In this document: one piece after another, positions 1 to 64,000 of the stretch
How the letters are laid out: the number at the start of each line of letters is the position of its first letter
How positions within the stretch are numbered: position 1 is the stretch's first letter
Origin: a virus
IMG/VR virus record: IMGVR_UViG_3300045988_183830
Span: 65,888-129,887 of that record
Reading direction: 5' to 3' (one strand)
DNA length: 64,000 nucleotides
The notes under the pieces: model-generated
Databases searched by the model: none
What the model was told of the DNA's origin: nothing
The model's input: the letters and a program-made list of their open reading frames with translations, nothing else
Made by a program: the position numbers and the translations under genes

Positions 1-1
1 G

Positions 2-3000
2 TATGGCTCACCGCAAAACTCTTCTGGTCCGAGGAGGGCTCCCGCTCGTGCATCGGGAACCATTACGACCGGCCTCGATATGGGTTATAACAGGAAGTGG
101 ATGGCTGAGTTTGCCCCCTATTCCAGTGCTGTTGAGAAATTCTTCAATGGACAGCCAGCTTACTGTATTGAGCCTCACAAGGGCGCACCCGGCTCCGGCA
201 CCTCCGTCGATGCCAGCAGCTATTGGGGGGATGATAGAGTTCGCCTTGCGCTTGCCTATGGCTGGGGTGGCGCAGATGACTCGACGTTGCTCTGGTATGC
301 TGGCAACGGCACCTATGCGTGGTGTGCTACGCAGGAGGTTATTTGGGAAATTGTTGGCGGCTACAGTGACCTGAGTGACCTGTTTGTGGGTCCCGGTCAT
401 CAGTATGACCCTGAAGTTGCTGAACCTATCAAGGCTGCTCACGATTACATTTGGAGCATGATTAACCAGCAATCTAAAATCCCCAGCTTTGCTGTATACA
501 GTCCTAAAAACACCGCAAAAGACATCGAACTGACATGGGATGGGTCGAAATGGACGGCGACGAAGTACGACTCTAACAGAGTGTTACCGAATTTCGAAGA
601 TTTCACATTTGGATTGTCTGGATTGACAGCAAGCAGTTCAGGGTACTACTTAACTATTACGGCAACTTCCGCTGCTGCCAAGAGTCTGTTGAATGGATAT
701 GCTTCTTATGCATCAGAAGGGAATGTGATTGACCCCGACAGCGTCAATGCTTACGTTCTCGTCGCAGGTGGCGGCAAGCAGGACTGCGTTGCGCTGAACG
801 GTTGGCCTGACCCCGTTACTTGTTATGTGCGGGCGAAGGTGACGCAAACAACCGGTAATCTGAACATCACAAAGACGTCTGAAAATGGGAAAAACATTTC
901 CAACGTCAGTTTTACTGTAACCGGGCCGAATGGGTATAACCGACTCTTTAAGACAAATGCATCCGGCAAAATCAGCATTACAGACCTGCAGCCCGGAACT
1001 TACACGATTACAGAATCTTCGCCGTTAGGATACTATGCTGTGAATCGGGTTCAGACTGCGACAGTTACGATTGGAGGCACGGCGAGTGTCTCCTTCCAGA
1101 ACAAAGTGTCTCGGTGTACCGTGCAGGTAACGAAGACATCGGAAGATGGAGTTCTGCAAGGGTTCACTTTTACACTGACGGGAACGTCTTACGCGGGAGA
1201 TGCTGTAAATCTGTCTGCGACCACAGATGCGAACGGCAAGGCTACGTTCTCCAATGTCCCCTTGGGTTCCAACTATGTTCTTGCCGAGGTAAATACGCCC
1301 GGAAGATATGTAGCCCCTGTCAGCCAGACGTTTACGCTTTCGACGCCTAATACGTCTGTAACCAAAACATTCGAAAATAAATTGGCTCGCGGCAACGTGA
1401 CTGTCACAAAGACCTCCGAAGATGGAAAAGTAAGCGGAGTTCAGTTTAATCTGAAGGGCACATCTTTGTCTGGACAGACAGTAAACCTTACTGAAACAAC
1501 CAACGCCAGCGGCGTGGCCACATTCTCCAATGTGCTTGTTGGTACATATACGCTGACGGAAGTAAATACAGGTAGGCAGTACGCCCCCGTGTCCGCGCAA
1601 AATGTCACGGTGCAGTATAACTCGACTGCGCGGGCGACTGTCAGCAACAAGTTGGCGCGTGGTTCGGTTCAAGTTACGAAGTCTTCTGAGGACGGGAAAG
1701 TTGCCAATGTGAAGTTCCGCTTGCAGGGAACATCCATTGACGGCACCGCTGTTGACCTGTATGCTGTGACCAATGCCTCCGGTGTTGCGACCTTCTCCAA
1801 TGTTCTTATCGGCAGCTACACAGTGTCCGAGGTCAATGCACCGGCCTACTATCAGGTGGTCAACCCTGTTAATGTTACCGTAACCATCAACAATAAGACT
1901 TCGGTGTCTATCCAGAATAAGCTCAAGGTCGGAGCTGTTCAGGTAACGAAGACCTCCGAAGATGGTGTTGTGAGTAACCTCACATTCACACTGACCGGCA
2001 CTTCCGATGCTGGTACGACCGTCAACATGACCGCTAAGACAGATGCCAAGGGTGTAGCGACATTCTCCAACGTGCCTATCGGTTCGAAGTATACGGTGCA
2101 GGAAGCCAACACTCCGGCTCGCTATGTGGTTCCTGCGGTTCAGGCTGGCGTGACTGTAAAGGTCAACGATACGACCAAGCTGTCGTTCCGTAACGACCTT
2201 GCTCGTGGTAATCTCCGTGTCACCAAGACCTCCGAGGATGGTTTGGTTTCCGGTGTGAAGTTCCATCTGGAAGGCACATCAACCTCCGGTGCGAAAGTGT
2301 CTCTGGATGCGACTACTAACGCACAGGGTATTGCCGAGTTTAAGGATGTGCTGGTTGGCAACAGCTATGTGCTGACCGAGGTCGGCACGGCTGCCCGCTA
2401 TGTGGTTCCGGCAGCACAGAATGGTATCACCATTACTGTGGGTAAGACTACTGATGCCGCCGTCTACAACAAGCTGGCTCGTGGAACTGTCACAGTCACC
2501 AAGACTGCTGAAGACGGTTTGGTGTCCGGCATCAAGTTCCGCTTGACCGGCACGGCTGGCAACGGAGACGCAGTGGACATGACCGCCACTACAAACGCCA
2601 AGGGTATTGCGACCTTCTCTAACGTCCTGATTGGTGAAAATTACACCGTTCAGGAGGTCGGCACTGCTGAGAAGTACATTGTGCCCGATGTCGTTTCCGG
2701 TATCGTAGTCACTCTGAATAAAACCACAAATGCCAACGTGTATAATAAGCTGGCCCGTGGTACAGTGAGTGTCACTAAAACCTCTGAAGATGGTATCGTT
2801 GAGGGCATCAAATTTCGCCTGACAGGAACTTCCGCACAGGGACAGGCCGTTGATATGACCGCCGTGACCAACGCTGCTGGCGTGGCGACCTTCGAGAACG
2901 TGTTGGTCGGTTATAATTACTCTCTGGAAGAAGTTGATACTGCCGCCCGCTACGTCATTCCCGCCGTCAAGGACGGTATCGACGTCAAGTTGGATAAGAC

Positions 3001-6000
3001 CACGACCGCATCTATCCATAACGTGCTGAAGAAGTGGTCTGTGACCGTCACAAAGCGCGATAACGAAACGACTACAGCACAGGGTAATGCCACGCTGAAA
3101 GGTGCCATTTACGGTCTGTATGATGGTGATGAGCTGGTGAAACAGTACACTACTGACGCCAATGGCAAGTTCACTACGGACGTCTACATCTGCGGTGATA
3201 ACTGGACCATCAAGGAAATCGTTCCTTCCGTTGGTTATCTGCTGGATGACAGCGTGTATCACGTCGGTGCTGAGGCAAAGAACTATGTTATTGAAATCAA
3301 TGCAGCTCCTGACTTGGGCGTTACCGAGCGCGTTATCAAGGGCTACATCAAGATTTTCAAGCACTCCGATGTGGGGGCTACCGGCGTTGAGGAGGCTCTC
3401 CCGACCGGCAAGGTGACTCCCGAAGTTGGAGCTGAGTTCGACGTCTACCTGAAGGCTGCTGGCAGCTACGCCAAAGCAAAGACTACCGACCGAGACCATA
3501 TCGTTGTGGGCGAGGACGGTTATGCTACCACCAAGGCTCTGCCTTACGGTACATACATCATTGACCAGACGAAGGACTTTGAAAGCGCGGATATGCTCCA
3601 TGGTTTTGAGGTCACTATTTCCGAGAACGGCAAGACATACTTCTATGTTTTGAACGACCGTCCTTACTATGCTTCTGTTCGCATTGTCAAGCTCGATGCG
3701 ATGGATAACACCCTGATTCCTTACAGTGGTGCGGAGTTCCAAATCTACGACCCTGAGGGCGCTTTGGTTTCTCTCAAGAATGGCCTTTCAACTGTCTCTA
3801 CATTTAAGACCGATGCCGAAGGTAAGCTGATTACTCCTGAGGAGCTGCCGTTTGGTTGCGGCTATACGCTGGTCGAGGTAACGGCGCCCAAGGGTTACAA
3901 GCTGGATTCCACTCCCATCGAGTTCAATGTTGACGCAGAGAACACTACGATGGAAGGTGATAAGAAGGTCATCGTGGTTACGGCAAAGGATAGTCCTGTG
4001 ACACCGGAAATCAAGACCATGGCAAAGGGAGCTGCTGGGGAGAAGACTATGGAGCCCCTGACATCTGTGACTATCAAGGATACAGTATCCTGCACAGATG
4101 TAATCCCCGGCAAGACCTACACCGTGAATGGATATCTTGTGCTGAAGTCTACAGGTGAACCTTTGCTGGATGGCAGCGGTAAGCGCATCACTGCAACAAA
4201 CACATTTGTTGCAGGTGACAACTTCAATGGTTCCACGGAGCTGACCTTTACCTTTGATGCTTCTCTGATTGCCGGCGATGCTGTTGTTGTTTTCGATACG
4301 CTGCATCGTGATGGTGTTGAGGTAGCAAGCCACAAGGATATTGTGGATACCGACCAGACCGTAGCTTTCTACGCTCCTGAAATCAAGACCTCAGCGAATA
4401 ACCCTGATGGTAACGTGAAGGTTGTTGACCCCTCCGTTGGTGTTTCTATCGTTGATACCGTATCCTATAAGCACCTGACACCCGGCCATAAATATGTACT
4501 GAGTGGGCAGATGATGGATAAGGACACACAGCAGCCCGCAAAGGATGACAATGGTAATTTCATTGTTGGCGAGACAACCTTTACGCCGTCCACCACTTCA
4601 GGTACGGTGGATGTGGTCTTTACCTTCGACGCCACTGAGATTGCCGGCGTCCAGCTCGTTGCTTTCGAGAAACTCTACCATGTTGCTATCAGCGCAGAAG
4701 TGCCTGTTGCGACGCATGAGGACATTGACGATGCTGACCAGACCGTGACGGTCGAGGCTCCTGAGATAACAACCAACGCAGTGAATGCTGCTGACGGAAC
4801 GAAGTTCCTTGAGGCGCAGTACAGCGTAAAAATCAAGGATACCGTCTCTTATGAGAAGGTCGTTGAAGGGCATACCTATCTGCTGACTGGCAAGGTCTTT
4901 GATAAAACTACGGGCGAGTTCCTGAAAGATACTGCCGGCAATGACATTACCGGCACGACGACGTTTACGCCTACGGCAAAGACCGGTACAGTAGATGTCG
5001 AGTTCATCTTTGATGCTTCCGAGTTGTATGGGCATACGCTGGTTATCTTCGAGAAGCTGTCCTACCGTGGTACGGTGCTGACGGTTCACGAAGATGATGC
5101 AGATGCCAACCAGACCGTGAAGGTATATAACCCCGAAATCGGCACTACCGCTATTGACGGTGAGGGTACTGGAAAGTTCATTGACCCTGCAAAGAATGTT
5201 GTCATCAAGGATACGATTGCATACGAGCACCTTACCATCGGTCAGGAGTACACCATCACTGGTACGGTGATGAATAAGCGCACCGGTGAGCCTGTGGTTT
5301 CTGGCGGGCGTACCGTAACCGTGACGAACACGTTTACGCCTACCGCCTCTAAGGGCAGCACCGAGATGGTATTTACCTTTGATGCTTCCGGCCTTGACGG
5401 TGATTCTCTGGTTGTCTATGAGGAGCTGTATTTCCGCGCTTCTGACACGACTCCTTGCGCTGTCCATAAGGACATCAATGATGAAGGCCAGACTGTCGCT
5501 GTGAATACCCCTTCGGTTCATACGACCATCAACGAAAGCATCTCTCTGAACAACTACTTTGAGCCCCTGAACGAAATCACTATCACGGATACCGTGACCT
5601 ATACCGACCTCGTGCCCGGTCACACGTATAAAGTGATGGGCAACCTCGTTTCCAAGGATACCGGCGATGTCATCCGTGACGGCAACGGTAAATTGGTAGC
5701 TGGCGAGACTGAGTTCGTTCCGACCAGTAAGGATGGCAGCGTTGACGTGACCTTCACGCTGAATGCATCTATTCTGTACGGCCAGAGCGTTATCGCCTTT
5801 GAGTCTCTGTACTATCACAACACCATTATCGCCGAGCACAAAGACCTTACGGACGAGAAGCAGGAAGCCATTTTCTTCGCTCCTGAGTTGAGCACTAAGG
5901 CCCTGAACGATGACGGCAATACCAACCTGATTGACCCCGCTAAGGGGACTCATATCGTGGATACCGTGTATTACCGCCATCTGACTCCCGACCATGAGTA

Positions 6001-9000
6001 CACCATCATCGGTAAGCTGATGGACAAGGATACCGGCAAGGCTCTGCTCGATGCGAAGGGTAATGAGATTACCGGCAAGACCACGTTCACACCTGAGCGT
6101 GTTGCTGGGACTGTGAATGTAGAGTTTACCTTTGATGCCAGCAATATGGCGGGGAAGACCCTCGTGGTGTTTGAGTATCTGTACTTCAATAAAAACGAGG
6201 AGATTCCTGCAGGCAAACACACTGACATTAACGACCTGAAGCAGTCTTTGACCTTTAATACTCCGGAAATCAAGACCAGCGCAAAGAACGCAGAGGGCAA
6301 TTCCAAGTTCTTCGACCCCAAGAGTTCTGTGAAACTGATTGATACCGTCACGTATTCAGGTCTGAGTAAGGGACATGAATATACCGTGTCCGGTACGCTG
6401 ATGAATAAGCAGACTGGCGCTCCTGTGCTGAATTCTAATGGAACTCCCGTAACAGGCAGCACGACCTTTACAGCCCGCAGTGTGAACGGAAAAGTCAATG
6501 TCGAGTTTACCTTCGATGCTTCGCAGCTCTATGGTCAGTCCTTGGTCGTGTTTGAGGAATTGGCTTTCAACGGTACGATTATCGCCGAGCATAAGGACTT
6601 TGAGGACGATAACCAGACCGTGAAAATCAACACGCCAAGCATCTCAACGAGCGCTGAGAACACTGATGGCGGCAACAATTTGGTCGATGCAGCCAAGAAG
6701 GTTTCCATCACTGATACCGTTACCTATTCCCATGTGACACCCGACCACGAGTATACACTGGTTGGACGACTGATGAATGGTGAAACTGGTGAAGAACTGC
6801 CCAACACGGTTGTATCTATCAAGTTTACACCGAAGCGGACTTTTGGCTCCGTGGATATGACATTCACTTTGAATGCCTCTCAGCTCGCAGGCAAGAGTGT
6901 TGTGGTATTTGAGGAACTCTTCTTCAATGAGAACGACGTCGAGCCTTGTGCGAAGCATACAGACCTCCGTGATGAAGCGCAGACCGTGATTGTCACCGAG
7001 CCCAGCATTGGTACGACGATGAACGCAAGCCCTGATAAGAACCAATTCTTCGTCTCTTCGTTGGCTACTGTTCTTGTCGATACCGTGAGCTACCACAACC
7101 TCATTCCCGGTCATACTTACGTTGCTGAAGGCCGCCTGATGGATAAGGCTACTGGCCGAGTGCTGGTCGGAGGAAACGGGGAAATCACGGGCAAGACGAT
7201 ATTTGTGCCCACATCTTCCGACGGTTCTGTTGATGTCTACTTTACGTTTGACTCCTCAGCGCTGTTTGGGAAGACGGTCGTGGCGTTTGAGACTGTTTCC
7301 TATGATGGAAATATCATCGCCAAGCATGAAGACATCGACGATGTTGACCAGTCTGCCACGTTCTATATGCCCGAACTGTCCGATACGACCGCCGAGAATG
7401 GCGAGGGCGGCGGAAAATTCATTGATGCAGCCGGAAATGTCGTAATTCGTGATACTGTCAAGTATGAACACCTGTCAGCAAAACACGACTATAGGCTGCG
7501 TGGGACACTGGTTTATCAGACTTCTGGTGAGCCTGTTCTGCTGAACGGAAAGCCTATTGTCGTTGAGAAATCCTTCACCGCAAAGAAGGCATACGGCAGC
7601 ATCGACATGGAGTTTACTTTCGATGCAATGGGTATGCAGGATAAGGACATCGTTGTATTCGAGGAACTGTTTTACGAGCAGCAGACTGTTGCGGTTGCGT
7701 CCCACAAAGACCTTGACGATGAAGGCCAGACCGTAACGGTAGCGAAGCCCACCGTTAAGACCACGGCTTCCAATAAGGCTGATGGCAGCAAAATGCTTGA
7801 ACCTGAAAAGAAAGTCACGATTCTGGATACCGTTTCCTTCACTGGCCTGATTGACGGTCATACCTATAAGGTCTCCGGAACACTGATGGATAAGGCAACC
7901 GGCAAGCCTGTGGTCGATGCGAATGGTAATACGATTACCGTTGAGAAGACTTTTAAGGCAAAGGATGCCAACGGTAGCATTGATGTTGAGTTTACCTTTA
8001 CTGCTACCGAGCTGTTCGGCAAAGACCTCGTTGTATTCGAGAAGATTTTCTACAACGACACTGAGATTGCATCCCATGAAAACATCAATGATAAGGGACA
8101 GACCGTACAGGTTTACAATCCCAATATCACTGGTACAACAGCAGTTGGAACACTTGATGGCGGTAAGTTCATTGACCCCGCTGCAAACGTGAAAATCACC
8201 GATACTGTAACCTATGAGCATCTCTCCACCGGCCACGAGTACACGCTGCGTGGTACGCTGATGAACAAGGAGACTGGCGAACCTATCAAGAGCGGCGGAA
8301 CAGAGGTTGTATTCGAACAGGTCTTCACGCCTGCGGCAACAAGCGGCTCTGTGGATATGCAGTTCACTTTCAATGCCTCTTTCTTGAAGGGTAAGGATGT
8401 TGTCGTATTCGAGGAAATCTACTTTAACGTTGACGATACCGAACCTGTCGCAGTCCATAAGGATATCGTCGATGGCAGCCAGACCGTTTCTGTGACGAGT
8501 CCTGAAGTACAGACCGTTGCCGTGAACAAAGAGGATAACGGCAAGGTGTTTGAGCCGGATACCACGGTCACGCTGAAGGATACTGTGTTCTACAACAACC
8601 TTATTGTGGGGCACAAGTACACCGTGACCGGAACCCTGATGGATGAGGAAACTGGGAAAGCCATCAAGGATATTGATGGAAACATCGTAACTGCTTCCGT
8701 CGAGTTCGTCCCCGAAGCTGCCTGCGGTACGGTCGATGTCGAGTTTACCTTTGCTGCAACCGAACTGTACGGTAAGACTATCGTGGCATTTGAGAAGCTC
8801 CTGTTTAACGGGACTGTCATTGCATCTCACGAGGATATCAATGATGAGGAGCAAACCACCACGGTCCATAACCCTGAATTTATGCGAACTATCGCGGTGA
8901 GCGCAGTTGATGAGGGCAAGCTCATTGATGCCTCTGAAACCTCTATCATCAACGATACCGTGGTGTATCGCCACCTGTCTACCGGTCACACCTACACGCT

Positions 9001-10915
9001 GAGAAGCAGCTTGGTTGACAAGACCACCGGTGAGCCTGTGCTGAACAACGGTGTGCCTGTTGTTGCGGAGATGCAGTTCGCTCCGGAGAGCACTGCCGGC
9101 TCGGTCGTCGCTGCAATCGAGTTTGACGCCTCCTCCGTAAAGGGACGTGACATCGTGGTATTTGAAGAGCTGTTCTTTAATGCCGACGATAAGAACCCTG
9201 TTGCGGCTCATAAGGATATTGAGGATGCTGACCAGACCGTGACCGTGGTGAAGTCTTCCATCAAGACCTCCGCTGAGAACGCCGCTGATAGCACGAAGGT
9301 GTTTGAGCCTACTGCTGATGTCGTACTGAAGGATACCGTGACCTACGAAGTCCTCATCGTCGGGCATACGTACAAGGTTGTCGGTACTCTGATGGATAAG
9401 GCAACCGGCAAGCCCGTAGAGAACACAGGAGGGAAGACCATCACCGCAGAGACCACCTTTACGCCTGAGGCGGAGAGTGGTTCCGTGGTTGTTGAGTTCA
9501 AGTTCGACGCACGTACTTTCTTTGGACGTACGCTGGTCGTTTTTGAAAACCTGTACTATGGTAATTCCGTTGTTGCATCTCACAAGGATATCAATGACGA
9601 AGACCAGTCTGTTGACGTCAAGGCTCCCATTATTGTTGGTACTACTGCGACCAACAAGGCCGATGGCGGAAAGCTGTTCGACCCTGCAGAAAAGATTGTT
9701 TTGGTCGATACCGTGAAGTATGACCATCTCTCCGCTGCCCACAAGTATACGCTTGTCGGAAAGCTGATGGATAAGGCATCTGGCGAGGCAGTGAATGATA
9801 AGGACGGCAATCCTGTCACAGCTTCTACATCCTTTACTCCCGATGCGCTTTCCGGTTCCGTCGATGTGGTATTCGAGTTCGATGGTAGAGCCCTTGCAGG
9901 TAAGGATGTCGTTGTTTTCGAGTACCTCTTCTATAATGAGGGCGATGAAACCGCACTGACAACTCACGAGGACTTGGAGGATGCTGCTCAGACCGTTACC
10001 TTCACAAACCCGTCTGTCAAGACATCTGCTTCCAATGCCTCCACCGGAAAGAAGACTTTCTCACCGTATGAAAAGGCCGAACTGGTCGATACTGTGACCT
10101 ACACAGGTCTCATTCCCGGCCATGAGTACACACTGGTCGGTACTCTGATGGAGAAGGTGAAGACTGGCGACAAGTTCGAGGGTAAGGCTGTAATGGACAA
10201 GGACAATAAGCCTTTGACCGCTACAGCGACCTTTACTCCTGAAAAGGCTGATGGCACAACGACCGTATCCTTCATCTTCAGCGCTCGTTCCGTGGCAGGG
10301 AAGACCCTTGTCGTCTACGAGGAACTCTTCTACGACAACATGAGTATCGCTGCTCACGCCGACATCACGGATGAGGAGCAGACCGTGACCGTTGACCGTG
10401 TCCATTATCGCAGCGGTCCTACCATGAGCACGACGGCAACGTTTGCCAATGGCGCAAAGTCCAGCGGCTATGCCTCTCGCCTTGTGATTGTGGATACCGT
10501 GAGCTACTCCGGTCTGACTGTCGGCCAGACCTACACGCTGGTTGGTAAGTTGATGGATGCTCAGACGGGCGTGGCGCTCCGCGACACGAACGATAGGGAA
10601 GTGACCTCCACGCTGACATTTACCCCGAAGACCTCCGATGGCTCCGTTGATATGAAGTTCTCCTTTAACGCGGGGAACATCAAGGGTGCGAAGATTGTCG
10701 TATTTGAGGAGATGTACGTCGGTAAGGACGTGGCTGGCACTCCGTACCTGAGCCATACCGATATCAATGATGCTGGTCAGACTGTGACTGTCACCGTTTC
10801 TCCCAAGACCGGCGATAGCGGAATCGGCATCTACATCGCAATCGGAGCGATTGCTCTGGGTGCGGTAGTTGTGGTTGTGGTCGTGTCCACCATCAAGCGC
10901 AAGAAGAACAAATAA
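2..10915 (+). CDS. giant cell-wall-anchored adhesin, 5'-truncated at window edge: thioester domain, Cna B/SpaA-like Ig repeats, 18 Thr-Gln ester-bond repeats, SPKTG sorting signal
   Basis: Single 10.8-kb ORF. The frame stays open upstream of the first Met to nt 2, and the upstream residues (RAPARASGTITTG) match residues 160-175 of adhesin 2, so the N-terminus lies outside the window. Thioester-domain motifs are present: the Cys in AYCIEPHKGAPGSG and the Gln in CATQEVIWEI (TQxA[IV]W-type). The C-terminus is SPKTG followed by a hydrophobic TM segment and an RKKNK tail. Confidence 0.9.
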   Translation, partial: YGSPQNSSGPRRAPARASGTITTGLDMGYNRKWMAEFAPYSSAVEKFFNGQPAYCIEPHKGAPGSGTSVDASSYWGDDRVRLALAYGWGGADDSTLLWYAGNGTYAWCATQEVIWEIVGGYSDLSDLFVGPGHQYDPEVAEPIKAAHDYIWSMINQQSKIPSFAVYSPKNTAKDIELTWDGSKWTATKYDSNRVLPNFEDFTFGLSGLTASSSGYYLTITATSAAAKSLLNGYASYASEGNVIDPDSVNAYVLVAGGGKQDCVALNGWPDPVTCYVRAKVTQTTGNLNITKTSENGKNISNVSFTVTGPNGYNRLFKTNASGKISITDLQPGTYTITESSPLGYYAVNRVQTATVTIGGTASVSFQNKVSRCTVQVTKTSEDGVLQGFTFTLTGTSYAGDAVNLSATTDANGKATFSNVPLGSNYVLAEVNTPGRYVAPVSQTFTLSTPNTSVTKTFENKLARGNVTVTKTSEDGKVSGVQFNLKGTSLSGQTVNLTETTNASGVATFSNVLVGTYTLTEVNTGRQYAPVSAQNVTVQYNSTARATVSNKLARGSVQVTKSSEDGKVANVKFRLQGTSIDGTAVDLYAVTNASGVATFSNVLIGSYTVSEVNAPAYYQVVNPVNVTVTINNKTSVSIQNKLKVGAVQVTKTSEDGVVSNLTFTLTGTSDAGTTVNMTAKTDAKGVATFSNVPIGSKYTVQEANTPARYVVPAVQAGVTVKVNDTTKLSFRNDLARGNLRVTKTSEDGLVSGVKFHLEGTSTSGAKVSLDATTNAQGIAEFKDVLVGNSYVLTEVGTAARYVVPAAQNGITITVGKTTDAAVYNKLARGTVTVTKTAEDGLVSGIKFRLTGTAGNGDAVDMTATTNAKGIATFSNVLIGENYTVQEVGTAEKYIVPDVVSGIVVTLNKTTNANVYNKLARGTVSVTKTSEDGIVEGIKFRLTGTSAQGQAVDMTAVTNAAGVATFENVLVGYNYSLEEVDTAARYVIPAVKDGIDVKLDKTTTASIHNVLKKWSVTVTKRDNETTTAQGNATLKGAIYGLYDGDELVKQYTTDANGKFTTDVYICGDNWTIKEIVPSVGYLLDDSVYHVGAEAKNYVIEINAAPDLGVTERVIKGYIKIFKHSDVGATGVEEALPTGKVTPEVGAEFDVYLKAAGSYAKAKTTDRDHIVVGEDGYATTKALPYGTYIIDQTKDFESADMLHGFEVTISENGKTYFYVLNDRPYYASVRIVKLDAMDNTLIPYSGAEFQIYDPEGALVSLKNGLSTVSTFKTDAEGKLITPEELPFGCGYTLVEVTAPKGYKLDSTPIEFNVDAENTTMEGDKKVIVVTAKDSPVTPEIKTMAKGAAGEKTMEPLTSVTIKDTVSCTDVIPGKTYTVNGYLVLKSTGEPLLDGSGKRITATNTFVAGDNFNGSTELTFTFDASLIAGDAVVVFDTLHRDGVEVASHKDIVDTDQTVAFYAPEIKTSANNPDGNVKVVDPSVGVSIVDTVSYKHLTPGHKYVLSGQMMDKDTQQPAKDDNGNFIVGETTFTPSTTSGTVDVVFTFDATEIAGVQLVAFEKLYHVAISAEVPVATHEDIDDADQTVTVEAPEITTNAVNAADGTKFLEAQYSVKIKDTVSYEKVVEGHTYLLTGKVFDKTTGEFLKDTAGNDITGTTTFTPTAKTGTVDVEFIFDASELYGHTLVIFEKLSYRGTVLTVHEDDADANQTVKVYNPEIGTTAIDGEGTGKFIDPAKNVVIKDTIAYEHLTIGQEYTITGTVMNKRTGEPVVSGGRTVTVTNTFTPTASKGSTEMVFTFDASGLDGDSLVVYEELYFRASDTTPCAVHKDINDEGQTVAVNTPSVHTTINESISLNNYFEPLNEITITDTVTYTDLVPGHTYKVMGNLVSKDTGDVIRDGNGKLVAGETEFVPTSKDGSVDVTFTLNASILYGQSVIAFESLYYHNTIIAEHKDLTDEKQEAIFFAPELSTKALNDDGNTNLIDPAKGTHIVDTVYYRHLTPDHEYTIIGKLMDKDTGKALLDAKGNEITGKTTFTPERVAGTVNVEFTFDASNMAGKTLVVFEYLYFNKNEEIPAGKHTDINDLKQSLTFNTPEIKTSAKNAEGNSKFFDPKSSVKLIDTVTYSGLSKGHEYTVSGTLMNKQTGAPVLNSNGTPVTGSTTFTARSVNGKVNVEFTFDASQLYGQSLVVFEELAFNGTIIAEHKDFEDDNQTVKINTPSISTSAENTDGGNNLVDAAKKVSITDTVTYSHVTPDHEYTLVGRLMNGETGEELPNTVVSIKFTPKRTFGSVDMTFTLNASQLAGKSVVVFEELFFNENDVEPCAKHTDLRDEAQTVIVTEPSIGTTMNASPDKNQFFVSSLATVLVDTVSYHNLIPGHTYVAEGRLMDKATGRVLVGGNGEITGKTIFVPTSSDGSVDVYFTFDSSALFGKTVVAFETVSYDGNIIAKHEDIDDVDQSATFYMPELSDTTAENGEGGGKFIDAAGNVVIRDTVKYEHLSAKHDYRLRGTLVYQTSGEPVLLNGKPIVVEKSFTAKKAYGSIDMEFTFDAMGMQDKDIVVFEELFYEQQTVAVASHKDLDDEGQTVTVAKPTVKTTASNKADGSKMLEPEKKVTILDTVSFTGLIDGHTYKVSGTLMDKATGKPVVDANGNTITVEKTFKAKDANGSIDVEFTFTATELFGKDLVVFEKIFYNDTEIASHENINDKGQTVQVYNPNITGTTAVGTLDGGKFIDPAANVKITDTVTYEHLSTGHEYTLRGTLMNKETGEPIKSGGTEVVFEQVFTPAATSGSVDMQFTFNASFLKGKDVVVFEEIYFNVDDTEPVAVHKDIVDGSQTVSVTSPEVQTVAVNKEDNGKVFEPDTTVTLKDTVFYNNLIVGHKYTVTGTLMDEETGKAIKDIDGNIVTASVEFVPEAACGTVDVEFTFAATELYGKTIVAFEKLLFNGTVIASHEDINDEEQTTTVHNPEFMRTIAVSAVDEGKLIDASETSIINDTVVYRHLSTGHTYTLRSSLVDKTTGEPVLNNGVPVVAEMQFAPESTAGSVVAAIEFDASSVKGRDIVVFEELFFNADDKNPVAAHKDIEDADQTVTVVKSSIKTSAENAADSTKVFEPTADVVLKDTVTYEVLIVGHTYKVVGTLMDKATGKPVENTGGKTITAETTFTPEAESGSVVVEFKFDARTFFGRTLVVFENLYYGNSVVASHKDINDEDQSVDVKAPIIVGTTATNKADGGKLFDPAEKIVLVDTVKYDHLSAAHKYTLVGKLMDKASGEAVNDKDGNPVTASTSFTPDALSGSVDVVFEFDGRALAGKDVVVFEYLFYNEGDETALTTHEDLEDAAQTVTFTNPSVKTSASNASTGKKTFSPYEKAELVDTVTYTGLIPGHEYTLVGTLMEKVKTGDKFEGKAVMDKDNKPLTATATFTPEKADGTTTVSFIFSARSVAGKTLVVYEELFYDNMSIAAHADITDEEQTVTVDRVHYRSGPTMSTTATFANGAKSSGYASRLVIVDTVSYSGLTVGQTYTLVGKLMDAQTGVALRDTNDREVTSTLTFTPKTSDGSVDMKFSFNAGNIKGAKIVVFEEMYVGKDVAGTPYLSHTDINDAGQTVTVTVSPKTGDSGIGIYIAIGAIALGAVVVVVVVSTIKRKKNK
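872..3110 (+). repeat. about 9 tandem Cna B/SpaA-like (prealbumin-fold) repeats of about 92 aa inside adhesin 1, recurring motif V(T/Q)VTKTSEDG...TTDANG.ATFSNV
   Basis: The motif TKTSEDG recurs at about 276-nt spacing, as seen in the translated sequence. Confidence 0.75.
4046..10745 (+). repeat. 18 tandem Ig-like repeats of about 125-135 aa in adhesin 1, each ending in H-x-D-x-x-D-x-x-Q-T-V and containing a VVFE/VAFE (VaFE) motif; Thr-Gln ester-bond domains as in C. perfringens Cpe0147
   Basis: 18 occurrences of the H[KET]D[IL]xDxxQ(T/S)V motif, for example HKDIVDTDQTV and HEDIDDADQTV. The conserved elements are IxDTVxYxxLxxGxxYT at the repeat start, FTFDAS and VVFEEL. Confidence 0.8.
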
Positions 10916-10949
10916 CTTAAATGGGGTCAGCAGACCTCATAGAAACCCA

Positions 10950-10990
10950 AAATTGGGCCGGAGAAAACCTCCGGCTCAATTTTTTTGCAA
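10950..10990 (+). terminator. rho-independent terminator after adhesin 1
   Basis: The stem gggccggag...ctccggctc is followed by aattttttttgc. Confidence 0.6.
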
Positions 10991-11118
10991 AAATTTTTCA
11001 GGAGAAATTTGGAGGGCAGTGGACTGCTGAAGCTGTTGCTACATCAAGGGTTTCAGATTTTTGGAACACAAGACCTTGTGCTTTTTGCACCTCAGATTCA
11101 TATTTTTACAAAATCGAG

Positions 11119-11149
11119 ACTTGACATTTTTTTATATTCGTGTTATAGT
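11119..11149 (+). promoter_or_regulatory. sigma-A-type promoter (TTGACA-17-TATAGT) for the lipoprotein gene; the 31-nt block is duplicated at 30407-30437
   Basis: acTTGACAtttttttatattcgtgtTATAGT. The identical 31-mer is found upstream of the nuclease gene. Confidence 0.55.
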
Positions 11150-11255
11150 CAGCACATCAAAAATAATGTCAAGTTTCCACAGAACAAATCCTCGCGCACT
11201 GGTCATTTATTTGAATACATTCCCTGAGCAAATTTTGAATTTTAAGAAAGGAACT

Positions 11256-12410
11256 ATGACAATGAAAAAGATGAAGAATTTTATGGCCCTGCTGCTGGCT
11301 CTGGTGATGACCATGAGTTTGGTGGCCTGTGGCAACAAGACCAGCGAGGAAACCAAGACCGGCGAGGAAATCGGATGCTACGTGCAGACGACTGAGACCG
11401 GCGAAAAGGTTCTGGTGGACAAGGACGGCAAGGCAGTGACCGACTTCACGCTGGATGCGGACGGCAATGTGCTGGATGCGGATGGCAATGTGGTCGTCAA
11501 GGCGGAGGATATCACCGCTTATGTCGAGCAGTCCGGAAACGTGACAGATGAGAAGGCGGAGGAACCCAAGGTCGATGATGCTCAGAAGACCGAGGATAAG
11601 ACCGATGCCAAGGATGAGGTCAAGGCCGACGACAAGAAGACCGAGACCAAGGTTGACGAGTCCAAGAAGGATGAGAAGAAGCCCGCTGACAATAAGCAGG
11701 ATACCTCCAAGACGGACACGAAGACCGACACGAAGACGGATAACAAGTCTGACAACAAGAGCGATACCAAGACAGAGACTCCCTCTCAGAAGCCCTCTAC
11801 TCCCAGCTATGACAACGGCAGCCTGACTACTGCTCAGGTGAAGGAGCTGCAGCGTTGGTATGGCGTGACCGCTGACGGTCAGTGGGGTGCAGGCTCCAAG
11901 AAGGCCGCCGGTGGCCGCACCGCTGACGAGGCTTGGGCCTACTACCAGAACAACAAGCAGACTACCACGCCTGACAAGCCCTCCGGCGGCAACGGTGGCA
12001 GCACTACTCCCAGCAAGCCCTCTGACGACAACAGCGGTTCCACTGGTGGTGGTTCTACTACTCCCACCGAGCCCACCAAGCCCACAAAGCCGACTAAGGC
12101 TGACATCGACTGTGCGGCTGCAATGTCCGTTGGTAACTCTTATGCAGAGGGTTATGGCTTTACTGTAGACTCTGCTTGCAGAAGTTATTTCCCTCCCATC
12201 TATCTGGAACGCGATTGCCCTGAGTCCTGCTGGAATCAGGAATGGGTTGAGTCCGCAATCAAACAGAAAGTTGACTATGTTAAGAGTGCTCTTGAGCGCA
12301 ACGGTGAATGGTATCCCGAAATTGAGGGATGGTATGTTGGTATCAACTGTGTTGTTCGCTGGAATGCATCTGCGGGCTATCATGAAATCTTCGTTTACTA
12401 CGGTGGCTAA
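11256..12410 (+). CDS. lipoprotein with a Lys/Asp/Thr-rich low-complexity linker and a putative peptidoglycan-binding (PG_binding_1-like) domain
   Basis: ATG follows the RBS aagaaaggaac. The signal peptide with lipobox is MKKMKNFMALLLALVMTMSLVAC. The PG-binding-like segment is TTAQVKELQRWYGVTADGQWGAGSKKAA. The C-terminal domain is Cys-containing. Confidence 0.75.
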   Translation: MTMKKMKNFMALLLALVMTMSLVACGNKTSEETKTGEEIGCYVQTTETGEKVLVDKDGKAVTDFTLDADGNVLDADGNVVVKAEDITAYVEQSGNVTDEKAEEPKVDDAQKTEDKTDAKDEVKADDKKTETKVDESKKDEKKPADNKQDTSKTDTKTDTKTDNKSDNKSDTKTETPSQKPSTPSYDNGSLTTAQVKELQRWYGVTADGQWGAGSKKAAGGRTADEAWAYYQNNKQTTTPDKPSGGNGGSTTPSKPSDDNSGSTGGGSTTPTEPTKPTKPTKADIDCAAAMSVGNSYAEGYGFTVDSACRSYFPPIYLERDCPESCWNQEWVESAIKQKVDYVKSALERNGEWYPEIEGWYVGINCVVRWNASAGYHEIFVYYGG

Positions 12411-12429
12411 CTAATAACGGTAATTCAAG

Positions 12430-12465
12430 AAGGCAGCGGCAAAAAGCCGCTGCCTTCTTCTTGCC
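12430..12465 (+). terminator. rho-independent terminator after the lipoprotein gene
   Basis: gaaggcagcggc aaaaa gccgctgccttc is followed by ttcttg. Confidence 0.6.
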
Positions 12466-12671
12466 CATGAACTATTTGACAAATTCGTTGTGTTTAGAAA
12501 TTTGTGTCTCCGGATGTGTTGACAATATAATCGAATATGCTACTATGGGATTATGGAGAGCGTCGGTCTCCTGCCTTTTTTGCATCTCGAACTTGGCAAA
12601 ATATCATATTCATGTAAAGGTAGAAAGGCCGGTTAATCTTCAAAAATTTTTGAAAGGAGATTTCAAAAACC

Positions 12672-15600
12672 ATGAAACACAAGAAGCTGCGTGGCGTAGT
12701 AGCTATGTTGCTGACGCTGGTGATGGTGGTCGGATTGCTCCCGACATCCGTGTATGCAGCGGATGCGGATGGCGGCAGCAATTCGGTCGTTATCGAAAGT
12801 GTTTCTGACCCTGTAGAGGTTGGGAAGACTGATTCTGGCGATGGCGATTTGGTCTATAACGCCACAGAAGACGCGAAGACTCCCGATGATGGTAAGAAGG
12901 ATGCCGAGGCTCCTGCCGTTGAGGGTAAGAGCGACGCTGATAAGGATGTCGCAAGCAATGGAGACGAAGAAAAAAAGGACGTTTCCAAGGATAACTCTTC
13001 TAAGGATGAGCAGCCTGTTCAGTCTAACGCTGGAAAGGCTGAGGACGGAAAGAAGGAATCTGATAAGGTTTCTGTAAGCGAAGAAGTTTCCGACCCTTAT
13101 GCGGGTGGGGACACTCCCGTGAGCGTTTCCGTCCTTTACGGGTCAGCGCAGAACGCACCCAGAGCTATCAGTGCCATGAGAGCACCCGCTCGTTCCTCCG
13201 GAACCATTACGACCGGTGACGATATGAGTTACAACAGTACGTGGCTGTCAGCATTTGAGCCGTATACAAGTGCTGTTGTAAAATATTTCAACGGCCAGCC
13301 CGCTTATTGTATCGAACCTCACAAGGGAGCTCCCGGTAGTGGCACTTCTGTTGATGCAAATACTTTTTGGGGTAGCGATGATGTCCGTCTTGCTCTTGCC
13401 TACGGATATGGTGGTGTGGATGATAGAACACTTCTATCTTATGCCGGCAATGGCACGTATGCATGGTGCGCTACTCAGGAAGTAATTTGGGAGATTGTTG
13501 GCCCTTACTCAGACTTGAGCGACCTCTTTGTTGGACCCGGACACTCTTATGATTCTGATGTTGCACCTTATATCAAGGCTGCTCACGATTACATTTGGAG
13601 CATGATTAACCAGCAATCTAAAATCCCCAGCTTTGCTGTATACAGTCCTAAAAACACCGCAAAGGATATTGAGCTTGAATGGGATGGCACCAAATGGACA
13701 GCGACTGAATATGACTCCAACAGGGTTCTGCCGAACTTCGAGGACTTTACGTTCAATCTGGCCGGCGTCGAAACAATTCAGAGTGGCTACAATCTGACAA
13801 TCAGCGCCACAGCCGAGGCAGCAAAGAGTATGTTGAATGGCATTGCGTCAAATCCTGCCGAGGGTAATGTGATTGACCCTGATAGTGTCAATGCCTATGT
13901 TCTTGTTGCTGGCGGAGGTAAGCAAGATTGTGTTGCTCTGAATGGTTGGCCTGACCCTGTTACGGCTTACGTCAGAGCAAAGGTCACGAAGACCACCGGA
14001 GACCTGACCATTGCCAAGACCTCTGAGGATGGCAAGGCTGGCGGCGTGAGCTTCACCGTGACCGGTCCCAACGGCTTCAGCAAAACCGTGACAACTGCTG
14101 CCAACGGCAAAATCACCATTGCTGACCTGCAGCCCGGTACGTACACTGTGACAGAGAAGACGTCGGAAAACTACATTCCGACGACATCTCAGACTGTGAC
14201 CATCGCAATCGGAGACGTCAAAACAGTGAGCTTCAACAACGTTCTGAAGAAGGGCACTGTCAAGATTACGAAGATGTCTGAGGATGGTCAGGTTGCCGGT
14301 CATACCTTCCGGCTGTCCGGCACTTCCGCTGCCGGTACGTCCGTAAATATGACCGCTACTACCGATGCGAACGGCGTTGCCACCTTCAACAACGTTCCTA
14401 TTGGTAAAAACTACAAACTTGAGGAAATCAATACCGCTGCAAAGTATGTGGTTCCTGAAGTTCAGGCTGGTGTTGTCGTTGAGTACAACGCCGCCACTGA
14501 AGCCAAGTTCGAGAATAAGCTGGCTCGCGGTAATCTGAAAATCACGAAGACTTCCGAGGATGGCTTCGTGTCCGGTATGACTTTCCGCCTGTCCGGTACT
14601 TCCATCTCCGGTGCGGCTGTCAACGAGACGGCTACCACCGATGAGAACGGTGTGATTCTGTTTAAGGATATCCTTATCGGTAACAACTACACCGTGCAGG
14701 AAATCAACACCGCTGAGAGATATGTCGTTCCCACCATTCAGGAGGGCGTGACTATTTCTCTGAACAAAACGACCAACCTGCAGTTCGAGAACAAGCTGGC
14801 TCGCGGTGCCGTTGAGGTCAAGAAGACCTCTGAGGACGGCAAGACCGCCGGTATCACGTTCCGGCTGTACGGTACGGCCATCAACGGTGAGACCGTTGAC
14901 ATGACCGCTGTTACTGACGCAAACGGTATCGCTACTTTCAATAACGTTCTGATTGGTAACAATTACAGCGTTGAGGAAGTCAACACCGCTGCGAAGTACG
15001 TTGTTCCTGAGGTGAAGGCTGGTGTCAAGGTGACGCTGGGCAACACCACTGATGTGGAAGTCTACAACAAGCTCAAGCGCGGCGACCTGCGCGTGACCAA
15101 GACCTCCGAGGATGGTTTAGTCGAGGGCATTACTTTCCGTCTGTACGGCACTGCCATTTCCGGCGATGCTGTGGATATGACCGCTACCACCAACGCTGAC
15201 GGCGTTGCCATCTTCAAGGATGTCCTGATTGGCAACAACTACACGCTGGAAGAGGTCGATACCGCTGTGAAGTACGTCATCCCCGCTGTTCAGGAAGGTC
15301 TTGTGGTCGAGTACCAGAAGACGACCGATACGGCTGTGAGCAACGTACTGAAGAAGTGGAAGGTCACTGTCAAGAAGACCGACTCCGAGACCGTTGACAT
15401 TCCTCGCGGCGATGGCGTTTTCGAGGGTGCTGTGTATGGTCTGTATAAGGGCGACGAGCTGGTGAAGGAGTACGTCATCGGTAAGGACGGCACGTTCACG
15501 ACCGACGAGTACATCTGCGGCTACGATTACACCATCCGTGAAATCAAGGCTCCTACCGGCTATCAGATTGACGAGACCGTGTATCCCGTTGGTTCTGAGC

Positions 15601-18365
15601 CTGAGAACTACACCATTGAGCACAACTCTGCTCCTCTGATTACCTCTGTTGAGGTCATCAACCGTGGTACGTTCGCTATCACCAAGTTCATCTCCGATGG
15701 CACTTCCGGCCCCGCTAAGTTCGAGGGCGGCGCTGAGTTCATCTACTGGCTGCAGTCTGCTGGCTCCTATGAGAACTCCAAGGAGGACGAGCGTGGTACG
15801 CTGACCACCAATGAGCTGGGTTACAGCGGCAAGTCCATCGAGCTGCCTTACGGCACCTATGTGGTGCGTCAGACCAAGGCCGGCGACAAGGGCGCAGGCC
15901 TCGCACCTGAGTTCACCGTTCTGGTTGGCGAAGTTGACCGTGACCATCATGATTTGGCTGTCAACAACGGCCCCATCACTGCGTATCTGCGCGTTGTGAA
16001 GGTCGATGAGTTCGATGGCGAAGTCATTCCTTGGGGCGGCGCTGAGTTCCAGATTTATGACCCCGATGGCAACAAGGTGTCTCAGAAGGTCACTTATCCC
16101 ACTGTCAAGTATATTGATACATTCGTGACCAATGATGAGGGTTACTTTGTGACTCCTCTGGTTCTGCCTTATGGTGAGGGCTATCATCTGGTCGAGACCA
16201 AGGCCCCCAAGGGCTACGAGCTGATGGACACTCCCATCCGCTTCGACGTCACTCCCGACACCATCTCTCTGGACGCTGAGACCGGTCTTGTGACCGTGAG
16301 CATCGTCGCTGAGGATGAGGCTGTGACCCCCAAGGTCAAGACCACTGCCACCGATAAGGACGGCAACAAGGAAATCATTCCTTCCACCTCCGTCACTATC
16401 ATTGATAAGGTGGAATGCACTGATGTCATCCCCAACAAGACCTATACGGTCGAGGGCTATCTGGTGGTTAAGTCCACTGGTGAGCCTCTGCTGGATGCTC
16501 AGGGCAACCGCATCACTGCTTCCAAGACCTTCAAGGCCGAGGCCGACTTTACCGGCTATGTGGAGCTGGAGTTCACCTTCGATGCTTCTCTGCTGGGCGG
16601 CGAGTCCCTCGTTGCTTTCGAGGACCTGAAGCGTGGTGAGAAGGTCGTTGCGACTCATGCCGACATCAACGATGTTGACCAGACCGTTGTAATCCTGAAC
16701 CCCAAGATTGGCACCACGGCCAAGAACGCTGTTGGCGGCAAGGAGTTCATGCCTCTGGCTGATGTGATTCTGGTGGATACCATCTCCTACGAGAATATGC
16801 CCGTGGGTAAGGAGTTCATCGCTATCGGTACGCTGATGGATAAGGCCACCGGCAAGCCCGTTACCGATGCCAACGGCGACCCCGTTACCTCTTACAAGGT
16901 GTTCACTCCCGAAGCTGCCACTGGTACGGTGGATGTGAAGTTCGTCTTTGACGCTTCCAAGCTGGCCGGCAAGTCGCTGGTGGTATTCGAGCGTGTGTAT
17001 CTGGGCAACGAGATTGTTCCCGGCGACTCCAATAAACCCGTGTTTGTGAGTCACGAGGATATCAACGATGAGGGGCAGACCGTCACCATCGGCGTTCCCG
17101 AAATCGGTACAAAGGCCGTGAACAACGCCACCAACGGCAAGACCCTCGACCCCGAAGCCCGCGCTGAAATCAAGGATACCGTGTCCTATAAGGGCCTGAT
17201 TGCTGGCGAGAAGTACACTGTTTCCGGTAAGCTGATGAACAAGGCTACCAACGAGCCCCTGAAGGATAAGGACGGAAAGGAAATTACCTCCTCCGTTACT
17301 TTCACCGCTGAGGCGTCCAATGGCACTGTTGACGTGTTCTTCGTGCTCGATGCATCTCTGCTGCGGGGCCAGTCCATCGTTGTGTTCGAGTCCCTGCAGT
17401 ACAAGGACATTGAAATCGCAGTTCACGCCGACATCGACGATGTTGACCAGACTGTGACTGTCAACAGCCCTGAAATCAAGACCACCGCTAAGAACGCTGC
17501 TGATGGCAAGAAGGAATTCTGGGCCTACAGCAAGGTCGAGCTGGTCGATACCGTGTCCTATAAGGGCCTGATTGCCGGCAATAAGTACACCGTAATTGGT
17601 AAGCTGATGGACAAGGCGACGGGTGAGCCTATTCTGGGCCGCAACAACAAGGAAATCACCGCCACTACCGAGTTCGAGGCCAAGTCCTCTGACGGTACTG
17701 TGGATGTGAGCTTCGTGTTCGATGCCTCCATTCTGGGTGGCAAGACGCTGGTCGTGTTCGAGACTCTGACCCGCAATGGCACTACGGTCGCTACGCACAC
17801 CGACATCAACGATGTTGACCAGACCGTGACTGTCAAGCGCATCCCGACCTATTCCGGTCCGAGCATCTCTACGACTGCCACCTTCGACGGCAAGGACAAG
17901 AAGAACTCCGTGGCTGGCAAGAACGTGAAAATCGTGGATACCGTCAACTACACCGGCCTGACCGTGGGTAAGACCTACGTGCTGGTTGGTACGCTGATGG
18001 ATAAGGATACCGGCGTTGCCCTGAAGGACAACAACGGCAACCTGATTACCGCGTCCACTACCTTCACTCCCAAGTCCGCCAATGGCGCTGTGAACGTTAC
18101 GTTCAAGTTCGACGCATCCAAGCTGAAGGACCACGCTATCGTTGTGTTCGAGACACTGTACGAAGGCAAGGCCGAAGCCGGCAATGTCATCGCAACGCAC
18201 AACGACCTGATGGACGGCGCTCAGACGGTGTACTTCCGCGATAGCGTCCAGACCGGCGATGAAGGCATCGGCTTGTGGGCCATGCTGGGTACGTTCAGTA
18301 CCATCGCTTGCTGCGCTACGGCGATGTTCATGTTCCGTCGCAAGAAGGAGCAGTTCGCCGAGTAA
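12672..18365 (+). CDS. sortase-anchored adhesin 2 (1897 aa): signal peptide, acidic low-complexity region, thioester domain, Cna B-like repeats, 5 Thr-Gln ester-bond repeats, C-terminal anchor
   Basis: RBS aaaggagatttcaaaaacc precedes the ATG. The signal peptide is MKHKKLRGVVAMLLTLVMVVGLLPTSVYA. The thioester-domain motifs are YCIEPHKGAPGSG and CATQEVIWEIVG. The 5 ester-bond motifs include HADINDVDQTV and HNDLMDGAQTV. The C-terminus is SVQTGDEG (LPxTG-like) plus a TM segment and RRKKEQ. Confidence 0.9.
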   Translation: MKHKKLRGVVAMLLTLVMVVGLLPTSVYAADADGGSNSVVIESVSDPVEVGKTDSGDGDLVYNATEDAKTPDDGKKDAEAPAVEGKSDADKDVASNGDEEKKDVSKDNSSKDEQPVQSNAGKAEDGKKESDKVSVSEEVSDPYAGGDTPVSVSVLYGSAQNAPRAISAMRAPARSSGTITTGDDMSYNSTWLSAFEPYTSAVVKYFNGQPAYCIEPHKGAPGSGTSVDANTFWGSDDVRLALAYGYGGVDDRTLLSYAGNGTYAWCATQEVIWEIVGPYSDLSDLFVGPGHSYDSDVAPYIKAAHDYIWSMINQQSKIPSFAVYSPKNTAKDIELEWDGTKWTATEYDSNRVLPNFEDFTFNLAGVETIQSGYNLTISATAEAAKSMLNGIASNPAEGNVIDPDSVNAYVLVAGGGKQDCVALNGWPDPVTAYVRAKVTKTTGDLTIAKTSEDGKAGGVSFTVTGPNGFSKTVTTAANGKITIADLQPGTYTVTEKTSENYIPTTSQTVTIAIGDVKTVSFNNVLKKGTVKITKMSEDGQVAGHTFRLSGTSAAGTSVNMTATTDANGVATFNNVPIGKNYKLEEINTAAKYVVPEVQAGVVVEYNAATEAKFENKLARGNLKITKTSEDGFVSGMTFRLSGTSISGAAVNETATTDENGVILFKDILIGNNYTVQEINTAERYVVPTIQEGVTISLNKTTNLQFENKLARGAVEVKKTSEDGKTAGITFRLYGTAINGETVDMTAVTDANGIATFNNVLIGNNYSVEEVNTAAKYVVPEVKAGVKVTLGNTTDVEVYNKLKRGDLRVTKTSEDGLVEGITFRLYGTAISGDAVDMTATTNADGVAIFKDVLIGNNYTLEEVDTAVKYVIPAVQEGLVVEYQKTTDTAVSNVLKKWKVTVKKTDSETVDIPRGDGVFEGAVYGLYKGDELVKEYVIGKDGTFTTDEYICGYDYTIREIKAPTGYQIDETVYPVGSEPENYTIEHNSAPLITSVEVINRGTFAITKFISDGTSGPAKFEGGAEFIYWLQSAGSYENSKEDERGTLTTNELGYSGKSIELPYGTYVVRQTKAGDKGAGLAPEFTVLVGEVDRDHHDLAVNNGPITAYLRVVKVDEFDGEVIPWGGAEFQIYDPDGNKVSQKVTYPTVKYIDTFVTNDEGYFVTPLVLPYGEGYHLVETKAPKGYELMDTPIRFDVTPDTISLDAETGLVTVSIVAEDEAVTPKVKTTATDKDGNKEIIPSTSVTIIDKVECTDVIPNKTYTVEGYLVVKSTGEPLLDAQGNRITASKTFKAEADFTGYVELEFTFDASLLGGESLVAFEDLKRGEKVVATHADINDVDQTVVILNPKIGTTAKNAVGGKEFMPLADVILVDTISYENMPVGKEFIAIGTLMDKATGKPVTDANGDPVTSYKVFTPEAATGTVDVKFVFDASKLAGKSLVVFERVYLGNEIVPGDSNKPVFVSHEDINDEGQTVTIGVPEIGTKAVNNATNGKTLDPEARAEIKDTVSYKGLIAGEKYTVSGKLMNKATNEPLKDKDGKEITSSVTFTAEASNGTVDVFFVLDASLLRGQSIVVFESLQYKDIEIAVHADIDDVDQTVTVNSPEIKTTAKNAADGKKEFWAYSKVELVDTVSYKGLIAGNKYTVIGKLMDKATGEPILGRNNKEITATTEFEAKSSDGTVDVSFVFDASILGGKTLVVFETLTRNGTTVATHTDINDVDQTVTVKRIPTYSGPSISTTATFDGKDKKNSVAGKNVKIVDTVNYTGLTVGKTYVLVGTLMDKDTGVALKDNNGNLITASTTFTPKSANGAVNVTFKFDASKLKDHAIVVFETLYEGKAEAGNVIATHNDLMDGAQTVYFRDSVQTGDEGIGLWAMLGTFSTIACCATAMFMFRRKKEQFAE
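14013..15387 (+). repeat. Cna B/SpaA-like Ig repeats (about 5) in adhesin 2
   Basis: The (I/V)TKTSEDG motif recurs at about 92-aa intervals. Confidence 0.7.
16302..18160 (+). repeat. 5 Thr-Gln ester-bond (HxDxxDxxQ / VaFE) repeats in adhesin 2
   Basis: The H[AENT]D[IL]xDxxQTV motif occurs 5 times, together with VAFEDL, VVFERV, VVFESL and VVFETL. Confidence 0.75.
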
Positions 18366-18401
18366 GCACATCCCCACCTGAGCAATCACTCAAAGTGAAT
18401 T

Positions 18402-18440
18402 CAGGGGCGCAGGCACAAGGTCTGCGCCCCTGTTTTTGCA
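18402..18440 (+). terminator. rho-independent terminator after adhesin 2
   Basis: ggggcgcaggcacaaggtctgcgcccc is followed by tgtttttgc. Confidence 0.7.
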
Positions 18441-18487
18441 AAAAAATAAAAGCAGGGGAGTAGCCCTCCCCGGAAAGAGAGAACAAT

Positions 18488-18826
18488 ATGAAATACTGCA
18501 ATAACTGTGGTAAAGAAGTCGATGATAACGCCGTCATCTGCCCCTCCTGCGGCTGCGCCGTGGCGAGCAAGAATGTCGAGGTGGACAAGCCTTCTACCGG
18601 TCTGAACATCCTGTCGTTCCTCATCCCGCTGGTTGGCCTGATTCTGTATCTGTCGTGGCAGAATTCGACCCCTATTAAGGCAAAGGCTGTGGGGAAGTGG
18701 GCCCTGATTGGATTCTGCGTGGCAGTCGGTCTGAGTATCCTCGGCACCATCCTTTCCGGCGCACTGATTTCCAGTGTGGTTGGTGGATGGTATTCTGCTG
18801 TTGACACGGCATCAGTGTTTAGCTGA
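18488..18826 (+). CDS. zinc-ribbon domain membrane protein
   Basis: RBS gaaagagagaacaat precedes the ATG. The N-terminal zinc ribbon is CNNCGK...CPSCGC, followed by two TM helices. Confidence 0.65.
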   Translation: MKYCNNCGKEVDDNAVICPSCGCAVASKNVEVDKPSTGLNILSFLIPLVGLILYLSWQNSTPIKAKAVGKWALIGFCVAVGLSILGTILSGALISSVVGGWYSAVDTASVFS

Positions 18827-18930
18827 GATTTCGGTTCGCGGCTTGAAGACGAAAACAGTAGGGGAGAAGGTGGAACTTCTCCCCTGCTGTTTATTGAAAA
18901 CTTGTAAGAAGGAAAAAAAGAGAGGTAAAA

Positions 18931-19626
18931 ATGATATTTGTTGCTCCAGTCGTACTATCTGTCTCGTTGATTGAAGTTGTTAGACTTATAGCAGACGTTG
19001 CGACGGTTTTAGTCGCAGCATTTTCGTTATTTATTTCTTATTCCATGTTGAAAACAACACAAAAGCAGGTGAATGAGAGTGTATCAATACAGTATAAGCG
19101 TGATTTGGCAGGCCTTTTTCTTTGCTTACAAGACGCAATGTATAATGTGGAGAGGTTTAGCGAAATTATGTCACCTTTTACTGAAGATGCAGGGAGCCTT
19201 GCCAAGCGGCAAATATCTGATGTTGAGGACAAAATAATTAACGTTCTTTCTCCTGTAAGGCTTGATGAGAATTCCTCTTTTGTGATTCACACAATGAGAG
19301 ATAAACTTAGCAAACTGGAAGAATATGAACTAATGGCCGTGTCATTACTTGAGCAGCAACAGCGCATTGGGAAAGATAATGCAAAGATTGTTTCTTGCTT
19401 TATTCATACATATCGCTTATTTATTATAGCTGTCTGGAACAAAAGATGTTTCACAGCCGCACTCTGTAACAGTGTAAAAAAATGCAGGGAAGACAATATA
19501 AACATTTATCCGCTTGGTAATTGTGAAAAATCAATCTACGGTCTATTTATGGATTTGGATAAATTGAAAAAAGCAGTAACCTCTGGTGAGATATTAGACA
19601 AAATTGGGAACATCTTATACGGGTAA
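18931..19626 (+). CDS. hypothetical protein (N-terminal TM helix), markedly AT-rich gene
   Basis: RBS agagaggtaaaa precedes the ATG. Composition is AT-rich over 18.85-19.70 kb compared with the flanks, suggesting recent acquisition. Confidence 0.5.
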   Translation: MIFVAPVVLSVSLIEVVRLIADVATVLVAAFSLFISYSMLKTTQKQVNESVSIQYKRDLAGLFLCLQDAMYNVERFSEIMSPFTEDAGSLAKRQISDVEDKIINVLSPVRLDENSSFVIHTMRDKLSKLEEYELMAVSLLEQQQRIGKDNAKIVSCFIHTYRLFIIAVWNKRCFTAALCNSVKKCREDNINIYPLGNCEKSIYGLFMDLDKLKKAVTSGEILDKIGNILYG

Positions 19627-19697
19627 CAATTAGCTGGAAATGTTTTTCGGGATGTTGTAAAATAGAATAAACTTATGAACAAGGGGGACTGTTCACA

Positions 19698-21218
19698 ATG
19701 GCTCTGGATGCCGATTACGCGCTCTTGAAAAAGTGGAGCAACTGGTTCGACCGGAAATACGGCGACGGTTATGGGCCAGCAAACCTATTGCAGCGGAGAA
19801 CGATGAATACTGCAGTTGTCACTGTAAGTACGCTGCAAAACATTCCGTTTGCTGAGTTATCTTCTTCTCTGTACTTCTTCTGCAGTGACATCGAGAGCAA
19901 GGCGTTTTCTCGGCTATACGAGTCTCAGGTAGAGCTGGCCGGCGCCAATCCTGACAAATTTATCAAGGGACTGCACAGCTTCTTCAATGCTACGGCTCAC
20001 AAAATCAAGAAGGAATCCGAGTACGCCTTGTTCTTTGATTTCCTCATGGCCGCATCTCGGCTCCTCTTTACCGCAAAGGAAGAGAATCAATCGAACATCA
20101 ATATTGATGTGGTGTACTGTTACTTCAGTATCCTCCTGCAACAGACGGAATACCTGCGCCCTGACAAGTTCGATTTGACCAAGGTCGTCTGCGGTATGAA
20201 AACAACCGGTGAACTGCTGGTCATGGAAGATACCTACCCCTTTTTGGACAAACCATCCTTTGAACTGGAGCGTCGTCATCTCGACGGGAAAATCCGTTCC
20301 CCATTGGAACTGAATGCTCAAATCAAGGAAATCTACGGTAAGTGGGGATATGACTATATCCAAAACACAGATGATTTGGAACTCTATACGCAAGTAGACA
20401 GAATTTTTTCCAATCAGATTGCGGGCATGGCTGCGCTCATCAACGAATACACCTTCGACATACTCCCACAACACCGCTTTTCTGCTATCGCAAATAAGTT
20501 CTTTTCTATTGTTGCGCTGCCCGTGATGATGCCTGATGAGATGCATGAGCTGCTGCGGACGAAACGAAGTTCGACGCTTCCTGCCAACGGCGCAGTTTTT
20601 GAATTTGCAAGCGAGAAGGATATCATCCGGAAAGTCTTGCTCAAGGAAACTCTATACGGCGATTCCATCTATATGCTTTACCGTCTGGACACCTGTGAGG
20701 GAGACTTGAGCGGGTACTATGATACTAAGACAGGGTTCTTCTTTTCGGTTTTCCTCGATTCAGAGGACAGAGTCATCTACGGGAACATAAGGCGGCTCGT
20801 TTTAACTCTCTATGCCTGTGCCGTAACGCGCAAAGGTCCAGAGCTGCTGGCGCACCTAAGCGACCATATCAAGTACCTGTCCCTCGATGATAAGGGTATC
20901 CGGAAGTTTGATGATGTTTCCATAAGCTACTACGGTTGCGGAGGACGCCTCAGGAACGTCTACGACGGCGCGGAAGCGACAGGGAAGGGTGGATACACCC
21001 GCAAGGGCGACGAAGCCTATGAGGAGGCTCCCAGAGCCATTCAGGGCTTTATCCGTAAGGTGGGTGAGGGGAGAACCCCCTCCCGCGAAGCGGTGGAGTA
21101 CGCGGAGGCACTTGGCTACTCTCTTGCGCCTGATGAGACTTATGTCCGCCCATTCATCCGGCGTGTTTTGCGTTTGCGGCAGAAGCCTGATAGAGAGGAT
21201 ACGATAACAATAAAATGA
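19698..21218 (+). CDS. hypothetical protein (506 aa)
   Basis: RBS aagggggac precedes the ATG. The ORF is long and no motif is recognised. Confidence 0.55.
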   Translation: MALDADYALLKKWSNWFDRKYGDGYGPANLLQRRTMNTAVVTVSTLQNIPFAELSSSLYFFCSDIESKAFSRLYESQVELAGANPDKFIKGLHSFFNATAHKIKKESEYALFFDFLMAASRLLFTAKEENQSNINIDVVYCYFSILLQQTEYLRPDKFDLTKVVCGMKTTGELLVMEDTYPFLDKPSFELERRHLDGKIRSPLELNAQIKEIYGKWGYDYIQNTDDLELYTQVDRIFSNQIAGMAALINEYTFDILPQHRFSAIANKFFSIVALPVMMPDEMHELLRTKRSSTLPANGAVFEFASEKDIIRKVLLKETLYGDSIYMLYRLDTCEGDLSGYYDTKTGFFFSVFLDSEDRVIYGNIRRLVLTLYACAVTRKGPELLAHLSDHIKYLSLDDKGIRKFDDVSISYYGCGGRLRNVYDGAEATGKGGYTRKGDEAYEEAPRAIQGFIRKVGEGRTPSREAVEYAEALGYSLAPDETYVRPFIRRVLRLRQKPDREDTITIK

Positions 21219-21227
21219 AACAAGGAG

Positions 21228-21262
21228 AGCAATCCGGTCGGGTTGCTCTCCTTTATTTTGAA
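21228..21262. terminator. bidirectional terminator between convergent genes
   Basis: ggagagcaatccggtcgggttgctctcc is flanked by T/A runs. Confidence 0.6.
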
Positions 21263-21312
21263 AACAATGTATTCATATAATATATCACATTATTAAGTTG
21301 TTAAAAAAAAGG

Positions 21313-21897
21313 TCAATCGTCTTTTTCGTATACGATTACACCGATACTTGAGATATCCTGAGCGAAGTTCGCGTATTCGTTCTGGATGTACGTTTCAGCC
21401 TTCTGGCGAGACCAGTTGAACTCGTTGCAGACATCCGTCACAAAGTCAGCACGATTGAGGTAAATCCGGCTAATCGGAGTGACGACGAGATTCTTGCGGC
21501 GAAAATCCCACATAAGCAGGATTTCTCTTGCGGAGAAGGGCCGCCCAATCCCTTCCTCCTCAGGTGTGAGTTTATGCTTTGAGCTCACGCCATAAATCTC
21601 TTGGTTCTTGGTTAGTGTCTTTAACCGGAGTTCAATCATATCAAGAAGACGTTTGACTTCTTCGGGGTCTTCATCGGTGGAAAACTCAATCACGGACAGG
21701 CCAATGTCCATGAGGGAAAGAGAGTCTTTCACGGATGCTTTGATTGACTCGCGTACAGCCGGCTCGTCCGACCCAGTAAATTTAGCGAGGTCATCGACGA
21801 GCGCATCGTGGGGTGCATCGCTTGAATGTTTTCCGTTGTTTGCTTGGTGTCGCGGGGTTCCATGTCCGTTGTTCATACTGCTGTTATTCTGCGCCAT
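21313..21897 (-). CDS. hypothetical protein
   Basis: ATG follows the RBS aggaggagg. The listed ORF start at 21921 is a TTG that lies inside the SD. Confidence 0.5.
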   Translation of the reverse strand: MAQNNSSMNNGHGTPRHQANNGKHSSDAPHDALVDDLAKFTGSDEPAVRESIKASVKDSLSLMDIGLSVIEFSTDEDPEEVKRLLDMIELRLKTLTKNQEIYGVSSKHKLTPEEEGIGRPFSAREILLMWDFRRKNLVVTPISRIYLNRADFVTDVCNEFNWSRQKAETYIQNEYANFAQDISSIGVIVYEKDD

Positions 21898-22434
21898 CTT
21901 AATTCCAACCTCCTCCTGCAATTCATGTGTCAGCGCGTTTGTTCCTCTCTACCCAATACCGATGCCACACATTTGAAATGCGGACATTCGAACTCCAAAT
22001 CTGTCTGCTGGAAGATTTGGTGAAATATTAAAAACAGTGCTGGTACGGCCTTGTTTTCTCTGCCGCAAAAAGAATCCGTTCAGTGTCTCGGTGCATCTGC
22101 GGCAGGAAAAGCGGCCTGCCAACACTGTTTTTTGTTCTCGCACACTATACCACAATGCAATAATAATGTCAAGCCTTTACGCACAAAAATGTTGTGAAAT
22201 TCAACAATTACGCCTTGTCGTCTTGACGAATAAACGTGAGATTTTATTGTGCAGAATGACGTTAAATTGTGCGGGCCCCCGTCATTTCAAGCCGCTTTTT
22301 CCTCCACTTTTCCCCACTTTTTTACTAATTTTGCTACAAAAAAATATTTTTCATTTTCGGCTGCTCGTACCTTTGTTTTGTCTTGTGTGTTGTTTTTCCT
22401 TACCCACTATATATTGATATGCCGTCTCAATAAC

Positions 22435-22463
22435 TTGACATTTTTTTACACTCATGCTAATAT
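22435..22463 (+). promoter_or_regulatory. promoter TTGACA-17-TAATAT upstream of the topoisomerase gene, in an AT-rich 0.5-kb leader region
   Basis: aacTTGACAtttttttacactcatgcTAATATagag. Confidence 0.45.
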
Positions 22464-22507
22464 AGAGTTACAGATAGCGATAGAAGGCGAAAAAAGTCGT
22501 CACATTT

Positions 22508-24805
22508 ATGGAAAGGTCGTGTTCTCACATTAAACTAATACTGGCTGAGAAGAAACAGCTTGGTGATTTGATTGCTCAAGCTATCCCCGGCACGGCACGT
22601 TCCGACCGTGGCGCTACCGTAAAAGGTGAGTATGTCATCGTGTGTTCTCAGGGACACCTATTGTCTTTGAAAGAACCTGAAGATTACGATGCCGCTTTTG
22701 GTAAGTGGGATTTGTCTGCACTGCCCATATACTTTCCCAACTGGCAGACCAAAATCAAAGAATATAATGGCAGGGGAGTGAACCCCAATGAGCGCGTTGC
22801 CCGCATTGGCGAGCTGCTAAAACAGTGTAGCTGTGTTATACACGCTGGCGACCCTGACGAAGAGGGACAGCTCCTTATTGATGAACTGCTTCGCTGGCAT
22901 CACTATCGAGGGCCTGTCTACCGTCTGGCGACAGGTGACACATCCATTCCTGCGTTGCAGCGTGCGCTCAATAACCTCAAAGATAACCGTTCCTTTGAGA
23001 ACATGGGGTGGTCTGCCTATGCCCGCAGCGTTGCGGACCTGATGGTTGGCGTCAATATGAGCCGCTATTATTCTTTGGTCAATAATGCTTCGCTGACGGT
23101 TGGCCGTGTGCAGTCCCCGACGCTGGGGCTCGTGGTAGAGCGTGATAAGCTCATTGAGAACCACGTAAAGACGAAATACTATGAAGTCATGGCAAACACC
23201 TCCGTTGCGGGTAAAGTCATTGAAGCGAAGTACAAGCCAAAGAAGGATGACCCTCATCTGGCCGACGGGCTTATCTTGGATAAGCCTTACGCAGAGAGTA
23301 AGGCTGCGATGGTTGCGGGAAAGCAGTTCTCTGGAGCGACTATCACGAAGAAGGTCTCCAAAGAGCAGCCGCCGCTGCCGTTCGATATGTTGGAATTGCA
23401 GGGCTACTGTCTGAAGAACTTCGGCTATAAGCTGGATGACACAATGGAAATCACACAGTCCTTGCGTGATAACTATAATGCCATTACCTACAACAGAACT
23501 CAGGTGCGCTACCTCCCCGAAAACTACTTTGCGGAAGCACCTGCCACGTCCCGTACTGTCATCGCAAACATCAACACGGTAGGGAAGGGCAACTTCAATC
23601 CCATTCAGGGCATGGACTTCAAGACGAAGGGCCGCTGCTTCGATGACTCTAAAATCGAAGCCCATTTTGGAATCATCCCTCAGAATGTAAGCCTCGACCT
23701 CAATAAGATGACGGAGCGGGAACGGAACGTATATCTTGCAATCTGCAAGTATTACCTTATCCAGTTCTTCCCGCCTGCCGAGAAGGAAACTACAAAGCTG
23801 GCCGTTCCCCTGCCGGACGGCGCCACATTGGAGGCTTCCAGCACTGGCGTCCTGAAGCCCGGTTATCTGGTGATGATGCGCGAGGGTGTTGATACACCTA
23901 CGGCATTGAGTATGATACCTGCCGGCAGCTACGACGCCTTTGTTTCTGATGCTCAGGTTTTGGAGAAGGAGACCAATCCGCCTCCGCGTTATACCCAGTA
24001 CACGCTGGCGAAGGACATGAGCCGTATCGCCAAATATGTGACCGACCCTTTCATCAAAAGCACGCTTCTCAAGAAAGATGCTGACGTGGAGGAGAATAAC
24101 GGTGCCATCGGAACCAGTGCGACCCGCGACCAGATAATCTCCGGACTTATCTCCAGAGGTTTTTTACAGGAAAAAGGGAAGTCCCTTATCTCGACACCTC
24201 TCGGACGCGAGCTGTATCGCATTCTTCCTGACGCTCTTCGTGGTCCTGACCTTACCGCTTTGTGGTGGGTCATTCAGGAAGAGATACATGAGGGGAAGGC
24301 AACACCGGAAAAGCTGGAACAGAACGTTCTCGCTATGCTCAAGGATTTCTTGCAGCAGCCGCATCCGAAAGTTGACCCCAGCATTATCCCGACTCGAAAG
24401 GGCTATACACCGATTGGTGTGTGTCCCCGCTGTGGCGGGAACATCATCGAAGGAAAGATTGGCTTCGGTTGCTCCAACTGGAAAAACGGTTGTAAGTTTA
24501 CCATCTGGAAGAAGCCCAAACCTTCACTGTTCCAGCACATTACCTTTACCGAGAAGGATGTCAAGAACTTTCTCGACGGCAAGCCCGTCCACAAGACGAA
24601 GCTGACCAAGAAGGACGGCGGCACGTTCGCCGCAGACCTCGTGATGGATGATAGCCAGCGCAGCGATTGGGGACCGAACTTCACGCTTCAGTTCAACAAT
24701 ACCAAGCCTGCAGGTACGTCCTCGCGTTCTGGCAGCGGCAGCCGTTCCGGTAGCCGCAGCACATCGCGCAGCAGCTCTCGTGGCCGGCGTTCCGGTCGTA
24801 GGTAA
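22508..24805 (+). CDS. topB: DNA topoisomerase III (type IA; Toprim + topo IA core + C-terminal zinc-ribbon region + Ser/Arg-rich tail)
   Basis: The N-terminus IKLILAEKKQLG is like the topo IA MKLIIAEKPS. The sequence also contains IHAGDPDEEGQLL (Toprim DxD), TVGRVQSPTLGLVVERD, and the Cys clusters CPRCGG and GCSNWKNGC. The RBS is weak. Confidence 0.85.
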   Translation: MERSCSHIKLILAEKKQLGDLIAQAIPGTARSDRGATVKGEYVIVCSQGHLLSLKEPEDYDAAFGKWDLSALPIYFPNWQTKIKEYNGRGVNPNERVARIGELLKQCSCVIHAGDPDEEGQLLIDELLRWHHYRGPVYRLATGDTSIPALQRALNNLKDNRSFENMGWSAYARSVADLMVGVNMSRYYSLVNNASLTVGRVQSPTLGLVVERDKLIENHVKTKYYEVMANTSVAGKVIEAKYKPKKDDPHLADGLILDKPYAESKAAMVAGKQFSGATITKKVSKEQPPLPFDMLELQGYCLKNFGYKLDDTMEITQSLRDNYNAITYNRTQVRYLPENYFAEAPATSRTVIANINTVGKGNFNPIQGMDFKTKGRCFDDSKIEAHFGIIPQNVSLDLNKMTERERNVYLAICKYYLIQFFPPAEKETTKLAVPLPDGATLEASSTGVLKPGYLVMMREGVDTPTALSMIPAGSYDAFVSDAQVLEKETNPPPRYTQYTLAKDMSRIAKYVTDPFIKSTLLKKDADVEENNGAIGTSATRDQIISGLISRGFLQEKGKSLISTPLGRELYRILPDALRGPDLTALWWVIQEEIHEGKATPEKLEQNVLAMLKDFLQQPHPKVDPSIIPTRKGYTPIGVCPRCGGNIIEGKIGFGCSNWKNGCKFTIWKKPKPSLFQHITFTEKDVKNFLDGKPVHKTKLTKKDGGTFAADLVMDDSQRSDWGPNFTLQFNNTKPAGTSSRSGSGSRSGSRSTSRSSSRGRRSGRR

Positions 24806-24842
24806 TCTGCGTTCCTATCAATGCTGTATCGTCATATCGTGA

Positions 24843-24915
24843 TTGACATTCTATCATACTTTGTGGTATAGTACAAGTGTTCCAATTAACAAAAATTCAC
24901 CAGAACATTTGTTCA
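24843..24915 (+). promoter_or_regulatory. promoter (TTGACA-18-TATAGT) followed by a LexA/Cheo-type SOS box aGAACatttGTTCa at 24902-24915, then the direct/inverted repeat cttgttatt / aataacaag / cttgttatt
   Basis: The GAAC-N4-GTTC core matches the Firmicutes LexA consensus. It is located about +30 from the predicted TSS, upstream of the ydjM-like gene. Confidence 0.5.
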
Positions 24916-25006
24916 AGATGCTTGTTATTTTCCTGCAATTTTCGATAGGAATAACAAGATTCTTGTTATTGTGCTGTACCCCGTCCTCTTTTATAGGAGG
25001 TGAACT

Positions 25007-25555
25007 ATGGACGGGCGAACCCATACTTTTGCCGGTTACACGGCTGGCCTGCTGCTTGTGCAGGCACAAATCAACGGATTGTTCGAGCTTCCGGCGCCGG
25101 AGGGGTTACTTCCGGCCCTCGGAGTGGTCGGGCTGTCCATGGCAGGCTCTCTCGCGCCTGACATCGACCTTCCGTGCAGCAAGGCGGGGCGTAAGAATAA
25201 ACCCGTCTCCGCTGCCGTAAACGCCCTCTTTGGGCATAGGGGTATCACTCATGCTCCTTTCATTTGGGCGGCCTTGTACGCAGCCCTGAGGCTGTTTCTG
25301 GGCATTGAATGGCTGCCCTATATCCTCGCGTTTGTAATTGGTGGAGCAACTCATATCTTGCTCGACCTTTTCAACAAAGCCGGCGTTCCTCTTCTTTGGC
25401 CGATTTCCCACCGCTTCTGGATTTTCGGCATCAAGACCGATGGTGCATCTGGACATACTTTCTCGTTCATTTTGGCGTGTGTTGCCATTCTCTGTACTGT
25501 CAGTTTTGTCTACGAGTCCGGCGATTTTTTCAAGGAGGCGATTAGATTTGTGTGA
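25007..25555 (+). CDS. membrane-bound metal-dependent hydrolase, YdjM/DUF457 family
   Basis: RBS aggaggtga. The motifs APDIDLP, GHRGITHAPF and KAGVPLLWPISHRF match YdjM (PDIDH, GHRGFTHS, PAGVPLLWP). Confidence 0.7.
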   Translation: MDGRTHTFAGYTAGLLLVQAQINGLFELPAPEGLLPALGVVGLSMAGSLAPDIDLPCSKAGRKNKPVSAAVNALFGHRGITHAPFIWAALYAALRLFLGIEWLPYILAFVIGGATHILLDLFNKAGVPLLWPISHRFWIFGIKTDGASGHTFSFILACVAILCTVSFVYESGDFFKEAIRFV

Positions 25556-25604
25556 GTCAACAAATGATACACGTAAGTCAGAAAACGTGCAGTGGGGCGA
25601 GCGC

Positions 25605-26255
25605 ATGGCGACCTATGTAGGTCTTATGAGGTGGAACGGCTACTCTGTTCAGGAGATTGCCGAAAATCTCAACATCTCTCGCCAGCAGGTGTATCTGCAC
25701 CTGCAGAAAATTCCCTTTCCCAACGAGAAGGCAAGGCGGTATCCCCGTCCTGTTCTGGATGAGGAGCAGGTACGTGCTGTCATCAGTTACTTTGCCACCA
25801 ACAAAGATTCATCTGTCACCGCTGCTGCGGAGGCAACTGGAATTTCCCTGTCCGATGTTACGATGCTCTGCAACAACATTCGTGGCGCACACTCATGGTA
25901 TTTCAGCGAAGGGTATCCCCTCATTGCGGATTATCTGAACAAGGAGGGAGTCACGCTGGATTATCTGGAGCAGCTTGCAGGCGTGCAGGGCCTTGCTCAG
26001 TATTTGTTCTCCACATACCCCTATAAGGAGATGCCCCAGTCCCGTGCAAAGGCAGTTGCGGCGGTTATCGACGTTCCTGTGGAGAAGATGATGGCAGTCG
26101 CATTTGCATCCTGCAACATGGCAAATGGAATGGCTACTCCTGAGGAAATGGCCTTGGTTATTGGTTCCGTGACTGGTCGTGAAGCGAATACTCGTCTGTT
26201 CTATCGCGGACGCCGCATCGCACCCTCGCGGTCTCGTATTGGAGGTGATGCATAA
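25605..26255 (+). CDS. helix-turn-helix DNA-binding protein
   Basis: The HTH-like segment is YSVQEIAENLNISRQQVYLHLQKI. The start could be ATG 25605 or upstream TTG 25548. Confidence 0.5.
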   Translation: MATYVGLMRWNGYSVQEIAENLNISRQQVYLHLQKIPFPNEKARRYPRPVLDEEQVRAVISYFATNKDSSVTAAAEATGISLSDVTMLCNNIRGAHSWYFSEGYPLIADYLNKEGVTLDYLEQLAGVQGLAQYLFSTYPYKEMPQSRAKAVAAVIDVPVEKMMAVAFASCNMANGMATPEEMALVIGSVTGREANTRLFYRGRRIAPSRSRIGGDA

Positions 26256-26791
26256 TGTCCGACAAAAACTCCGTGTGCAATTATGACGAGCACCTCGACG
26301 AAGAACACCCTTATCCCGCAGCTCTGCAGCAGATGACGACCAAAGGCCTGTTGATGGCTGGAGCTATTGTAGTCATTCTGATTGCGACCCTCGTACTTCA
26401 GAAAACACATTTTGCATCCATGATTCCTTTTGCCTGTGCCATTCTTCTGCTGGCCGCATATGTGGTCTACACTGCACTGCACCTGCGGACAGAATGGGAG
26501 AACGGTGATATCATCTGCCATGTGGCTACGTGCCGTTCTGTACGGTCGCGGAATTGGCCGCGTGACAGCAAGGAAGTCATCTTTGTAACTGGAGAGGACG
26601 AGGAACAGGAAGCTCATGTGTTCAATCTTCCTGACCGGAAGAACAAAGACCTGTTCCCCGGCTTCAAATATACCATCTACGTCCGCGCCAAAGATGCTAC
26701 GCGCCTTCTGGCCTATCAGGAAATTTACGTTCCTGCGGATGCCAAGGATACCGAGGAAGTCAAAGCGGAACTGAACTCTCGTGACAACTAA
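26255..26791 (+). CDS. membrane protein (2 TM), hypothetical
   Basis: The ATG overlaps the preceding stop codon (ATAATG). There are two hydrophobic helices. Confidence 0.55.
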   Translation: MSDKNSVCNYDEHLDEEHPYPAALQQMTTKGLLMAGAIVVILIATLVLQKTHFASMIPFACAILLLAAYVVYTALHLRTEWENGDIICHVATCRSVRSRNWPRDSKEVIFVTGEDEEQEAHVFNLPDRKNKDLFPGFKYTIYVRAKDATRLLAYQEIYVPADAKDTEEVKAELNSRDN

Positions 26792-26794
26792 ACA

Positions 26795-26822
26795 GCCGGC
26801 CCTAAAGGGCCGGCTTTCTTCA
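26795..26822. terminator. bidirectional terminator between convergent genes
   Basis: cagccggccctaaagggccggctttcttc. Confidence 0.7.
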
Positions 26823-26872
26823 AGCATATAAAAGAAAAGCCCCCGCCGATAGGCGAGGGCTTCCGATTTGGC

Positions 26873-27325
26873 TTAATACAGTGTGTAGGGATTGGCGTTT
26901 TCGGGAGTCTCTGTAGGTTCATCGGCTTCCGCGATTTCCTCTGCGGATTCGCCGTCAGCGGTATCGTCCTCATCGGCATCGGAAGCCTCGGCGGTGTCCT
27001 CGACGGGTTCTGCTGCGGAAGTACCAACGCCCCAGTTGAGAATTGCCTCGTCCTCATCGGACAAAGCAATACGCTGTTTGTCGGCTGTATCACGAATCTT
27101 CTTGACCATCTTATCGCGGTACGCCTTAATAGCGCCCTGAATACGGGTGGCAGCCTGTTCATCAACGACGATTGCGGGCTTCTTGCGGCTTTTTGCGGAC
27201 ACTGTAAAGGCGTTATCCTTCGCGGCAATATCCAGCATAGTGTTGATGTCGGAGACAGCTTTCAGACCGTCCATGACCTGCTGAAGTGCCTGCTGCTGCT
27301 TGGAATCACTGATAATAGCGGGCAT
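26873..27325 (-). CDS. hypothetical protein with strongly acidic C-terminal tail
   Basis: RBS gaaaggagaacaaat precedes the ATG. The C-terminus (...EASDADEDDTADGESAEEIAEADEPTETPE) is D/E-rich. Confidence 0.55.
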   Translation of the reverse strand: MPAIISDSKQQQALQQVMDGLKAVSDINTMLDIAAKDNAFTVSAKSRKKPAIVVDEQAATRIQGAIKAYRDKMVKKIRDTADKQRIALSDEDEAILNWGVGTSAAEPVEDTAEASDADEDDTADGESAEEIAEADEPTETPENANPYTLY

Positions 27326-27344
27326 ATTTGTTCTCCTTTCTTTT

Positions 27345-28034
27345 TTATGTCGCAGGAACTGTGGTGTCAACAGCACCGTCGGCGTTTTCGATGACCTCGC
27401 TCATATCGGCGAGGAAGTAGATGTCATTCTCAGCATCATAGTCGATGTGGGCAACGACTGTTCCCAGCTCTTCGCCAGTAACCTTATCGCAGACCTTGAT
27501 GGTCAGCGTTTCAGAACCGGAGTCGCCATCCACAAGGCTGGAGTCCTGCCATGCCACGCCGTAGTTATCTACGTCGTGATAGACGGCATCCACACCCATG
27601 ATGTCTTCATACCACTGGAAAGCAGCGATGCTGTTGGTATCCATGGCGGGGAAGTCGGCCAGCTTAACAGTGGCGAGTTCCATCGGGGTAGAATACTGAG
27701 GGAACATCATGCGCTCGGCTTCGATATAGAAAACCGCGCCGTTGGGGTTGGAACAGGTGGGGTTCAGGTAGACGGCGTTGGAGCCTGCGTCCTTGTCGCC
27801 CATGCCCAGCGTGACCTCGTAGCCAGACTGCAGGGTGCAGGTCAGCTTCACGTCGTTGCGGTACTTTCCATCACCGATATAGCCCTTGGTATCCTCCATA
27901 CCATCGGGAATAGGTTCGGGATTTTCCAGATTGTACTTCGGGTCGTCAGCGGGATTGTCTCCGTTCTTCTTTCCGCAGCCGGCGATAGTCAGCAGCATCA
28001 GCGCAGCCAGCACCAAGACAAGATACTTTTTCAT
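27345..28034 (-). CDS. lipoprotein
   Basis: RBS gaggaggacaaaaac. The signal peptide with lipobox is MKKYLVLVLAALMLLTIAGC. Confidence 0.7.
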   Translation of the reverse strand: MKKYLVLVLAALMLLTIAGCGKKNGDNPADDPKYNLENPEPIPDGMEDTKGYIGDGKYRNDVKLTCTLQSGYEVTLGMGDKDAGSNAVYLNPTCSNPNGAVFYIEAERMMFPQYSTPMELATVKLADFPAMDTNSIAAFQWYEDIMGVDAVYHDVDNYGVAWQDSSLVDGDSGSETLTIKVCDKVTGEELGTVVAHIDYDAENDIYFLADMSEVIENADGAVDTTVPAT

Positions 28035-28056
28035 GTTTTTGTCCTCCTCAAAACTT

Positions 28057-29550
28057 TTACTGCACAGGGTCAGTGTTCTGTACGGTGTTATCTCCGCAGA
28101 GGATACGGTCTACGAACTGGCAGATGTTGAGCTGTGCGGCACGTTCGGGAGTGTTGGCTTCCAGTTCCTCCAGCAGCTCCACGGTCGTTACTGTGCCGCT
28201 GGTGAGCGTCACATCAGCGCCCGTGACCATTGCTGCATCATACACGGTGGCAGCCTTCTCTGTCATACGGAAGCGTACGATGGTGGGAACCATCTTTGCA
28301 ACACTGACATGGTTCTTCACATACTGGCTCAGTTCGCCCTGCGGGATAGCACCCAACTTGGCGTATACATCATACAACAGGGTGCCGTCGGAGTTCAAGA
28401 GGTCACTGACAACAGCTTTCAGCTTGATGGTCTCATGCCGACGATTATGCTCGTCTTTCTCGCTGATGGTGTACTCGATAGTGGGGTCATCTGCATACAG
28501 CTCCTCGCGGAGAGCGGCGTTGTTATCGTCCACAGTGCGGGTGATAGTGATGACCGCCTCACGACCGAACATCAGGAAACTGGTATCATCTTCCCACAGG
28601 TAATCGCGGACATCCTCGCCATCCTCAGCCAGCCAAGGATTTGCAGCAACGGAAGCTCCTGTAGTGCTGTTGACGCTGAACTGGTCGATACGAAGGATTT
28701 GACCGGCGCCGATATACTCGGTGGCATACTTCCCGACGACTGTGTTCGCCATTTCAACGTTGCACAACTTGGAGCCGATAGCTACAGCACAGTTGTAGAC
28801 GTCAGCGGGAATGGTAGCCACGGCCAGATTGTCCTTGGAGAACTGCGTCCCCGGCAGGACATCGTCCGTGACCTGAATGACCTGAACACTGTCGCCGTGT
28901 ACGTAAGACGTGGTAACGGTCGTACCATCGGAACGCTGAAGCACTGTGGGGTACTGATAGCCGATAGGCGTAGACCGGTTTGCCAAAATGGAATATACAC
29001 AGAAAGCGATAGCTCCACAGGCGACTACAGCCACGACGGGCAGGACAACCTTCTTCATAAAACGCTTGAACGGGCTTACAGGCACCATACTGGTTCCAGC
29101 AGCATCACTGGCGGATACGGTAGGCTTACGCTTTTTCTTCTCCTCACGTTCCCGCTGCTTCTCGGCTTTCAGACGCTCCTCCTCCTGCCGCTTCAGCTCA
29201 CGCCAGTCAGGGGCGTCAGCCGTACCTGAGGAGGGAGGCGTCGGTTCAGACTTCGGAGGTTCAGGCTTCTTTGCGGGCTCTTTCTTGGGAGGTTCCTTCT
29301 TTTCAGGGGGAGCAGGGGGAGGGTCATCTCCTCCATTGGTTGCGGGTACAACGATGGTCGTCTGCTTCTTTGCGCTGCCGACACGTCCGGTCAGCTTACC
29401 GTTATCGTCGCACTCATAGAAGCGACTGTTGGCATCATCGAAATATCCGGTGCAGACGTTGCCGGCGCCCAGCTTGAACTGACGTTTGGGCAACTTGGTG
29501 ATTTGTGCGACTTCCTCTGCAGTGAAAGTCCACGTGTTATCTCGTGCCAC
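28057..29550 (-). CDS. membrane protein with SAF (CpaB/RcpC/FlgA-like) domain and Pro/Lys/Glu-rich cytoplasmic N-terminus
   Basis: GTG start after aaggaag. A TM helix (VVLPVVAVVACGAIAFCVYSIL) is followed by a SAF-like segment (VQVIQVTDDVLPGTQFSKDNL...VVGKYATEYIGAGQILRIDQF). Confidence 0.45.
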   Translation of the reverse strand: MARDNTWTFTAEEVAQITKLPKRQFKLGAGNVCTGYFDDANSRFYECDDNGKLTGRVGSAKKQTTIVVPATNGGDDPPPAPPEKKEPPKKEPAKKPEPPKSEPTPPSSGTADAPDWRELKRQEEERLKAEKQREREEKKKRKPTVSASDAAGTSMVPVSPFKRFMKKVVLPVVAVVACGAIAFCVYSILANRSTPIGYQYPTVLQRSDGTTVTTSYVHGDSVQVIQVTDDVLPGTQFSKDNLAVATIPADVYNCAVAIGSKLCNVEMANTVVGKYATEYIGAGQILRIDQFSVNSTTGASVAANPWLAEDGEDVRDYLWEDDTSFLMFGREAVITITRTVDDNNAALREELYADDPTIEYTISEKDEHNRRHETIKLKAVVSDLLNSDGTLLYDVYAKLGAIPQGELSQYVKNHVSVAKMVPTIVRFRMTEKAATVYDAAMVTGADVTLTSGTVTTVELLEELEANTPERAAQLNICQFVDRILCGDNTVQNTDPVQ

Positions 29551-29577
29551 GGGTATCTACTTCCTTTCTTTCTGGTT

Positions 29578-30015
29578 TTACATATTCTGACCGCCGTTGC
29601 TTCCAGCGGAGGGAAGAGGATTTTTCCGGAACGGGTCAGGGCCGGGGTAGGGGCCTTTGTACTCTGTGGGGTCAAAAGCCAAAATCGCATAGACGATAGC
29701 AGGGAACAGAGCCATCCAGAGTACCATTTTCGGCCTGTGGTAGCTGGTAAACCCCTGATAGTCCACACCAAACATGGATACGAACTTCACCCACGTTACG
29801 ATGGTCAGGACGATGTTTACGATAGGCACCAGCATCAGCCACACGTAACGGGTATGTCCATAAGTGGAATAGAACAGGCAGAAGATATTGTAAATCGGCG
29901 TAAAGCCGGCCCAGATGGGATACCCTGCCTTCTTCAAAATGAATGCGTTGAGGAGGTAGATAACGATGATGTTACCTACGGTCCACACCGTTTTGAATTT
30001 TTCATAGCTGCTCAT
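29578..30015 (-). CDS. integral membrane protein (4 TM), hypothetical
   Basis: The ORF is hydrophobic and lies in the same operon as the lipoprotein and SAF-domain genes. Confidence 0.5.
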   Translation of the reverse strand: MSSYEKFKTVWTVGNIIVIYLLNAFILKKAGYPIWAGFTPIYNIFCLFYSTYGHTRYVWLMLVPIVNIVLTIVTWVKFVSMFGVDYQGFTSYHRPKMVLWMALFPAIVYAILAFDPTEYKGPYPGPDPFRKNPLPSAGSNGGQNM

Positions 30016-30045
30016 AGTAATTGTCCTTTCAATAGTTGGTTAAGT

Positions 30046-30279
30046 TTAGAATAGCGTGGTGAGCCAGCCGATGATTGTGTAGAAAATGTTGGGTACGAGG
30101 AAATACAGACCAGCCAGCACTGCAACGATGGTCAGCGCAATAGACAGTCCCTTCCTGACGACCTTACGTGCCACATACAGAGCGGCAATCAGTACCAGCA
30201 GGCTCACAATTTGCGAAGGTGTAAGTGACAAAACCCAGTCTCTTACAATTTCAAATTTTTTGACAAGTTTTTCAAGCAT
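30046..30279 (-). CDS. small membrane protein (77 aa)
   Basis: ATG follows the RBS gcggaggtgcttattt. The ORF-track start at 30327 is an upstream Met with no SD. Confidence 0.5.
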   Translation of the reverse strand: MLEKLVKKFEIVRDWVLSLTPSQIVSLLVLIAALYVARKVVRKGLSIALTIVAVLAGLYFLVPNIFYTIIGWLTTLF

Positions 30280-30345
30280 AAATAAGCACCTCCGCTTGCA
30301 GGTATCTTTAAGGACAACATTCCCCAAATGCCCTTATTACCTGCA

Positions 30346-30388
30346 TTTATTACATATTCTATATTACCACATTCGAACATATTGTCAA
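30346..30388 (-). promoter_or_regulatory. promoter of the minus-strand envelope operon: TTGACA-16-TGgTAATATagaat (extended -10), same architecture as the module promoters
   Basis: The minus-strand read is TTGACAatatgttcgaatgTGGTAATATagaatatg. Compare the module read TTGACAaaatatcaaactgTGGTAGTATagaattat. Confidence 0.45.
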
Positions 30389-30406
30389 GCAATTTAGCCT
30401 GAGTTG

Positions 30407-30437
30407 ACTTGACATTTTTTTATATTCGTGTTATAGT
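30407..30437 (+). promoter_or_regulatory. promoter TTGACA-17-TATAGT for the nuclease gene; 31-nt duplicate of 11119-11149, preceded by an extra TTGAC
   Basis: gagTTGACTTGACAtttttttatattcgtgtTATAGTagaat. Confidence 0.55.
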
Positions 30438-30482
30438 AGAATCATAAAAACACCTCTTGCAGAAAGGACGAATTAGGACATT

Positions 30483-31274
30483 ATGGCTAAGAAACCAAAG
30501 AAGAAACAGACAAACATGAATGTCGTTCGCGGCTTGCTCGCCTTCTTGGTAGCAATCGCAGTGTTCTATGGTGCGAAGCTGATTCCTCAGCTTACGAACA
30601 CTGCCAATCCCGATACCAACCCTCCGTATAGCGATACGCAAGGGAGTACCCAGACAGGGTATTCGACGGAGTTCTCGTTGGACGACATAGAGCCATTCAG
30701 CGGAGAGCCGTACACCGTTGTGAACGGTGATGTACCGTACTTCACCGAGGACGACATCACTACCGAGCCTTTCGAGCTGTTTACTGACTTGGACGACCTC
30801 GGACGCTGCGGACCGGCCTACGCAAATGTGTGCCAAGAGCTGATGCCTACGGAAGAACGCGGGTCTATCGGTTCCGTGAAGCCGTCAGGCTGGCACCTGA
30901 ACAAATACGACTGCGTGGATGGCAAGTACCTCTACAATCGTTGTCATCTGCTGGGCTATCAGCTTACCGGCGAGAACGCCAACGTCAAGAACCTCATCAC
31001 CGGAACCCGCTACCTCAATGTAACTGGTATGCTGCCGTTTGAAAACGAGATTGCTGATTATGTTCACGAGACAAACAACCACGTTCTGTATCGTGTGACT
31101 CCCGTTTTTGAAGGCGACAACCTTGTGGCAAACGGCGTCTTGATGGAAGCTCTCTCCGTTGAGGATGATACCATCGAGTTCTGTGTGTTTTGCTACAACG
31201 TGCAGCCCGGTGTCAAGATTGATTACGGCACCGGCCTCAACTGGGCGGACGCGGAATACTCCGCTGAAAACTGA
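30483..31274 (+). CDS. membrane-anchored secreted DNA/RNA non-specific endonuclease (streptodornase/Endonuclease_NS_2-like)
   Basis: RBS aggac. The N-terminus is a Lys-rich region with a TM anchor. The core SGWHLNKYD...YNRCHLLGYQLTGENANVKNLITGTRYLN...MLPFENEIADYV resembles Gram-positive secreted nucleases. The family assignment comes from recall and is not certain. Confidence 0.5.
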   Translation: MAKKPKKKQTNMNVVRGLLAFLVAIAVFYGAKLIPQLTNTANPDTNPPYSDTQGSTQTGYSTEFSLDDIEPFSGEPYTVVNGDVPYFTEDDITTEPFELFTDLDDLGRCGPAYANVCQELMPTEERGSIGSVKPSGWHLNKYDCVDGKYLYNRCHLLGYQLTGENANVKNLITGTRYLNVTGMLPFENEIADYVHETNNHVLYRVTPVFEGDNLVANGVLMEALSVEDDTIEFCVFCYNVQPGVKIDYGTGLNWADAEYSAEN

Positions 31275-31300
31275 CTATAAAGAACAAAGGAGAAAGAACT

Positions 31301-32737
31301 ATGTTTGACCTGCTCTTTGGGAACAAGGCTGTTCTCGTTCCCGCAATTATCGTGATTGCGGTCCTCATCATCTGTATTCTGGGGTACATCAAGGCACCGC
31401 CCGATATGGCGTATATTATCTCTGGTCTCCGCAAGAAGCCCAAAATCCTCATTGGTCGTGCTGGTGTCCGTGTTCCGTTTCTGGAGCGCGTCGATAAGCT
31501 GATTGTCCGTCAGATTTCCGTGGATATCAAATCCGATGGCTACATTCCCACACTGGACTTCATCGGCGTTGATGTGGATGCCGTTGCCAAGGTCCGTGTT
31601 CGGACGGATGATGAAGGCATTAAGCTGGCTATGCGGAATTTCCTGAACATCACTGATGCCCGTGGCTTTGAGCAGGCGATTTCGGACTCTCTTCAGGGAA
31701 ACATGAGAGAGATTATCGGTACTATAACGCTCAAGGAAATCTGCAATGACCGCAAGAAATTCGGTGATGAAATCCAGTCAAAGGCGCAGGTTGACATGAA
31801 TGCGTTGGGTATCGAGATTATCTCCTGTAACATCCAGCGTGTAACCGACGAGAAGGGTCTTATCAATGCTCTGGGTCAGGACAATATGAGTCAAATCCAG
31901 AAAAATGCTTCTATCGCCAAAGCCGAAGCGGAGCGCGATATTCAGATTGCTCAGGCGGAAGCGGCTCGTCAGGCGAACGAGGCGCAGGTTGCATCCGATA
32001 CACAGATTTCTATTCGGAAGACCGAGCTGGCTATGAAGCAGGCCGAGCTGAAGGAGACCTCCGACATCAAGAAGGCTGCTGCCGATGCTGCCTATAAGAT
32101 TGAGGAGCAGAAGCAGCGCCGGAGCCTCGATATTGCTTCTACCGATGCCGACATTGCGAAGCGCGAGAAGGAAGCAGAGCTGGCCGAGCGCGAAATCACG
32201 CTGCAGGAGCGTCGGCTGGATGCTGATATTCGCAAGAAGGCAGATGCCGATAAGTACGCTGCCGAAAAGAAGGCCGAAGCAGAGCTGTACGCTCGCAAGC
32301 AGGAAGCCGAGGCCAAGCGCTTCGAGCAGGAGCAGATTGCCGAAGGTATCAAGGCCGTTGGTGCCGCAGAAGCCGAGGCTATCAAGGCCAAGGCTCTGGC
32401 CGAAGCGGAGGGTATCGACCGTAAGGCTGAGGCCATGAAGAAGTATGGTGAGGCCGCAGTGGTCGAGATGATTATGAACGCGCTTCCCGAAATCGCCAAG
32501 AACGTGGCTGCACCTCTCACTAATGTGGATTCTATTACCATGTACGGCGAGGGCAACAGCACCAAGCTGATTGAGGACATCGTTTCTTCTACCACTCAGG
32601 TCTCCAACGGTATGCTGAATGGTCTGGGTATCGACCTGCGGAGCCTGCTGGCCGGCTTTGTCGGTGGTAAGGTCGCAGTTCCCGCATCTGCTTCCAGTGT
32701 TGAGCCTACTGCCGTTACTGAGGGCGACACCGAGTAA
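31301..32737 (+). CDS. flotillin-like SPFH/band-7 protein (FloT/YuaG-like)
   Basis: RBS aaaggagaaag. An N-terminal TM helix is followed by an SPFH domain and a long Ala/Glu/Lys-rich coiled coil (AKAEAERDIQIAQAEAARQ...). Confidence 0.8.
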   Translation: MFDLLFGNKAVLVPAIIVIAVLIICILGYIKAPPDMAYIISGLRKKPKILIGRAGVRVPFLERVDKLIVRQISVDIKSDGYIPTLDFIGVDVDAVAKVRVRTDDEGIKLAMRNFLNITDARGFEQAISDSLQGNMREIIGTITLKEICNDRKKFGDEIQSKAQVDMNALGIEIISCNIQRVTDEKGLINALGQDNMSQIQKNASIAKAEAERDIQIAQAEAARQANEAQVASDTQISIRKTELAMKQAELKETSDIKKAAADAAYKIEEQKQRRSLDIASTDADIAKREKEAELAEREITLQERRLDADIRKKADADKYAAEKKAEAELYARKQEAEAKRFEQEQIAEGIKAVGAAEAEAIKAKALAEAEGIDRKAEAMKKYGEAAVVEMIMNALPEIAKNVAAPLTNVDSITMYGEGNSTKLIEDIVSSTTQVSNGMLNGLGIDLRSLLAGFVGGKVAVPASASSVEPTAVTEGDTE

Positions 32738-32779
32738 GTATAATATCCCGCCGTAGGCACTCCCTGCGGCGGGTCATAC

Positions 32780-32868
32780 GGAGAGATGGCTGAGTGGTCG
32801 AAAGCACCGGCCTTGAAATCCGGCGATGTCAAAAGCATCCGTGGGTTCGAATCCCACTCTCTCCGCCA
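32780..32868 (+). tRNA. tRNA-Ser (anticodon TGA), type II with long variable arm, CCA encoded
   Basis: GGAGAGATGGCTGAGTGGTCGAAAGCACCGGCCTTGAAATCCGGCGATGTCAAAAGCATCCGTGGGTTCGAATCCCACTCTCTCCGCCA. The 7-bp acceptor stem pairs GGAGAGA with TCTCTCC. The anticodon loop is CTTGAAA and the discriminator base is G. Confidence 0.8.
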
Positions 32869-33049
32869 AAGAAAATAAGTACGGACGGTATAACCGGAAT
32901 TTACGTCTGTGGAGACAAAATCTGTCGCTGAAGCAGGAACTTGCCATGGCTGAACACCGCGTGAGAGGCGGTACAGCACCGAGGCAGGAGTGCCGTGGGG
33001 GAACATGAGCAAGCGTACAAAAATCGGTGGAATGGCAGGTGACTTATGA

Positions 33050-33448
33050 ATGGCAGACTATTTCAAAGTTGTATATTCGCGGGAGCTTTCCTCAGAATAT
33101 GAGCCGCGTTACATTGTCATACAGCCTAAGACCGGTGCGGTACTGGACGATGCCCAAGGTTTCGGCTACACAAGCCGCGAGAAGGCGGCAAAGGCGTACA
33201 CCTATAAGAAGATGCCGCATCCCGAACAGCGGTCTCTGGCGGCCCGCAAACGCCGCGTAGAGAAGTGGTGTCTGGAGCACCTTGATGTGGTAGATGGTTA
33301 TGCTGACATCTGCTTGCAACATATGAAGGCATCTGGTGATGGACGTATCAGTATGAGCTCTGCTGTTGTTTCCCGTTATTTGAAGGACTGCGGATACGAT
33401 AACCTGCCGTTCTCGGCGCAGGACTTTATCCGCTACTGCAAAACTTAA
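33050..33448 (+). CDS. hypothetical protein
   Basis: RBS ggcaggtga precedes the ATG. This is the first gene after the tRNA. Confidence 0.55.
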   Translation: MADYFKVVYSRELSSEYEPRYIVIQPKTGAVLDDAQGFGYTSREKAAKAYTYKKMPHPEQRSLAARKRRVEKWCLEHLDVVDGYADICLQHMKASGDGRISMSSAVVSRYLKDCGYDNLPFSAQDFIRYCKT

Positions 33449-33472
33449 AATCAAAAAAGAGGTGAAAGGACA

Positions 33473-35650
33473 ATGAAGAACACCATTTTGGGGAAGGTGC
33501 GCTTCAATGACATCGAGGCGTACAAGGATGAGTGGGCAGCGAGAAGCCGTGAATGGCGCTTTGAAAAGGCCCGACAGGAAGAAATTCGCATTATCAGAGA
33601 GAATGACAGAGACGATGCAACGCTCTTTTTGGGGCTTACGGACCTGTCCAGTCTCTCACAAGATAGTGACACCAATGCGAGATGGTGGCGGAAACACATT
33701 GAGGACTATCTCAAGAACCTTTCTGAGTTCATCGACTACTGTAAGACCTATGAGCAGCCCGCCAACGTATATAGCATTTATGAGGGCATCGGTATGGTCG
33801 TCGGTCTCGGCAGCCGCAGATTCTTTCTCTACCAGCCGGACTCTCTGGTGGCGGAGTATGTGCCGGTCAAGGACTATTCCGCAATGTCCGTGGGCGAGAT
33901 GCGAGCCCTCGCAACGCACGGCGCTTCATCGACGCTGCCGGCATCCGTGCCTGAGTCTCTTTCGGTCTCTCAGGTGCGTGAAGGCCTGTCTGACCGTGAA
34001 GCGGAGCTGAACTCGCTCAAGGCCGATATTGAGGCAACGAGAAATGGCACCAGCGAAGAACTTCGCGCCCTCAAGGAAGAGGTCGAGCGTGCTATGGCCG
34101 CGCTGGAAGAGAAGAAGTCTAAGCTGATGGACGAACTATCTGCCAAGCGTGAGGCGCTGGAAGAGCAGGTTGAGATGATGAATAATCAGATTTACCTGCT
34201 GGAGTCCCAGATTTATGCTATCCGCTGCTACATGGGTGAGACAATCAATTTTACCCGTATCCGCACTGGCCGGAATGCACCGGAGAAAGAACCGGTCGTC
34301 CTGTTCCAGAAGCTCCGTTTCCTTGATGAAGAGATGGGGCGCCTTGCTTCCATTTACAACATGAAAGAAAGCAAGCTGAAGTATTTCGAGGAGTTCCTCG
34401 CAGCGTCTCCTGTTGCGCTGGATACCTTTGCTCCCAGCGAGAAGTGTGTTGCGCTGGTTCGCCTCAGCAAGACTGGCAAGCACTTCTTTGGTCATGAGAC
34501 GTGGAGCAATATGCTGGACAGCTACAATATCTATCACGGTAACACCATCGGTATTGTCATTCGTAATGGCGAGAACGTCTATATAGGCTGGACTGACCCT
34601 GAGGAAGTTCATGTAACGGACGATTTCATCATGGACGTGAACCCCAAGGATTTCCGTGTGAATACGGAATATATCGGTCAGGAGGATGAGCACCAGCGCA
34701 AACAGCGTGTGAAGGAAGAGCGTACACAGGCCCGCAGCATGGTCGTGGAGATGGTATCCCGCATCTTTCTGTTCAATATTCTGCAGGGTGTGGTGGATAG
34801 CTCCAACATCCTTTCTCTGCCGGCTGGCGTCAAAATCTCCAAATCCTCCGAGTATGTCGTGTTTTCCATGGCTGACCGCTGGTTGACCGACAACCGATAC
34901 GGCAGCTTTGTAGACATCGTGGAGCGATGCAACAAGCCTGATGCAAAGAAGGGTGATAGTATTTTGACCGTCCTTTCTTTGACTCCGGAGAGAGAATACA
35001 GGTATAGGCCTTACTGGAATGACCGTGGCAGGGGAGACCGCAACCGCACCCACGACTGTTCCGTTTCTGACTGCGCCATCTATCCCATCAATCTGGTGGA
35101 GTATGACGCACCGGAGCAGCGCACCTACTATCTCTTTAATGGCATTCGCTATGCCACATATGGCGATGGCAGCAATCTCGGCGACGACGCTGAAATCATT
35201 GAAACTGTCATGGAGACTAAGCCGCATTTCTTCGTATCTGTGGAGAAGGGCGAGTCCATAAACCGCCGTTGGTATGATGACGAGGGCAAGAAACGCGCCC
35301 GTTCTAATTTTGAGGTATTCCGCGACGAATATATCAACCTCGCTTTTATGAACTCTGAGTGGCTGACTTACGCCATCAATACCAAGAACCTCGGTGGATG
35401 GATTATCGGCGGCAAGTGCGTGGATTACGCATATGGTATTAAGTACCTGAACGTGGCCCTGCAGCACATCCGCCAGCGCGAGACATCCGAGAAAGAGTAC
35501 ATTGACCATGCTTGCCCCGGCTTTACGGAGAAGCACCCTTCTTGGATGGTAGACCTGTCAGAATGGAAGCTCGTCGAAGATGTCCATAGCCTCCATTCCC
35601 GCAATGTATCGAAATTTGTGAGATGGTATGCTCAGAAGGAGGCGTCCTAA
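33473..35650 (+). CDS. hypothetical protein (725 aa) with central coiled-coil
   Basis: RBS aagaggtgaaaggac. The coiled-coil segment is ELRALKEEVERAMAALEEKKSKLMDELSAKREALEEQVEMMNNQ. Confidence 0.6.
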   Translation: MKNTILGKVRFNDIEAYKDEWAARSREWRFEKARQEEIRIIRENDRDDATLFLGLTDLSSLSQDSDTNARWWRKHIEDYLKNLSEFIDYCKTYEQPANVYSIYEGIGMVVGLGSRRFFLYQPDSLVAEYVPVKDYSAMSVGEMRALATHGASSTLPASVPESLSVSQVREGLSDREAELNSLKADIEATRNGTSEELRALKEEVERAMAALEEKKSKLMDELSAKREALEEQVEMMNNQIYLLESQIYAIRCYMGETINFTRIRTGRNAPEKEPVVLFQKLRFLDEEMGRLASIYNMKESKLKYFEEFLAASPVALDTFAPSEKCVALVRLSKTGKHFFGHETWSNMLDSYNIYHGNTIGIVIRNGENVYIGWTDPEEVHVTDDFIMDVNPKDFRVNTEYIGQEDEHQRKQRVKEERTQARSMVVEMVSRIFLFNILQGVVDSSNILSLPAGVKISKSSEYVVFSMADRWLTDNRYGSFVDIVERCNKPDAKKGDSILTVLSLTPEREYRYRPYWNDRGRGDRNRTHDCSVSDCAIYPINLVEYDAPEQRTYYLFNGIRYATYGDGSNLGDDAEIIETVMETKPHFFVSVEKGESINRRWYDDEGKKRARSNFEVFRDEYINLAFMNSEWLTYAINTKNLGGWIIGGKCVDYAYGIKYLNVALQHIRQRETSEKEYIDHACPGFTEKHPSWMVDLSEWKLVEDVHSLHSRNVSKFVRWYAQKEAS

Positions 35651-35869
35651 ATGGAAGCTACACCTGCCATAACCTCACGGTTGCCTTATAGACATTGTGC
35701 CAAGTGCGTCAACCGTATCGTACTTCACGCATTCTCCGAAAGCCATTGTCTCGAATGCGGCAAAGTCATCATCTGCTTTAATACCCCTGCAGACTTGCTC
35801 TGCCCTGAGTGTGCCATCAAATTGAACCGCTGCATCCATTGCGGCGTTGAATTGGATAAGGAGGATTAA
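35651..35869 (+). CDS. small Cys-rich zinc-ribbon protein
   Basis: RBS aggagg. The Cys pairs are CAKC...CLEC...CPEC...CIHC. Confidence 0.5.
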   Translation: MEATPAITSRLPYRHCAKCVNRIVLHAFSESHCLECGKVIICFNTPADLLCPECAIKLNRCIHCGVELDKED

Positions 35870-35872
35870 ATT

Positions 35873-36145
35873 ATGAGCAATGTCGTCATCATCAAGCACC
35901 CCAAATGCCCGCAGACCTTCCTGTTCTCCGTCCCTGACGGTTGTGCGCTCCATACCGGCGATTTCGTGACGGTGGACACAAAGAAGGGCAAGACCGTTGG
36001 CATCTGTGCCTCGGACAGCTTCTCCGTTCCTGAGAGTGCTTTGAAGCACATCGTTGCTGCTTTTGGCGGTTCTGAGCCTCTGCGTACAGTTGTCGGGATG
36101 TTGGATGAGCGTCCGCTGGTCAGCGCTGTTAAGGAGGCATCTTAA
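35873..36145 (+). CDS. hypothetical protein
   Basis: RBS aaggagg precedes the ATG. Confidence 0.55.
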   Translation: MSNVVIIKHPKCPQTFLFSVPDGCALHTGDFVTVDTKKGKTVGICASDSFSVPESALKHIVAAFGGSEPLRTVVGMLDERPLVSAVKEAS

Positions 36146-36348
36146 TGGCCGCCGGCAAACAGCGTGCAGGTGCAGACCGGCGCTACATCGTCTTTTGCAC
36201 TGCCTGCGGGCAGGTTGCCCCGCTGACCGACAAGGTTGATGTCGATGGGCACGTCATGTATGACTGGCACCGCCCTTGTCCCCGTTGCGGCAAAGAGGAG
36301 TGGGCGACGCGGTTCATCGACACTCTCGGCTCCACAGGAAAGAAATAA
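36145..36348 (+). CDS. small zinc-ribbon protein
   Basis: RBS aaggagg. The start overlaps the preceding stop codon. The Cys pairs are CTACGQ...CPRCG. Confidence 0.5.
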   Translation: MAAGKQRAGADRRYIVFCTACGQVAPLTDKVDVDGHVMYDWHRPCPRCGKEEWATRFIDTLGSTGKK

Positions 36349-36351
36349 TCA

Positions 36352-36385
36352 AAAGCGGCTCTGCATCTGGCGGAGCCGCTTTTCC
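36352..36385. terminator. terminator after the plus-strand block
   Basis: aaaagcggctctgcatctggcggagccgcttttcc. Confidence 0.65.
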
Positions 36386-36600
36386 ACTTTGTTCACAAAG
36401 TTTTCCACAACATATTGTGTATCTGTTGGTTCTCAACACAATATGCTATATATTTCCATTTCCCGCAAACGTCTGCAGTTTGCAAACGCCAAGAGCAAAA
36501 TGCAAACTATAGTTTGCAAATCTCTTAGTTCAATCCAGTTGCGACTTTGCATCCTTTAGTAGTAAGTTGGTCGCAAGTTAGTTGCAACTTGAAAGTAACA
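36386..36600. other. non-coding palindrome/iteron-rich region between convergent operon ends
   Basis: The region contains a GTTTGCAAAC perfect palindrome, TGCAAACTATAGTTTGCA, gtcgcaagttagttgcaact, and at least 7 TTGCAA-like half-sites in about 110 bp. There is also the inverted repeat cacaacatattgtgt / acacaatatgctat and a DnaA-box-like TTTTCCACA. Confidence 0.4.
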
Positions 36601-36603
36601 TAA

Positions 36604-36640
36604 CAAAAAAAGCACCTCTCTTTCGAGAGGTGCTTTCAGT
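36604..36640 (-). terminator. terminator of the minus-strand operon A
   Basis: aaaaaaagcacctctctttcgagaggtgctttcag. Confidence 0.65.
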
Positions 36641-38005
36641 TTAGAATTTCAGTTGGTCATCAGTTATTTTTGCGATTTGCGGCAGCTTGCGAGCTTCTTC
36701 GGTACGAAGCTGGAACATATCCAACTCATAATTACCGAGCCGCACGCGGTCAAGACCATCGGCATCCTTGAAGATGTCAAAGAGGCTTTTGACGCGCAGC
36801 GCATCTTGCTTATCCAACCAATGTTTCTCGATGAAGTCGTATCCTTCCTTATCGGGGCGGCAGTGATACTCCATCAGAAACAGTGTGATGGGGTCCGTAT
36901 CAGGATATGCTTCCTGCAGCATCTTCGCACTCTCGGCGCCGTGGGTGTTGTCCTCTGAATCACTGCATCTACCTGTGTCATGGTACAGTGCGGCATCAAT
37001 CAAAATCTCCTTGTCTTCCAAGTCCAGACCCTTCATATATGCCAACAGCATACACATGAACAGGACACGGCCAGCATGAGCCTTTCCGTGTAGTTTGCTT
37101 GCCATTTGGAAAGGAACGGCATCATAGTCGGCAGTCCTCTGATAGAGCCAGAAGTCATCTATCGCGCCGTCATCCACGGCCTCATTGAGCCAGTCGATAC
37201 CATAGAAGGGGAAGTCTTCAACCTCCTTGATGTCATCGGGAGATACAATAACTTCAGCCTCCACACCTTCGAAATACTCAATGACAGAGGCTTTTTCGAC
37301 TGTAGCCCGAAATACCTTCGCATTGTCAGACGGGAAGCGTGTGGCGAAGAACACGGCCACGGCAGGGTCCAGCGTCCAAGAGAATGCCTCCTCCAGACTT
37401 GCGCTTTCATCGCCGGCGCCACGGTAGACCGTCAGGGTGTCGGGATACTTCTTGAGTCCCTCCTCCGTTGCCTGAATCTGTTCCGGTGTTTTCATGCTCT
37501 TGAGCTTCAGTATGCCGTCCCGTCCAAGTGCGGAGCATCCGTAATCGGAAAAAGGGTAGACATCATAGAACAGTTTGTAAGCGCCATCAAAACCCTCATC
37601 AACGAGCTTCTTCAGATACTCTATCCGCATCCGGTCGTTGAGTGCCGTGATGATGAAGCTACAGTTGCCTGAAGCAATTTTCTCCTTCAGTTGCTCAACA
37701 GCCCCTCGGATTTCAGGTGTTTTATCCTCGCCGTCGGCTGCCATTGTGAGACTGTGGCAGGGGAATATGACCTTATCCTTATCCCAGTAATAGAACGGGG
37801 TGAAGCCGCAGCCATAGTAGAGGTTTTCAATGATGTCGTCGGTCAGATGAAACTTCTTCCGCAGTTCATCGGCTGTATAGAGCGCCATATAGCCGTTCCG
37901 ACTGGCAATCGCCTTTGCTTTCTCTGATGTGACAGACGCAGCAGGGAGGAGGTTGCTGAACGATTCGACATTGCGGGATTTCATTACCACATCAGCGATG
38001 TTCAA
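36641..38005 (-). CDS. HD-domain phosphohydrolase with an unrecognised N-terminal domain of about 300 aa
   Basis: The HD motifs HGKAHAGRV...AALYHDTGR...DADGLDR are in the C-terminal third. The likely start is the TTG 9 nt after GGAGG. The ORF-track start at 38014 abuts the SD. Confidence 0.6.
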   Translation of the reverse strand: MNIADVVMKSRNVESFSNLLPAASVTSEKAKAIASRNGYMALYTADELRKKFHLTDDIIENLYYGCGFTPFYYWDKDKVIFPCHSLTMAADGEDKTPEIRGAVEQLKEKIASGNCSFIITALNDRMRIEYLKKLVDEGFDGAYKLFYDVYPFSDYGCSALGRDGILKLKSMKTPEQIQATEEGLKKYPDTLTVYRGAGDESASLEEAFSWTLDPAVAVFFATRFPSDNAKVFRATVEKASVIEYFEGVEAEVIVSPDDIKEVEDFPFYGIDWLNEAVDDGAIDDFWLYQRTADYDAVPFQMASKLHGKAHAGRVLFMCMLLAYMKGLDLEDKEILIDAALYHDTGRCSDSEDNTHGAESAKMLQEAYPDTDPITLFLMEYHCRPDKEGYDFIEKHWLDKQDALRVKSLFDIFKDADGLDRVRLGNYELDMFQLRTEEARKLPQIAKITDDQLKF

Positions 38006-38201
38006 ACTTTTCAACCTCCTTCAACAATTTCTCTATCACTTCGGCAGCATCAGCTTCAAGGCTGTTAATGTTGCAGGCACCGTCCACATCTCGGTACTTG
38101 CACCGCTTATCGCCGCAGCCGAAGTTGTCTTCAGCGTCCGTGCCATAGCAACGGAGTCTCTTGACAACTCTCAACGCATCACTTTTCAGCTTGGCTGTCA
38201 T
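37992..38201 (-). CDS. small Cys-containing hypothetical protein (69 aa)
   Basis: RBS aagaaaggagaaagcaca precedes the ATG. Confidence 0.5.
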   Translation of the reverse strand: MTAKLKSDALRVVKRLRCYGTDAEDNFGCGDKRCKYRDVDGACNINSLEADAAEVIEKLLKEVEKFEHR

Positions 38202-38236
38202 TGTGCTTTCTCCTTTCTTGTCTAAATAGACTTTAA

Positions 38237-39283
38237 TCAGGCTCTAACATATCGTGCCTTCTTGGACATTCCGATACGTTTAATGCTCCCTTCCTTCACC
38301 ATGCGTCCAAGCACAGCCTCCACGGTGGACGGGCTTACATCAGGATGAATGGCGCATATCTCCGCTTTGGAAATTGGCATCAGGCTGCCAAGTACCGTAG
38401 CTTCGATTCGCGTCATCTTCGTGATTTTCTTCCCATTGACGACTGCAAACCGCTTATCCAACTCCTTATAGCACTGATACAGTATGGACAAGAAGTTTTG
38501 AATAAATGGCACATAGTCGTTGTTGTTCTCCATCCAGCCCTTCGAGGATTGCTCCAGTGCGTCGTAATAATACGCCTTGTGATGGTTGATTTGTTCCTCG
38601 AAAGAAATGTACTTTCCTACATCGAAGCCGTTTTTGTAGAGCAGCAGAAGTGAGAGCAATCTCGACATTCTGCCGTTACCGTCGCGGAAAGGATGGATAC
38701 ACAGGAAGTCCAAAATAACGCAGGGAATAAGAAGAAGCTGGTTGATATTGGAGTTGGAACAGGCATCCAAATAGGCCAGTTCCAGTTGCTCCATAGTAGC
38801 CGGTGTCTCTGCCGCAGGTGTGGGACGAAACCTCACACGCCGCGTGCCATCCGCCGCGACTTCCAGAATCACATTGTCATCCGTTTTGTACTGCCCACCG
38901 TTCTCGTCGCCTGCGACTGCCATCATGGTTTCATGGAGCCGCAGAATGTCAGGAACGCCGAAAGACAGGTACTCATATCCTGAATGCACAGCGTTGAGTG
39001 CATCTCTGTATCCGGCAATTTCCGCCTCATCATGGTTCAGAGGCGCACTGCTGTGGTTTACGATTTCCGCAATGCGCTTGTCGCTGGTCACAATGCCCTC
39101 AATGGCGTTGGAGCTCTTTACTGACTGAACTCGCGCAATGGATTCCAGTTCAGTGAAGACTTTTCCAAACTCCTGCTTACGGAAGCCGGCTTCAGTACGA
39201 AGAGAGTAGATTTTGCTCGTGATGTTCACAAGGCTTGCAGGAAGCAGCCCGTTATCGAGGAAAGAATAATCAAACTTTCTCAT
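38237..39283 (-). CDS. Fic/DOC family protein
   Basis: The Fic motif is HPFRDGNGRMSRLL. ATG follows the RBS aaaggagctggtgtt. An internal promoter-like TTGATT-17-TATAAT lies at 39308-39336. Confidence 0.75.
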   Translation of the reverse strand: MRKFDYSFLDNGLLPASLVNITSKIYSLRTEAGFRKQEFGKVFTELESIARVQSVKSSNAIEGIVTSDKRIAEIVNHSSAPLNHDEAEIAGYRDALNAVHSGYEYLSFGVPDILRLHETMMAVAGDENGGQYKTDDNVILEVAADGTRRVRFRPTPAAETPATMEQLELAYLDACSNSNINQLLLIPCVILDFLCIHPFRDGNGRMSRLLSLLLLYKNGFDVGKYISFEEQINHHKAYYYDALEQSSKGWMENNNDYVPFIQNFLSILYQCYKELDKRFAVVNGKKITKMTRIEATVLGSLMPISKAEICAIHPDVSPSTVEAVLGRMVKEGSIKRIGMSKKARYVRA

Positions 39284-39358
39284 AACACCAGCTCCTTTCT
39301 GCACATTATTATACATCTTTATATGCAGAAAATCAACTCCTTCCTGCAGCAAATGGGC

Positions 39359-39595
39359 TTAAAGAACAACATCAGCAAGAACTTCCTTGGAAACCGTGTT
39401 GTTCCACATCCGCACACTTTTCCTGATACTGCTGGCATAGATTTTTGTGCCGGCATAGGTCTTCAGGTTTGCGTGGAACGGAAACCCCTTTTTGCAACTC
39501 TGACATACAGCCTTACAATCGGGCTTGCCACAGTGGGAATACAGCTTGATTTTGCCACCACACACGGGGCAGGGAGCAATGTAACCTAAATCCAT
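39359..39595 (-). CDS. Lar-family-like zinc-ribbon protein (possible restriction-alleviation protein)
   Basis: RBS gaaaggagataatact. The zinc ribbon is CPVCGG...CGKPDC...CQSC and the protein is about 79 aa. The resemblance to the Lar family (CPFCGG...WN) comes from recall and is low-confidence. Confidence 0.4.
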   Translation of the reverse strand: MDLGYIAPCPVCGGKIKLYSHCGKPDCKAVCQSCKKGFPFHANLKTYAGTKIYASSIRKSVRMWNNTVSKEVLADVVL

Positions 39596-39649
39596 AGTAT
39601 TATCTCCTTTCAAGAAGAGCCACCCCGAAGGGTGGCTCTTTAGTTGTAG

Positions 39650-41878
39650 TTAGACCTTCAACCGTTTCTTGACGATTTTGACCATTGCCTTGGGGAAGGT
39701 GGACAGGTCAGTAATGTCAAGGAACTGGTCGCCGTAAATCTTCTTGAGGTACGCTTTGTCGTCGCCGATAGCTGCTGCAACAATCTCAACACCGCGCCGG
39801 CGATTGCGGGCTACGATGTCTTTGATGTCCTTCGCCGCAGAATCTCCACCATAGGAATCATCATTCGGCTTGCCATCCGAAATGATAATGAGGAGCTTCG
39901 TGCGCTCAGGTCTCGCATTCAGCAGGTTCGCAACGACCTCCAGAGCTGCACCATCACGGTTACAACCTCCGGTGGAGAGCTTGGCAAGGCGATACTTGTC
40001 ACGCTTACCAGCCTTCAGGAAGTCCGTATAGACGAACAGGTTGACCCTACCATGCATGGTCACGTTGTGGCCGTACACAGCGACAGGAACATGAACACGC
40101 TCTGCATAGTCATGCAGGAGCATGGTGGCCTTCATAGCGGCGCCCATGCGCTGTCCGCACATGGAGCCGGACTGGTCAACGAGAACAGCCACGGCCATGT
40201 CAGGCAGGTCCTGCGGCAGCTTGGTGTCGCTGAAGTACCGGCAGTCGGGACGCCACATATCATTGGCTACGATATCTCTACCGTACATCCGATTTCTGCG
40301 GACATCGCCATCTTGCAGGTCTTTCAGTTCCTGCTGCATCAGCTTCGCCAAACGCTTGGAATACTGTTTCACATCCTCCATCATTTCTCCGTAGAGCTTG
40401 ATGTTTGCGGGTGTTACTTCAACCTCGCGTTTGACGTCGATTTTATGACCCTTGTGCGTGGAGCTGCGGTCCATGATGTCAACATCAGCGATGATTTGGG
40501 ACTTCAAATCCTGTTCCATCTGAGCTTCGGCCATGTCACCGGCAACGGAGGAAATGATGGTCTGCAGGACATTTGCCAACATATTGTCAGCCTGCTCCTG
40601 CTTCTCATTCTTATCCTTTCCATCGCCGTTCTTACCAGCCACAGCAGCGGGAACGTTGCCCTTATTGGCATCATTACCGCCGGAACCGCTGCCGCCCTTT
40701 TTGCCCTTTTTCTTACCAGCAGACTGAGCATCCTTGGTAGCTTGCTTGGCTACGTTGGAAGCCTTCTGGTTCTTGGGTATCTGAGAGCCGCCGCCATTCT
40801 GTGCGCCCTGAGCGATTTGCTGGAGCACCTGCTGAATGGCATTTGCGCTGGGCTGGGAGACACCTCCGCCGCCCTGCTGGTTCTGGCTGTTTTGACCGCC
40901 GCCGGAGTTGCCGCCGGAAGAGGACTGGCCCTGCTGCCCACCCTGACCGTTCTGGTCGGAGCCGGACTGCTGACCTTGCCCCTGCTGGCCTTGGCCTGCC
41001 TGAGCATTCTGCTGCTTGTCACACTTATCTATTGCATCCTTGATGTAAGGCCACATAAAGAGAAGCATCACATTGATTTGAGCATACAGCTCTTTAGGGT
41101 TATCCGTGTTGGTGGCAAGCTCAATGGCCTGTGAGATGTCTGTCAGCTTCTTGGCGTACTCATTGGTATAGAGCGTCTGCTCATCCGCAACGAGAATTTC
41201 ACCGAAGCGTGCGAACTGGAGAACGAGGCTTGTCATGATAGACAGCGGCTCATTCTTGTTATTCGTATAGCCTTCCAGCGTGTGAAGCTGTCCCTGAAGG
41301 GAAGATGCTGCCATCTCAATACCACGTGCAACAATGCCGCCGTAGTAGTCGCTCATACGCTCCTCGTCGTGTGCGTCGATGATGCAGTTGACGAGTTCGT
41401 CCCGCAGCGACTTGAACACCTTGCGGTATTCAGGATGCTTCAGCGCCTCCTTCATCTCATCCAGTTCTGTCTCGTCGTCCGGTTCAGGCATCCGTCCGTA
41501 GAGTGTGCCGTTCTCTTCCAGTTCCTTGTCTGCCAGCGCATCGGCGCGGAAGTCGTGGAATCGGATGTGGGCCAACTCGTGATAGACGATACCCATAACC
41601 GTTGCGAATCGTGAGGAGGGGAGCTTATACCACGTGATGACACTATTCGCCGTATTCTGATAAAGATTATTCCCATCAGTACAGGCGGTGATGTCTGAGT
41701 TTGGGTTATGCATCAGAGAAACGGAGATGTGCTTGTCAAGGTCCTTCGTCATCGAATCGACTGTCGCCTGCACATGACTCCGAAACGCTTCACTGGTGTA
41801 GATGTCAGCATCCGTGAGCTTCTCGCTCATTTCATTAGCACCCACACGGATTTGCCTCCAGATAGATTTCTGGTCCAT
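39650..41878 (-). CDS. protein with an N-terminal HExxH putative metallopeptidase domain, a Gln/Gly/Ser-rich linker and a C-terminal vWA domain (DUF2201-like architecture)
   Basis: RBS gaaaggagaaatgacgc. The HExxH motif is GIVYHELAHIRFHDF. The low-complexity linker is QNAQAGQGQQGQGQQSGSDQNGQGGQQGQSSSGG. The vWA MIDAS motif is VLVDQSGSMCG. Confidence 0.7.
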   Translation of the reverse strand: MDQKSIWRQIRVGANEMSEKLTDADIYTSEAFRSHVQATVDSMTKDLDKHISVSLMHNPNSDITACTDGNNLYQNTANSVITWYKLPSSRFATVMGIVYHELAHIRFHDFRADALADKELEENGTLYGRMPEPDDETELDEMKEALKHPEYRKVFKSLRDELVNCIIDAHDEERMSDYYGGIVARGIEMAASSLQGQLHTLEGYTNNKNEPLSIMTSLVLQFARFGEILVADEQTLYTNEYAKKLTDISQAIELATNTDNPKELYAQINVMLLFMWPYIKDAIDKCDKQQNAQAGQGQQGQGQQSGSDQNGQGGQQGQSSSGGNSGGGQNSQNQQGGGGVSQPSANAIQQVLQQIAQGAQNGGGSQIPKNQKASNVAKQATKDAQSAGKKKGKKGGSGSGGNDANKGNVPAAVAGKNGDGKDKNEKQEQADNMLANVLQTIISSVAGDMAEAQMEQDLKSQIIADVDIMDRSSTHKGHKIDVKREVEVTPANIKLYGEMMEDVKQYSKRLAKLMQQELKDLQDGDVRRNRMYGRDIVANDMWRPDCRYFSDTKLPQDLPDMAVAVLVDQSGSMCGQRMGAAMKATMLLHDYAERVHVPVAVYGHNVTMHGRVNLFVYTDFLKAGKRDKYRLAKLSTGGCNRDGAALEVVANLLNARPERTKLLIIISDGKPNDDSYGGDSAAKDIKDIVARNRRRGVEIVAAAIGDDKAYLKKIYGDQFLDITDLSTFPKAMVKIVKKRLKV

Positions 41879-41899
41879 GCGTCATTTCTCCTTTCTTAT

Positions 41900-42322
41900 T
41901 TACTTGCGCCGGTTCTTGAAAATTTCAACAGTGAATTCAAGGCAGAAATCTGCCACCTGCAATCTATCACTCGAATTTCCTGTAAATACAGGCTCAACAC
42001 CGTTAGCGGCTGCCATTCTGTTGATGATATTACAGGCCTCTGCTGCAGCGTTGTGAACCGCTGTGCGTCCTCTGTCAATGGTCTCTACTGCATCCCTGAG
42101 GTCCTCGCCTTCGAGTCTATTGTGAGCAATGATGATGCGAGTTTCGCTCATATCAACCGTTTTCACATAGTCGAGAAAGGTCTGAGCACAGGTGTTTTCG
42201 ACGAGGTCATGAATTCTCTCAGCGTTAGGAGCATTGTTTTTCAGACCTTCTCCAATCTTGGCGCAAAGTGTCCTGTAGTTCTCGTAGTTAAAGAACTTGG
42301 CGTTCTTGTAGTTATAAGTCAT
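41900..42322 (-). CDS. hypothetical protein (140 aa)
   Basis: ATG follows the RBS agaaaggagaagacc. Confidence 0.5.
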   Translation of the reverse strand: MTYNYKNAKFFNYENYRTLCAKIGEGLKNNAPNAERIHDLVENTCAQTFLDYVKTVDMSETRIIIAHNRLEGEDLRDAVETIDRGRTAVHNAAAEACNIINRMAAANGVEPVFTGNSSDRLQVADFCLEFTVEIFKNRRK

Positions 42323-42399
42323 GGTCTTCTCCTTTCTTACTTTCGGTCCCGAAAGCAAGAAAAGAGGCCCCATGCCTCTCTTCTCCTTTCAGGACAAGC

Positions 42400-44277
42400 C
42401 TATGCCACCTTGCTGATGACCTGCGCCGCATTGGAACGAATCTCGTTCTGCTCGACGGGGTCATTCGTGCATTTGGCGATGAGGCACGTGTCAATGTAAT
42501 CTTCCAAATGAGCCATGTATCTGTCGTCACACTGCACGCAGCAGACGAGAGACTCCAGCTCGCAAATAGTGCAGGAACCTTCCGTGATTTCCTTGTCGGC
42601 GCAGTAGCTCCGAATCTGCTCAAACACGTCGTACAGAGCGTTCAGCGTCTTGTTGTCACGGCTCCAGCCGGTGTTGTACTTGATGCGCTCCAGCATAGCC
42701 TGCTTTTCGATTTCAGTGCTGTCGAAAATCATCCGGCAACGCCGAATAACAGACTGGTCGATGGGGCGGCAGGAAGCATAGCCGACGTTATCCGTGAATA
42801 CCACAACGGCATCCTTCTGACGATAGGTGAAGCCGCCATCCACCAGCGGAATCATAGCACCCGGCAGGTCGTACTGGTTCAGTGCGACCATAACGCCAGA
42901 GTCCTTGATACGGCTGATTTCCTGAATCTCGCAGATGTAACCGCGAGAAACGGCTTTCACGAAAGCGGACTCGACCACCTTCACAGGGGAAGTGCAGCCG
43001 GCGCGGGCAACCAACAGCTCAGAATACTTTGCGAAGCATTCCTCAGATGTGATGCCCGTGCCATCCTCGCCCGTCATGGTCGTCCACGCGGATTCGGGGT
43101 CGAAGGAAATCTCATCGAACGTGGGAAGTTCTCCACGCGCCGCATCCACGGGATTACAGGGGACGAACTCAGAAATCAGGTCCTTCGCCAGCATATCGGT
43201 ATGGCAGGTCAGCTCCAGCCGAGGAGTGTGCAGGATGCACGCCAGAACCTTCGTGCCGGTAGACTTACCGTAACCGGTAATGCCGCGCCACAGGAAGTTG
43301 CGGAAGGGTACGCGCATATTGGACGTAGCGACGATTTTGTCGGCCATCTCGATAACCTCAGGCTGAACCTTGAAGTCATCATCGAAGGTGGGAATCAGCA
43401 GTTCCTCGTCGGGCGTCCACGGGTGTGCGTCAGCCCACGCTGCGTATCTGAGCTTGGCAGCCTTCACGGTCATGCCCTTGGTAGAGCTTGAGGTGCTGTT
43501 GGCGGCCATTGTGCCACCGATGATGGTAGGTGTGCCGACAATGATGGTGCCGTTGAAAGCGCCGTTGTTGACCTTCTGCCGCGTCAACGTATCCATGTTC
43601 CCGTTCTGGACGTTCAGCGGGACTTTGCCCGTCTCACAGCCATAGTAGAACATATCACTGAAGATATACAGATAGTTGAAGGCGGTAGATGCTTCCACCA
43701 TGTGAGCGCCCCAATCAGCGGGGTACTTGGCGCACAGGGCGAGAATCTCGTCACGGACGGTCTTGAGTTCCGAGTTGTCATCCACGACAGCCAACTCCGG
43801 TGCCTCGTAGTAGAGGGACAGGACTTGGGGTGTCATTGCCAGCATAGCGCCGCTGAGGTCGATGTCGTCAGACTCAGAACCGATAGACGGAGTACCCGCC
43901 CACTGGCCGGAAGGCATCGTCACGGCGGCACCCAGTTTACCGACAGAAGGCGCATTGGTCTGGAACACCGTTTTATAGGTGAACAGCAACGTCTTCACGG
44001 TCGTGCCGGTAGAGTTGTCGCGGAACTCAGCGCTCCACAGATTGTCAGAGACCTGCAGCAGAGCATAGTCCTCGACAAAGCCGGGAATACCCAGATATGC
44101 CAGAAATGCTCTGGTTGCATAGGCGTGCAGCGTAGATTGCCCCTTCATAGACGGTCTCTGCGGCGCATTCCACTTGGAGAACGTCGTCGTGCTGCGGTTA
44201 GGCATTTGGTTCAGCCCGAAGGGGAGGGTACTGATGTCGAACCCTTTCTTACTTCTGAAGAGTACACAATTTGCCAT
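42400..44277 (-). CDS. MoxR/AAA_5-like AAA+ ATPase with an N-terminal extension of about 350 aa
   Basis: The true ATG follows the conserved module RBS gggagaaaggagaaaaagacc (ORF track starts 17 codons too early, inside the leader). Walker A is GITGYGKST. The MoxR-like Walker B/sensor segment is YICEIQEISRIKDSGVMVALNQ, followed by VVVFTDN. Confidence 0.7.
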   Translation of the reverse strand: MANCVLFRSKKGFDISTLPFGLNQMPNRSTTTFSKWNAPQRPSMKGQSTLHAYATRAFLAYLGIPGFVEDYALLQVSDNLWSAEFRDNSTGTTVKTLLFTYKTVFQTNAPSVGKLGAAVTMPSGQWAGTPSIGSESDDIDLSGAMLAMTPQVLSLYYEAPELAVVDDNSELKTVRDEILALCAKYPADWGAHMVEASTAFNYLYIFSDMFYYGCETGKVPLNVQNGNMDTLTRQKVNNGAFNGTIIVGTPTIIGGTMAANSTSSSTKGMTVKAAKLRYAAWADAHPWTPDEELLIPTFDDDFKVQPEVIEMADKIVATSNMRVPFRNFLWRGITGYGKSTGTKVLACILHTPRLELTCHTDMLAKDLISEFVPCNPVDAARGELPTFDEISFDPESAWTTMTGEDGTGITSEECFAKYSELLVARAGCTSPVKVVESAFVKAVSRGYICEIQEISRIKDSGVMVALNQYDLPGAMIPLVDGGFTYRQKDAVVVFTDNVGYASCRPIDQSVIRRCRMIFDSTEIEKQAMLERIKYNTGWSRDNKTLNALYDVFEQIRSYCADKEITEGSCTICELESLVCCVQCDDRYMAHLEDYIDTCLIAKCTNDPVEQNEIRSNAAQVISKVA

Positions 44278-44530
44278 GGTCTTTTTCTCCTTTCTCCCAG
44301 CCTGTAATAAGGACTTACGGGAATCCAAAAAATGTTATATATAGAAAAAGACAGTCACTTCCCAGAAAAGGGAAGTAACTGTCTTGATTCTTTGTGGTGA
44401 CTTGAAAACGGAGATAATCTCCTTTATAAAAATAGCTTCGTAATTATAATTCTATACTACCACAGTTTGATATTTTGTCAATCGCTTTTGCTGTAAAAAA
44501 AGAAGCTCCCGAAGGAGCTTCTTTTGAAAA
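44278..44530 (-). promoter_or_regulatory. regulatory module copy 1: terminator, promoter, operator palindrome, leader hairpin and RBS
   Basis: - Terminator: gaagctcccgaaggagcttc at 44495-44530.
- Promoter: minus-strand TTGACA (44476-81), 16-nt spacer, TGGTAGTAT (44454-62).
- Palindrome: GGAGATAATCTCC (44410-22).
- Leader hairpin: gacagtcacttccc...gggaagtaactgtc (44350-83).
- RBS region: conserved 40-nt block ...ggacttacgggaa. Confidence 0.6.
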
Positions 44531-44557
44531 AATGTGGTTTGTCTTGAAGCGAAAGAA

Positions 44558-45610
44558 TCAAAGGATTTTTGCTCGGACGGTATAGGTGAACGGAGCGACA
44601 CCATCATCCGAACTCGCATCCCACACTTCATGGATTTCGTCGATGGGTACACCTGCCACACGACGCCAAGCGACGTCATCGGCGAAACCATCAATCATCG
44701 GAATGTCCTCCAGAAGCGCATCAAGCGCACCGTCTTGGCGCAAGTCAATGTACTTCGGATTGAGCATAACTGCTCCCTCAGAGAGCAGCATACGCGCCCA
44801 GAGCTGGTATTCCAGCGACCAACGGGACGTTTCCGTCGGCAGGTCGCCATACAGCTCATCCAGTTTCCGCAGGATGGAAGCGCAAATCACACAACCTTCA
44901 GGATGTCCGTGATGCGTACCGAGATACGGCAGCTTTGCAAAGAACAGAGGATTCCCAGAATACTCATCTTCCGCATAGGCGTAAAACGTCAGCTTCATGT
45001 CAGCCGCCGCGAAGAACCGGTCAGGAAGGATGTCCTTCACTTTGCAGTTGCTCCAGACGACATCATCCGAAAGGAATCTGAAGCCGAGAGGCTCCGTTCT
45101 TTCCGGTGTGAGGTACTTCCACGCCATATGGCGAACGAGGGCAACGAAACCCAGCTCATGCCGCAGCGTCGGCACATCGTCAAAGATTCTGCGGATGTTT
45201 GCCCGCAGCTTCTCTTCGCTTCGTTCCACGCACTCGAAAAAGAGCTTGCAGGACGACCCGTTCGTGAACACAACGCTCAGTGTCACGAGCCAAGGTGCGA
45301 AATCGTCGGGTTTCAGAATGTAATCTTTCTGCCCAGTGCAGGCGACCGGCACAAACCAACCGCCCGCCTTAGCCTCGTTATACGAAGCGTCTGCCGCAGC
45401 ATAGGCGGTTGTTCTGAAGGCATCGTCGGTGTCCTTATCAGGAATATCAATGGCATCGCCCATGCAAATGTACTTGAAGGGGACGTACATTTCCACCTCT
45501 CTGACGCCGTCGCCATCTGCATCATCCGTATCGTGGCAGTAGCGCACGATGTGGACCAGTACGTTCTCGTCGCAGTGCTGCTTTCGCTTGTTTGAAATCG
45601 GATTATTCAT
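44558..45610 (-). CDS. hypothetical protein, paralog of 45624-46661
   Basis: RBS gaaaggagagcaaac. It shares the blocks FAKLP(D/Y)LG and LEYQLWARMLL(A/S)EGAVMLNPK with the adjacent gene. The overlapping plus-strand ORF 44534-45595 is rejected. Confidence 0.65.
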   Translation of the reverse strand: MNNPISNKRKQHCDENVLVHIVRYCHDTDDADGDGVREVEMYVPFKYICMGDAIDIPDKDTDDAFRTTAYAAADASYNEAKAGGWFVPVACTGQKDYILKPDDFAPWLVTLSVVFTNGSSCKLFFECVERSEEKLRANIRRIFDDVPTLRHELGFVALVRHMAWKYLTPERTEPLGFRFLSDDVVWSNCKVKDILPDRFFAAADMKLTFYAYAEDEYSGNPLFFAKLPYLGTHHGHPEGCVICASILRKLDELYGDLPTETSRWSLEYQLWARMLLSEGAVMLNPKYIDLRQDGALDALLEDIPMIDGFADDVAWRRVAGVPIDEIHEVWDASSDDGVAPFTYTVRAKIL

Positions 45611-45623
45611 GTTTGCTCTCCTT

Positions 45624-46661
45624 TCAGCCCGTCACGATGCAGGTAAACGCCTCATCGCCGGACTCACTCATATCATTCTCCCACGCCTCGGAGATTACGC
45701 TGATGGGTGTTTTGACAGCCTTGGCCCACGCAATACCGTCACCGCTGTCTTTCAGCATTTTATTGCCAAAAGCCAGCGTCTTGAATTCGTAGGTGCAATC
45801 GAAGAGGTCGAGGTGCTTCGGATTCAGCATGACCGCACCTTCTGCCAGCAGCATACGAGCCCAGAGCTGATACTCCAGTGCCCATTTTGCTGTGTCTTCA
45901 GGCAGGTCGCCGTACATCTCGTCCAGCTTCTGCAGCAGTTCTGCGATTGCGGCACGTCCCTCAGGCTTATTGTACCGTTCGCCCAAATCGGGCAGCTTGG
46001 CAAAGAACAGGGGGGATGCCGCATACTCGCCGTCGGAATAGGCGAAGAACGTCAGCTCCATGGCAGGGGGATTGAAGAACTTATCAGAGAGAATGTCCTT
46101 CACACCGCACTGGGCGAAGTTTACGCTGTCCGAAATGAGCCGGAAGCCGAACTGCTCCGTCCACTCACGAGTGAGGTCTCTCTTCGCCATGGCCGCAACC
46201 GTGTCAGAATGCCGCCCGCAGGTGTTTTCCGGCGCCACACGCGGCTCGAATCTCGCCCGCATATTGTTGACGATAGCTTCAGTGTCGTTGAGGACACTTT
46301 CGAAAAGCAGCCGGCAGCCGCGCCACGCTCCTTCGTCGGTGACGGAAAGGCTGATGATGTAGGGGGCAAAATCGGCGGGATGGAGAACCATTACCGTCTT
46401 GCCGCCGTCCTCAGTGACCTTCACAGACCAACCGCACTCGTTCCCGTATCGCTCGTTCTTCTTGAACGAAGCATTTGTGAGAACGGAAAAGTGCAGCTCG
46501 TGACCATCGCTGAAGACGCTCACAGAATCGCTCTTGCGGATGTCCTTGAAAGGAACGAAGGTGGTCTCGAATCTGTCGTACTTAGGGTTGTGGCGGTAGA
46601 CCTTAACCAACGTGTTCTCGTTGCAGAAGGATGCAGCGGCTCTGATAGATGTATTACCCAT
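45624..46661 (-). CDS. hypothetical protein, paralog of 44558-45610
   Basis: ATG follows the RBS aaagaaaggagaaaaatt. The ORF-track start at 46787 runs through the upstream RBS. Confidence 0.6.
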   Translation of the reverse strand: MGNTSIRAAASFCNENTLVKVYRHNPKYDRFETTFVPFKDIRKSDSVSVFSDGHELHFSVLTNASFKKNERYGNECGWSVKVTEDGGKTVMVLHPADFAPYIISLSVTDEGAWRGCRLLFESVLNDTEAIVNNMRARFEPRVAPENTCGRHSDTVAAMAKRDLTREWTEQFGFRLISDSVNFAQCGVKDILSDKFFNPPAMELTFFAYSDGEYAASPLFFAKLPDLGERYNKPEGRAAIAELLQKLDEMYGDLPEDTAKWALEYQLWARMLLAEGAVMLNPKHLDLFDCTYEFKTLAFGNKMLKDSGDGIAWAKAVKTPISVISEAWENDMSESGDEAFTCIVTG

Positions 46662-46695
46662 AATTTTTCTCCTTTCTTTTTGAAAAAAAAACAGC

Positions 46696-46914
46696 TCAGA
46701 TTTTGTCGAAATCATCGACGCCCGGAACGAGCGGCAGCGTGCGTCCATTATCCCAACGCATATGAATCTGGCCGTTATCGTCCACATAAGTGACTTTACC
46801 GGTCGTGCCGTCTGCCACAGGAAACTTGCTTTCGTCCATGTGTTTCAGTCTGATTCTTGTGCCTTCGGGATACTCTGTCCTGATGGATGCGATTTCCGCA
46901 GTGCTGTATGCCAT
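46696..46914 (-). CDS. DUF4314-like small protein
   Basis: RBS gaaaggagaatttcaa. The pattern GTRIRL..M.D...PV..GTTGKVTYVDDNGQIHMRWDNGRTLPLVPGVDDF matches my recall of DUF4314, which is common on Firmicutes conjugative elements. The match was not checked against a database. Confidence 0.45.
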   Translation of the reverse strand: MAYSTAEIASIRTEYPEGTRIRLKHMDESKFPVADGTTGKVTYVDDNGQIHMRWDNGRTLPLVPGVDDFDKI

Positions 46915-46981
46915 TTGAAATTCTCCTTTCTTTTTTGTGAAAGCAGGGGAGAGGCAGAGTGCCTCTCCCGCTGGCTTTGAT

Positions 46982-47149
46982 TTAACCGGTTATGACCGCT
47001 ACAATAACCAAAACAATGGTGAGCGCAATAGTACCAAAGGCAGCCGGAAGCATTTCTGGCTGGTCTGATTTTTTTGCGGCTATGACTGAGACGACCATTG
47101 CGGCGATGATAAGAACGACATAGGCTATAAACAAGGGGTTCGTCAGCAT
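46982..47149 (-). CDS. small membrane protein (55 aa)
   Basis: ATG lies after aaggac and the peptide is a single TM helix. The start is uncertain; the alternative is the upstream TTG at 47191. Confidence 0.35.
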   Translation of the reverse strand: MLTNPLFIAYVVLIIAAMVVSVIAAKKSDQPEMLPAAFGTIALTIVLVIVAVITG

Positions 47150-47174
47150 TTTGAACACGTCCTTCTCACCTCCG

Positions 47175-47336
47175 TTAATACCACCGAACAAGTGCGAACA
47201 GTTCCACCATAATAACGCCCACAGAAACGCTGCAGATGATTGGCGGTAAGAGGTCCTGTGTGTCCAGTCTCCTTATGCCAAGGAATATGCCGCACATCAC
47301 GAGAATGGTCAGTGCGAAGTAAAGAATAATCGACAT
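47175..47336 (-). CDS. small membrane protein (53 aa)
   Basis: ATG follows the RBS gaggtggagtaactcta. The ORF-track start at 47384 overlaps the upstream gene. Confidence 0.35.
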   Translation of the reverse strand: MSIILYFALTILVMCGIFLGIRRLDTQDLLPPIICSVSVGVIMVELFALVRWY

Positions 47337-47341
47337 TAGAG

Positions 47342-47983
47342 TTACTCCACCTCGCTCTTTTCCAGCTCGGAAAGGTTGTCGCATTCAAATCCGCAGGTCA
47401 TGCAGTGATATGGACCGTAGGGGTCAGACGACTCGTAGATGTTAGATTCGATTTCGTCGTTGATATTTCCGAGGAAATCTCCCGTTTCGATGTCAACCAA
47501 CACATCAATGTGGAGGACCTGATGACCAGAGAAAGATACGCCACCACAGTTGGGGCAGCAGCGGGTATATGCCTTCTGCTCCCGCTCTGATGTATCAGAT
47601 TCGATGTCTTCAAACGCTTCGGCGAGCGTGAGAAGCATCTCGTCGATTTCCTTAGCGTCATCGACAAGAATCGACAGCTTCGGAACGCCGGACTCACCTC
47701 TCATAGAAGCCTCTGCGAACAGTCCAACGTGTTCGTCGATGTCAAAGTCATCGTAGACACGGCGCACCGCAGCAGCCACACCGTCGCTGAAGTCATCGTC
47801 GGCGTACAGGTCGAAGGAATAGTCCTCGCCGGCAGGCGACCCCTGCCTGAAGGTGAATACTCCGCAAACCTTGTCCTCGTTGATGACCCAGCCCAGTGCT
47901 TCTGCCTTTTCGCGGTAGTTGGACGGAATCAGGTCAGGAACGCTGGTCTCGACCTCCGCAGCGTTTTTTTGGTTATTTTCCAT
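47342..47983 (-). CDS. acidic hypothetical protein with C-terminal Zn-ribbon (CPNCGG...CMTCGFEC)
   Basis: RBS gaaaggagaaaaatc. The protein is D/E-rich. Confidence 0.55.
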   Translation of the reverse strand: MENNQKNAAEVETSVPDLIPSNYREKAEALGWVINEDKVCGVFTFRQGSPAGEDYSFDLYADDDFSDGVAAAVRRVYDDFDIDEHVGLFAEASMRGESGVPKLSILVDDAKEIDEMLLTLAEAFEDIESDTSEREQKAYTRCCPNCGGVSFSGHQVLHIDVLVDIETGDFLGNINDEIESNIYESSDPYGPYHCMTCGFECDNLSELEKSEVE

Positions 47984-48007
47984 GATTTTTCTCCTTTCTT
48001 TTTTTCG

Positions 48008-48787
48008 TTAGGCTTCGACACCGAACACCTTTTTGCAGATGGAATGAATAGCCACGAACTGTTCCTGAAGCTGTGCCGGCACGAGGGAGACGGAGAGACC
48101 GGCATCGCGCCATACACTTTGGCCTGCGAATGCTTTGTCCCACAGTTCTCCACGTTCGTGCTGGGCCTCCAAGAGCCTCTCATAGCGTTCTTCTTCCGTC
48201 TTTGCAGCGTCAATGTACTGCCGTGTGTACTCGTTGAAGTCTGAAATATTCATCTCCGTCTGGTCGGTGTACTCAAAGCGGGGATATTGGGAGTCGATGA
48301 AATGGGCCGCTTCTCTGGTGAGATTGAACCCTTTCATGTAGGTACTGCCATTATCGCCCCTAAGGAACAGCAGTGACGCCTGCCAATCACGGGAGACGAT
48401 TTCGTAGATTTCAGTGATAACGTCGAGCAGATTTCTCTTCTGCTCTACTGTCAATGAAATCTTCCGTTTCTGAGCCTCCTTCTGCAGAATCTGTTCCGCA
48501 GAGCTTTTGGCACCATCCGTCATCGTAAAAGACGGCGTCCAGTCGTACATCAGAACACACTTATGGACGACGTTTGCGGCGATTGAAGCAAAAACAGGTC
48601 TGAGTTCCTCAACATCCTCTACAGACTTCTTGGCGAAGATGATGGCGAGCTGGCAGAAATCGAGCGAGTTGTAGACAGCGTCCACGAAAGACTTCCGCTG
48701 CACTTCCCGAATCTCACTGCCGAGCTTGACCAACTCCCCGATGTCGGTAGAGTTGATGCGCCAAGCGTCAAAGATTTTTGTGCTCAT
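48008..48787 (-). CDS. hypothetical protein
   Basis: The ATG at the fourth codon follows aaggaagg. The upstream GTG at 48796 is the alternative start. Confidence 0.5.
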   Translation of the reverse strand: MSTKIFDAWRINSTDIGELVKLGSEIREVQRKSFVDAVYNSLDFCQLAIIFAKKSVEDVEELRPVFASIAANVVHKCVLMYDWTPSFTMTDGAKSSAEQILQKEAQKRKISLTVEQKRNLLDVITEIYEIVSRDWQASLLFLRGDNGSTYMKGFNLTREAAHFIDSQYPRFEYTDQTEMNISDFNEYTRQYIDAAKTEEERYERLLEAQHERGELWDKAFAGQSVWRDAGLSVSLVPAQLQEQFVAIHSICKKVFGVEA

Positions 48788-49152
48788 TTCAGGCACCCGC
48801 CTTCCTTGAGAATGTCCATGACCTTCTCCAACACGGTCAACGGGGCGTTGAAGCCGAAGTCGCCAACGGCTCTGCGAAGAGCTATGAGCAATTCCGCCTG
48901 ATGGTGATAGTCCTTGGCAGCCTGTTCCGTCTGATACAGCCGGTAATCTGTACTCCAGTACATGGAGTTCTGCTGGAAGTAGGGATTTCTGTTCGCATCT
49001 TCGGAAGGAGCCTTGTAGTATCGACAGTCTCTATTGTCTGTCAGCCACTTGGTTCCAACCTTGACCGTGACCTCATCCACCACCTTTCCGTGCCGCCGTT
49101 CGGCATTACTACCGATAATAGGCACGCGGTAGAGTCTCATCTCAACAGCCAT
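48784..49152 (-). CDS. hypothetical protein
   Basis: RBS gaaaggagcaagaaca. Confidence 0.5.
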   Translation of the reverse strand: MAVEMRLYRVPIIGSNAERRHGKVVDEVTVKVGTKWLTDNRDCRYYKAPSEDANRNPYFQQNSMYWSTDYRLYQTEQAAKDYHHQAELLIALRRAVGDFGFNAPLTVLEKVMDILKEGGCLK

Positions 49153-49351
49153 TGTTCTTGCTCCTTTCTTCGTCCGTCAACCCGCCATCCACAGCCATGT
49201 CCGTCAGCGTATTGATGACGCTGGTAAGGCGCTGTGCGAACGGGGTGTAGGGATTCGATAACTCACTGCGGCGTTCCATCAGAATCGCCATAGCGAACTG
49301 AGCGTCATTGACGTTCTTCAGTTCCTCGATAGTCCAACGATGCTTACTCAC
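49142..49351 (-). CDS. hypothetical small protein (GTG start)
   Basis: GTG follows agaggtgag. Confidence 0.4.
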   Translation of the reverse strand: MSKHRWTIEELKNVNDAQFAMAILMERRSELSNPYTPFAQRLTSVINTLTDMAVDGGLTDEERSKNNGC

Positions 49352-49653
49352 TTCTGCTCACCTCTCTTCTTCATTGCTGCCGCATATGCGGCACCCAGTG
49401 CAAACTCCATGGACGTAATCACCTCGGCGACAGTGGGCGCGGGCTTGCTCAAATCACGGGCATAGCCACGCCGGTCGTTCAGGTGGGTGGTCAGGGTATC
49501 GCGCACCTTACCGCAGACCTCCGGCAGCTCCAGTAGCTTGCTCAGTGCGTCGTTGACCTCACGGGCAGGCATCTTGTTGGAAGGGTTGAACAGCAGCTCG
49601 TTCCGATACGTGGACAGAGTGCAGTCGATGAAATGCAGCGTAGATGTATTCAT
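49348..49653 (-). CDS. hypothetical protein
   Basis: RBS gaaaggagaaattatt. Confidence 0.5.
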   Translation of the reverse strand: MNTSTLHFIDCTLSTYRNELLFNPSNKMPAREVNDALSKLLELPEVCGKVRDTLTTHLNDRRGYARDLSKPAPTVAEVITSMEFALGAAYAAAMKKRGEQK

Positions 49654-49686
49654 AATAATTTCTCCTTTCTTTTGAAGTCGATTGCA

Positions 49687-49869
49687 TCAGCAGCCATCAG
49701 CAGGGTAGGGCGGGATGGTAACGGACAGGTTGTAGATGTGGTTGCCGCAGCGAACACACTCGGCATCCTTGTCCCACAACCCACGTTCCTTCATGCCGCG
49801 CACGCTGCCCGTACAGTGAATGGACGGGTGCGTGTCTCGCTCATGTTTGGTGAGCTTCTTGTACTTCAT
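49687..49869 (-). CDS. small zinc-finger protein (60 aa)
   Basis: RBS aaaggagaaacacc. The Cys/His cluster is HCTG...CVRCGNH. This is the first gene after module copy 2. Confidence 0.45.
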   Translation of the reverse strand: MKYKKLTKHERDTHPSIHCTGSVRGMKERGLWDKDAECVRCGNHIYNLSVTIPPYPADGC

Positions 49870-50092
49870 GGTGTTTCTCCTTTCTTTGTTGTCGAAAAAT
49901 GCAATAAATATATAAAAAAAGACAGCTATCCCTGAAATGGGATAACTGTCTGAATTTACGTATGGTGACTTGGAAAACGGAGATAATCTCCTTTATAAAA
50001 ATAGCTTCGTAATTATAATTCTATACTACCACAGTTTGATATTTTGTCAATGATTCTGTGGGTAAAAAAAAGAAGCCCTTTCGGGCCTCTTT
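49870..50092 (-). promoter_or_regulatory. regulatory module copy 2
   Basis: - Terminator: aagaagccctttcgggcctcttt at 50064-92.
- Promoter: TTGACA (50045-50), 16-nt spacer, TGGTAGTAT (50023-31).
- Palindrome: GGAGATAATCTCC (49979-91).
- Leader hairpin: gacagctatccc...gggataactgtc (49921-50).
- The RBS-proximal block is diverged. Confidence 0.6.
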
Positions 50093-50094
50093 AA

Positions 50095-50316
50095 TTACTT
50101 CTTAGAGCGTTTTTCCATCTTTGCCACGAGTTCAGCAAGCTGCTGCTTTGTCTCGCCTCGGACGATTCCTTCGAAAATCTCCCACGCACCATCCTTGCGC
50201 TTGTAAACTGCGGTCTGTGGAGCTTTCTCCTTACGGGCCGTCTCGACCTCATTTTCAGTGAAATCGGGAGGTGAGCCCGCTATTTTGCACCATGCGCGGA
50301 TATATGGATAATCCAT
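50095..50316 (-). CDS. hypothetical protein (73 aa)
   Basis: ATG follows aaaggaag. The ORF-track start at 50493 overlaps the upstream gene. Confidence 0.4.
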   Translation of the reverse strand: MDYPYIRAWCKIAGSPPDFTENEVETARKEKAPQTAVYKRKDGAWEIFEGIVRGETKQQLAELVAKMEKRSKK

Positions 50317-50318
50317 TC

Positions 50319-51029
50319 TCACAGACTTCCTTTCGGTTTGATTTTCGGCGCATACATATCTTTGCCCTGCTTTTCGTAGAAAAGCGTCTGCGTCTTGTTC
50401 GTCCCATCCGGTCTGATATTCTGATACGAAGGATGCTTTGGAAAAGCTGCCATTAGTTTTCTGAACCGCGCCACCGCCTCTGAAGGCTTGCATTTTGCGG
50501 CCACATAGTAGTTCAACGGACTGGCCTGCCCGAATGTCATAACTTCGGAATGGGGACGCTTCATCATCTCGATGACCTCGTCCGTGAAAGCCCCACGGAT
50601 TGAATCCGGTGTCTTGGTTCCATCCTCGTTGGCATAGGCTTCCAGATTCATCTTATCGAATCGAATGAGAGGGTCGATGATATGCTTGCCATCTACGACG
50701 ATGAAGCTGTGGTGGGTAGGGACGGCATCGCCTACGAAGAGCCAGCCGGCATACGGAACGGCGTTCTTCACGCCTGCGGCAACCAGAGCGTCCAGAATGC
50801 GCTGGGTGTTCTGATAGCAGTAGCCGACATCGACCTCCGTGGCATCGAAGGCCTGTCGAATGGTGTCGGTCTCTACACCTGAGGGAAATGGAAGTGTGTT
50901 GCCGTAGCTAAACACTTCCATTGTCCCCGTCAGCGGATACATCTGTGAAGGTATCTTAATAGGCTTTTCGCTGAATGACGGGTTGATGTAGATAGCATGA
51001 GAGCGTAATACCTCAAGGCTACTTGTCAT
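50319..51029 (-). CDS. hypothetical protein
   Basis: The ORF is long and overlaps the stop codon of the zeta-like gene. Confidence 0.5.
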   Translation of the reverse strand: MTSSLEVLRSHAIYINPSFSEKPIKIPSQMYPLTGTMEVFSYGNTLPFPSGVETDTIRQAFDATEVDVGYCYQNTQRILDALVAAGVKNAVPYAGWLFVGDAVPTHHSFIVVDGKHIIDPLIRFDKMNLEAYANEDGTKTPDSIRGAFTDEVIEMMKRPHSEVMTFGQASPLNYYVAAKCKPSEAVARFRKLMAAFPKHPSYQNIRPDGTNKTQTLFYEKQGKDMYAPKIKPKGSL

Positions 51030-51699
51030 TTCTATCTACGTCCTCCTCAGTCTCAGTAGCACTATTAAGTGAATTACAGAGCTTCTTCTCATAGTCGGAA
51101 AGCAGAAGTTCTCCAACATTATTGCTTTTGATGCCTACGAGGTCACAGATTTCCTGTTTGCTCCAGAAAGCATTTTCCCTGCATTTATAGGTGTCGCCAT
51201 GTGCCTTCTTGAATATTCTATCCGTTGAAGAGCCGGAGTTGTCATAAATATGGCAGATGTCGCATAGGTCAACAAAGGCCTGAACCCTTGCCAAAGACTT
51301 TTCGTACCGAGACCGAATCTTTTCTTCAGGTACGTCGTGGCCTCCAGATTGAACACGTTCCCAAACACGAAGTACGTTTACGGATGCGTCTTTCGTAAGA
51401 ACGAAAAAGCCTTTTATGAAATACCCATGCTCTTTTGCATATTTTAGAAATTCCAGTTTTTTATTCGTGGACAAAACTGTCTCGAAGGTAAAATCTTCGC
51501 CCCATTCTACACACTGTAAGCGCATTGCATCAGCCTTCTGTGCCGCTTCCAAATCGCTGCATCCAGTTTCTTTTTTGATGTCGTCTGCGTTGATATACGG
51601 GGGTAGTATATCTACTCTACTTGTAAGTGAGCTTTTACCTGACCCGTTAGGCCCAGCGAAAACGATAATGCAAGGTTTCCGCTGTTTCTCATTTGACAT
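51019..51699 (-). CDS. zeta-toxin/AAA_33-like P-loop kinase
   Basis: Walker A is IIVFAGPNGSGKSS. ATG follows gggagaatcgagt. The alternative start is 51714. Confidence 0.55.
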   Translation of the reverse strand: MSNEKQRKPCIIVFAGPNGSGKSSLTSRVDILPPYINADDIKKETGCSDLEAAQKADAMRLQCVEWGEDFTFETVLSTNKKLEFLKYAKEHGYFIKGFFVLTKDASVNVLRVWERVQSGGHDVPEEKIRSRYEKSLARVQAFVDLCDICHIYDNSGSSTDRIFKKAHGDTYKCRENAFWSKQEICDLVGIKSNNVGELLLSDYEKKLCNSLNSATETEEDVDRNDK

Positions 51700-51904
51700 A
51701 CTCGATTCTCCCATCCGGATACAGTAAATAGGCACACTTTTTCTCTGCATCATAGCGAGCAACAGGAATACCTTTCATTTTTGCCCGTTGATAGGCTTCA
51801 AAGGCTACCGACGAAATCCGACGGTCCATTTCCGCATCCTCTTCGTCACAGTGAGGGTCTTCATATAGGCAAGTTTTGGATACGCCCTTTACGAATTCTT
51901 CCAT
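51689..51904 (-). CDS. small protein upstream of the zeta-like gene (possible antitoxin partner)
   Basis: RBS aaaggaggatacaact. Its position immediately 5' of the toxin-like gene is the basis for the inference. Confidence 0.4.
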   Translation of the reverse strand: MEEFVKGVSKTCLYEDPHCDEEDAEMDRRISSVAFEAYQRAKMKGIPVARYDAEKKCAYLLYPDGRIEYVK

Positions 51905-52037
51905 AGTTGTATCCTCCTTTCAATTTTCAACTCTATTATAGCCCATTTGTACGCTCTCTGTCAAACAGACTATGTATAGAAAGAGAGGACTGCTGCAAAC
52001 AACAGCCCCCTCCAAGGTTATAAAATCTCCTTTCTGC

Positions 52038-52490
52038 TCAAAATGGCAAACCAAGAGGCACATCTGTCGAAGGCAGAGATGTGTTCTCAACAGTGGCCTT
52101 CTGCTGCATCGCCGCCAGAATGGTGTTCTGTTGCTGCAGCAATGCATTCTGTTGGGCAATGAGAGAATTCTGCTTTGCTATGAGCTGCAGCGCCGAGTTG
52201 TAGAAGGCTCGTGCAGGAACAGAGGAATACGCCGCCTCGTCGGGAATGTCTTTTACCTGCTGGGTCTCAGAAAGGCCCAGCAGATAATCAACAGAGACGT
52301 TGTAAACATCTGCGATTTTTGCGAAGCAATCAATGCTCGGCACGATGCGTCCGCGTAGCCATGTTGCGACAGATTCCGGCGCAACACCGATAATCCTCGC
52401 AGCTTCCGTCACGGAGTCACCGTTGTCTTCCATCAATACCGTGAAGCGTTCGACAAAAGACTTCTTGAGCTTTTCCAGAAAGGCATCCAT
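52038..52490 (-). CDS. XRE-family helix-turn-helix transcriptional regulator with Gln-rich C-terminal coiled-coil
   Basis: ATG follows taagggaggtgcccaca. The HTH is NGDSVTEAARIIGVAPESVATWLRG...IADVYNVSVDYLLG. Confidence 0.65.
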   Translation of the reverse strand: MDAFLEKLKKSFVERFTVLMEDNGDSVTEAARIIGVAPESVATWLRGRIVPSIDCFAKIADVYNVSVDYLLGLSETQQVKDIPDEAAYSSVPARAFYNSALQLIAKQNSLIAQQNALLQQQNTILAAMQQKATVENTSLPSTDVPLGLPF

Positions 52491-52504
52491 TGTGGGCACC
52501 TCCC

Positions 52505-53350
52505 TTACAAACGGACGGCTTTGCCGCTGACCCGCATGACATTCAGAGCGGCGAACGCCACTTCAGGATATATCTCCTTCACGGTGTTCCGCAGCTCATC
52601 AAGGCTGCTGACCTCCTTGTCGATAAGCAAAATCGGACCGCTGGAATCACACCAGCTATCCTCATTTGCCACGGAATTGACATCTTCGTTGAGGTTGCCG
52701 CAGTAAATCTGTGCGTCTCGGATGTAGGTGCTGTCCATGAATACCATGTAGCGACCAGCCTCTGAGTTTTCGACCTTTGCGCGGGGAGCGCAGAAGCCAT
52801 TGCCTACGCCACAGAAATCATCGCAACCATCCTCACGGATACGCGGCGCGGCGCCGGTAATGAACGGAGCACGGCAAATACCGGAAGCATCCGCAAAGGC
52901 GCACAACTCAGAGTCGCACTCGCAGCACAGCTCGTTCCGATAAGTCAGAGTAGCGATGGTAGCTGTGTTGTCCTCGCCACGACCGTAAAGCAGCGCAGCG
53001 ATGCCCTTGGAATAGCGTTCGTCGAACCAGTGCCAGATGTCTTCACGAGGAGTGCCGGCGGGGAAGTGGAGGAACGCATCCTCCATCTTCTCGGTGTCCG
53101 GATTCATCGGGACATCCGTGAACTCATCCCACAGTTTTTCCAGCTCGGCGTCTCGCTGCTTCAGCGGCATGAACTTCACCGTCTCAACCTGTCCCTCCAG
53201 CGAAGCGACACGCTTGTTCAGCTTATCGTACTTCACGGCATGGGCGCAGTTGGCATCAGGAACATCCCTATTGTAGCAGACATCGGAGCAAAAACCGGAT
53301 GCGGGGCAAGCCCTACAACGAGTCTTGTTTGTCTTTTTCTTGGAATCCAT
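52505..53350 (-). CDS. Cys-rich hypothetical protein
   Basis: RBS gaaaggagaaaataatc. The N-terminal Cys cluster is CRACPASGFCSDVC. Confidence 0.5.
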   Translation of the reverse strand: MDSKKKTNKTRCRACPASGFCSDVCYNRDVPDANCAHAVKYDKLNKRVASLEGQVETVKFMPLKQRDAELEKLWDEFTDVPMNPDTEKMEDAFLHFPAGTPREDIWHWFDERYSKGIAALLYGRGEDNTATIATLTYRNELCCECDSELCAFADASGICRAPFITGAAPRIREDGCDDFCGVGNGFCAPRAKVENSEAGRYMVFMDSTYIRDAQIYCGNLNEDVNSVANEDSWCDSSGPILLIDKEVSSLDELRNTVKEIYPEVAFAALNVMRVSGKAVRL

Positions 53351-53382
53351 GATTATTTTCTCCTTTCTTTTTTTCAGAGCAT

Positions 53383-53637
53383 TTACGCAAGGTCAGAGTA
53401 GTCGTCCGCGCTCTTCACCACACGAACCGACTGCACCGTGTTCGTGGGGAAATTGTTTTCAGCACAGAAATCGTTGAAAAGCTGCGCCAGCTCTTCAAGA
53501 CCGGCGGAAGTGTCCACGCGGTATACGTCGAATTCCGTCTCATCGTCTTTTCCATCGGCGTCGATGAAGCCAATGGTAACAGACTGCCACTGTCTCATCT
53601 TGCTAACGCATCTCTCTTTACCGTTTTTTTTCAACAA
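53383..53637 (-). CDS. hypothetical small protein; start unclear (TTG) and possibly accessed by +1 slippage from the ATG at 53653 across an A9 tract
   Basis: A good RBS+ATG (gaaaggagaaacagaaATG, 53653) is out of frame with the ORF. The homopolymer T9 on the plus strand (53624-53632) lies between them. Confidence 0.3.
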   Translation of the reverse strand: MLKKNGKERCVSKMRQWQSVTIGFIDADGKDDETEFDVYRVDTSAGLEELAQLFNDFCAENNFPTNTVQSVRVVKSADDYSDLA

Positions 53638-53678
53638 ACTCCTTCAGGGTCATTTCTGTTTCTCCTTTCTTTCAACTG

Positions 53679-53831
53679 TCAACGAATCATCTCAAACATC
53701 TCATCGGGAGAGATATCAAGAAGCTCGGCGCCGACGGACAAAAGCAAATTTCTGACATCCTCGTCTTCGGTTTGGAGGTAAGCCGACTGTACCGCGTTGG
53801 CGACGTCCTCAGGAAAAATCACTGTGTTCAC
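53679..53831 (-). CDS. unlisted small ORF (50 aa), GTG start
   Basis: aaggaggtgtcttca precedes the GTG. The ORF fills the 190-bp gap between flanking genes, and its stop lies 25 nt upstream of the next RBS. Confidence 0.35.
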   Translation of the reverse strand: MNTVIFPEDVANAVQSAYLQTEDEDVRNLLLSVGAELLDISPDEMFEMIR

Positions 53832-53844
53832 TGAAGACACCTCC

Positions 53845-55008
53845 TTACGCCTGCCGGCTTACGATGCTCCGCTCTTTCTCAGTAAGCAGCGCATCATCAT
53901 CGCTCTCACACTGGCCGGCGTTCCAGCTCACACTGGTGGACTCAGTATGCAGGACATTTTCGATGAGGGTGACTGCATTGTCAGCGAAGTTCTCCAAATC
54001 TGCATTGGAGAACGCGAACGGCACCAGCTTCTCAATGATGACATCGAAGGAACCATCATCATAGGTGAATGTGCCGGCACCGCTGCCGAAGTTCGCTTTC
54101 AGTGCCGTACGTACCTCTATCATATCGGCGGGGCGGGGGAAAGCGGCTCTCAGCCAAAAACGCATCTTGTCCTGTCCGGAAGCCTTGTCGTAGTAGACAT
54201 AGCACTGGCACTTATCGCCGCAGATATCCCGCACGCGGATGTCGGCATTTTCGTCAGAGGACGTGTTTTTGGAGGTGGAATCGGTGCTTTTCAGCTCCAC
54301 GAAGGTGGCATCGCTCTCCATGTGCTCACTCAGCCACTCATCAATGTTATCGACCTCGGCAGAGGGAACCTCGACGATGTAGGCAGGACCCACATTGGGG
54401 TAGACCTTAAAGCGCATGGCATCCACATTCCGCCCACCAGCAGGAATCTGTACGGACGCCGGCTTACCGTCGATGGTGCCGAACTGTGCCTCGAACATAC
54501 TGATATAACTGCTGACGTGCTGGAACTGATAGCCGATTTCGGCAGTGTAGTTGGAGGTGAAGCAGTAGAGTGCGTGGCCGATACCCTGACGGGAAATCCA
54601 CCACGAAATCTTCTTGTTCGCACCGTTACGCACCGGCGTAAAGTTGTAGAGTCCGTAGACAAAGGGGATGCCGACACGGACAGTACCACTCTGCGCCTGA
54701 CCCTTGACGGGCAGCTCGTCCCACGCACCGTTCGCGTTCACGAAACGCCCCACGAGGACGTCCGCGCTGCACGTTGCGATGAGATTAGCTTCGCAGGATT
54801 CGATGCCGACCAGCTTCGCATACACAGCCTCATCAGCAGCGTTCACCTCATGGAGACCGACAACAGCCGGTACGAATGTGCCATCGCCGTTGGTAGCTGC
54901 CATCATTACAGCAAAACCATCCTTAGTGATTTCGCCGTTGACGATGACTTCCTCACGGATAGCCTCCATGTTTTTGCCAGTGCGCTCGAAGATAACTTTG
55001 GTTTTCAC
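53845..55008 (-). CDS. hypothetical protein (388 aa)
   Basis: GTG start follows the module RBS gggagaaaggagaaacaa. The ORF-track N-terminus is translated leader. Confidence 0.55.
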   Translation of the reverse strand: MKTKVIFERTGKNMEAIREEVIVNGEITKDGFAVMMAATNGDGTFVPAVVGLHEVNAADEAVYAKLVGIESCEANLIATCSADVLVGRFVNANGAWDELPVKGQAQSGTVRVGIPFVYGLYNFTPVRNGANKKISWWISRQGIGHALYCFTSNYTAEIGYQFQHVSSYISMFEAQFGTIDGKPASVQIPAGGRNVDAMRFKVYPNVGPAYIVEVPSAEVDNIDEWLSEHMESDATFVELKSTDSTSKNTSSDENADIRVRDICGDKCQCYVYYDKASGQDKMRFWLRAAFPRPADMIEVRTALKANFGSGAGTFTYDDGSFDVIIEKLVPFAFSNADLENFADNAVTLIENVLHTESTSVSWNAGQCESDDDALLTEKERSIVSRQA

Positions 55009-55250
55009 TTGTTTCTCCTTTCTCCCAGCCTTGAAGGACTTACGGGAACACAAAAATGTATGTATATATATAAAAAAAGACAGCCATCCCAAGATTGGGA
55101 TAACTGTCTTGATTCTTTATGGTGACTTGAAAACGGAGATAATCTCCTTTATAAAAATAGCTTCGTAATTATAATTCTATACTACCACAGTTTGATATTT
55201 TGTCAACGTTTTCAGATAAAGAAAAAGCTCCCCGAAGGGAGCTTTTTTCA
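55009..55250 (-). promoter_or_regulatory. regulatory module copy 3
   Basis: - Terminator: aaagctccccgaagggagcttttttc at 55222-50.
- Promoter: TTGACA (55201-06), 16-nt spacer, TGGTAGTAT (55179-87).
- Palindrome: GGAGATAATCTCC (55135-47).
- Leader hairpin: gacagccatccc...gggataactgtc (55079-108).
- RBS region: conserved block ...ggacttacgggaa. Confidence 0.6.
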
Positions 55251-55254
55251 CAGT

Positions 55255-55599
55255 TCAAGAACAAGAAAAAATATCACAGAGAACAGAACGCACCTTGGCG
55301 AGAACCTCATCGGGCAGATGGCCGACAACATCGTACTTGTTCGCCATGATGTTGAAATAGCTTACATACTCACACAGGACGGTTCCGCTACGAGGAGGAC
55401 ACGTCTTCTCATCGAGTATAACATGGTATGGGCCGTGCTCAGTTTCGTAGGACAACGGACACACCCAGACGAAATCTGTTACTCCGTGCAGCGTATCGTT
55501 GCTTACAACGAGCAGGGTACTTGTGACACCAAACTTCATCGCGCCGTCGGTGGGGTCGAATTTGGCGATGATGATATCGCCTCTTTTCGGTCTACTCAT
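55255..55599 (-). CDS. PemK/MazF-family toxin-like protein
   Basis: RBS gaggaggg. The segment RGDIIIAKFDPTDG...TLLVVSND...VWVCPLSYE...GPYHVIL fits the MazF/Kid fold pattern. Confidence 0.55.
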   Translation of the reverse strand: MSRPKRGDIIIAKFDPTDGAMKFGVTSTLLVVSNDTLHGVTDFVWVCPLSYETEHGPYHVILDEKTCPPRSGTVLCEYVSYFNIMANKYDVVGHLPDEVLAKVRSVLCDIFSCS

Positions 55600-56830
55600 T
55601 CGAACCCTCCTCGCTGACGAACTGCTCGCGCAGTTCCTTCACGGTTTCGTCGATAGCCTCCTGTGCCAGCACATCAATGCGGGCAATGGCATTGATATAA
55701 TCAATAACCATATCACCTTTCTTGGTCAGGAAAACACGGGCAATGACCTCGCCTTCAGCGTCATCGTCGGGAGTACGCCAGCCATCAATGGAAACGGCGG
55801 TGATAACATCGCCGTAGCCAACGGGAGAATCTTCGCGGAAATCGTGACGGATTTCCGTCCAGTATCCCTGCTTCTCGTCGCTGGGTGCCGGCTCGTCTGT
55901 GATTGTGACCTCGTAGGTGCCGTTGCCGTAGTTGAACCTGCTGGTACACAGCAACAAACGGTCATCATCCATGTTCCAGACGTTGATGCCGTTCGCATCA
56001 TACAGTGCGAGATTCGCAACAACTTTAGCTTCCCTTCGGATAATCTGAAGGACGGCGGTGAAGCCGTTGTCAAACTTGTTGGTATATTCAGCGATAACGA
56101 CATTTGTTGCATAGATGATATTGTTGGGAACATTCTCGCCCTGCATATAGCTGATATACTTCGTTGCGACCACAGCAGGAATTCTGATAGTAGTTGCGTG
56201 GAGCGCCGGTGTGGACGTATCTTTGACGACTTCCATGACATACACATTGTCGCAGTAATCAAAGGTGTAGATGCCCTCCAGCTCGCTTTCAGAAGCCAGA
56301 CACATGACATCAGACATTTCCTCATTCCAGAGGACGGGATTGACATAGAATCCCTTGTCATCAGAGCAAACAGTGACGGTTGCGGTATAGCCATCAGGGA
56401 ACGTCAGGCCGAAGCAACGAACACCGGCATACTTGCCAATACCGGACTCCACAGCGGGAATATGCTCCTCGCCACAAGGCATATCCAGCAGTTCCTGACA
56501 CATTTCGGCATCCTTGGAAGGGACAAGAAGGGTAGCCTTATACCGCGTAGACACGGCAGGCTCATTCTTCTTGAAGCACATCTCAGGATGCTCCTTCAGC
56601 CACGCGGTGATTTTCTCACGGTTCTGCGGCGTGTCAATGTACGTCCAGTCCGGTACGTTGGGCATATCATGGATGATTTTGATACCATCCTTTTCTGCCT
56701 TACGCGCCGCCGCACGGTTTGGGAGGTCGCTCGAATCACTTCTCCGAATGTGCTCCACGTTGGGCACAAAGGGCAGGTCGCTCCCGGTGGGTGTGACACA
56801 GATAACATAACCCTTGTCGTTCTTGTTCAT
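55592..56830 (-). CDS. hypothetical protein (412 aa), overlaps the start of the MazF-like gene by 8 nt
   Basis: ATG follows gaaaggagtatatttt. The ORF-track start is a TTG inside the SD. Confidence 0.55.
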   Translation of the reverse strand: MNKNDKGYVICVTPTGSDLPFVPNVEHIRRSDSSDLPNRAAARKAEKDGIKIIHDMPNVPDWTYIDTPQNREKITAWLKEHPEMCFKKNEPAVSTRYKATLLVPSKDAEMCQELLDMPCGEEHIPAVESGIGKYAGVRCFGLTFPDGYTATVTVCSDDKGFYVNPVLWNEEMSDVMCLASESELEGIYTFDYCDNVYVMEVVKDTSTPALHATTIRIPAVVATKYISYMQGENVPNNIIYATNVVIAEYTNKFDNGFTAVLQIIRREAKVVANLALYDANGINVWNMDDDRLLLCTSRFNYGNGTYEVTITDEPAPSDEKQGYWTEIRHDFREDSPVGYGDVITAVSIDGWRTPDDDAEGEVIARVFLTKKGDMVIDYINAIARIDVLAQEAIDETVKELREQFVSEEGSNE

Positions 56831-56866
56831 AAAATATACTCCTTTCAATTTCGGAAACTCACTTGC

Positions 56867-57772
56867 TTACTCAGGAATGTCGTCAATGTGCAGCACAACG
56901 CCAACGCTGGAAACATATCCCTCATCATCGAGAATGTCGAACTTCCGATGGGGGAGATTGCAGATGACAGACCACGGGCAAACAGAATCGCCAGAGTTGT
57001 CATCGCACCAACGAAACTCGATGTCCGGCTCGCCAGCGGCTGTCTCGTAGAAACCTTGAGCTTTACTCGCAGTCAGCTTGACACCAATAAAGGCGCCGAT
57101 TTCCTGCGTCATAGCGCCCTCGATTTCCACGAGGTCGTCCGATGCGGCATACACCACTACGAGGCCCTTGACGGCCCCCAGAGCCGCAGGAACAACGCTC
57201 CGTTCGTTTCTGTTGTTCAGCTCCGCAGCCCAACGTTCCAGAAACTCGGCATGGGTGACGTCTTTGACCTCCTTGGACTGAGACGCAGCCTCTTTCTCTA
57301 TCAGCTCTTTCAGCTTCGGGCAATGAGCAGCAGGAACAGCCGTACAGAAACCGCCGACAGCGGTACAGTTGAAGTTGTCCTTGTGCATATGCTCACAGTT
57401 GACGCAGTTCGGACGATAGGTAGACTTGAGCACATCCAGCTCATGCCGAAGCGCATAGATGGTCGCATCCGTCTCTCGCATTTTGTCGCTGAGAGCTCCG
57501 ACCAGTTCAGGTACGGAGGCATCGGGGCCGGGGCCAAACCTCTCGCCCAGAATGCGGCGGAGGGTCTCGTTCTCCTGCCTGAGCGTCAGCAGCTCTTCAG
57601 GGTCAAGGAAGGTGTCCTCGAAAGCCGCCAGCCGGTCTTTCAGCCGGTTGCGGCAATAGAGTGTAGAGCACATCTCCTTTACAGCGTCGGATTCGCCCGT
57701 GCGCTCAGACTTACACCGGTTGCAGTCCACACAGGCCTGTCCATCAGGAAGGCGGATGGTGAGTCGTTCCAT
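56867..57772 (-). CDS. hypothetical protein with N-terminal Cys cluster and coiled-coil
   Basis: RBS gagaaaggagactgaaa. The Cys clusters are CVDCNRC...CSTLYC and CVNCEHMHKDNFNC. Confidence 0.5.
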   Translation of the reverse strand: MERLTIRLPDGQACVDCNRCKSERTGESDAVKEMCSTLYCRNRLKDRLAAFEDTFLDPEELLTLRQENETLRRILGERFGPGPDASVPELVGALSDKMRETDATIYALRHELDVLKSTYRPNCVNCEHMHKDNFNCTAVGGFCTAVPAAHCPKLKELIEKEAASQSKEVKDVTHAEFLERWAAELNNRNERSVVPAALGAVKGLVVVYAASDDLVEIEGAMTQEIGAFIGVKLTASKAQGFYETAAGEPDIEFRWCDDNSGDSVCPWSVICNLPHRKFDILDDEGYVSSVGVVLHIDDIPE

Positions 57773-57774
57773 TT

Positions 57775-58437
57775 TCAGTCTCCTTTCTCGTCATTATCAT
57801 TGTCCACGATAAACGCCGTCATAAACTCGATATTGAGGCCTGTGAACGGCGGCATCCTGTTGAGCGTTTCGGACATCGCACGCTCACCGTGCAGCATCTC
57901 CAGAAATTCCTTTGCAGGAATGAACTCCTTATAGCGTTCTTTCTTGGGATACACGATAGAGGTGGACACGGCCACAACGCTCTCGCTGCGGCAGTAGGAC
58001 ACATAACAGCGGCGCTCGAAGTCGTCAAACTCCTGTGCCAACATGACACGGAACGTGACAGGCTTTTCTTCCTCTGTCAGTCGGGTTCTGTCAGAATAGA
58101 TGCGCTGATAGACACCCAGCCGTGTGTCGAACTTTTCAGGACGATAGGTACAGCCGCGCATGGACTCCATACGCTCGACGAACTGGTCGTGATGATACGG
58201 CCAAGAACCCTCGCCCTTTGCGGCCAGCTTGAAGTGCGACTCGTCGATGAACCGGCAGGTGTAGACTTTGGGTTCAGCACGAGGCCCATCGGTAATCAGC
58301 AGTTTCCCGCCATTGGGCAGGGTGAACACGGGATTACCTCGCCGGTCACGGAAGATGATGGTCTTGTCGTAGTCCACGACCAAACTATTCGGCACAATGC
58401 AGTACCGCCCGACAGGTCTGTCAGACTTAAAGGTCAT
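57775..58437 (-). CDS. hypothetical protein
   Basis: RBS gaaaggagaatacatt. Confidence 0.5.
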   Translation of the reverse strand: MTFKSDRPVGRYCIVPNSLVVDYDKTIIFRDRRGNPVFTLPNGGKLLITDGPRAEPKVYTCRFIDESHFKLAAKGEGSWPYHHDQFVERMESMRGCTYRPEKFDTRLGVYQRIYSDRTRLTEEEKPVTFRVMLAQEFDDFERRCYVSYCRSESVVAVSTSIVYPKKERYKEFIPAKEFLEMLHGERAMSETLNRMPPFTGLNIEFMTAFIVDNDNDEKGD

Positions 58438-58499
58438 AATGTATTCTCCTTTCTTTTTTTTCGGGAGAGGGCGGGGAAGTCCCCGCCCTCATTTGGGCC

Positions 58500-59162
58500 T
58501 CAGTAGTCGATGCACTCGTCCATCACGTCCGCTACGGCCTTGATGTCCTCAAAGGTGACATTCTCCGTCACGGGGATGGCGACATACAGTTCCCACTGGC
58601 AGAACGGGGTGTCCGTGTCCTTGGGGAACAGCACATCTGCGTGCAGTTTCCTCAGCTTCTCGTCCGCATTCAGCTTCTCAGCCAGCTTGCGGCCAGAGTC
58701 CATCAGTGCCACGCGGACACCGACATCGCGCTTTCCTTTTTTGCTGGACATCTCCTCGCCGGCCTCTGCGATGACCAGCAAACACGGCTGGCCGTTCACA
58801 GTGGCGATGTAGGTGGGGAAGTTCAGGCTGTCGGTCCAGCAGGTGAAATAACCCCAGCGCAGCAGGGGCGGCACCTTCGTGTACCAGTCCATGTCTTCCA
58901 CAGGAGGCTGATATTCGCCTTTCAGGAAGGCTTCGTACTTCGCCTTATCGTATTCGGCGAGCTTGGTATCGAAGCCGGCGGGGTACAGTCCGGGCACGCC
59001 ACGATAATCGGGAACGTTGATGCTGCACAGGGAAGCGGTGTCGTACCGCCCATCCCAGTCCTTAGGGGGCTTCTTGTCGGGGGTGTTAAACTCCCACACG
59101 AATACCTCCCCGCAGCCGTTGCAGAAAAACTGAGTTTCGTCGATGCTGATGATTTTGAACAT
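58500..59162 (-). CDS. hypothetical protein
   Basis: RBS gaaaggagaaaaaaaca. There is an N-terminal CNGCG motif. Confidence 0.5.
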   Translation of the reverse strand: MFKIISIDETQFFCNGCGEVFVWEFNTPDKKPPKDWDGRYDTASLCSINVPDYRGVPGLYPAGFDTKLAEYDKAKYEAFLKGEYQPPVEDMDWYTKVPPLLRWGYFTCWTDSLNFPTYIATVNGQPCLLVIAEAGEEMSSKKGKRDVGVRVALMDSGRKLAEKLNADEKLRKLHADVLFPKDTDTPFCQWELYVAIPVTENVTFEDIKAVADVMDECIDY

Positions 59163-59190
59163 TGTTTTTTTCTCCTTTCATTTTTTTGAC

Positions 59191-59439
59191 TTACAAATCC
59201 ATGAACGGGCCTTCGACCCGACATTGGTCCCATCTGCGATTGCGCGGCTCGTTGTGCCGCATAGCGTCGAGATAGCTCTGCGCCTGAGCCCTATCGCCGA
59301 AGACGATGGGCTGCACGCCATCATGGTCGATTTTCGACCAGTAATAGGCGTAGCCGGATGCTCTGGGGTCAGCACAAAGCGTATAACCATCGCTATCGCG
59401 GATAACAAACTTCCATGTGAGAACTCGTCCAATACCCAT
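59191..59439 (-). CDS. hypothetical small protein
   Basis: The RBS (gagagg) is weak. Confidence 0.4.
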   Translation of the reverse strand: MGIGRVLTWKFVIRDSDGYTLCADPRASGYAYYWSKIDHDGVQPIVFGDRAQAQSYLDAMRHNEPRNRRWDQCRVEGPFMDL

Positions 59440-59448
59440 AGCAGCCTC

Positions 59449-60033
59449 TCAATCCGCCGCAGACTCGCGGTAGACCAACACGTCGTGGCCGGCGTAAATA
59501 GCCTGCAGCTCGTCCTTGGTGATGCTCAGGCTGCTGAACAGCCAATCGTCGGCATCCTTCCAGTCGGAGAACTTGGGGCCGATTTCCTTCCGGAACAGCT
59601 CCAGCGTCTCAAACAGGAGGTCCTTGGCACGGGGGGAGAGGTCTTCCTCAGGGTCAGGTGCGGGCATCTTGAAGTCGTTGCAGTCGTTGATATCTACCTC
59701 ATCCGTGGAAGTCTCGTAGTCCTTCCAGAGATGGGCATTGTCCTCGAACCGCTTGACGATTTCGGCGATGGCGATGTCGGTCGTCGGCTTATCCGTGGTC
59801 TCCTCAAAGTAGCAAAACTCAAAGAAGGGATGGTCGGCCTCCGTCTCACTGCCGAAACGCTCGTCGTTCAGACCGAGAGGACCGGGGATGAAGTATTCGC
59901 CGGCATCGAGACTGGCGATAATACGCATCTTTTCTTCCTCCGACATCTGGCCGGCGAAAACGACCTCATGATGGACTTTGTAGTTGTCCGCATCACGATA
60001 GAGATAGGCGAGTCGGGTGTTGATGACACTCAT
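59449..60033 (-). CDS. highly acidic hypothetical protein (194 aa)
   Basis: Module RBS gggagaaaggagaaaaaca. D+E content is about 25%. This is the first gene after module copy 4. Confidence 0.55.
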   Translation of the reverse strand: MSVINTRLAYLYRDADNYKVHHEVVFAGQMSEEEKMRIIASLDAGEYFIPGPLGLNDERFGSETEADHPFFEFCYFEETTDKPTTDIAIAEIVKRFEDNAHLWKDYETSTDEVDINDCNDFKMPAPDPEEDLSPRAKDLLFETLELFRKEIGPKFSDWKDADDWLFSSLSITKDELQAIYAGHDVLVYRESAAD

Positions 60034-60280
60034 TGTTTTTCTCCTTTCTCCCTGCCTGTAATAAGGACTTACGGGAACTCAAAATGTATGAAAATATATA
60101 AAAAAGACAGCTACCCCAAGATTGGGATAACTGTCTGAATTTACGTATGGTGACTTGGAAAACGGAGATAATCTCCTTTATAAAAATTAGCTTCGTAATT
60201 ATAATTCTATACTACCACAGTTTGATATTTTGTCAATCGTTTTAGTCGAAAAGAAAAGCGCCCCGTCAGGGACGCTTTTC
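60034..60280 (-). promoter_or_regulatory. regulatory module copy 4
   Basis: - Terminator: aaagcgccccgtcagggacgctttt at 60255-80.
- Promoter: TTGACA (60231-36), 16-nt spacer, TGGTAGTAT (60209-17).
- Palindrome: GGAGATAATCTCC (60164-76).
- Leader hairpin: gacagctacccc...gggataactgtc (60106-35).
- RBS region: conserved block ...ggacttacgggaa. Confidence 0.6.
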
Positions 60281-60305
60281 GCAGTAGATGATTCTCCTTT
60301 CACAA

Positions 60306-62318
60306 TTAACGCGCTTCAAACAGCTTCTCAATGTCGAAATCCTTGATGATGTACTCATCAGGATTTGCAACGACTGCATCATACTCCTCACGGCTCTGGA
60401 AACTGTCGATGACTTTCTTCTCGGCGCTACTCAACGCATCATACGGCTTGGTGCCATAGTCAGCAGGCAGCCAACCGCGATTCATTCCGACGAAGATATT
60501 GAGCCGGTCGATGAGCCGCTTGGCAGAGCTCTTGAACTTCAACTTCATTGTTCCGTTCTTGTAGAAGGAACCAGTGAAGAATGTGAAGGTAATGCTTTTG
60601 CCAATGCTCTTTCCGCAAATGGCGTTGTCCGTTACAGCACTCATCGGGTCGATAGCCTTGGATGCTTCTTTTCCTCCGTTGAGCAGGTAAAGGGCGCACT
60701 CAATGTCATGCACTACGTGTGCGGCTTTATCCTGGTTGAAGTCGTCTCTATAGCGGTCGAAGACGTAGGAATACATAGAGAGCTTCGGGAACGCCAAACG
60801 GAACCCAGCGGTCTGTTTCTTGTCGAAAGAGCAATATTTCTGGGTGTTCTCACTTGATAGCGCGTCCGCATCGTAATCGTACACATCATACCGTTGCCTA
60901 CTTCCCATGCTCCCCAGCCTATCGAACAGGTTCAGCAGGGAAGTGGTGCAACCTCTACGCAGCTCCCGCCGAATATCCTCCATTACAGTCCTCACAGTGT
61001 AGTCGTTGAGGTCGTAATCCTTCAATTCAGCGCGACGACGCTTGTAGTCTTCTTCCATGTTGGCAGGCATCAGACCGATGTTCGCGGCTTTGTGGATGAA
61101 AGTGTCCCAGTACCTTGAGCGAACGCCTTCCAAGCACGCCATTCGAAGTTCAACGCCGGAGTCCCTCCAAGGATGGTCGTCCACAGCCAGTTTGACATAG
61201 GGCTGGTCGTAACACTCAGAGCCTCTCATTATAAAGGGCTTAACCTCTTCGTAGGAGCTAATGAAGGAGTTGCAAATACGAGCCTTGAGCTTAAACTCCT
61301 CAATGATGTCCTGCGGAAACTTCTTCCGCCAGTCGGATAGGAACGGCTTGACCGTCTCATAGTCCTTCAGGTCGCAGATGCTCTCGCTCAGAATATCCGC
61401 CTCGTTCCGACTGTCTCTGCGCGTAGGCTTAATGTTGGCGTAAATGATAGCCCACTCAGGAGCCGTCCGCTTCGCCCTATCGCGCTTAAACGCCTTCTCC
61501 ACGAGAAAGACAGAAGAGTCCGTCTTTTTCAGTATGAAGGACAGGCTCGCATCTACAGCCAGTGTAGAGTAGGGAACAATGGCAAGAAGCTGACCGCCGT
61601 ATTTCTGCAGCATGGTTACAGCCTTACCAATCCATCGCGCAGCGAAAGCAGGGGAAACCGCTGCTGTGTGGGCGAACATAATGAGAGGGTAGGGCTTCAA
61701 CGTGTCGAACTTCGAGAAATCGTCATAAACGACACGGATGCCTTCTTCCCGCAGTGTCTCCGCCACACCAACGTCCTCGACCACAGTGTCCAAATAGTTT
61801 TCGCCTTGGTAAGCTCTCTCGTGCTGCCAAACCTTGTTGGTGTTCCTGTAACAGCCGGCAAAGCGGCGGAAGCATTCATGGAGCTGAAGCTCGCTCATGT
61901 CGCCGCAGATTGGGTTCAGGATGTCTCCGCCGCGCACGAGGGACCAGTCCACCATGCGAAACGCCTTACCACAGACGTAGGGGGTAAGGGCCTCAGGTGT
62001 GGTTGCGTACCGCCGCCTGACTTTAGGGGCGGATACCTTGTAAGTGTCTACGCCCTTGCTCTCGAACCATTCTCTGAATTTCTCCTTTGCCCCTGCAAGG
62101 TTGGCTGACGTACTTCCATAGATGTGCGTGGTTCGCGTCCAGTAGTCATTGAGGCAATCACCAAAGTATCCATAGGCCTCATAGGTTCCGTTACCGCCTC
62201 GGATGATATCGGGGTCCTTGCAAATACACCCGACGTTCTTGCCCTTGTAGTAGATATCAACTACCGTTCTTCCGGCATCCTTTCCGGGGGCAACAAATGA
62301 AAGCTGCGCTCTGCTCAT
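60306..62318 (-). CDS. hypothetical protein (670 aa)
   Basis: ATG follows the module-type RBS gggagaaaggagaaaaact. No motif is recognised. Confidence 0.6.
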   Translation of the reverse strand: MSRAQLSFVAPGKDAGRTVVDIYYKGKNVGCICKDPDIIRGGNGTYEAYGYFGDCLNDYWTRTTHIYGSTSANLAGAKEKFREWFESKGVDTYKVSAPKVRRRYATTPEALTPYVCGKAFRMVDWSLVRGGDILNPICGDMSELQLHECFRRFAGCYRNTNKVWQHERAYQGENYLDTVVEDVGVAETLREEGIRVVYDDFSKFDTLKPYPLIMFAHTAAVSPAFAARWIGKAVTMLQKYGGQLLAIVPYSTLAVDASLSFILKKTDSSVFLVEKAFKRDRAKRTAPEWAIIYANIKPTRRDSRNEADILSESICDLKDYETVKPFLSDWRKKFPQDIIEEFKLKARICNSFISSYEEVKPFIMRGSECYDQPYVKLAVDDHPWRDSGVELRMACLEGVRSRYWDTFIHKAANIGLMPANMEEDYKRRRAELKDYDLNDYTVRTVMEDIRRELRRGCTTSLLNLFDRLGSMGSRQRYDVYDYDADALSSENTQKYCSFDKKQTAGFRLAFPKLSMYSYVFDRYRDDFNQDKAAHVVHDIECALYLLNGGKEASKAIDPMSAVTDNAICGKSIGKSITFTFFTGSFYKNGTMKLKFKSSAKRLIDRLNIFVGMNRGWLPADYGTKPYDALSSAEKKVIDSFQSREEYDAVVANPDEYIIKDFDIEKLFEAR

Positions 62319-62372
62319 AGTTTTTCTCCTTTCTCCCTGCCTTGAAGGACTTACGGGAAATAAAATGTATTT
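62319..62372 (-). promoter_or_regulatory. partial module (copy 5): only the RBS-proximal conserved leader block, no promoter or hairpin
   Basis: tctcctttctccctgccttgaaggacttacgggaaataaaatgtat matches the proximal part of copies 1, 3, 4 and 6 and then diverges into the upstream gene. Confidence 0.5.
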
Positions 62373-62606
62373 TTACTGATGAAGTGGGCTGATAGGGCAT
62401 TGGATGGAAATAATGACCACCAATGCCAGCCCGCTGCCAAAGATAATGATGAGTGCAAGGTAGGCCAGAAAACTGCCGGTACGTCCCTTAAACTTTTCGC
62501 CGATGAAAGCGACGTGATGAAGGCCGAGCCACAACGAGCCGACCAGCAGGAACGCCACAAACAGCATCACACCAACACCTCTGACAGCGCCTAAGAATGT
62601 CTGCAT
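62373..62606 (-). CDS. small membrane protein (2 TM)
   Basis: The ORF is hydrophobic and has the RBS agaaaggagaatacc. Confidence 0.5.
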   Translation of the reverse strand: MQTFLGAVRGVGVMLFVAFLLVGSLWLGLHHVAFIGEKFKGRTGSFLAYLALIIIFGSGLALVVIISIQCPISPLHQ

Positions 62607-62620
62607 GGGTATTCTCCTTT

Positions 62621-63652
62621 CTATTGATTTCTGCGTTCCGCAGCAATCACGGCCAAAACGTTTTCTAACCGCTGCTTGCTCACCTTACCGGCCATTGGAC
62701 CGTCCTCATCCACACACCGTACCACGAATGGGTAGGTATGGGCCTTTGGCTGGATACCGATGATGATGAAGTCATGTCCATCAAACGAGTACATCTCACG
62801 GTAAGAGATGTCGATACCATAGCGTTCAAGTCGATACCGGATATACTCTTTGTTGCGGTAGAATGCGGCTTCTTCGTCCTTGGCATTTTCTAAGGCCAGA
62901 GCATCCTTGTCTGTGCATTGCAGCTCGTAGCAAATCTGCTCCATCTCCTCACGGGGAATGAGGATTTCCTTGCCAGTAGAGACTTCGCCGATTCGCTTTC
63001 CAACAACGTACTTCCACGGACGGTACTTGTAGACACCAACGAGTTCGTACTCATATCGTCCCTTCTTGAAGGTGATGCCGAAATCGTTCGGATTCAGCAA
63101 ACGTTTTGGCGGAACGTCCCGTGGCAAAGTCGCACAGTGAGCACAGTAGGCATCCCACTCGATTTTCTCGGTCGGAACTTGCGCTTCGTCATGGAATACC
63201 GTGCGGTAAAATCTGCACTCAAACAGATTGATGAGAACATTTCGCCTGATTGTTTTGTCCTCCAGCTCCGCATCGAAGAGTTTCGAACTCCGTTCCACAA
63301 CGGTTGCCCTTACGCCGAACTGTGCTGCCACACGCTGCACAGCAGGAAGCATATCCTGACGAATAAGCTCGCGGGACACGTCTGAATCGTAATTCGTATC
63401 CATCACAATACGGATACCAATACCGATGATGTAGCTGCCACTTTTCTGAATGTAGCCACAGTTATGGCGCTTGATGCCGAAGCGTTCTGCGCCGAAAGGG
63501 TCGTAGCCGCAGTTGGCATTGCCTTTCAGTGCTTCCTCCACAGCATCCATCAGCTTGTCACGAATCTGTCTGTCCATGTCGGTATCAAATGGTACGGCCA
63601 GACTAATATCGCTCCATCTGCCGGGTGTGCCGTTGAGAGATTTCACATCCAT
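62621..63652 (-). CDS. hypothetical protein (343 aa)
   Basis: ATG follows the module RBS gggagaaaggagaaaaac. The ORF-track N-terminus is translated leader. Confidence 0.55.
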   Translation of the reverse strand: MDVKSLNGTPGRWSDISLAVPFDTDMDRQIRDKLMDAVEEALKGNANCGYDPFGAERFGIKRHNCGYIQKSGSYIIGIGIRIVMDTNYDSDVSRELIRQDMLPAVQRVAAQFGVRATVVERSSKLFDAELEDKTIRRNVLINLFECRFYRTVFHDEAQVPTEKIEWDAYCAHCATLPRDVPPKRLLNPNDFGITFKKGRYEYELVGVYKYRPWKYVVGKRIGEVSTGKEILIPREEMEQICYELQCTDKDALALENAKDEEAAFYRNKEYIRYRLERYGIDISYREMYSFDGHDFIIIGIQPKAHTYPFVVRCVDEDGPMAGKVSKQRLENVLAVIAAERRNQ

Positions 63653-63897
63653 GTTTTTCTCCTTTCTCCCTGCCTGTAAAGAGGACTTATGGGAACATAT
63701 AATGTATAAAAATATATAAAAAAAGACAGCCACCCCAAGATTGGGATAACTGTCTGAATTCATGTGGTGACTTGAAAACGGAGATAATCTCCTTTATAAA
63801 AATAGCTTCGTAATTATAATTCTATACTACCACAAACAGATACTTTGTCAATGAATTTAGCACGAAAAAAAAGAAGCTCCCGAAGGAGCTTCTTTCA
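63653..63897 (-). promoter_or_regulatory. regulatory module copy 6
   Basis: - Terminator: gaagctcccgaaggagcttc at 63866-97.
- Promoter: TTGACA (63846-51), 16-nt spacer of different sequence, TGGTAGTAT (63824-32).
- Palindrome: GGAGATAATCTCC (63780-92).
- Leader hairpin: gacagccacccc...gggataactgtc (63725-54).
- RBS region: conserved block ...ggacttatgggaa. Confidence 0.6.
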
Positions 63898-63910
63898 AAA
63901 TTGTGGTAAT

Positions 63911-64000
63911 TATTCGGTTTTCACAGCCGGCGTGGTGACACCATCGAAGATATTTCCGATGACACGGTATTTAGTGCCGAACAGCTTGCAGAACGGTACG
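63911..64000 (-). CDS. 3' end of a further minus-strand gene (C-terminus ...AVKTE), truncated by window edge
   Basis: The open frame runs to the window end and stops 14 nt before the copy-6 terminator, consistent with the operon pattern. Confidence 0.35.

Follow-up and report, generated by a model that had tools for sequence, protein, structure and literature searches.

Two paralogous TIE adhesins on a conjugative plasmid-like element from human-gut metagenomes, with a probable role in mating-pair formation or aggregation

The window, that is, the whole stretch of 64,000 nucleotides analysed here from IMG/VR record IMGVR_UViG_3300045988_183830, opens with two very large genes for surface proteins, A1 and A2, which raises the question of what these proteins are, which kind of replicon carries them and what they do for it. 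A1 and A2 are clearly paralogous members of the known family of TIE adhesins and not a new kind of system. The reading favoured here is that they are probably sortase-anchored, fibrillar TIE adhesins, encoded on a conjugative plasmid-like element of ~174.5 kb from uncultured human-gut Clostridia, with mating-pair formation or aggregation as the preferred role. The original prediction had assigned to both open reading frames a thioester warhead, a CnaB-like stalk, an ester array and a sortase signal, and the positions and order of these elements are confirmed. The features of the locus are the following:

2..10915 (+): adhesin A1, 5'-truncated at the window edge, with the frame open from base 2 (Pfam and NCBIfam matches)
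2..859 (+): A1 class II thioester domain (TED) (Pfam TED/TED_2; 82% amino acid identity to the A2 TED)
within 2..859 (+): A1 Cys codon at 164-166 (YCIEPH) and TQxxΦW motif TQEVIW (motif positions)
within 2..859 (+): A1 candidate bond-forming Gln, in KQDCVAL, fragment residue 260 (motif position)
860..3970 (+): A1 stalk part 1, 8 regular CnaB/SpaA repeats of ~90 aa plus 3 irregular SpaA-like ones (Pfam SpaA x11; repeat dissection, alignment)
3968..10780 (+): A1 stalk part 2, 18 tandem Thr-Gln ester-bond (TQ/VaFE) domains of ~122-133 aa each (Pfam, NCBIfam, motifs, alignment)
10781..10915 (+): A1 predicted sorting signal, TVTVTV-SPKTG (SPKTG at 10799-10813), hydrophobic segment, KRKKNK tail, stop (translation)
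11121-11149: promoter-like site before the lipoprotein gene
11262..12410 (+): lipoprotein gene between A1 and A2, 382 aa, with lipobox LVAC and a Lys/Thr/Asp-rich low-complexity linker (gene call)
12519..12546 (+): promoter-like site before A2, TTGACA, 16-nt spacer and TG-extended -10, 10/12 matches (consensus match only)
12672..18365 (+): adhesin A2, complete, 1897 aa (ORF call, Pfam, NCBIfam)
12672..13202 (+): A2 signal peptide (aa 1-29) and acidic/Lys-rich low-complexity spacer (translation)
13203..14003 (+): A2 class II thioester domain, with Cys213 (13308-13310), TQxxΦW Gln269 and candidate bond-forming Gln418 (13923-13925)
14004..16295 (+): A2 stalk part 1, 5 regular CnaB/SpaA repeats (Lys/Glu/Asn triad) plus 3 irregular SpaA-like ones (Pfam, repeat dissection, alignment)
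16293..18224 (+): A2 stalk part 2, 5 tandem Thr-Gln ester-bond domains (Pfam, NCBIfam, motifs, alignment)
18225..18365 (+): A2 predicted sorting signal, TVYFRD-SVQTG (SVQTG at 18243-18257), hydrophobic segment, RRKKEQFAE tail, stop (translation)
18402..18432 (+): intrinsic-terminator-like hairpin 3' of A2, with a 13-bp stem, 10 G-C pairs and a T run

A1 had been given as at least 3611 aa with 18 ester domains, in agreement with the 3637 aa found inside the window and with a full gene call of 3788 aa on a ~174.5-kb contig that is base-identical to the window across window positions 2672-28365. The window start cuts the gene, and a signal peptide could be read only from a related variant, P0016. 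The exact A2 protein is found on 6 contigs of 50-200 kb each, and the window agrees base for base, over the 25.7 kb compared, with two ~174.5-kb contigs assembled from different samples, which rules out an assembly artefact. The intervening lipoprotein gives only weak matches to lipoprotein signal peptides.

In the stalk, Pfam counts 18 T-Q ester domains (PF18202) for A1 (E = 0) and 5 for A2 (E = 3e-147), NCBIfam VaFE_rpt returns identical counts, and SpaA/CnaB (PF17802) is matched 11 times in A1 and 7 times in A2, the latter having 7-8 such domains overall. Lys (in VTK), Glu (in Y.L.E) and Asn (in xN[KVD]L), which we take to be the CnaB isopeptide triad, are present in 13/13 regular repeats (8 in A1 and 5 in A2). 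All 23 ester domains contain the signature H-x-[DN]-x-x-D-x-x-Q and a VaFE-type motif, as had been read from the repeats, and none of the Thr, Gln, His and Asp positions is missing from their alignment with Cpe0147. Positions T11, D33, H120, D125 and Q128, in a register with Cpe0147 that was confirmed, are the equivalents of its T450, D480, H572, D577 and Q580 and are invariant in 23/23, while E104, the equivalent of E547, is kept in 22/23, the lone exception being an Asp in A1 domain 1. In such domains Thr serves as the nucleophile, His as the base, Asp as the acid and Gln as the electrophile, together with two buried acids (PMC12679949). An array of 18 had been called exceptionally long; it is long, but not exceptional, given that 30 of the top 150 database representatives contain 18-30 ester domains and that the adhesin of M. 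curtisii has 18 too (PMC10619420).

Both adhesins have the TED fold that characterises TIE proteins, with PF08341/PF20610 matched in A1 and A2 and both TED and TED_2 above the cut-off in A2. YCIE, present in both, conforms to the [YFL]CΦζ motif that holds the bond-forming Cys. This Cys is invariant across a family alignment of 105 sequences, and aligns with the Cys in FCIEP of SaTIE and in YCMD of EfmTIE86, which, from the offset of the chains, would be bond-forming Cys296 and Cys88, respectively. The original prediction had paired the Cys of YCIEPH with the Gln of TQEVIW. The Cys stands, but the Gln does not, as TQxxΦW is an accessory motif whose Gln is not the thioester partner (PMC6194298). 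In class II TEDs the bond Gln sits 171-205 residues past the Cys, within a weak ΦQζΦΦ motif of a late β-strand. In A2, Gln418 (KQDCVAL) lies 205 residues past Cys213, is invariant in five homologues (29-82% identity) and is at least 90% conserved among the 105 sequences. Because of this invariance and of the class II spacing, Gln418, and not the Gln of TQEVIW, is the likely candidate for the bond-forming residue.

The arrangement of class I TEDs, without a β-sandwich insertion and with the bond Gln ~10 residues after helix α3, is not seen in these domains. The warhead is of class II (SaTIE/BaTIE type), and the description of the proteins as Cpe0147-type does not apply to it. SaTIE is the best match in structure and sequence, with a TED identity of only ~16-20%. 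No solved structure aligned across the segment that holds Gln418. The AlphaFold model of the TED is of moderate quality (pLDDT 58) and poor precisely around the Cys and the candidate Gln, and a Foldseek search with it returned nothing significant. Between A1 and A2 the TEDs share 82% of amino acids and 74% of nucleotides, with a pS of 0.74 (saturated) and a dN/dS of ~0.04, compared with 44-62% amino acid identity and dN/dS of 0.23-0.48 for the stalk segments, a pattern which indicates that the warhead is under strong constraint. Recent gene conversion between the two TEDs is ruled out by the 74% nucleotide identity and the pS of 0.74.

At the other end of both proteins the final ester domain runs directly into the sorting signal, as had been noticed: just six residues lie between the last ester Gln and SPKTG (A1) or SVQTG (A2), and a hydrophobic stretch and a Lys/Arg tail follow. 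Substrates of the clostridial type are defined by (S/P)PxTG at 17-45 residues from the C-terminus, a hydrophobic segment, at least two basic residues and an N-terminal signal peptide. A1 agrees with these features (SPKTG, hydrophobic stretch, KRKKNK), its signal peptide being seen in the related variant, and SPKTG is among the motifs that SrtB of C. difficile cleaves (PMC4155245). In A2 the signal peptide, the hydrophobic segment and an RRKK tail are present, but SVQTG, identical in 7 A2 orthologues, falls outside the pattern. A similar motif, NVQTG of CbpA, was left uncleaved by SrtB in vitro (PMC4155245).

A search for a class B sortase found none; instead, a divergent trio of sortase-like genes is located elsewhere on related elements. 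The window contains no Pfam Sortase match above threshold and no class C sortase homologue, and the ~160 kb inspected in the window and in its relatives revealed no canonical sortase. The three sortase-like proteins keep the His and the Cys, lack the catalytic Arg and have a CCHC-type knuckle. Comparison of this family with two class C sortases by hhalign was not significant (E 0.4), though the alignment was in register, and a PDB sequence search gave spurious WD40 matches only. The cluster sizes of these proteins, 700-900 member sequences, suggest that the plasmid family is prevalent.

As for the replicon, each of the two ~174.5-kb contigs matches the window exactly over the 25.7 kb compared, and one is a circular permutation of the other; the carrier of A1 and A2, from human-gut metagenomes, is probably a circular, conjugative plasmid-like element of ~174.5 kb. 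Genes for a RepL-like protein, ParA and ParB lie directly upstream of A1, and a third surface protein, a VWA-repeat protein with a VWA/MIDAS-type domain and the sorting motif [S/A]PQTG, adjoins parA. The type IV secretion system (T4SS), of the Gram-positive kind, was read on relatives of the window's contig. The closest of them, IMGVR_UViG_3300045988_183936, is 94-97% identical to the window segments compared and has both adhesin genes and T4SS genes on one contig, that is, adhesin and T4SS on one replicon as for TIEpLS20. Among its genes are those for a VirD4-like protein scoring above the NCBIfam conju_CD1115 cut-off, a VirB4-like ATPase, a wall hydrolase with CHAP and lysozyme domains, DUF5697 and a primase, and there is a weak match to MobH. 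An exact VirD4 39-mer was found in 8 metagenome contigs of 40-134 kb, one of them from a human gut metagenome and none of them the window's contig. The nearest plasmid homologues are records labelled Oscillospiraceae and Monoglobus; megablast of window positions 10900-30000 against plasmid and phage collections gave no match, and GTDB genomes scanned with TED patterns yielded two loci, at just 24-25% identity.

From these elements a working model can be proposed. A1 and A2 would be exported via their Sec signal peptides, and the C-terminal signal would keep each protein in the membrane until a sortase joins its Thr to peptidoglycan. The Ig-like domains of the stalk would then lock themselves, the CnaB/SpaA domains by Lys-Asn isopeptides and the TQ domains by Thr-Gln esters formed with the Thr/His/Asp triad and the two buried acids. 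This would give ~29 (A1) or ~13 (A2) covalently stapled domains and, at 4-5 nm per Ig-like domain, stalks of very roughly 120-140 nm and 50-65 nm. At the tip, the class II TED is predicted to hold a Cys-Gln thioester (Cys213-Gln418 in A2), whose attack by a target amine would link the adhesin covalently to the surface of its partner. Since near-identical warheads stand on stalks of unequal length, A1 and A2 probably bind the same ligand at two distances. The favoured role, attachment to other cells, follows from the T4SS of the element, as read on relatives, together with the class II TED adhesin that is required for conjugation of pLS20. Against a mating role, the adhesin genes do not belong to the conjugation operon: they follow parAB and point away from the T4SS block, whose start lies several kb upstream on the opposite strand, and they have promoter-like sites of their own.

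The strongest alternative, which we regard as possible if somewhat doubtful, is that the adhesins are plasmid cargo for host colonisation, their thioesters reacting with lysines of host or mucus proteins, their long stalks spanning cell envelope and mucus, and with no part in DNA transfer. TED adhesins are best known for host-protein binding, and characterised ones bind host proteins covalently, such as SfbI with fibrinogen (PMC4450167). The origin of the element in human-gut metagenomes, the promoter-like sites and terminator of the adhesin genes, their location outside the T4SS block and the VWA/MIDAS-type domain of the protein beside parA, of the kind found in host-binding pilus tip adhesins, agree with this alternative. 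However, a mating function has been proven for one class II TED adhesin of a conjugative plasmid (PMC8092201), a T4SS immediately precedes the nearest plasmid homologue, and TED genes adjoin parB on two other large plasmid records, which suggests a function of the plasmid backbone rather than cargo. With mating-pair formation or aggregation as the preferred role, attachment to host or mucus is possible as a second benefit. A more elaborate form of the mating reading, in which A1 (SPKTG), A2 (SVQTG), the VWA-repeat protein ([S/A]PQTG) and the three Arg-less sortase-like enzymes would form a self-contained display and mating system, the long adhesin capturing the recipient and the short one docking it for the T4SS, seems unlikely.

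Still less probable is that the element is a large phage or phage-plasmid and that the adhesins are lysogenic-conversion genes which alter the surface of the lysogen. The arrangement of RepL with ParAB is also found in phage-plasmids such as P1, genes for YopX, a YqaJ-like exonuclease and SSB are present, and ~30 related contigs of 40-192 kb are listed as viral in IMG/VR. Nevertheless, no capsid, portal, terminase or tail gene was detected among the proteins scanned from ~160 kb (~70 proteins by Pfam and one batch of 10 by PHROGs, those of IMGVR_UViG_3300045988_183936 coming from outside its positions 113.5-142.3 kb, a stretch of ~29 kb), one protein of the PHROGs batch matching two families of unknown function, and a complete-looking conjugation set is found instead. 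Least credible is that rapid, ongoing expansion and contraction of the ester array accounts for the 18 and 5 domains, as had been supposed from that difference itself, its sole support: the 23 ester domains are only 30-60% identical in pairs (mean 42%), their DNA copies are mostly 60-70% alike, Tandem Repeats Finder detected nothing in either gene, synonymous sites between A1 and A2 are saturated, 7/7 A2 orthologues (85-94% nucleotide identity) have a TED, 5 CnaB and 5 TQ domains, an A1 orthologue (80% nucleotide identity) has 8 CnaB and at least 17 TQ domains in 3789 aa compared with 3788 aa, and the first TQ domain of A1 is the orthologue of the first in A2, as the last is of the last, so that the difference in copy number is old and internal.

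By itself, the architecture is a variation to be expected among TIE proteins. Should the favoured reading be true, a common family of conjugative megaplasmids of the human gut holds cells together with covalently reactive, stapled adhesins, and the single experimental precedent, pLS20, would be extended to strict gut anaerobes and to much larger adhesins of the sortase type. In addition, the 23 diverged, catalytically intact ester domains and the 13 CnaB repeats represent a panel of potentially orthogonal self-ligating modules for protein engineering.

Among the known systems, Cpe0147/CpTIE from Clostridium perfringens (PDB 4NI6, 4MKM, 5A0G) shares with A1 and A2 the N-terminal TED, the shaft of tandem Thr-Gln ester domains and the sortase signal, and all six catalytic or bond residues of its ester domains are conserved here (PMC12679949). 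It differs in its class I TED, its 11 highly similar ester domains and the absence of a CnaB segment (PMC6194298, PMC10619420), whereas A1 and A2 present a class II TED, 8-11 CnaB/SpaA domains before the ester array and ester domains that are ~42% identical. SaTIE from Staphylococcus aureus (PDB 6FX6), with a class II TED, four isopeptide and two ester domains, has the three cross-link types in the same order and is likewise of the sortase-anchored type. It is far shorter (2 ester domains versus 18 and 5) and only ~16-20% identical in the TED, while A1 and A2 are two paralogues on a plasmid with non-LPXTG sorting motifs. In the actinobacterial genus Mobiluncus, the adhesins of M. mulieris, with 7651 aa and 51 Ig-like domains, and of M. 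curtisii, with 5040 aa and 18 ester domains, are TIE proteins that combine a TED with very long arrays in which ester and isopeptide domains are mixed (PMC10619420), and several solved 'Adhesin' ester-domain structures match the TQ domains of A1 and A2. The Mobiluncus proteins interleave ester and isopeptide domains and place the TED after an N-terminal region of more than 2000 residues, whereas in A1 and A2 the CnaB and ester domains form two separate blocks.

With regard to function, the closest precedent is TIEpLS20 (gene 34) of the Bacillus subtilis plasmid pLS20, which resembles A1 and A2 in its class II TED, its CnaB-type stalk and its conjugative plasmid. Efficient conjugation requires this adhesin, a Cys-to-Ser change inactivates it, and the TED Cys is essential for efficient mating in liquid (PMC8092201). 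Unlike A1 and A2, TIEpLS20 is encoded within the conjugation operon and neither depends on a sortase nor has a sorting signal; its stalk has three domains, none of them an ester domain. Finally, the closest annotated TED homologue, at 34% identity, is a tip pilin (WP_212822129.1) of Vescimonas fastidiosa, encoded on pMM35_02, a 142-kb Oscillospiraceae plasmid. This protein is a pilus tip subunit of 443 aa without ester domains, and not a giant adhesin made as one chain; genes for a SpaH-type major pilin and for two class C sortases come after it. Its gene lies directly downstream of a T4SS module with a CD1115-type VirD4, an S1-domain protein and DUF5697, a set that relatives of the present element share.

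Two adhesin genes, A1 and A2, lie at the left of the window with a lipoprotein gene between them:

2-10915 (+): A1, a single open frame running past the left edge, 3637 codons in the window
11121-11149 (+): strong promoter-like site upstream of the lipoprotein gene
11262-12410 (+): lipoprotein gene, between A1 and A2
12672-18365 (+): A2, a complete ORF, 1897 aa

The full A1 gene call, found on one ~174.5-kb metagenome contig that matches the window, is 3788 aa; the N-terminus outside the window, as seen in a related variant (P0016), starts with a signal peptide and continues as an acidic low-complexity spacer. According to Pfam, the T-Q ester domain (PF18202) occurs 18 times in A1 (E = 0) and five times in A2 (E = 3e-147), the SpaA/CnaB prealbumin fold (PF17802) 11 times in A1 and seven in A2, and the thioester domains (TEDs; PF08341/PF20610) once per protein, and the NCBIfam VaFE_rpt model agrees on 18 and 5 ester domains. 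These assignments are not due to chance. The original prediction of two adhesins with 18 and 5 ester domains is therefore confirmed, and the HMM search it proposed matched all three domain types in both proteins; its interpretation is supported only in part.

Regular CnaB/SpaA repeats of ~90 aa, eight in A1 and five in A2, separate the TED from the ester array, and each protein has three irregular SpaA-like domains in addition. All 13 regular repeats retain a Lys (VTK), a Glu (Y.L.E) and an Asn (N-K/V/D-L), which we take to be the pattern expected of Lys-Asn isopeptide domains. The ester arrays were split at the HxDxxDxxQ motif and all 23 units were aligned, their register against Cpe0147 (PDB 4MKM) being verified residue by residue. 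The Cpe0147 residue set is present across the alignment: equivalents of the T450/H572/D577 triad, of the electrophile Q580 and of the buried acid D480 occur in every unit (23/23), and the second buried acid, equivalent to E547, is Glu in 22 of the 23 units and is replaced by Asp in the first domain of A1 (residue roles from PMC12679949). With this Lys/Glu/Asn stalk, an ester array and a TED in both proteins, A1 and A2 would each unite all three cross-link types that define the thioester-isopeptide-ester (TIE) proteins (PMC6194298, PMC10619420). They are new members of this adhesin family.

Within the TED, the Cys of YCIEPH aligns with those of the FCIEP motif of SaTIE, a class II TIE protein from Staphylococcus aureus, and of the YCMD motif of EfmTIE86, which by chain-offset inference are the thioester residues Cys296 and Cys88. 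The partner Gln had been placed in TQEVIW, but this belongs to the TQxxΦW motif, whose Gln and Trp lie beside the thioester bond, the Gln not being the bond partner (PMC6194298). Class II TEDs have their partner Gln 171-205 residues past the Cys, after an inserted β-sandwich. A2 offers a candidate in Gln418 (KQDCVAL), which is invariant and lies 205 residues past Cys213; homologues sharing no more than 29-39% identity keep its context as [FMK]Q[SD][CFV], and at least 90% of the members of a 105-sequence alignment have this Gln. The two TEDs are 82% identical despite saturated synonymous sites, with a dN/dS of about 0.04, which would indicate a common, constrained ligand. In an 80%-identical variant, an in-frame TAG (KWMA*FAPY) at L001:10559-10561 (~window 107-109), 5' of the thioester Cys, cuts the A1 orthologue into 186 + 3555 aa, and several TED fragments from metagenomes carry frameshifts (P0008, P0011, P0012, P0015). 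These could be genuine inactivation or chimeric assembly of the two similar TEDs.

Regarding array length, a profile of the 23 ester domains matched 5526 proteins when run against 1.84 billion representative proteins, and 30 of the best 150 of these have 18-30 matched domains. M. curtisii also reaches 18 ester domains, and M. mulieris 51 Ig-like domains (PMC10619420). The A1 count is thus in the upper tail, not a record, and calling its length exceptional is an overstatement. Nor is rapid repeat expansion and contraction supported: pairwise identity among ester domains is 30-60% (mean 42%), their DNA copies are mostly 60-70% alike, Tandem Repeats Finder detected no repeat in either gene, and synonymous sites between A1 and A2 are saturated (pS 0.54-0.74). 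Moreover, all seven A2 orthologues (85-94% nucleotide identity) have a TED, 5 CnaB and 5 ester domains, and an A1 orthologue (80% identity) equals A1 in total length, with 8 CnaB repeats and, up to the locus end, at least 17 ester domains. The first and last ester domains of A1 and A2 are orthologous. The array is thus old and stable. A1 ester domains 3-17 (within 3968-10780) form two alternating subtypes, one of which has 2-3 extra loop residues ahead of the His, and unit length alternates too. Identity is slightly higher within a subtype (45%) than between neighbours (41%), a pattern predicted either by growth of the array two domains at a time or by dissimilarity being maintained between adjacent domains.

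Only six residues separate the last ester Gln from the sorting motif, SPKTG in A1 and SVQTG in A2, so that a wall-spanning linker is absent from both. SPKTG, which had been assigned to clostridial sortases, is a proven substrate motif of C. difficile SrtB (PMC4155245). SVQTG is of another type, identical in 7/7 A2 orthologues and similar to the NVQTG of CbpA, for which SrtB cleavage in vitro failed (PMC4155245). The class B sortase expected nearby was not found: the 64-kb window has no Pfam Sortase match above threshold and no homologue of class C sortases, and relatives carry three sortase-like genes lacking the catalytic Arg, about 17-19 kb past the right end of the window:

L060:7465-8238, 8255-9055 and 9100-9894 (-), also in L061-L067: three tandem sortase-like genes
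L001:5582-7219 (+) and L029:4231-7167 (-): third sorting-signal surface protein, between the RepL-like genes and parA

The trio (257-266 aa each) have a membrane anchor and a CSYCGSxxHxxxxC knuckle. Four of six members match Pfam Sortase weakly (E 1e-4, under the gathering score), and a profile search ties them to PF04203-annotated proteins. Aligned with these and a class C sortase, they keep the sortase His and Cys in register, and a 5-residue deletion removes the catalytic Arg. The cluster is conserved in every relative covering its region, its protein clusters containing 700-900 member sequences. The third surface protein has a signal peptide, five repeats of an ~85-aa 'HEYYTNG...RYDR' unit and a C-terminal VSPQTG or APQTG, hydrophobic segment and basic tail; in a longer variant, a VWA/MIDAS-like DxSxS domain is added at the N-terminus. 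The element family thus totals three candidate substrates and three sortase-like genes.

Upstream of A1, a related variant carries RepL-like genes, the third surface protein, parA and parB. The lipoprotein has a Lys/Thr/Asp-rich linker encoded by short in-frame DNA repeats and a Cys-rich C-terminal domain without family match; it may conceivably serve in surface exclusion or as an accessory protein. A second promoter-like site lies 5' of A2 and a strong terminator-like hairpin 3' of it. Genes in the rest of the window encode topoisomerase III, a non-specific endonuclease, SPFH/flotillin, Fic, zeta toxin and a CobT-like VWA protein adjoining a weak AAA_5-like one, most other ORFs there having no Pfam match:

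22508-24805, 30483-32737, 38237-44328 and 51019-51762: backbone and accessory genes (Pfam)

Precomputed Pfam hits place PemK-type toxin genes at and just beyond the right end. A 451-aa RRXRR-domain protein, possibly IscB/HNH-like, is encoded upstream of the replication genes (L001:1-814 (-); L019:3668-4726 (-)), and some relatives have an IS605 OrfB/TnpB-type gene. Contigs of 174,496 and 174,547 nt (L002/L003 and L016/L017), recovered from two different samples, are base-identical to window 2672-28365 (25.7 kb compared). Their start points relative to the window differ, so that they represent a single ~174.5-kb molecule in circularly permuted form.

Conjugation genes were read along the relative IMGVR_UViG_3300045988_183936, which has both adhesin genes and shares 94-97% identity with the window over the segments compared. 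They form a block transcribed divergently from the RepL-parAB-adhesin block, with a VirD4-like coupling protein (NCBIfam conju_CD1115, 324.8 bits, cut-off 250), a VirB4-like ATPase (CD1110 family, E 6e-78), a primase-like protein, a CHAP + lysozyme wall hydrolase, an S1-domain protein and DUF5697; farther along are a DNA methylase, a serine recombinase and a weak MobH-like match. The family is filed in IMG/VR as viral contigs of 40-192 kb (L006-L014, L019-L046, L057-L089). In about 160 kb inspected (~29 kb unread; PHROGs applied to a single batch of ten proteins), genes for conjugation, partition and toxin-antitoxin systems are present and virion genes were not seen. Phage-like genes include YopX, a YqaJ-like exonuclease, a RecD-like helicase and an SSB with a DDSDLPF tail (L068:3868-9647). 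Either the viral listing is a misclassification or the element is a phage-plasmid.

Functionally, the adhesins would be exported, anchored by sortase, stapled along their own stalk and able to capture a target covalently through the thioester, a mechanism well founded on family knowledge. The favoured role is cell-cell attachment serving the plasmid, i.e., mating-pair formation or aggregation, because the replicon family is conjugative, because the closest plasmid homologue is T4SS-linked and because the Bacillus subtilis plasmid pLS20 requires a class II TED adhesin for efficient transfer, its Cys-to-Ser mutant being dead (PMC8092201). Host-surface attachment may be an alternative or parallel role, the two not being exclusive; the location of A1 and A2 outside the transfer operon and the fact that TEDs are best known for host ligands (PMC4450167) count against the favoured role. 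One conserved warhead on 29-domain and 13-domain stalks invites the speculation of action at two distances. The pairing of a long form with a short one on a gut conjugative megaplasmid is of mild interest but no surprise.

Among other plasmids, Vescimonas fastidiosa pMM35_02 carries the nearest annotated TED homologue (34% identity), a pilus tip subunit encoded directly after a T4SS module of the same type and before two class C sortases. Two large circular plasmid records labelled Subdoligranulum variabile, L047 (OY725878.1) and L048 (OY725857.1), a label that may be unreliable because their assembly holds dozens of 'plasmids', encode a TED + CnaB protein 1-2 kb downstream of parB, in the same synteny as here but without ester domains.

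Follow-up and report, generated by a model that had tools for sequence, protein, structure and literature searches.

Organization of the gene array

The right half of the window (the whole stretch of 64,000 nucleotides that was analysed) contains 37 consecutive minus-strand genes, arranged in five transcription units that are each headed by a copy of a repeated cassette (Table 1). The gene set was obtained by our own selection of open reading frames, with which two independent database gene callings agree; long plus-strand open reading frames over the array are shadow ORFs. Coding density is 93%, with eight start/stop overlaps and 17 further gaps of no more than 40 nt. A Shine-Dalgarno-like motif lies upstream of 35 of the 37 genes, and AGGAG precedes 29 of them, as against 1.8% of other minus-strand ATGs. 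A preliminary description of this DNA had listed about 40 tightly packed minus-strand genes, each with a strong ribosome-binding site, in a block beginning at 33,050. The packing is as described and most genes, but not every one, have such a site; the block, however, starts at about 36.6 kb, and the interval before it carries plus-strand genes of the left arm. The terminator that closes the array faces a plus-strand terminator (36,351-36,383) across a non-coding stretch of about 225 bp that is rich in TTGCAA palindromes. At its other end, the array meets a YopX gene, of which the 3' part (63,910-64,000) lies in the window, and it runs about 11 kb past position 64,000, as far as a RecG-like helicase; this extension comprises two further units headed by cassettes and one led by RecG. 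The interval from 36.6 to 64 kb probably makes up the distal 27 kb of an accessory island that spans about 38 kb and holds some 53 co-oriented genes; after its RecG-led unit come seven transcription units, each 3-8 kb long.

Table 1. Features annotated between positions 33,050 and 64,000 of the window
Feature	Position	Strand	Content	Basis
Left-arm genes, outside array	33050..36348	+	five genes (132, 725, 72, 90, 67 aa)	ORFs, database gene calls
Closing terminator	36608..36637	-	strong intrinsic terminator	terminator scan
Array	36641..63652	-	37 co-oriented genes, five cassette-headed transcription units	ORFs, RBS, gaps, database gene calls
Cassette c63	63653..63897	-	upstream terminator 63,869-63,896; promoter TTGACA-16-TGgTAGTAT 63,824-63,851; leader terminator 63,724-63,755; Shine-Dalgarno	
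Unit 1	60306..63652	-	343-aa protein, 77-aa membrane protein, 670-aa DUF4942 protein	Pfam, database gene calls
DUF4942 gene	60306..62318	-	670 aa	Pfam, E 5.5e-14
Cassette c60	60083..60279	-	promoter 60,209-60,236; leader terminator 60,105-60,136	
Unit 2	55255..60033	-	seven genes; first a 194-aa acidic protein, last a 412-aa gene overlapping PemK	Pfam, ORFs
Acidic protein	59449..60033	-	194 aa; N-terminal DpnD/PcfM-like domain	
PemK toxin	55255..55599	-		Pfam, E 8e-13
Cassette c55	55055..55250	-	upstream terminator 55,222-55,247; promoter 55,179-55,206; leader terminator 55,077-55,110	
Unit 3	50095..55008	-	nine genes, including XRE, zeta pair, 236-aa and 75-aa proteins	Pfam, database gene calls
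XRE regulator	52038..52499	-	HTH_3	Pfam, E 1.6e-7
Internal promoter	51935..51964	-	perfect consensus; serves zeta pair	
Zeta pair	51019..51904	-	71-aa acidic protein and zeta toxin	
Zeta toxin	51019..51699	-	Zeta_toxin; P-loop GPNGSGKS	Pfam, E 3e-7
Cassette c49	49905..50092	-	upstream terminator 50,069-50,092; promoter 50,023-50,050; leader terminator 49,920-49,951	
Unit 4	44558..49869	-	eleven genes, including two small membrane proteins, 345-aa and 350-aa proteins, ProQ_C-like protein (weak match)	Pfam, database gene calls
Acidic protein	47342..47983	-	213 aa, two domains	
DUF4314 gene	46696..46914	-		Pfam, E 1.4e-26
Cassette c44	44332..44530	-	promoter 44,454-44,481; leader terminator 44,348-44,385	
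Unit 5	36641..44277	-	seven genes, AAA_5-like through HD protein, including Cys4 78-aa (weak Lar-like match) and 69-aa proteins	Pfam, database gene calls
Trio	39650..44277	-	AAA_5-like (625 aa), DUF3232, VWA/CobT_C (742 aa)	
Fic	38237..39283	-	348 aa	
HD-domain protein	36641..38005	-	454 aa; last array gene	

About two-thirds of the array genes have no detectable family. The cargo comprises PemK and zeta toxins, XRE, Fic, AAA/VWA, HD, DUF4942, DUF4314 and DpnD/PcfM-like proteins, together with many orphan acidic or cysteine-rich proteins. Pfam confirmed each of the MazF/PemK-like, zeta-like, XRE and DUF4314-like assignments made previously; the AAA_5-like/DUF3232/VWA trio and the Fic, HD and DUF4942 proteins had been missed. 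The D/N/SPP[YFW] methylase motif is absent from the DUF4942 protein. Two proteins singled out earlier as rich in D and E (59449-60033 and 47342-47983) are acidic (pI 4.3 and 4.1, 23% D+E), and the reported Cys4-type proteins are represented by five with at least two CxxC motifs. Likewise, Pfam finds no structural, replication or integration domain inside the region, as had been noted by eye. An anti-defence role had also been suggested, to be recognised by ArdA, Ocr, PsiB or SSB profiles or by DNA-mimic folds. In the array, Pfam gives no match to ArdA, Antirestrict, PsiB, SSB, Ocr or methylase families and no recognised anti-restriction or anti-CRISPR domain. The structure model of the acidic protein examined fits no DNA mimic and no known fold.

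A repeated promoter-leader-terminator cassette

The repeated promoter cassette that had been proposed is real: its five copies in the window share about 90 invariant bases, far above chance, and 97 distinct versions occur in relatives. Each copy consists of the previous unit's terminator, a promoter, a leader of about 95 nt and a strong Shine-Dalgarno sequence, an anatomy on which the promoter and terminator scans agree. The promoter is a near-consensus sigma-A site, TTGACA-16-TGgTAGTAT. The leader holds a covarying 5-bp hairpin (GGAGA/TCTCC in some copies, GGAGC/GCTCC in others), and then a strong covarying intrinsic terminator, in which 8 of the 14 pairs have compensatory changes. As read from these features, the promoter of the cassette is of the ordinary duplex type; a conserved hairpin and then an intrinsic terminator come after it. 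A function as a single-stranded DNA promoter was considered and ruled out, the promoter not being embedded in a ssDNA hairpin.

One orientation, tight packing and a repeated promoter had been taken as local marks of the array, but they extend across the plasmid. In the closest relative, 183936 (about 191 kb, of which roughly 165 kb was examined and a stretch of about 9 kb at 122-131 kb fell outside the reading), at least 11 copies were mapped, at 75.6, 103.4, 132.9, 142.6, 150.8, 161.8, 172.3, 175.4, 178.7, 185.2 and 188.8 kb. The cassette sits just upstream of the type IV secretion system (T4SS) operon and the SSB gene and also heads other DNA-processing units; therefore, the island is part of one plasmid-wide regulon. 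Because the T4SS operon lies within the roughly 140 kb over which genes are co-oriented and the cassette recurs, neither trait is peculiar to the array. In the IncP plasmid RK2, KorA/KorB operators scattered round the plasmid join the operons for transfer, maintenance and accessory functions in a single circuit. Here, too, one promoter sequence set links operons around a plasmid, but the RK2 sites are repressor operators rather than whole promoter-leader-terminator cassettes, and nothing in sequence, proteins or host relates the two.

Among plasmid variants, units are gained, lost and reordered, and the breaks fall exactly at the borders of cassettes. Relatives differ in the unit that comes after YopX, homology with other samples starts exactly at the -35 element, synteny with other samples starts exactly at 50,051 in c49, and other samples show unit swaps and insertions of RRXRR genes.

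The element is a conjugative plasmid

The source contig of about 174.5 kb was recovered in two assemblies (174,496 and 174,547 bp) with different start points, the ends of each being internal to the other, which implies a circle. The mobile element proposed previously is thus borne out and is specifically conjugative: apparently a circular megaplasmid of about 174.5 kb from gut metagenomes, with a host among the human-gut Clostridia, probably of the Oscillospiraceae. Near-identical relatives carry two RepL-like genes, ParA, ParB, sortases, giant adhesins, a serine recombinase, SSB, RecD2 and YqaJ. They also carry a full Gram-positive T4SS gene set that begins about 9 kb left of the window and includes TrbC-like pilins, a CHAP+lysozyme hydrolase, a 917-aa VirD4-like coupling protein (at most 33% identical to any PLSDB entry) and an 825-aa VirB4-like ATPase. 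The T4SS, RepL and ParAB genes were read in close relatives, whose proteins are 93-100% identical at either edge of the window, rather than in the window's own contig. In the roughly 165 kb examined of the closest relative, neither a relaxase nor an oriT was detected, and no capsid, portal, terminase or tail domain; oriT, relaxase and packaging genes were the flanking features by which the preliminary description had hoped to tell the origins apart.

The element resembles the "Hodor" megaplasmids described in a preprint (PMC12934698), which are gut Bacillota plasmids initially filed among huge phages. These have sortases, very large surface proteins that are secreted, ParAB and a T4SS that includes VirB4 and VirD4, and they have no canonical relaxase. 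Compared by description, those exceed 300 kb and use Rep_3, whereas the present plasmids are of 170-200 kb and RepL-like, and the parts of the preprint consulted describe no cassette regulon.

Interpretation of the island

Taken together, the array would best be read as a variable establishment and accessory regulon, a modular island on a conjugative megaplasmid, and we consider this reading probable; the label "establishment" would come from context rather than from gene function. The closest known kind is the establishment regulon of p576 and pLS20, in which a conserved regulatory sequence is repeated ahead of clustered, variable establishment operons (Val-Calvo et al. 2021, PMC8708921). In p576 this sequence, EGeRS2, contains a strong sigma-A promoter under a plasmid repressor, so that expression in the recipient comes as a transient burst, and EGeRS1 of pLS20 blocks read-through (PMC8708921). 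Common to all three is a repeated regulatory sequence just upstream of clustered, co-oriented, variable operons of mostly small genes of unknown function on a Gram-positive conjugative plasmid. The likeness noted is one of arrangement, and there are differences: the present cassette is about 200 bp long and couples a promoter with a terminator in the leader, and it stands at the head of the T4SS operon, the SSB gene and further units, whereas in those plasmids a separate promoter drives the conjugation operon. In addition, no ardC or methylase is recognised here, and host and plasmid lineage are unrelated.

A true leading region in the sense of Samuel & Burstein 2024 (PMC11541004), in which the array would enter the recipient first, on the transferred strand, as an anti-defence island, is possible but doubtful. 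The array shares with such islands its one-directional block of small genes, toxin-antitoxin genes, repeated promoters, high content turnover among relatives and a DUF4942 (YdiA-type) protein, a domain that marks two of the largest families, 24 and 76 (YdiA), in the leading-region gene-family table (PMC11541004 supplement). Homologues of the last array gene, the HD protein, adjoin SSB and primase genes on Firmicutes megaplasmids with mating-pair genes and without a typed relaxase, and HD nucleases have been proposed as relaxases of gut megaplasmids in the preprint (PMC12934698). If so, an oriT could sit in the palindrome-rich gap at 36.38-36.61 kb, towards which the genes point. Against this, the HD protein matches only the generic HD family (E 6.5e-5) and not TraI_2, no relaxase or oriT was found in any DNA examined, and the promoters are duplex promoters with terminators rather than Frpo-type ssDNA promoters. 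The block lacks ArdA, KlcA, PsiB, SSB, Acr and other classical anti-defence genes, and its co-orientation is shared with the T4SS operon. The earlier proposal of a leading or anti-defence region thus receives only partial support.

An island for maintenance and host benefit, combining addiction with anti-phage defence rather than establishment or anti-defence, is unlikely as the main account. PemK, zeta, Fic, the AAA/VWA pair and the HD nuclease would then be addiction or abortive-infection modules guarding the plasmid-bearing cell. Toxin, Fic, AAA/VWA and HD domains are common in defence islands, a second PemK gene lies beyond the window, and a consensus promoter of its own serves the zeta pair. 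However, such genes make up less than one third of the array, and co-regulation with the T4SS and SSB would suit transfer-linked expression better than constitutive defence. This reading and the establishment reading are not mutually exclusive.

An origin as early DNA of a large phage or phage-plasmid, also raised previously, is very improbable. In its favour, IMG/VR lists relatives as viral genomes, and YopX, YqaJ, DUF1064, RecD2, a domain named "phage tail lysozyme" and the weak ProQ_C-like match are present. Against it, relatives have the T4SS, RepL and ParAB, the closest relative shows no virion domain in the roughly 165 kb examined, its gap of about 9 kb is too small for a virion module, the lysozyme+CHAP protein lies within the T4SS operon, and megablast gave no match among 50,697 phage records.

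Proposed regulation

Under the favoured reading of an establishment and accessory regulon, promoter strength, termination and repression are deduced from sequence alone. The cassette promoters would act on double-stranded DNA and be silenced in established cells by a putative plasmid-encoded repressor, for which the XRE protein of unit 3 is a candidate. The leader terminator may form a second gate, opened by antitermination or read-through. Promoter, small conserved RNA hairpin and intrinsic terminator likewise precede long multi-gene units in lambda (N, promoter-nut-terminator), pLS20 conAn (PMC8191782) and Tn916 (PMC11658703); there the arrangement occurs once per long operon, whereas here it occurs at least 11-14 times per replicon, each time with its own promoter, and the antiterminator protein or RNA is postulated. 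Upon entry into a naive cell, or upon induction of transfer, all units would fire together, so that functions in transfer, establishment, addiction and possibly anti-defence would reach the cell in one burst.

Plasmid context of the window

The window corresponds to positions 70,642-134,641 of an ENA contig of 174,496 bp (ERZ27274281, k141_110154), and a JGI assembly of 174,547 bp contains the same sequence in the other orientation and with a different start. The ends of each contig fall inside the other, and a circle is therefore indicated. Contigs of this family group at 170-200 kb, and many of the source records are human gut metagenomes. In close IMG/VR relatives, the RecG-like protein at the right edge is 100% identical and the adhesin at the left edge is 93% identical. 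One of these relatives, IMGVR_UViG_3300045988_183936 (190,756 bp; 183936 below), was walked in 10 kb steps. To the left of its window-equivalent part, it carries genes for ParB, ParA, a VWA tip pilin, and two RepL-like proteins. Its T4SS operon follows a copy of the repeated promoter cassette considered below and comprises genes for two orphan proteins and a CHC2/DUF3854 primase-like protein, then two TrbC-like pilins and a CHAP+lysozyme hydrolase, and then a 917-aa coupling protein, a VirB4-like ATPase, DUF5697, and DUF6100. The best PLSDB matches of the coupling protein, at 33% identity, are named "VirD4-like, CD1115 family", and, in a profile search, the closest relatives of the hydrolase (~34%) among cultured or binned organisms are Oscillospiraceae and Pseudoflavonifractor. 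The VirB4-type ATPase, the coupling protein, and the peptidoglycan hydrolase are present in close relatives and also in family members from other samples. Past the T4SS operon, 183936 encodes LexA-like and N6/N4-methylase proteins, a YhcG nuclease, and DUF3846; next YpsA, YqaJ, RecD2, and SSB; then, on a short opposite-strand patch, a serine recombinase, two sortases, DUF1064, and DnaJ; and finally RecG and the array. The preliminary description had assigned the region to a mobile element, and this is borne out by a circular plasmid for which two RepL-like genes, ParA, ParB, and T4SS genes were read in close relatives.

The left half of the window encodes two giant thioester/TQ-ester/SpaA adhesins, topoisomerase III, a nuclease, and a flotillin (see the table). 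Two sortase-like genes lie ~20 kb past the right edge. No match to 33,050-58,000 was obtained by megablast in phage or plasmid collections.

Features of the window and of related DNA (L-numbers denote stretches of DNA from relatives or other records; all other coordinates refer to the window)
Feature	Coordinates	Strand	Remarks
Adhesin genes	2-10915; 12672-18365	+	18 and 5 TQ-ester repeats; first leaves window at left edge, 3,801 aa in a relative
Topoisomerase III	22508-24805	+	
Non-specific endonuclease (Endonuclease_NS_2)	30483-31274	+	
Flotillin/SPFH	31301-32737	+	
tRNA-Ser (anticodon TGA)	32780-32868	+	between flotillin gene and 132-aa gene
Five genes (132, 725, 72, 90, 67 aa)	33,050-36,348	+	continue left arm, outside array
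Non-coding gap, ~225 bp	36384-36607		between two convergent terminators
Strong terminator closing array	36,608-36,637		
HD	36,641-38,005	minus	Pfam E 6.5e-5
Fic	38,237-39,283	minus	Pfam E 2.2e-15
VWA / CobT_C	39,650-41,878	minus	Pfam E 3.4e-12
DUF3232	41,900-42,373	minus	Pfam E 3.5e-17
AAA_5-like	42,400-44,277	minus	weak, Pfam E 9e-4
DUF4314	46,696-46,914	minus	Pfam E 1.4e-26
213-aa acidic protein	47,342-47,983	minus	
Zeta toxin	51,019-51,699	minus	Pfam E 3e-7; GPNGSGKS
Perfect TTGACA-18-TATAAT promoter	51935-51964	minus	inside unit 3
HTH_3 / XRE	52,038-52,499	minus	Pfam E 1.6e-7; inside unit 3
PemK	55,255-55,599	minus	Pfam E 8e-13
194-aa acidic protein	59,449-60,033	minus	
DUF4942, part of 670-aa protein	60,306-62,318	minus	Pfam E 5.5e-14
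YopX gene, 3' end (38th gene)	63,910-64,000	minus	
Cassette copies (n=5)	44,332-44,530; 49,905-50,092; 55,055-55,250; 60,083-60,279; 63,653-63,897	minus	
TTTATA-16/17-TATAAT	44423-44450; 49992-50019; 55148-55175; 60177-60205; 63793-63820	+	
Element GTTCCCGTAAGTCCTTAnnACAGGCnGGGAG	about 63660-63700; 60040-60080; 55015-55050; 44285-44325	minus	
Cassette copy before T4SS operon	L099 9859-9961		183936
RRXRR/TnpB insertions	L212 13870-15354; L214 2376-3845; L095 4128-5612; L013 5762-6820		
Sortase-like genes	L013 335-1925		
HD homologues on megaplasmids	L215 6815-8269; L216 6731-8251		

A one-directional array of 37 genes

ORF picking gives 37 genes between 36,641 and 63,652, every one on the minus strand, and the calls match the stored gene calls of two independent assemblies of the same contig. 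The array is 93% coding, with eight start/stop overlaps and a further 17 gaps of 40 nt or less. Of the 37 starts, 29 have AGGAG no more than 18 nt away, compared with 1.8% of other minus-strand ATGs, in agreement with the strong ribosome-binding sites claimed earlier. Long plus-strand ORFs over the array, such as 55,499-57,934, are shadow ORFs. The earlier observation of a one-directional array is thus mostly right, but the left limit placed at 33,050 is wrong, since the first ~3 kb hold plus-strand genes. Beyond the right edge of the window, the array runs ~11 kb further, with two more cassette-headed units, a second PemK gene, and YopX; at its far right end are two orphan genes and a RecG-like helicase gene, which heads the array. 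Co-orientation stretches over ~140 kb of the plasmid, far beyond the 37 genes.

Pfam searches of all 37 proteins (E ≤ 0.01) recovered each of the PemK-like, zeta-like, XRE, and DUF4314 genes of the preliminary description, and approximately two-thirds of the proteins are without a family. Weak, sub-threshold matches were Lar-like (E 0.003) and ProQ_C-like. A pI of 5.5 or less is predicted for 21 of the 37, and five have at least two CxxC motifs. As described earlier, no virion protein, integrase, or relaxase was matched among the 37 proteins. The profile check for anti-defence families also returned nothing in the array, with no Pfam match to ArdA, Antirestrict/KlcA, PsiB, Ocr, SSB, or methylases. 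The DUF4942 protein was considered as a methylase and rejected, having neither a D/N/SPP[YFW] motif nor a PDB match, and a scan of GTDB genomes with this protein gave no match. Upstream of the zeta toxin gene, and overlapping it by 11 nt, is a gene for a 71-aa acidic protein, and the gene upstream of PemK encodes an atypical 412-aa protein (overlap 8 nt); neither has a recognised antitoxin domain. Since a perfect TTGACA-18-TATAAT promoter sits directly before the 71-aa/zeta pair, this module appears to have a promoter of its own.

Two acidic proteins were checked for DNA-mimic folds. The 194-aa protein has 148 relatives, some with PF14207 (DpnD/PcfM-like), a domain that takes its name from a pCF10 conjugation-region gene. 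In its MSA-based model, the N-domain has a pLDDT over 90 and the acidic helical tail is moderate; no structural neighbours of this model were found. The 213-aa protein is a fusion of two widespread modules (residues ~22-135 and ~140-210; 758 cluster representatives), and its single-sequence model (pLDDT 35) is unusable. PDB sequence and profile searches were empty for both. Judged from these searches and models, neither protein gives positive evidence for a DNA mimic, although either may still be one because DNA mimics have no single common fold.

Structure of the repeated cassette

The window contains five copies of the repeated promoter cassette claimed earlier, and another two lie past its right edge; a Shine-Dalgarno sequence and the first gene of a unit follow each copy. 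Read on the minus strand, it starts with a GC-rich hairpin between A and T runs, which terminates the preceding unit, followed by a predicted promoter (TTGACA, 16 nt, TGgTAGTAT), an invariant stretch with a 5-bp hairpin, and a 13-16 bp hairpin with T5-8. Downstream are an AT-rich spacer, in many cases another conserved UTR element, and finally GAAAGGAG. Among 97 distinct versions from relatives, pairing in the leader terminator hairpin is kept by compensatory changes in 8 of 14 pairs, and the small hairpin alternates between GGAGA/TCTCC and GGAGC/GCTCC. An Rfam scan of the whole window matched the cassette to no family, with tRNA-Ser as the sole result.

Most units, though not all, have the second conserved element, GTTCCCGTAAGTCCTTAnnACAGGCnGGGAG, placed after the leader terminator and ahead of the Shine-Dalgarno sequence; it may form a small hairpin. 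Additionally, a match to TTTATA-16/17-TATAAT is present on the plus strand of every cassette and shares bases with the minus-strand -10 region; the same area in relatives reads as a direct repeat, GTAGTATAGTAGTATAAT. From its sequence, this region may be a divergent promoter or an operator.

Spread of the cassette and exchange of modules

In the parts of 183936 that were read, cassette copies occur at 75.6, 103.4, 132.9, 142.6, 150.8, 161.8, 172.3, 175.4, 178.7, 185.2, and 188.8 kb, and copies in the window-equivalent part come on top of these. The copy at 75.6 kb precedes the T4SS operon, that at 150.8 kb precedes the SSB gene, and that at 161.8 kb consists of the promoter part only, on the opposite strand. 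Therefore, orientation, packing, and the repeated promoter do not single out the array, because they describe ~140 kb of the plasmid.

Units differ between relatives. For instance, the 49.9 kb unit of the window comes directly after YopX in three relatives, an extra unit is inserted ahead of the 343-aa gene in 183936, and the genes downstream of DUF4942 are replaced in another relative. In two further samples, homology to the window starts exactly at 50,051, which is the -35 of the cassette copy c49, and the upstream units differ. Separately, some plasmid copies that are otherwise near-identical differ by inserted genes, namely RRXRR-family (PF14239) genes of 489-494 aa and a TnpB/OrfB_IS605 gene; the RRXRR insertion points differ between the two further samples, and some such insertions are inside the array.

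It is conceivable, though we consider it improbable, that the cassette is both a plasmid-wide lambda-N-like switch and a homologous-recombination joint that exchanges 3-8 kb gene modules between plasmids. Each of at least 11-14 identical promoters would then yield a short leader RNA stopping at the leader terminator, until a plasmid factor recognised the conserved 5-bp hairpin and turned RNA polymerase to a read-through form, so that transfer, DNA-processing, and island genes would switch on together. If true, gut Clostridia would share, through the cassette joints, an integron-like pool of cargo for establishment and anti-defence.

Comparison with establishment regulons and leading regions

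In the Bacillus plasmids p576 and pLS20, a conserved sequence lies ahead of several clustered, variable operons, and in p576 it is a strong promoter that is shut off by a plasmid repressor, giving a transient burst in the recipient (PMC8708921). This establishment regulon is the closest described system, and the island is likely of the establishment type. Here, too, the same conserved sequence is directly upstream of the ribosome-binding sites of several clustered operons, and operon content is highly variable between related plasmids. In contrast to p576 and pLS20, where the conjugation operon is controlled separately, the cassette also heads the T4SS operon and the SSB gene and so is not limited to establishment operons. 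Moreover, a leader terminator comes after the promoter, and the island has no recognisable anti-restriction gene. Leader terminators with antitermination are known in pLS20 (PMC8191782) and Tn916 (PMC11658703). In a working model, the cassettes would be subject to repression, possibly by the XRE protein of unit 3, and to a terminator gate; entry into a naive cell, or the induction of transfer, would lift both.

A relaxase was sought in the flanking sequence as well; across the window, the 10 kb that follow it, and ~100 kb of relatives, neither a relaxase nor an oriT could be detected. Pfam searches covered all large ORFs in the regions walked and matched none of them to a relaxase family. Three orphan candidates were also compared with PLSDB by tblastn, with no useful match, and inspection of ten orphan candidate proteins revealed no HUH-type motif. 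The HD protein that ends the array has homologues (27-34%) on 0.4-0.9 Mb Firmicutes megaplasmids that are typed as non-mobilizable by MOB-suite, yet have mating-pair genes; one homologue adjoins SSB, CHC2 primase, and RuvC genes. The HD protein may be a non-canonical relaxase, which is only a lead. Within the adjacent non-coding gap there is a perfect palindrome of 18 bp (TGCAAACTATAGTTTGCA) together with several repeats of the TTGCAA type, and the gap is conserved at 98% in one other sample and at 83% in another. Its sequence could represent an oriT, a resolution site, or a centromere-like site.

The right half of the window had been interpreted as an early or leading region of a mobile element, with the composition of an anti-defence island. 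Leading regions adjoin oriT, within ~30 ORFs on the side that is first to enter, and the transferred strand serves as template for their genes. The element is mobile, as proposed, and conjugative, but recognised anti-defence genes were looked for and not found, and that the array is a leading region now seems doubtful. DUF4942/YdiA is among the largest families in the supplementary gene-family table of a leading-region study (PMC11541004), toxin-antitoxin genes are typical of leading regions, and the palindrome-rich gap directly follows the HD gene, which is last in the array and whose homologues adjoin SSB and primase genes on Firmicutes megaplasmids without a relaxase. Against these points, no defining leading-region feature could be demonstrated for the array, and two that were tested failed, namely recognised anti-defence genes and ssDNA promoters. 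With either strand folded as ssDNA, the cassette pairs only its two terminators, and because the -35 and -10 are outside any duplex, it is not a Frpo-type promoter (nor of the Frpo/ssi type more generally). One-directional small genes and repeated promoters alone thus do not identify a leading region. A phage early region fails as an explanation, as no capsid, portal, terminase, or tail genes were found in the ~165 kb examined.

The IMG/VR viral label of this plasmid family is probably a misclassification; the Hodor gut megaplasmids (PMC12934698) were likewise first found among huge phages. With dozens of contigs of 170-200 kb, the family is abundant in human gut metagenomes; it has no close PLSDB or INPHARED relative, and its recognition as conjugative alters how such contigs should be counted in virome and plasmidome surveys. 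As a likely establishment-type island, the array is a clean natural example for testing how functions in transfer and after it can be linked, on a large Gram-positive plasmid, through a single repeated promoter-leader-terminator cassette. Because module exchange is the pattern expected of establishment and anti-defence cargo, the ~35 orphan genes, parsed into modules exchanged between plasmid variants, are a compact list of candidates for functional screens.

Follow-up and report, generated by a model that had tools for sequence, protein, structure and literature searches.

The MoxR–vWA pairs NorQD, CbbQO and RavA–ViaA are classical maturation factors, and the clients of NorQ–NorD and CbbQ–CbbO (nitric oxide reductase and Rubisco, respectively) are encoded alongside them. 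MoxR–vWA cores are also present in described conflict systems (PMC7159879). In addition, Iyer et al. reported that jumbo phages encode a MoxR ATPase together with a metallopeptidase–vWA partner (PMC7824862), and Liu et al. proposed a cobalamin-supply role for viral cobST clusters, the homologous module being widespread in lytic phages and part of the cyanophage core genome (PMC8651126). The function of this phage cobST-like pair is disputed.

We analyzed a 64,000-nucleotide stretch of DNA (the window), in which a preliminary description had placed a seven-gene candidate conflict system at 36641–44530. All seven genes are present, on the minus strand, and the same ORFs are found in independent gene calls on near-identical contigs of up to about 190 kb. 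The motifs originally quoted (GITGYGKST, EIQEISR, HELAH, DQSGS and HPFRDGNGR) are all found in the sequence, and the domain calls (MoxR-like ATPase, HExxH plus vWA, Fic, HD and Zn-ribbon) are upheld. The features of the locus are as follows.

44278..44560, minus strand: promoter and leader module (preceding operon's terminator, promoter, leader, hairpin and RBS)
44481–44454, minus strand: operon promoter, TTGACA-16-TGgTAGTAT
44385–44348, minus strand: strong terminator-like hairpin with a U-run in the 5′ leader
42400–44277, minus strand: ATPase gene, 625 aa from an ATG behind a GGAG-type RBS
41900–42322, minus strand: DUF3232 gene, 140 aa
39650–41878, minus strand: HExxH–vWA gene, 742 aa
39614–39641, minus strand: GC-rich hairpin directly 3′ of the vWA stop codon, 11 bp, TTCG loop, without a U-tract
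39359–39595, minus strand: Zn-ribbon gene, 78 aa
39308–39336, minus strand: promoter-like site TTGATT-17-TATAAT between the Zn-ribbon and Fic genes
38237–39283, minus strand: Fic gene, 348 aa
37992–38201, minus strand: 69-aa ORF, Cys-rich
36641–38005, minus strand: HD gene, 454 aa
36608–36637, minus strand: intrinsic terminator closing the unit, at the junction with a convergent plus-strand operon

The seven genes are co-directional and tightly spaced, with one strong promoter and one terminal terminator, and the stretch 36641–44530 is one transcription unit, but a composite one rather than a single system; the element that carries it, from gut Clostridia, is plasmid- or ICE-like. The promoter and leader module occurs in five copies within the window (83–86% identity), with an invariant leader of ~75 nt and a leader hairpin in which compensatory changes preserve pairing (folding z-score –4.1). 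The GC-rich hairpin at 39614–39641 stands between the vWA gene and the four genes downstream of it and marks where the conserved cassette ends on its 3′ side; because it lacks a U-tract, read-through into the downstream genes is plausible.

In all related loci that extend far enough downstream (49 of 49), the ATPase and HExxH–vWA genes lie side by side; the set spans ATPase identities from 32% to 100% and comprises Oscillospiraceae, Lachnospiraceae and Eubacterium genomes together with IMG/VR contigs. In Enterococcus, a single CDS matches both the ATPase and its vWA partner. Conserved co-occurrence, which the preliminary description had set as a test of its seven-gene proposal, thus holds for this pair and not for the remaining genes, and the seven genes as one conserved system are rejected. 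Judged from sequence comparison, these two genes are the conserved functional core; no third gene is conserved with them across the related loci compared. In Oscillospiraceae relatives, the pair heads a T4SS cluster, and its neighbors include Rep3, a Toprim/DUF3854 protein, T4SS pilins and a VirB6-like protein. Lachnospiraceae and Eubacterium relatives lie in chromosomal-looking neighborhoods with a DUF4116-repeat protein as the third gene.

The ATPase ORF would encode 642 aa if counted from an upstream TTG. Residues 1 to ~290 form a family-specific N-terminal domain, so that the extension first given as ~350 aa is nearer 290–300 aa, and the AAA+ module occupies residues ~300–625. It includes Walker A GKST (337–340), E450/Q452/E453, sensor-1 N497 and R512/R513. 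The Pfam AAA_5 score is sub-threshold (19.7 against a cut-off of 22), and comparison of folds settles the assignment to the MoxR class; the type is CbbQ/NorQ. The catalytic residues are invariant across the family, and an invariant glutamine occupies the Walker B aspartate position, from which unusual nucleotide chemistry may follow.

The partner protein combines a zincin-like N-domain (residues ~25–293), a disordered Q/G/S/N-rich linker (~294–558, ~260 aa) and a C-terminal vWA domain of the CobT/NorD type. The vWA domain matches Pfam VWA (3e-10) and CobT_C (3e-12) above cut-off, as well as PDB profiles of CobT (2e-14) and NorD (1e-11), and its MIDAS residues (D568-x-S570-G-S572, D642 and D668) are invariant across the family. 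In the N-domain, H100-E101-x-x-H104 is followed by N164, D168 and E172, and these HExxH...N..D..E positions are 98–100% conserved among 149 diverged representatives (clusters at 50% identity). This domain matches 938 clusters at E<=1e-3 and, by sequence, no Pfam model or solved protein. Its AlphaFold2 model places beta strands ahead of the HExxH helix.

The preliminary description could name no matching system. Our comparison places the pair, as a diverged branch, among the cobST-like MoxR–vWA modules found in many phages and phage-plasmids (PMC7824862; PMC8651126). Full-length Foldseek searches match the partner to viral CobT-like proteins, its N-domain aligns with that of the RHph_X66 CobT-like protein (hhalign, 92.6%), and an HExxH motif is also present in both ICP2 gp40 and RHph_X66 CobT. 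The ATPase is linked only weakly by sequence to the phage CobS-like ATPases (hhalign, 11.7%). In ICP2, RHph_X66 and SSU5, the phage pairs adjoin DNA polymerase, primase or Rep genes.

By comparison, the other genes of the unit follow the pair only among close relatives. The DUF3232 gene between the two core genes (Pfam DUF3232, 3.5e-17; PDB 2rdc, an 'uncharacterized protein', 6e-7) is restricted to relatives at >=67% identity and is an accessory of the core specific to this clade. Only relatives at >=85% identity carry the Lar-like, 69-aa and HD genes, and neither these nor the Fic gene occur in ~30 diverged loci of the pair. In the 67% relative L011, the block from the Lar-like to the HD gene is absent, a HEPN/nucleotidyltransferase pair stands in its place, and a canonical terminator ends the operon immediately after the vWA gene; homology with the window stops at 39635. 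The Fic gene is confined to near-identical contigs, and window positions 38219–39274 are a clean 1.06-kb indel relative to the 85% clade.

The Zn-ribbon protein (CxxC...CxxC) matches PHROG 599 'Lar-like' (E = 5e-6), with a sub-threshold Pfam Lar_restr_allev score (18.3 against a cut-off of 28.6). The Fic protein matches Pfam Fic (2e-15), PADLOC SoFic over its full length (1e-34) and PDB 8uqu (1e-65); with its catalytic motif HPFRDGNGRMSR, inhibitory-helix motif S-N-A-I-E-G and C-terminal domain, it is a class II, SoFic-like enzyme, self-contained with its own inhibitory helix. The promoter-like site suggested for this gene (39336–39308) lies where described, yet it is retained in Fic-less relatives upstream of the 69-aa and HD genes. 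The 69-aa protein has no family match in Pfam, PADLOC, NCBIfam or PHROG profile searches; its reading frame overlaps the HD start, which probably couples translation of the two, and it accompanies the HD gene where Fic is lacking, which makes an AS1-type antitoxin (PMC12249575) improbable. The HD protein narrowly passes Pfam HD (6.5e-5; 23.6 bits against a cut-off of 22), with a C-terminal phosphohydrolase domain (H306, H342-D343, H381 and D414) behind an N-terminal and middle region of unknown kind that matches PHROG 4776 at residues 183–265; its full-length homologues are encoded on Bacillota megaplasmids, where the gene stands alone. The four genes 3′ of the vWA gene are thus lineage-specific cargo at a convergent-transcription junction, among them a putative SoFic-like autoinhibited AMPylase. 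Each probably acts on its own, although co-transcription with the core could reflect functional coupling within this lineage.

We therefore favor, with a probability of about 0.6, a composite unit whose ATPase–vWA core is a client-remodeling and -cleaving machine with a role in establishment or replication, and whose cargo is independent; the conserved pair is the core and the remaining genes are recent add-ons. By analogy with the NorQ–NorD, CbbQ–CbbO and CobS–CobT pairs, the ATPase would assemble as a hexameric ring, onto which the vWA protein would dock. The MIDAS site would then bind an acidic residue of a client protein, which would be remodeled through ATP hydrolysis and subsequently cut by the tethered HExxH domain; cleavage is suggested because the motif is near-perfectly conserved. 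Less firmly, the module probably processes a protein of the host or of the element and thereby helps the element to establish itself or replicate in the cell. One possible target would be a host defence protein that is thereby neutralized. A possible precedent, at the level of the MoxR class, is the MoxR ATPase of phage Bas54, which is needed to overcome DS-28 defence (preprint 10.1101/2025.11.20.689424). The chromosomal-looking settings in Lachnospiraceae and Eubacterium are not explained by a purely mobile-element establishment role.

Other readings must be weighed against the composite unit. It seems very unlikely that all seven genes make up one defence or anti-defence system, with the MoxR–vWA pair as sensor or regulator and the Fic and HD proteins as effectors. 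Fic and HD enzymes are indeed common effectors, the Fic protein fits the SoFic defence model, and the layout described above, with plausible read-through past the hairpin, speaks for a single system. Nevertheless, Fic is missing at 85% identity and the Lar-like, 69-aa and HD genes at 67%, the L011 operon stops after the vWA gene, HD homologues elsewhere stand alone, the Fic enzyme is self-contained, a separate promoter-like site precedes cargo genes, and PADLOC matches neither the ATPase nor the vWA protein. What stands of the original conflict-system proposal is that a conflict-related role is reasonable in this mobile-element setting and that Fic matches SoFic; the seven genes as one system do not stand. 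We consider it even harder to credit that the pair is a true cobaltochelatase motor of the CobS/CobT kind, hijacking host CobN to raise cobalamin supply, as Liu et al. proposed for viral cobST (PMC8651126), despite a vWA domain closest to CobT_C and the PHROG label 'aerobic cobaltochelatase CobT subunit'. The partner scores 21 bits against the NCBIfam CobT equivalog, whose cut-off is 759, its N-domain profile does not match solved full-length CobT, and its HExxH is invariant, though unneeded in a chelatase adaptor. Neither the window nor the set of Pfam families recorded for called genes of related loci includes a CobN or cobalamin gene, and hence the cobalamin-pathway context named at the outset as a ground against a conflict system was not found. 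Moreover, the hosts are anaerobic Clostridia, which use the early-insertion CbiK/CbiX cobalamin route and are not known to use CobNST.

Like the classical maturation factors, the pair might instead act as a chaperone in the assembly, and a protease in the maturation, of the element's own large structures (T4SS or pili, giant thioester adhesins or, if the element is a phage-plasmid, a virion), which we regard as unlikely. Its position at the head of T4SS clusters in Oscillospiraceae relatives, the adhesins of 3611 and 1897 aa encoded in the window and the presence of ATV ORF892 among the Foldseek matches argue for such a role. Furthermore, Iyer et al. proposed virion assembly and proteolytic processing for the jumbo-phage pair and cited Acidianus two-tailed virus, in which tail assembly requires MoxR–vWA (PMC7824862). 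However, the pair lies in replication rather than structural modules of isolated phages, chromosomal Lachnospiraceae copies lack T4SS or adhesin neighbors, the window proteins scanned include no phage structural gene, and no structural partner is conserved across loci. Rather more doubtful is a host-protective defence module that would consist of the pair plus DUF4116 or another third gene and, like many defence systems, would be carried on mobile elements and chromosomal islets. The pair is indeed present both on such elements and in small insertions within chromosomes, and toxin-type neighbors are found in the window and L011 (SoFic-like Fic, HEPN/nucleotidyltransferase and a Zeta-like protein). 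Yet the pair has no PADLOC match, no effector is conserved with it, and spread in lytic phages (PMC8651126) better fits a benefit to the mobile element.

Structural comparison reveals that NorQ–NorD and CbbQ–CbbO are the best matches to both window proteins and share the logic of an ATPase with a vWA-MIDAS partner. To our knowledge, NorD and CbbO lack an HExxH domain. A client gene comparable to theirs is not conserved across the related loci compared. CobT resembles the window partner in its CobT_C-family vWA and long low-complexity linker, whereas the N-domains are unrelated by sequence. The MoxR plus DUF2201_N/DUF2201 pair, which sits five genes from the relatives in L028–L030, has an analogous build (metallopeptidase-like N-domain and vWA-like C-domain), but profile–profile comparison finds no specific relationship, and Pfam DUF2201_N and DUF2201 do not match the partner even at E<=1. 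The preliminary description had likened the pair to the vWA–MoxR–VMAP ternary conflict systems (Kaur et al. 2020). Both have a MoxR ATPase and vWA core, but the window pair is without a VMAP component, a conserved effector domain or third gene, or a PADLOC match, and the assignment falls. Among the cargo, Fic resembles SoFic in its canonical HxFx(D/E)GNGRxxR and (S/T)xxxE(G/N) inhibitory motifs, while scoring 36.8 against the NCBIfam SoFic equivalog cut-off of 550.

The cobST-like modules are carried by cyanophages, ICP2, SSU5-type phage-plasmids, Rhizobium, Gordonia and haloarchaeal viruses, and group 2.2 jumbo phages. The window pair differs from them in gene order (ATPase then vWA, the reverse of ICP2, RHph_X66 and SSU5), in the extra ~290-aa N-terminal domain of an ATPase too diverged from phage CobS for the AAA_5 threshold or a convincing alignment, in a linker that is Q/G/S-rich rather than acidic, in the DUF3232 gene inserted within the pair in the window clade, and in its anaerobic Clostridia hosts and plasmid- or ICE-like carriers with T4SS genes. 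Nonetheless, both are two-gene modules on mobile elements, associated with replication or early regions, and both partners join an HExxH N-domain through a low-complexity linker to a CobT_C-type vWA.

Translation of the window reveals seven tightly spaced, co-directional ORFs on the minus strand at 36641-44530, with products of 625, 140, 742, 78, 348, 69 and 454 aa, and gene callers recover the same set on near-identical metagenomic contigs. All seven genes of the preliminary description, and every motif quoted in it, are present in the translations; its domain calls are confirmed by Pfam for VWA/CobT_C and Fic and narrowly for HD, whereas AAA_5 and Lar_restr_allev stay below the curated cut-offs. 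The 140-aa protein is confirmed as DUF3232 by Pfam, and the ATPase gene starts with the ATG at 44277. The operon is punctuated by the following signals:

44481-44454, minus strand: near-consensus extended -10 promoter, after the terminator of the preceding operon
39614-39641, minus strand: hairpin without a U-tract, past the vWA gene and ahead of the next four genes
36637-36608, minus strand: intrinsic terminator closing the unit, at the convergent junction

Related loci were gathered by three routes. A protein search yielded 19 clusters, all metagenomic, contig look-ups supplied the neighbourhoods of these, and pattern scans yielded 24 loci in GTDB genomes and 18 in IMG/VR; to compare gene content, 19 window proteins were run by tblastn against 53 loci, and neighbours were clustered all-against-all. 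The genes for the MoxR-class ATPase and its HExxH-vWA partner are adjacent in every one of the 49 loci that extend far enough downstream, at identities as low as 32% and 27%. By comparison, DUF3232 is confined to the clade at ≥67% identity, the Lar-like, 69-aa and HD genes to the clade at ≥85% identity, and the Fic gene to near-identical contigs. In blastn against the 85% clade, a clean indel (window 38219-39274) coincides almost exactly with the Fic ORF, and a promoter-like site at 39336-39308 is kept in that clade, where it lies upstream of the 69-aa and HD genes. Because the ATPase-vWA pair is constant and the other genes are patchy, the unit is a conserved two-gene core with stacked, lineage-specific cargo, whose distribution is independent of the pair. 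The earlier proposal that the seven genes form one system therefore fails, as only this pair keeps together across related loci. Matches to both core proteins also occur within a single CDS of an Enterococcus plasmid, supporting their physical cooperation. The region had no megablast match in phage or plasmid collections, and when the word-indexed search for homologues was repeated with the vWA alignment, it brought back essentially the same 12 proteins, its candidates probably being dominated by the low-complexity linker.

In L011, a relative at 67% identity, the operon consists of the ATPase, DUF3232 and vWA genes and ends in a canonical terminator, and a HEPN/nucleotidyltransferase pair stands at the junction instead of the window's cargo. 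The convergent junction 3' of the vWA gene is thus a variable cargo site:

window 36349-39649: Lar-like, Fic, 69-aa and HD genes, with three small plus-strand ORFs
L011 4700-6300: HEPN/nucleotidyltransferase pair, with a 204-aa ORF

A further ORF of ~65 aa lies directly 5' of the ATPase gene, sometimes overlapping it, in four Oscillospiraceae relatives, and may be an extra component there:

L010 9791-9997: ~65-aa ORF
L012 9668-9865: ~65-aa ORF
L015 9696-9893: ~65-aa ORF
L016 9645-9851: ~65-aa ORF

These four ORFs have the common motif VIDG..F.S.d.A..YLv..GM and are absent from the window. In relatives from Lachnospiraceae and Eubacterium (L021, L023-L027, L029, L030 and L032), where the pair sits among ordinary-looking chromosomal genes, a DUF4116-repeat gene (~250 aa) is a conserved third gene 3' of the vWA gene.

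The ATPase, whose AF2 model has a mean pLDDT of 82.5, shows an AAA+ fold closest to MoxR-class structures. A PDB profile match to CbbQ (2e-4) spans the Walker A region, and the Pfam AAA_5 alignment covers the Walker B-to-lid half only, at 19.7 bits against a cut-off of 22. Walker A (G337-K338-S339-T340), sensor-1 N497 and the arginine pair R512/R513 are invariant. In the Walker B segment Y-I-C-E-I-Q-E (residues 448-456; gene at window 42400-44277), the Asp position is Gln (Q452) in each of the 19 homologues, with E450 and E453 on either side equally invariant (C-E450-I-Q452-E453), a configuration unusual for a MoxR ATPase. Residues 1-~290 are confidently predicted by the model as a beta-sheet-plus-helical domain, and no Pfam match was found for them at E<=1.

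The partner is composed of an N-terminal HExxH domain, a disordered, low-complexity linker rich in Q, G, S and N (~294-558), and a C-terminal CobT_C-type vWA-MIDAS domain of the CobT/NorD type, in which the MIDAS residues are invariant; fold searches with the protein returned vWA matches only. In the model, beta strands of the N-domain are followed by a helix (87-108) bearing H100-E101-x-x-H104, and N164, D168 and E172 lie on a later predicted helix (149-179). The motif is of the zincin type, with HExxH on a predicted helix and a putative third metal ligand downstream. When 1.84 billion representatives were searched with a profile of the N-domain, 938 clusters at 50% identity matched (E<=1e-3), the matches lying nearly always at the N-terminus of proteins of 650-850 aa, and the six motif residues are 98-100% conserved in the best 149 of the 938 cluster representatives. 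The N-domain matched no Pfam model, had no PDB relative by sequence and showed no sequence link to peptidase families.

Among the cargo proteins, the Fic protein carries the catalytic HxFx(D/E)GNGRxxR motif as HPFRDGNGRMSR and the N-terminal inhibitory motif (S/T)xxxE(G/N) as SNAIEG. It matches Pfam Fic, PADLOC SoFic (1e-34) and PDB 8uqu (1e-65), and scores 36.8 bits against the cut-off of 550 of the NCBIfam SoFic equivalog. Judged by these motifs and matches, it is a predicted self-contained class II enzyme, SoFic-like, and would most simply be a recently acquired SoFic-type abortive-infection toxin. The neighbouring 69-aa ORF is unlikely to be an AS1-like anti-Fic antitoxin (PMC12249575), because it overlaps the HD gene and accompanies that gene also where Fic is absent. 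The HD protein reaches 23.6 bits against the Pfam HD cut-off of 22, and its H306, H342-D343, H381 and D414 are conserved in homologues, which are stand-alone genes on Bacillota megaplasmids. Its middle domain (YRG...SWT...EAE) was considered as an R-S-E ADP-ribosyltransferase and rejected, the Arg and ExE being unconserved in homologues and no family or PDB match lending it support. The Zn-ribbon protein scores 18.3 bits against 28.6 for Pfam Lar_restr_allev and matches PHROG 599 at 5e-6, and is thus Lar-like at a sub-threshold level only. For annotation, the operon is a warning against taking "effector-like" neighbours for parts of a system on the strength of co-transcription, as they can be recent cargo.

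The 5' leader of the operon contains a strong terminator-like hairpin and is part of a promoter/leader module of ~250 nt that is present in the window in five copies, at 83-86% identity:

44278-44560, minus strand: promoter and leader module, at the core-pair operon
49908-50076, minus strand: promoter and leader module
55012-55248, minus strand: promoter and leader module
60036-60256, minus strand: promoter and leader module
63654-63907, minus strand: promoter and leader module

In every copy the TTGACA-16-TGgTAGTAT promoter and a leader of ~75 nt are invariant, and the leader hairpin and then an RBS complete the module. The hairpin, of 13-16 bp followed by a U-run, lies inside the 5' leader, and compensatory changes between copies preserve its pairing. 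From these five hairpin-bearing copies, at least five operons, including that of the core pair, seem to be under common attenuation/antitermination-type control. An Rfam search with the repeated leader gave sub-threshold terminator-like matches only and no family match. Copies of the module are also present in related contigs. For experiments, the minimal unit is the two core genes, optionally the DUF3232 gene, and the defined promoter and leader. Directly upstream of the operon lie two tandem paralogous genes:

44558-45610, minus strand: gene for a 350-aa protein
45624-46787, minus strand: gene for a 387-aa protein

Their products, which have no Pfam or PHROG match, contain a common C-terminal block, PLFFAKLP...LEYQLWARMLL...GAVMLNPK.

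Near-identical IMG/VR contigs measure 181-192 kb. Besides an NS-type nuclease and a flotillin, the window encodes the following:

80-10915, plus strand: giant surface protein, 3611 aa, with a thioester domain at the N-terminus and many T-Q ester and SpaA-type repeats
12672-18365, plus strand: giant surface protein, 1897 aa, with the same domain and repeats
22508-24805: topoisomerase III
32780-32868, plus strand: tRNA-Ser (anticodon UGA), flanked by the flotillin gene and a 132-aa ORF
46696-46914: DUF4314 protein
51019-51762: Zeta-toxin-like kinase
60306-62318: DUF4942 protein

The 3611- and 1897-aa proteins have the make-up of typical Gram-positive covalent adhesins and may act in mating-pair or host attachment. 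PHROG and Pfam scans of ~40 other window proteins left most of them without a match and detected zero phage structural proteins; T4SS genes were detected in relatives only and not inside the 64-kb window. In Oscillospiraceae relatives, which have four backbone genes in common with the window, the pair is found beside Rep3, a Toprim/DUF3854 protein, TrbC-type pilins and a VirB6-like protein, and the mobile-element context of related loci also includes PcfJ and DUF4314. Some relatives sit inside scaffolds of 0.4-1 Mb and are therefore probably integrated elements. In L050-L052, IMG/VR contigs labelled "viral", T4SS pilin, VirB6-like and Toprim/DUF3854 genes adjoin the pair, and the label should not be taken at face value for this group and probably not for the window's ~190-kb element either.

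Through the partner, our comparisons place the core pair with the cobST-like genes of phages. Foldseek against viral models gave full-length alignments of the partner to CobT-like/VWFA proteins (570-860 aa) encoded by haloarchaeal viruses, Gordonia phages, Lactococcus phage KSY1 and uncultured phages, and tblastn detected its vWA part in ICP2 and in Rhizobium, Roseobacter and Bacteroides phages. ICP2 gp40 and the CobT of Rhizobium phage RHph_X66 have HExxH and N..D/E..E motifs of their own; in hhalign, the N-domain aligned with RHph_X66 CobT at 92.6% probability (E = 4.5e-7), and its comparison with ICP2 gp40 was weak. The ATPase aligned weakly with RHph_X66 CobS (11.7% probability) and had no BLASTP match to phage CobS-like ATPases. 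In ICP2, RHph_X66 and the phage-plasmid SSU5, the replication module contains a cobT-like gene and, after it, a gene for a cobS-like MoxR ATPase:

L054 (ICP2) 4837-7683: cobT- and cobS-like genes
L055 (RHph_X66) 3510-7249: cobT- and cobS-like genes
L059 (SSU5) 3519-7197: cobT- and cobS-like genes

The three pairs have primase, Rep or DNA polymerase genes as neighbours and are located a short way upstream of the gene for the replicative DNA polymerase, and this placement in three unrelated phages hints at a replication-linked role for the whole cobST-like superfamily. A total of 503 phage records, most of them from cyanophages, contain CobS-like ATPases; Bas54, a phage with an anti-defence MoxR ATPase, was not evident among the matches listed. 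The MoxR plus metallopeptidase-vWA module has been reported as part of the cyanophage core genome (PMC8651126). The window pair has both the partner architecture and the adjacency to the ATPase gene of the mobile-element cobST-like pair, and its core is a variant of this known module, whose function is disputed. Of the preliminary interpretation, the domains and the conflict flavour stand; the single seven-gene system and the view that no system could be named do not.

Three other groups that unite a MoxR ATPase with a vWA or vWA-like protein were compared with the pair and excluded. For the aerobic cobaltochelatase, the partner scores 21.1 bits against the cut-off of 759 of the curated equivalog TIGR01651, and a PDB search at E<=10 with the profile of its N-domain retrieves no chain of CobT, though the full-length protein (9uka) is among the entries. 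CobN or cobalamin genes were found neither among the scanned window proteins nor among the Pfam families recorded for called genes of related contigs or the clustered neighbour families. The vWA-MoxR-VMAP ternary conflict systems are defined by a conserved third component (PMC7159879), and here no third gene is conserved family-wide and the core proteins have no PADLOC match. Membership in DUF2201_N/DUF2201 is likewise rejected, with neither Pfam model matching the partner at E<=1 and an hhalign probability of 2.7% against bona fide DUF2201 proteins, confined to the generic vWA region. In the relatives L028-L030, a MoxR plus DUF2201_N/DUF2201 pair that is unrelated to the core pair is located five genes from it (1000-4500).

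With the core pair read as a cobST-like variant, its mode of action may be outlined from the established MoxR-vWA pairs NorQ-NorD, CbbQ-CbbO and CobS-CobT. By this analogy, a hexameric ATPase would dock the vWA protein, the MIDAS site would bind a client, ATP hydrolysis would remodel the client, and the tethered HExxH domain would probably cleave it. More tentatively, the placement of the pair in phages and plasmids suggests that it serves the mobile element in establishment or replication; the DUF4116-bearing chromosomal copies are left unexplained by this model. A phage MoxR ATPase needed to overcome a defence system (preprint 10.1101/2025.11.20.689424) offers a precedent, taken here as an analogy.

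Hundreds of phage genomes encode the cobST-like module, for which two conflicting readings have been published, cobalamin supply and virion-assembly chaperone. In the view of Liu et al., viral cobST is a cobaltochelatase motor hijacking the CobN of the host, with "peptidase" as a mis-annotation (PMC8651126), while Iyer et al. proposed that the MoxR ATPase and its metallopeptidase-vWA partner form a chaperone pair for virion assembly (PMC7824862); our literature search, which was not exhaustive, found no experimental test of either. The near invariance of HExxH...N..D..E in ~150 diverged relatives argues, at the level of sequence, for real catalysis and against mis-annotation. Moreover, the carriers described here are new, namely plasmid-/ICE-like elements and chromosomal islets of strictly anaerobic gut Clostridia, in which neither published reading fits easily. 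A bolder and on balance unlikely reading, to which we give about one chance in five, is that cobST of phages, phage-plasmids and Clostridial conjugative elements is a conserved two-component, ATP-driven capture-and-cleave machine used by incoming DNA against a host protein. The MIDAS site would grip the client for unfolding by the MoxR ring and cutting by the tethered zincin domain, so that the host protein, for instance a defence or replication-control factor, would be destroyed or reprogrammed during establishment. If so, the N-domain of the ATPase would specify the client, and the Clostridial branch would be the first plasmid-/ICE-borne version of a machine that is neither a chelatase nor a virion chaperone.
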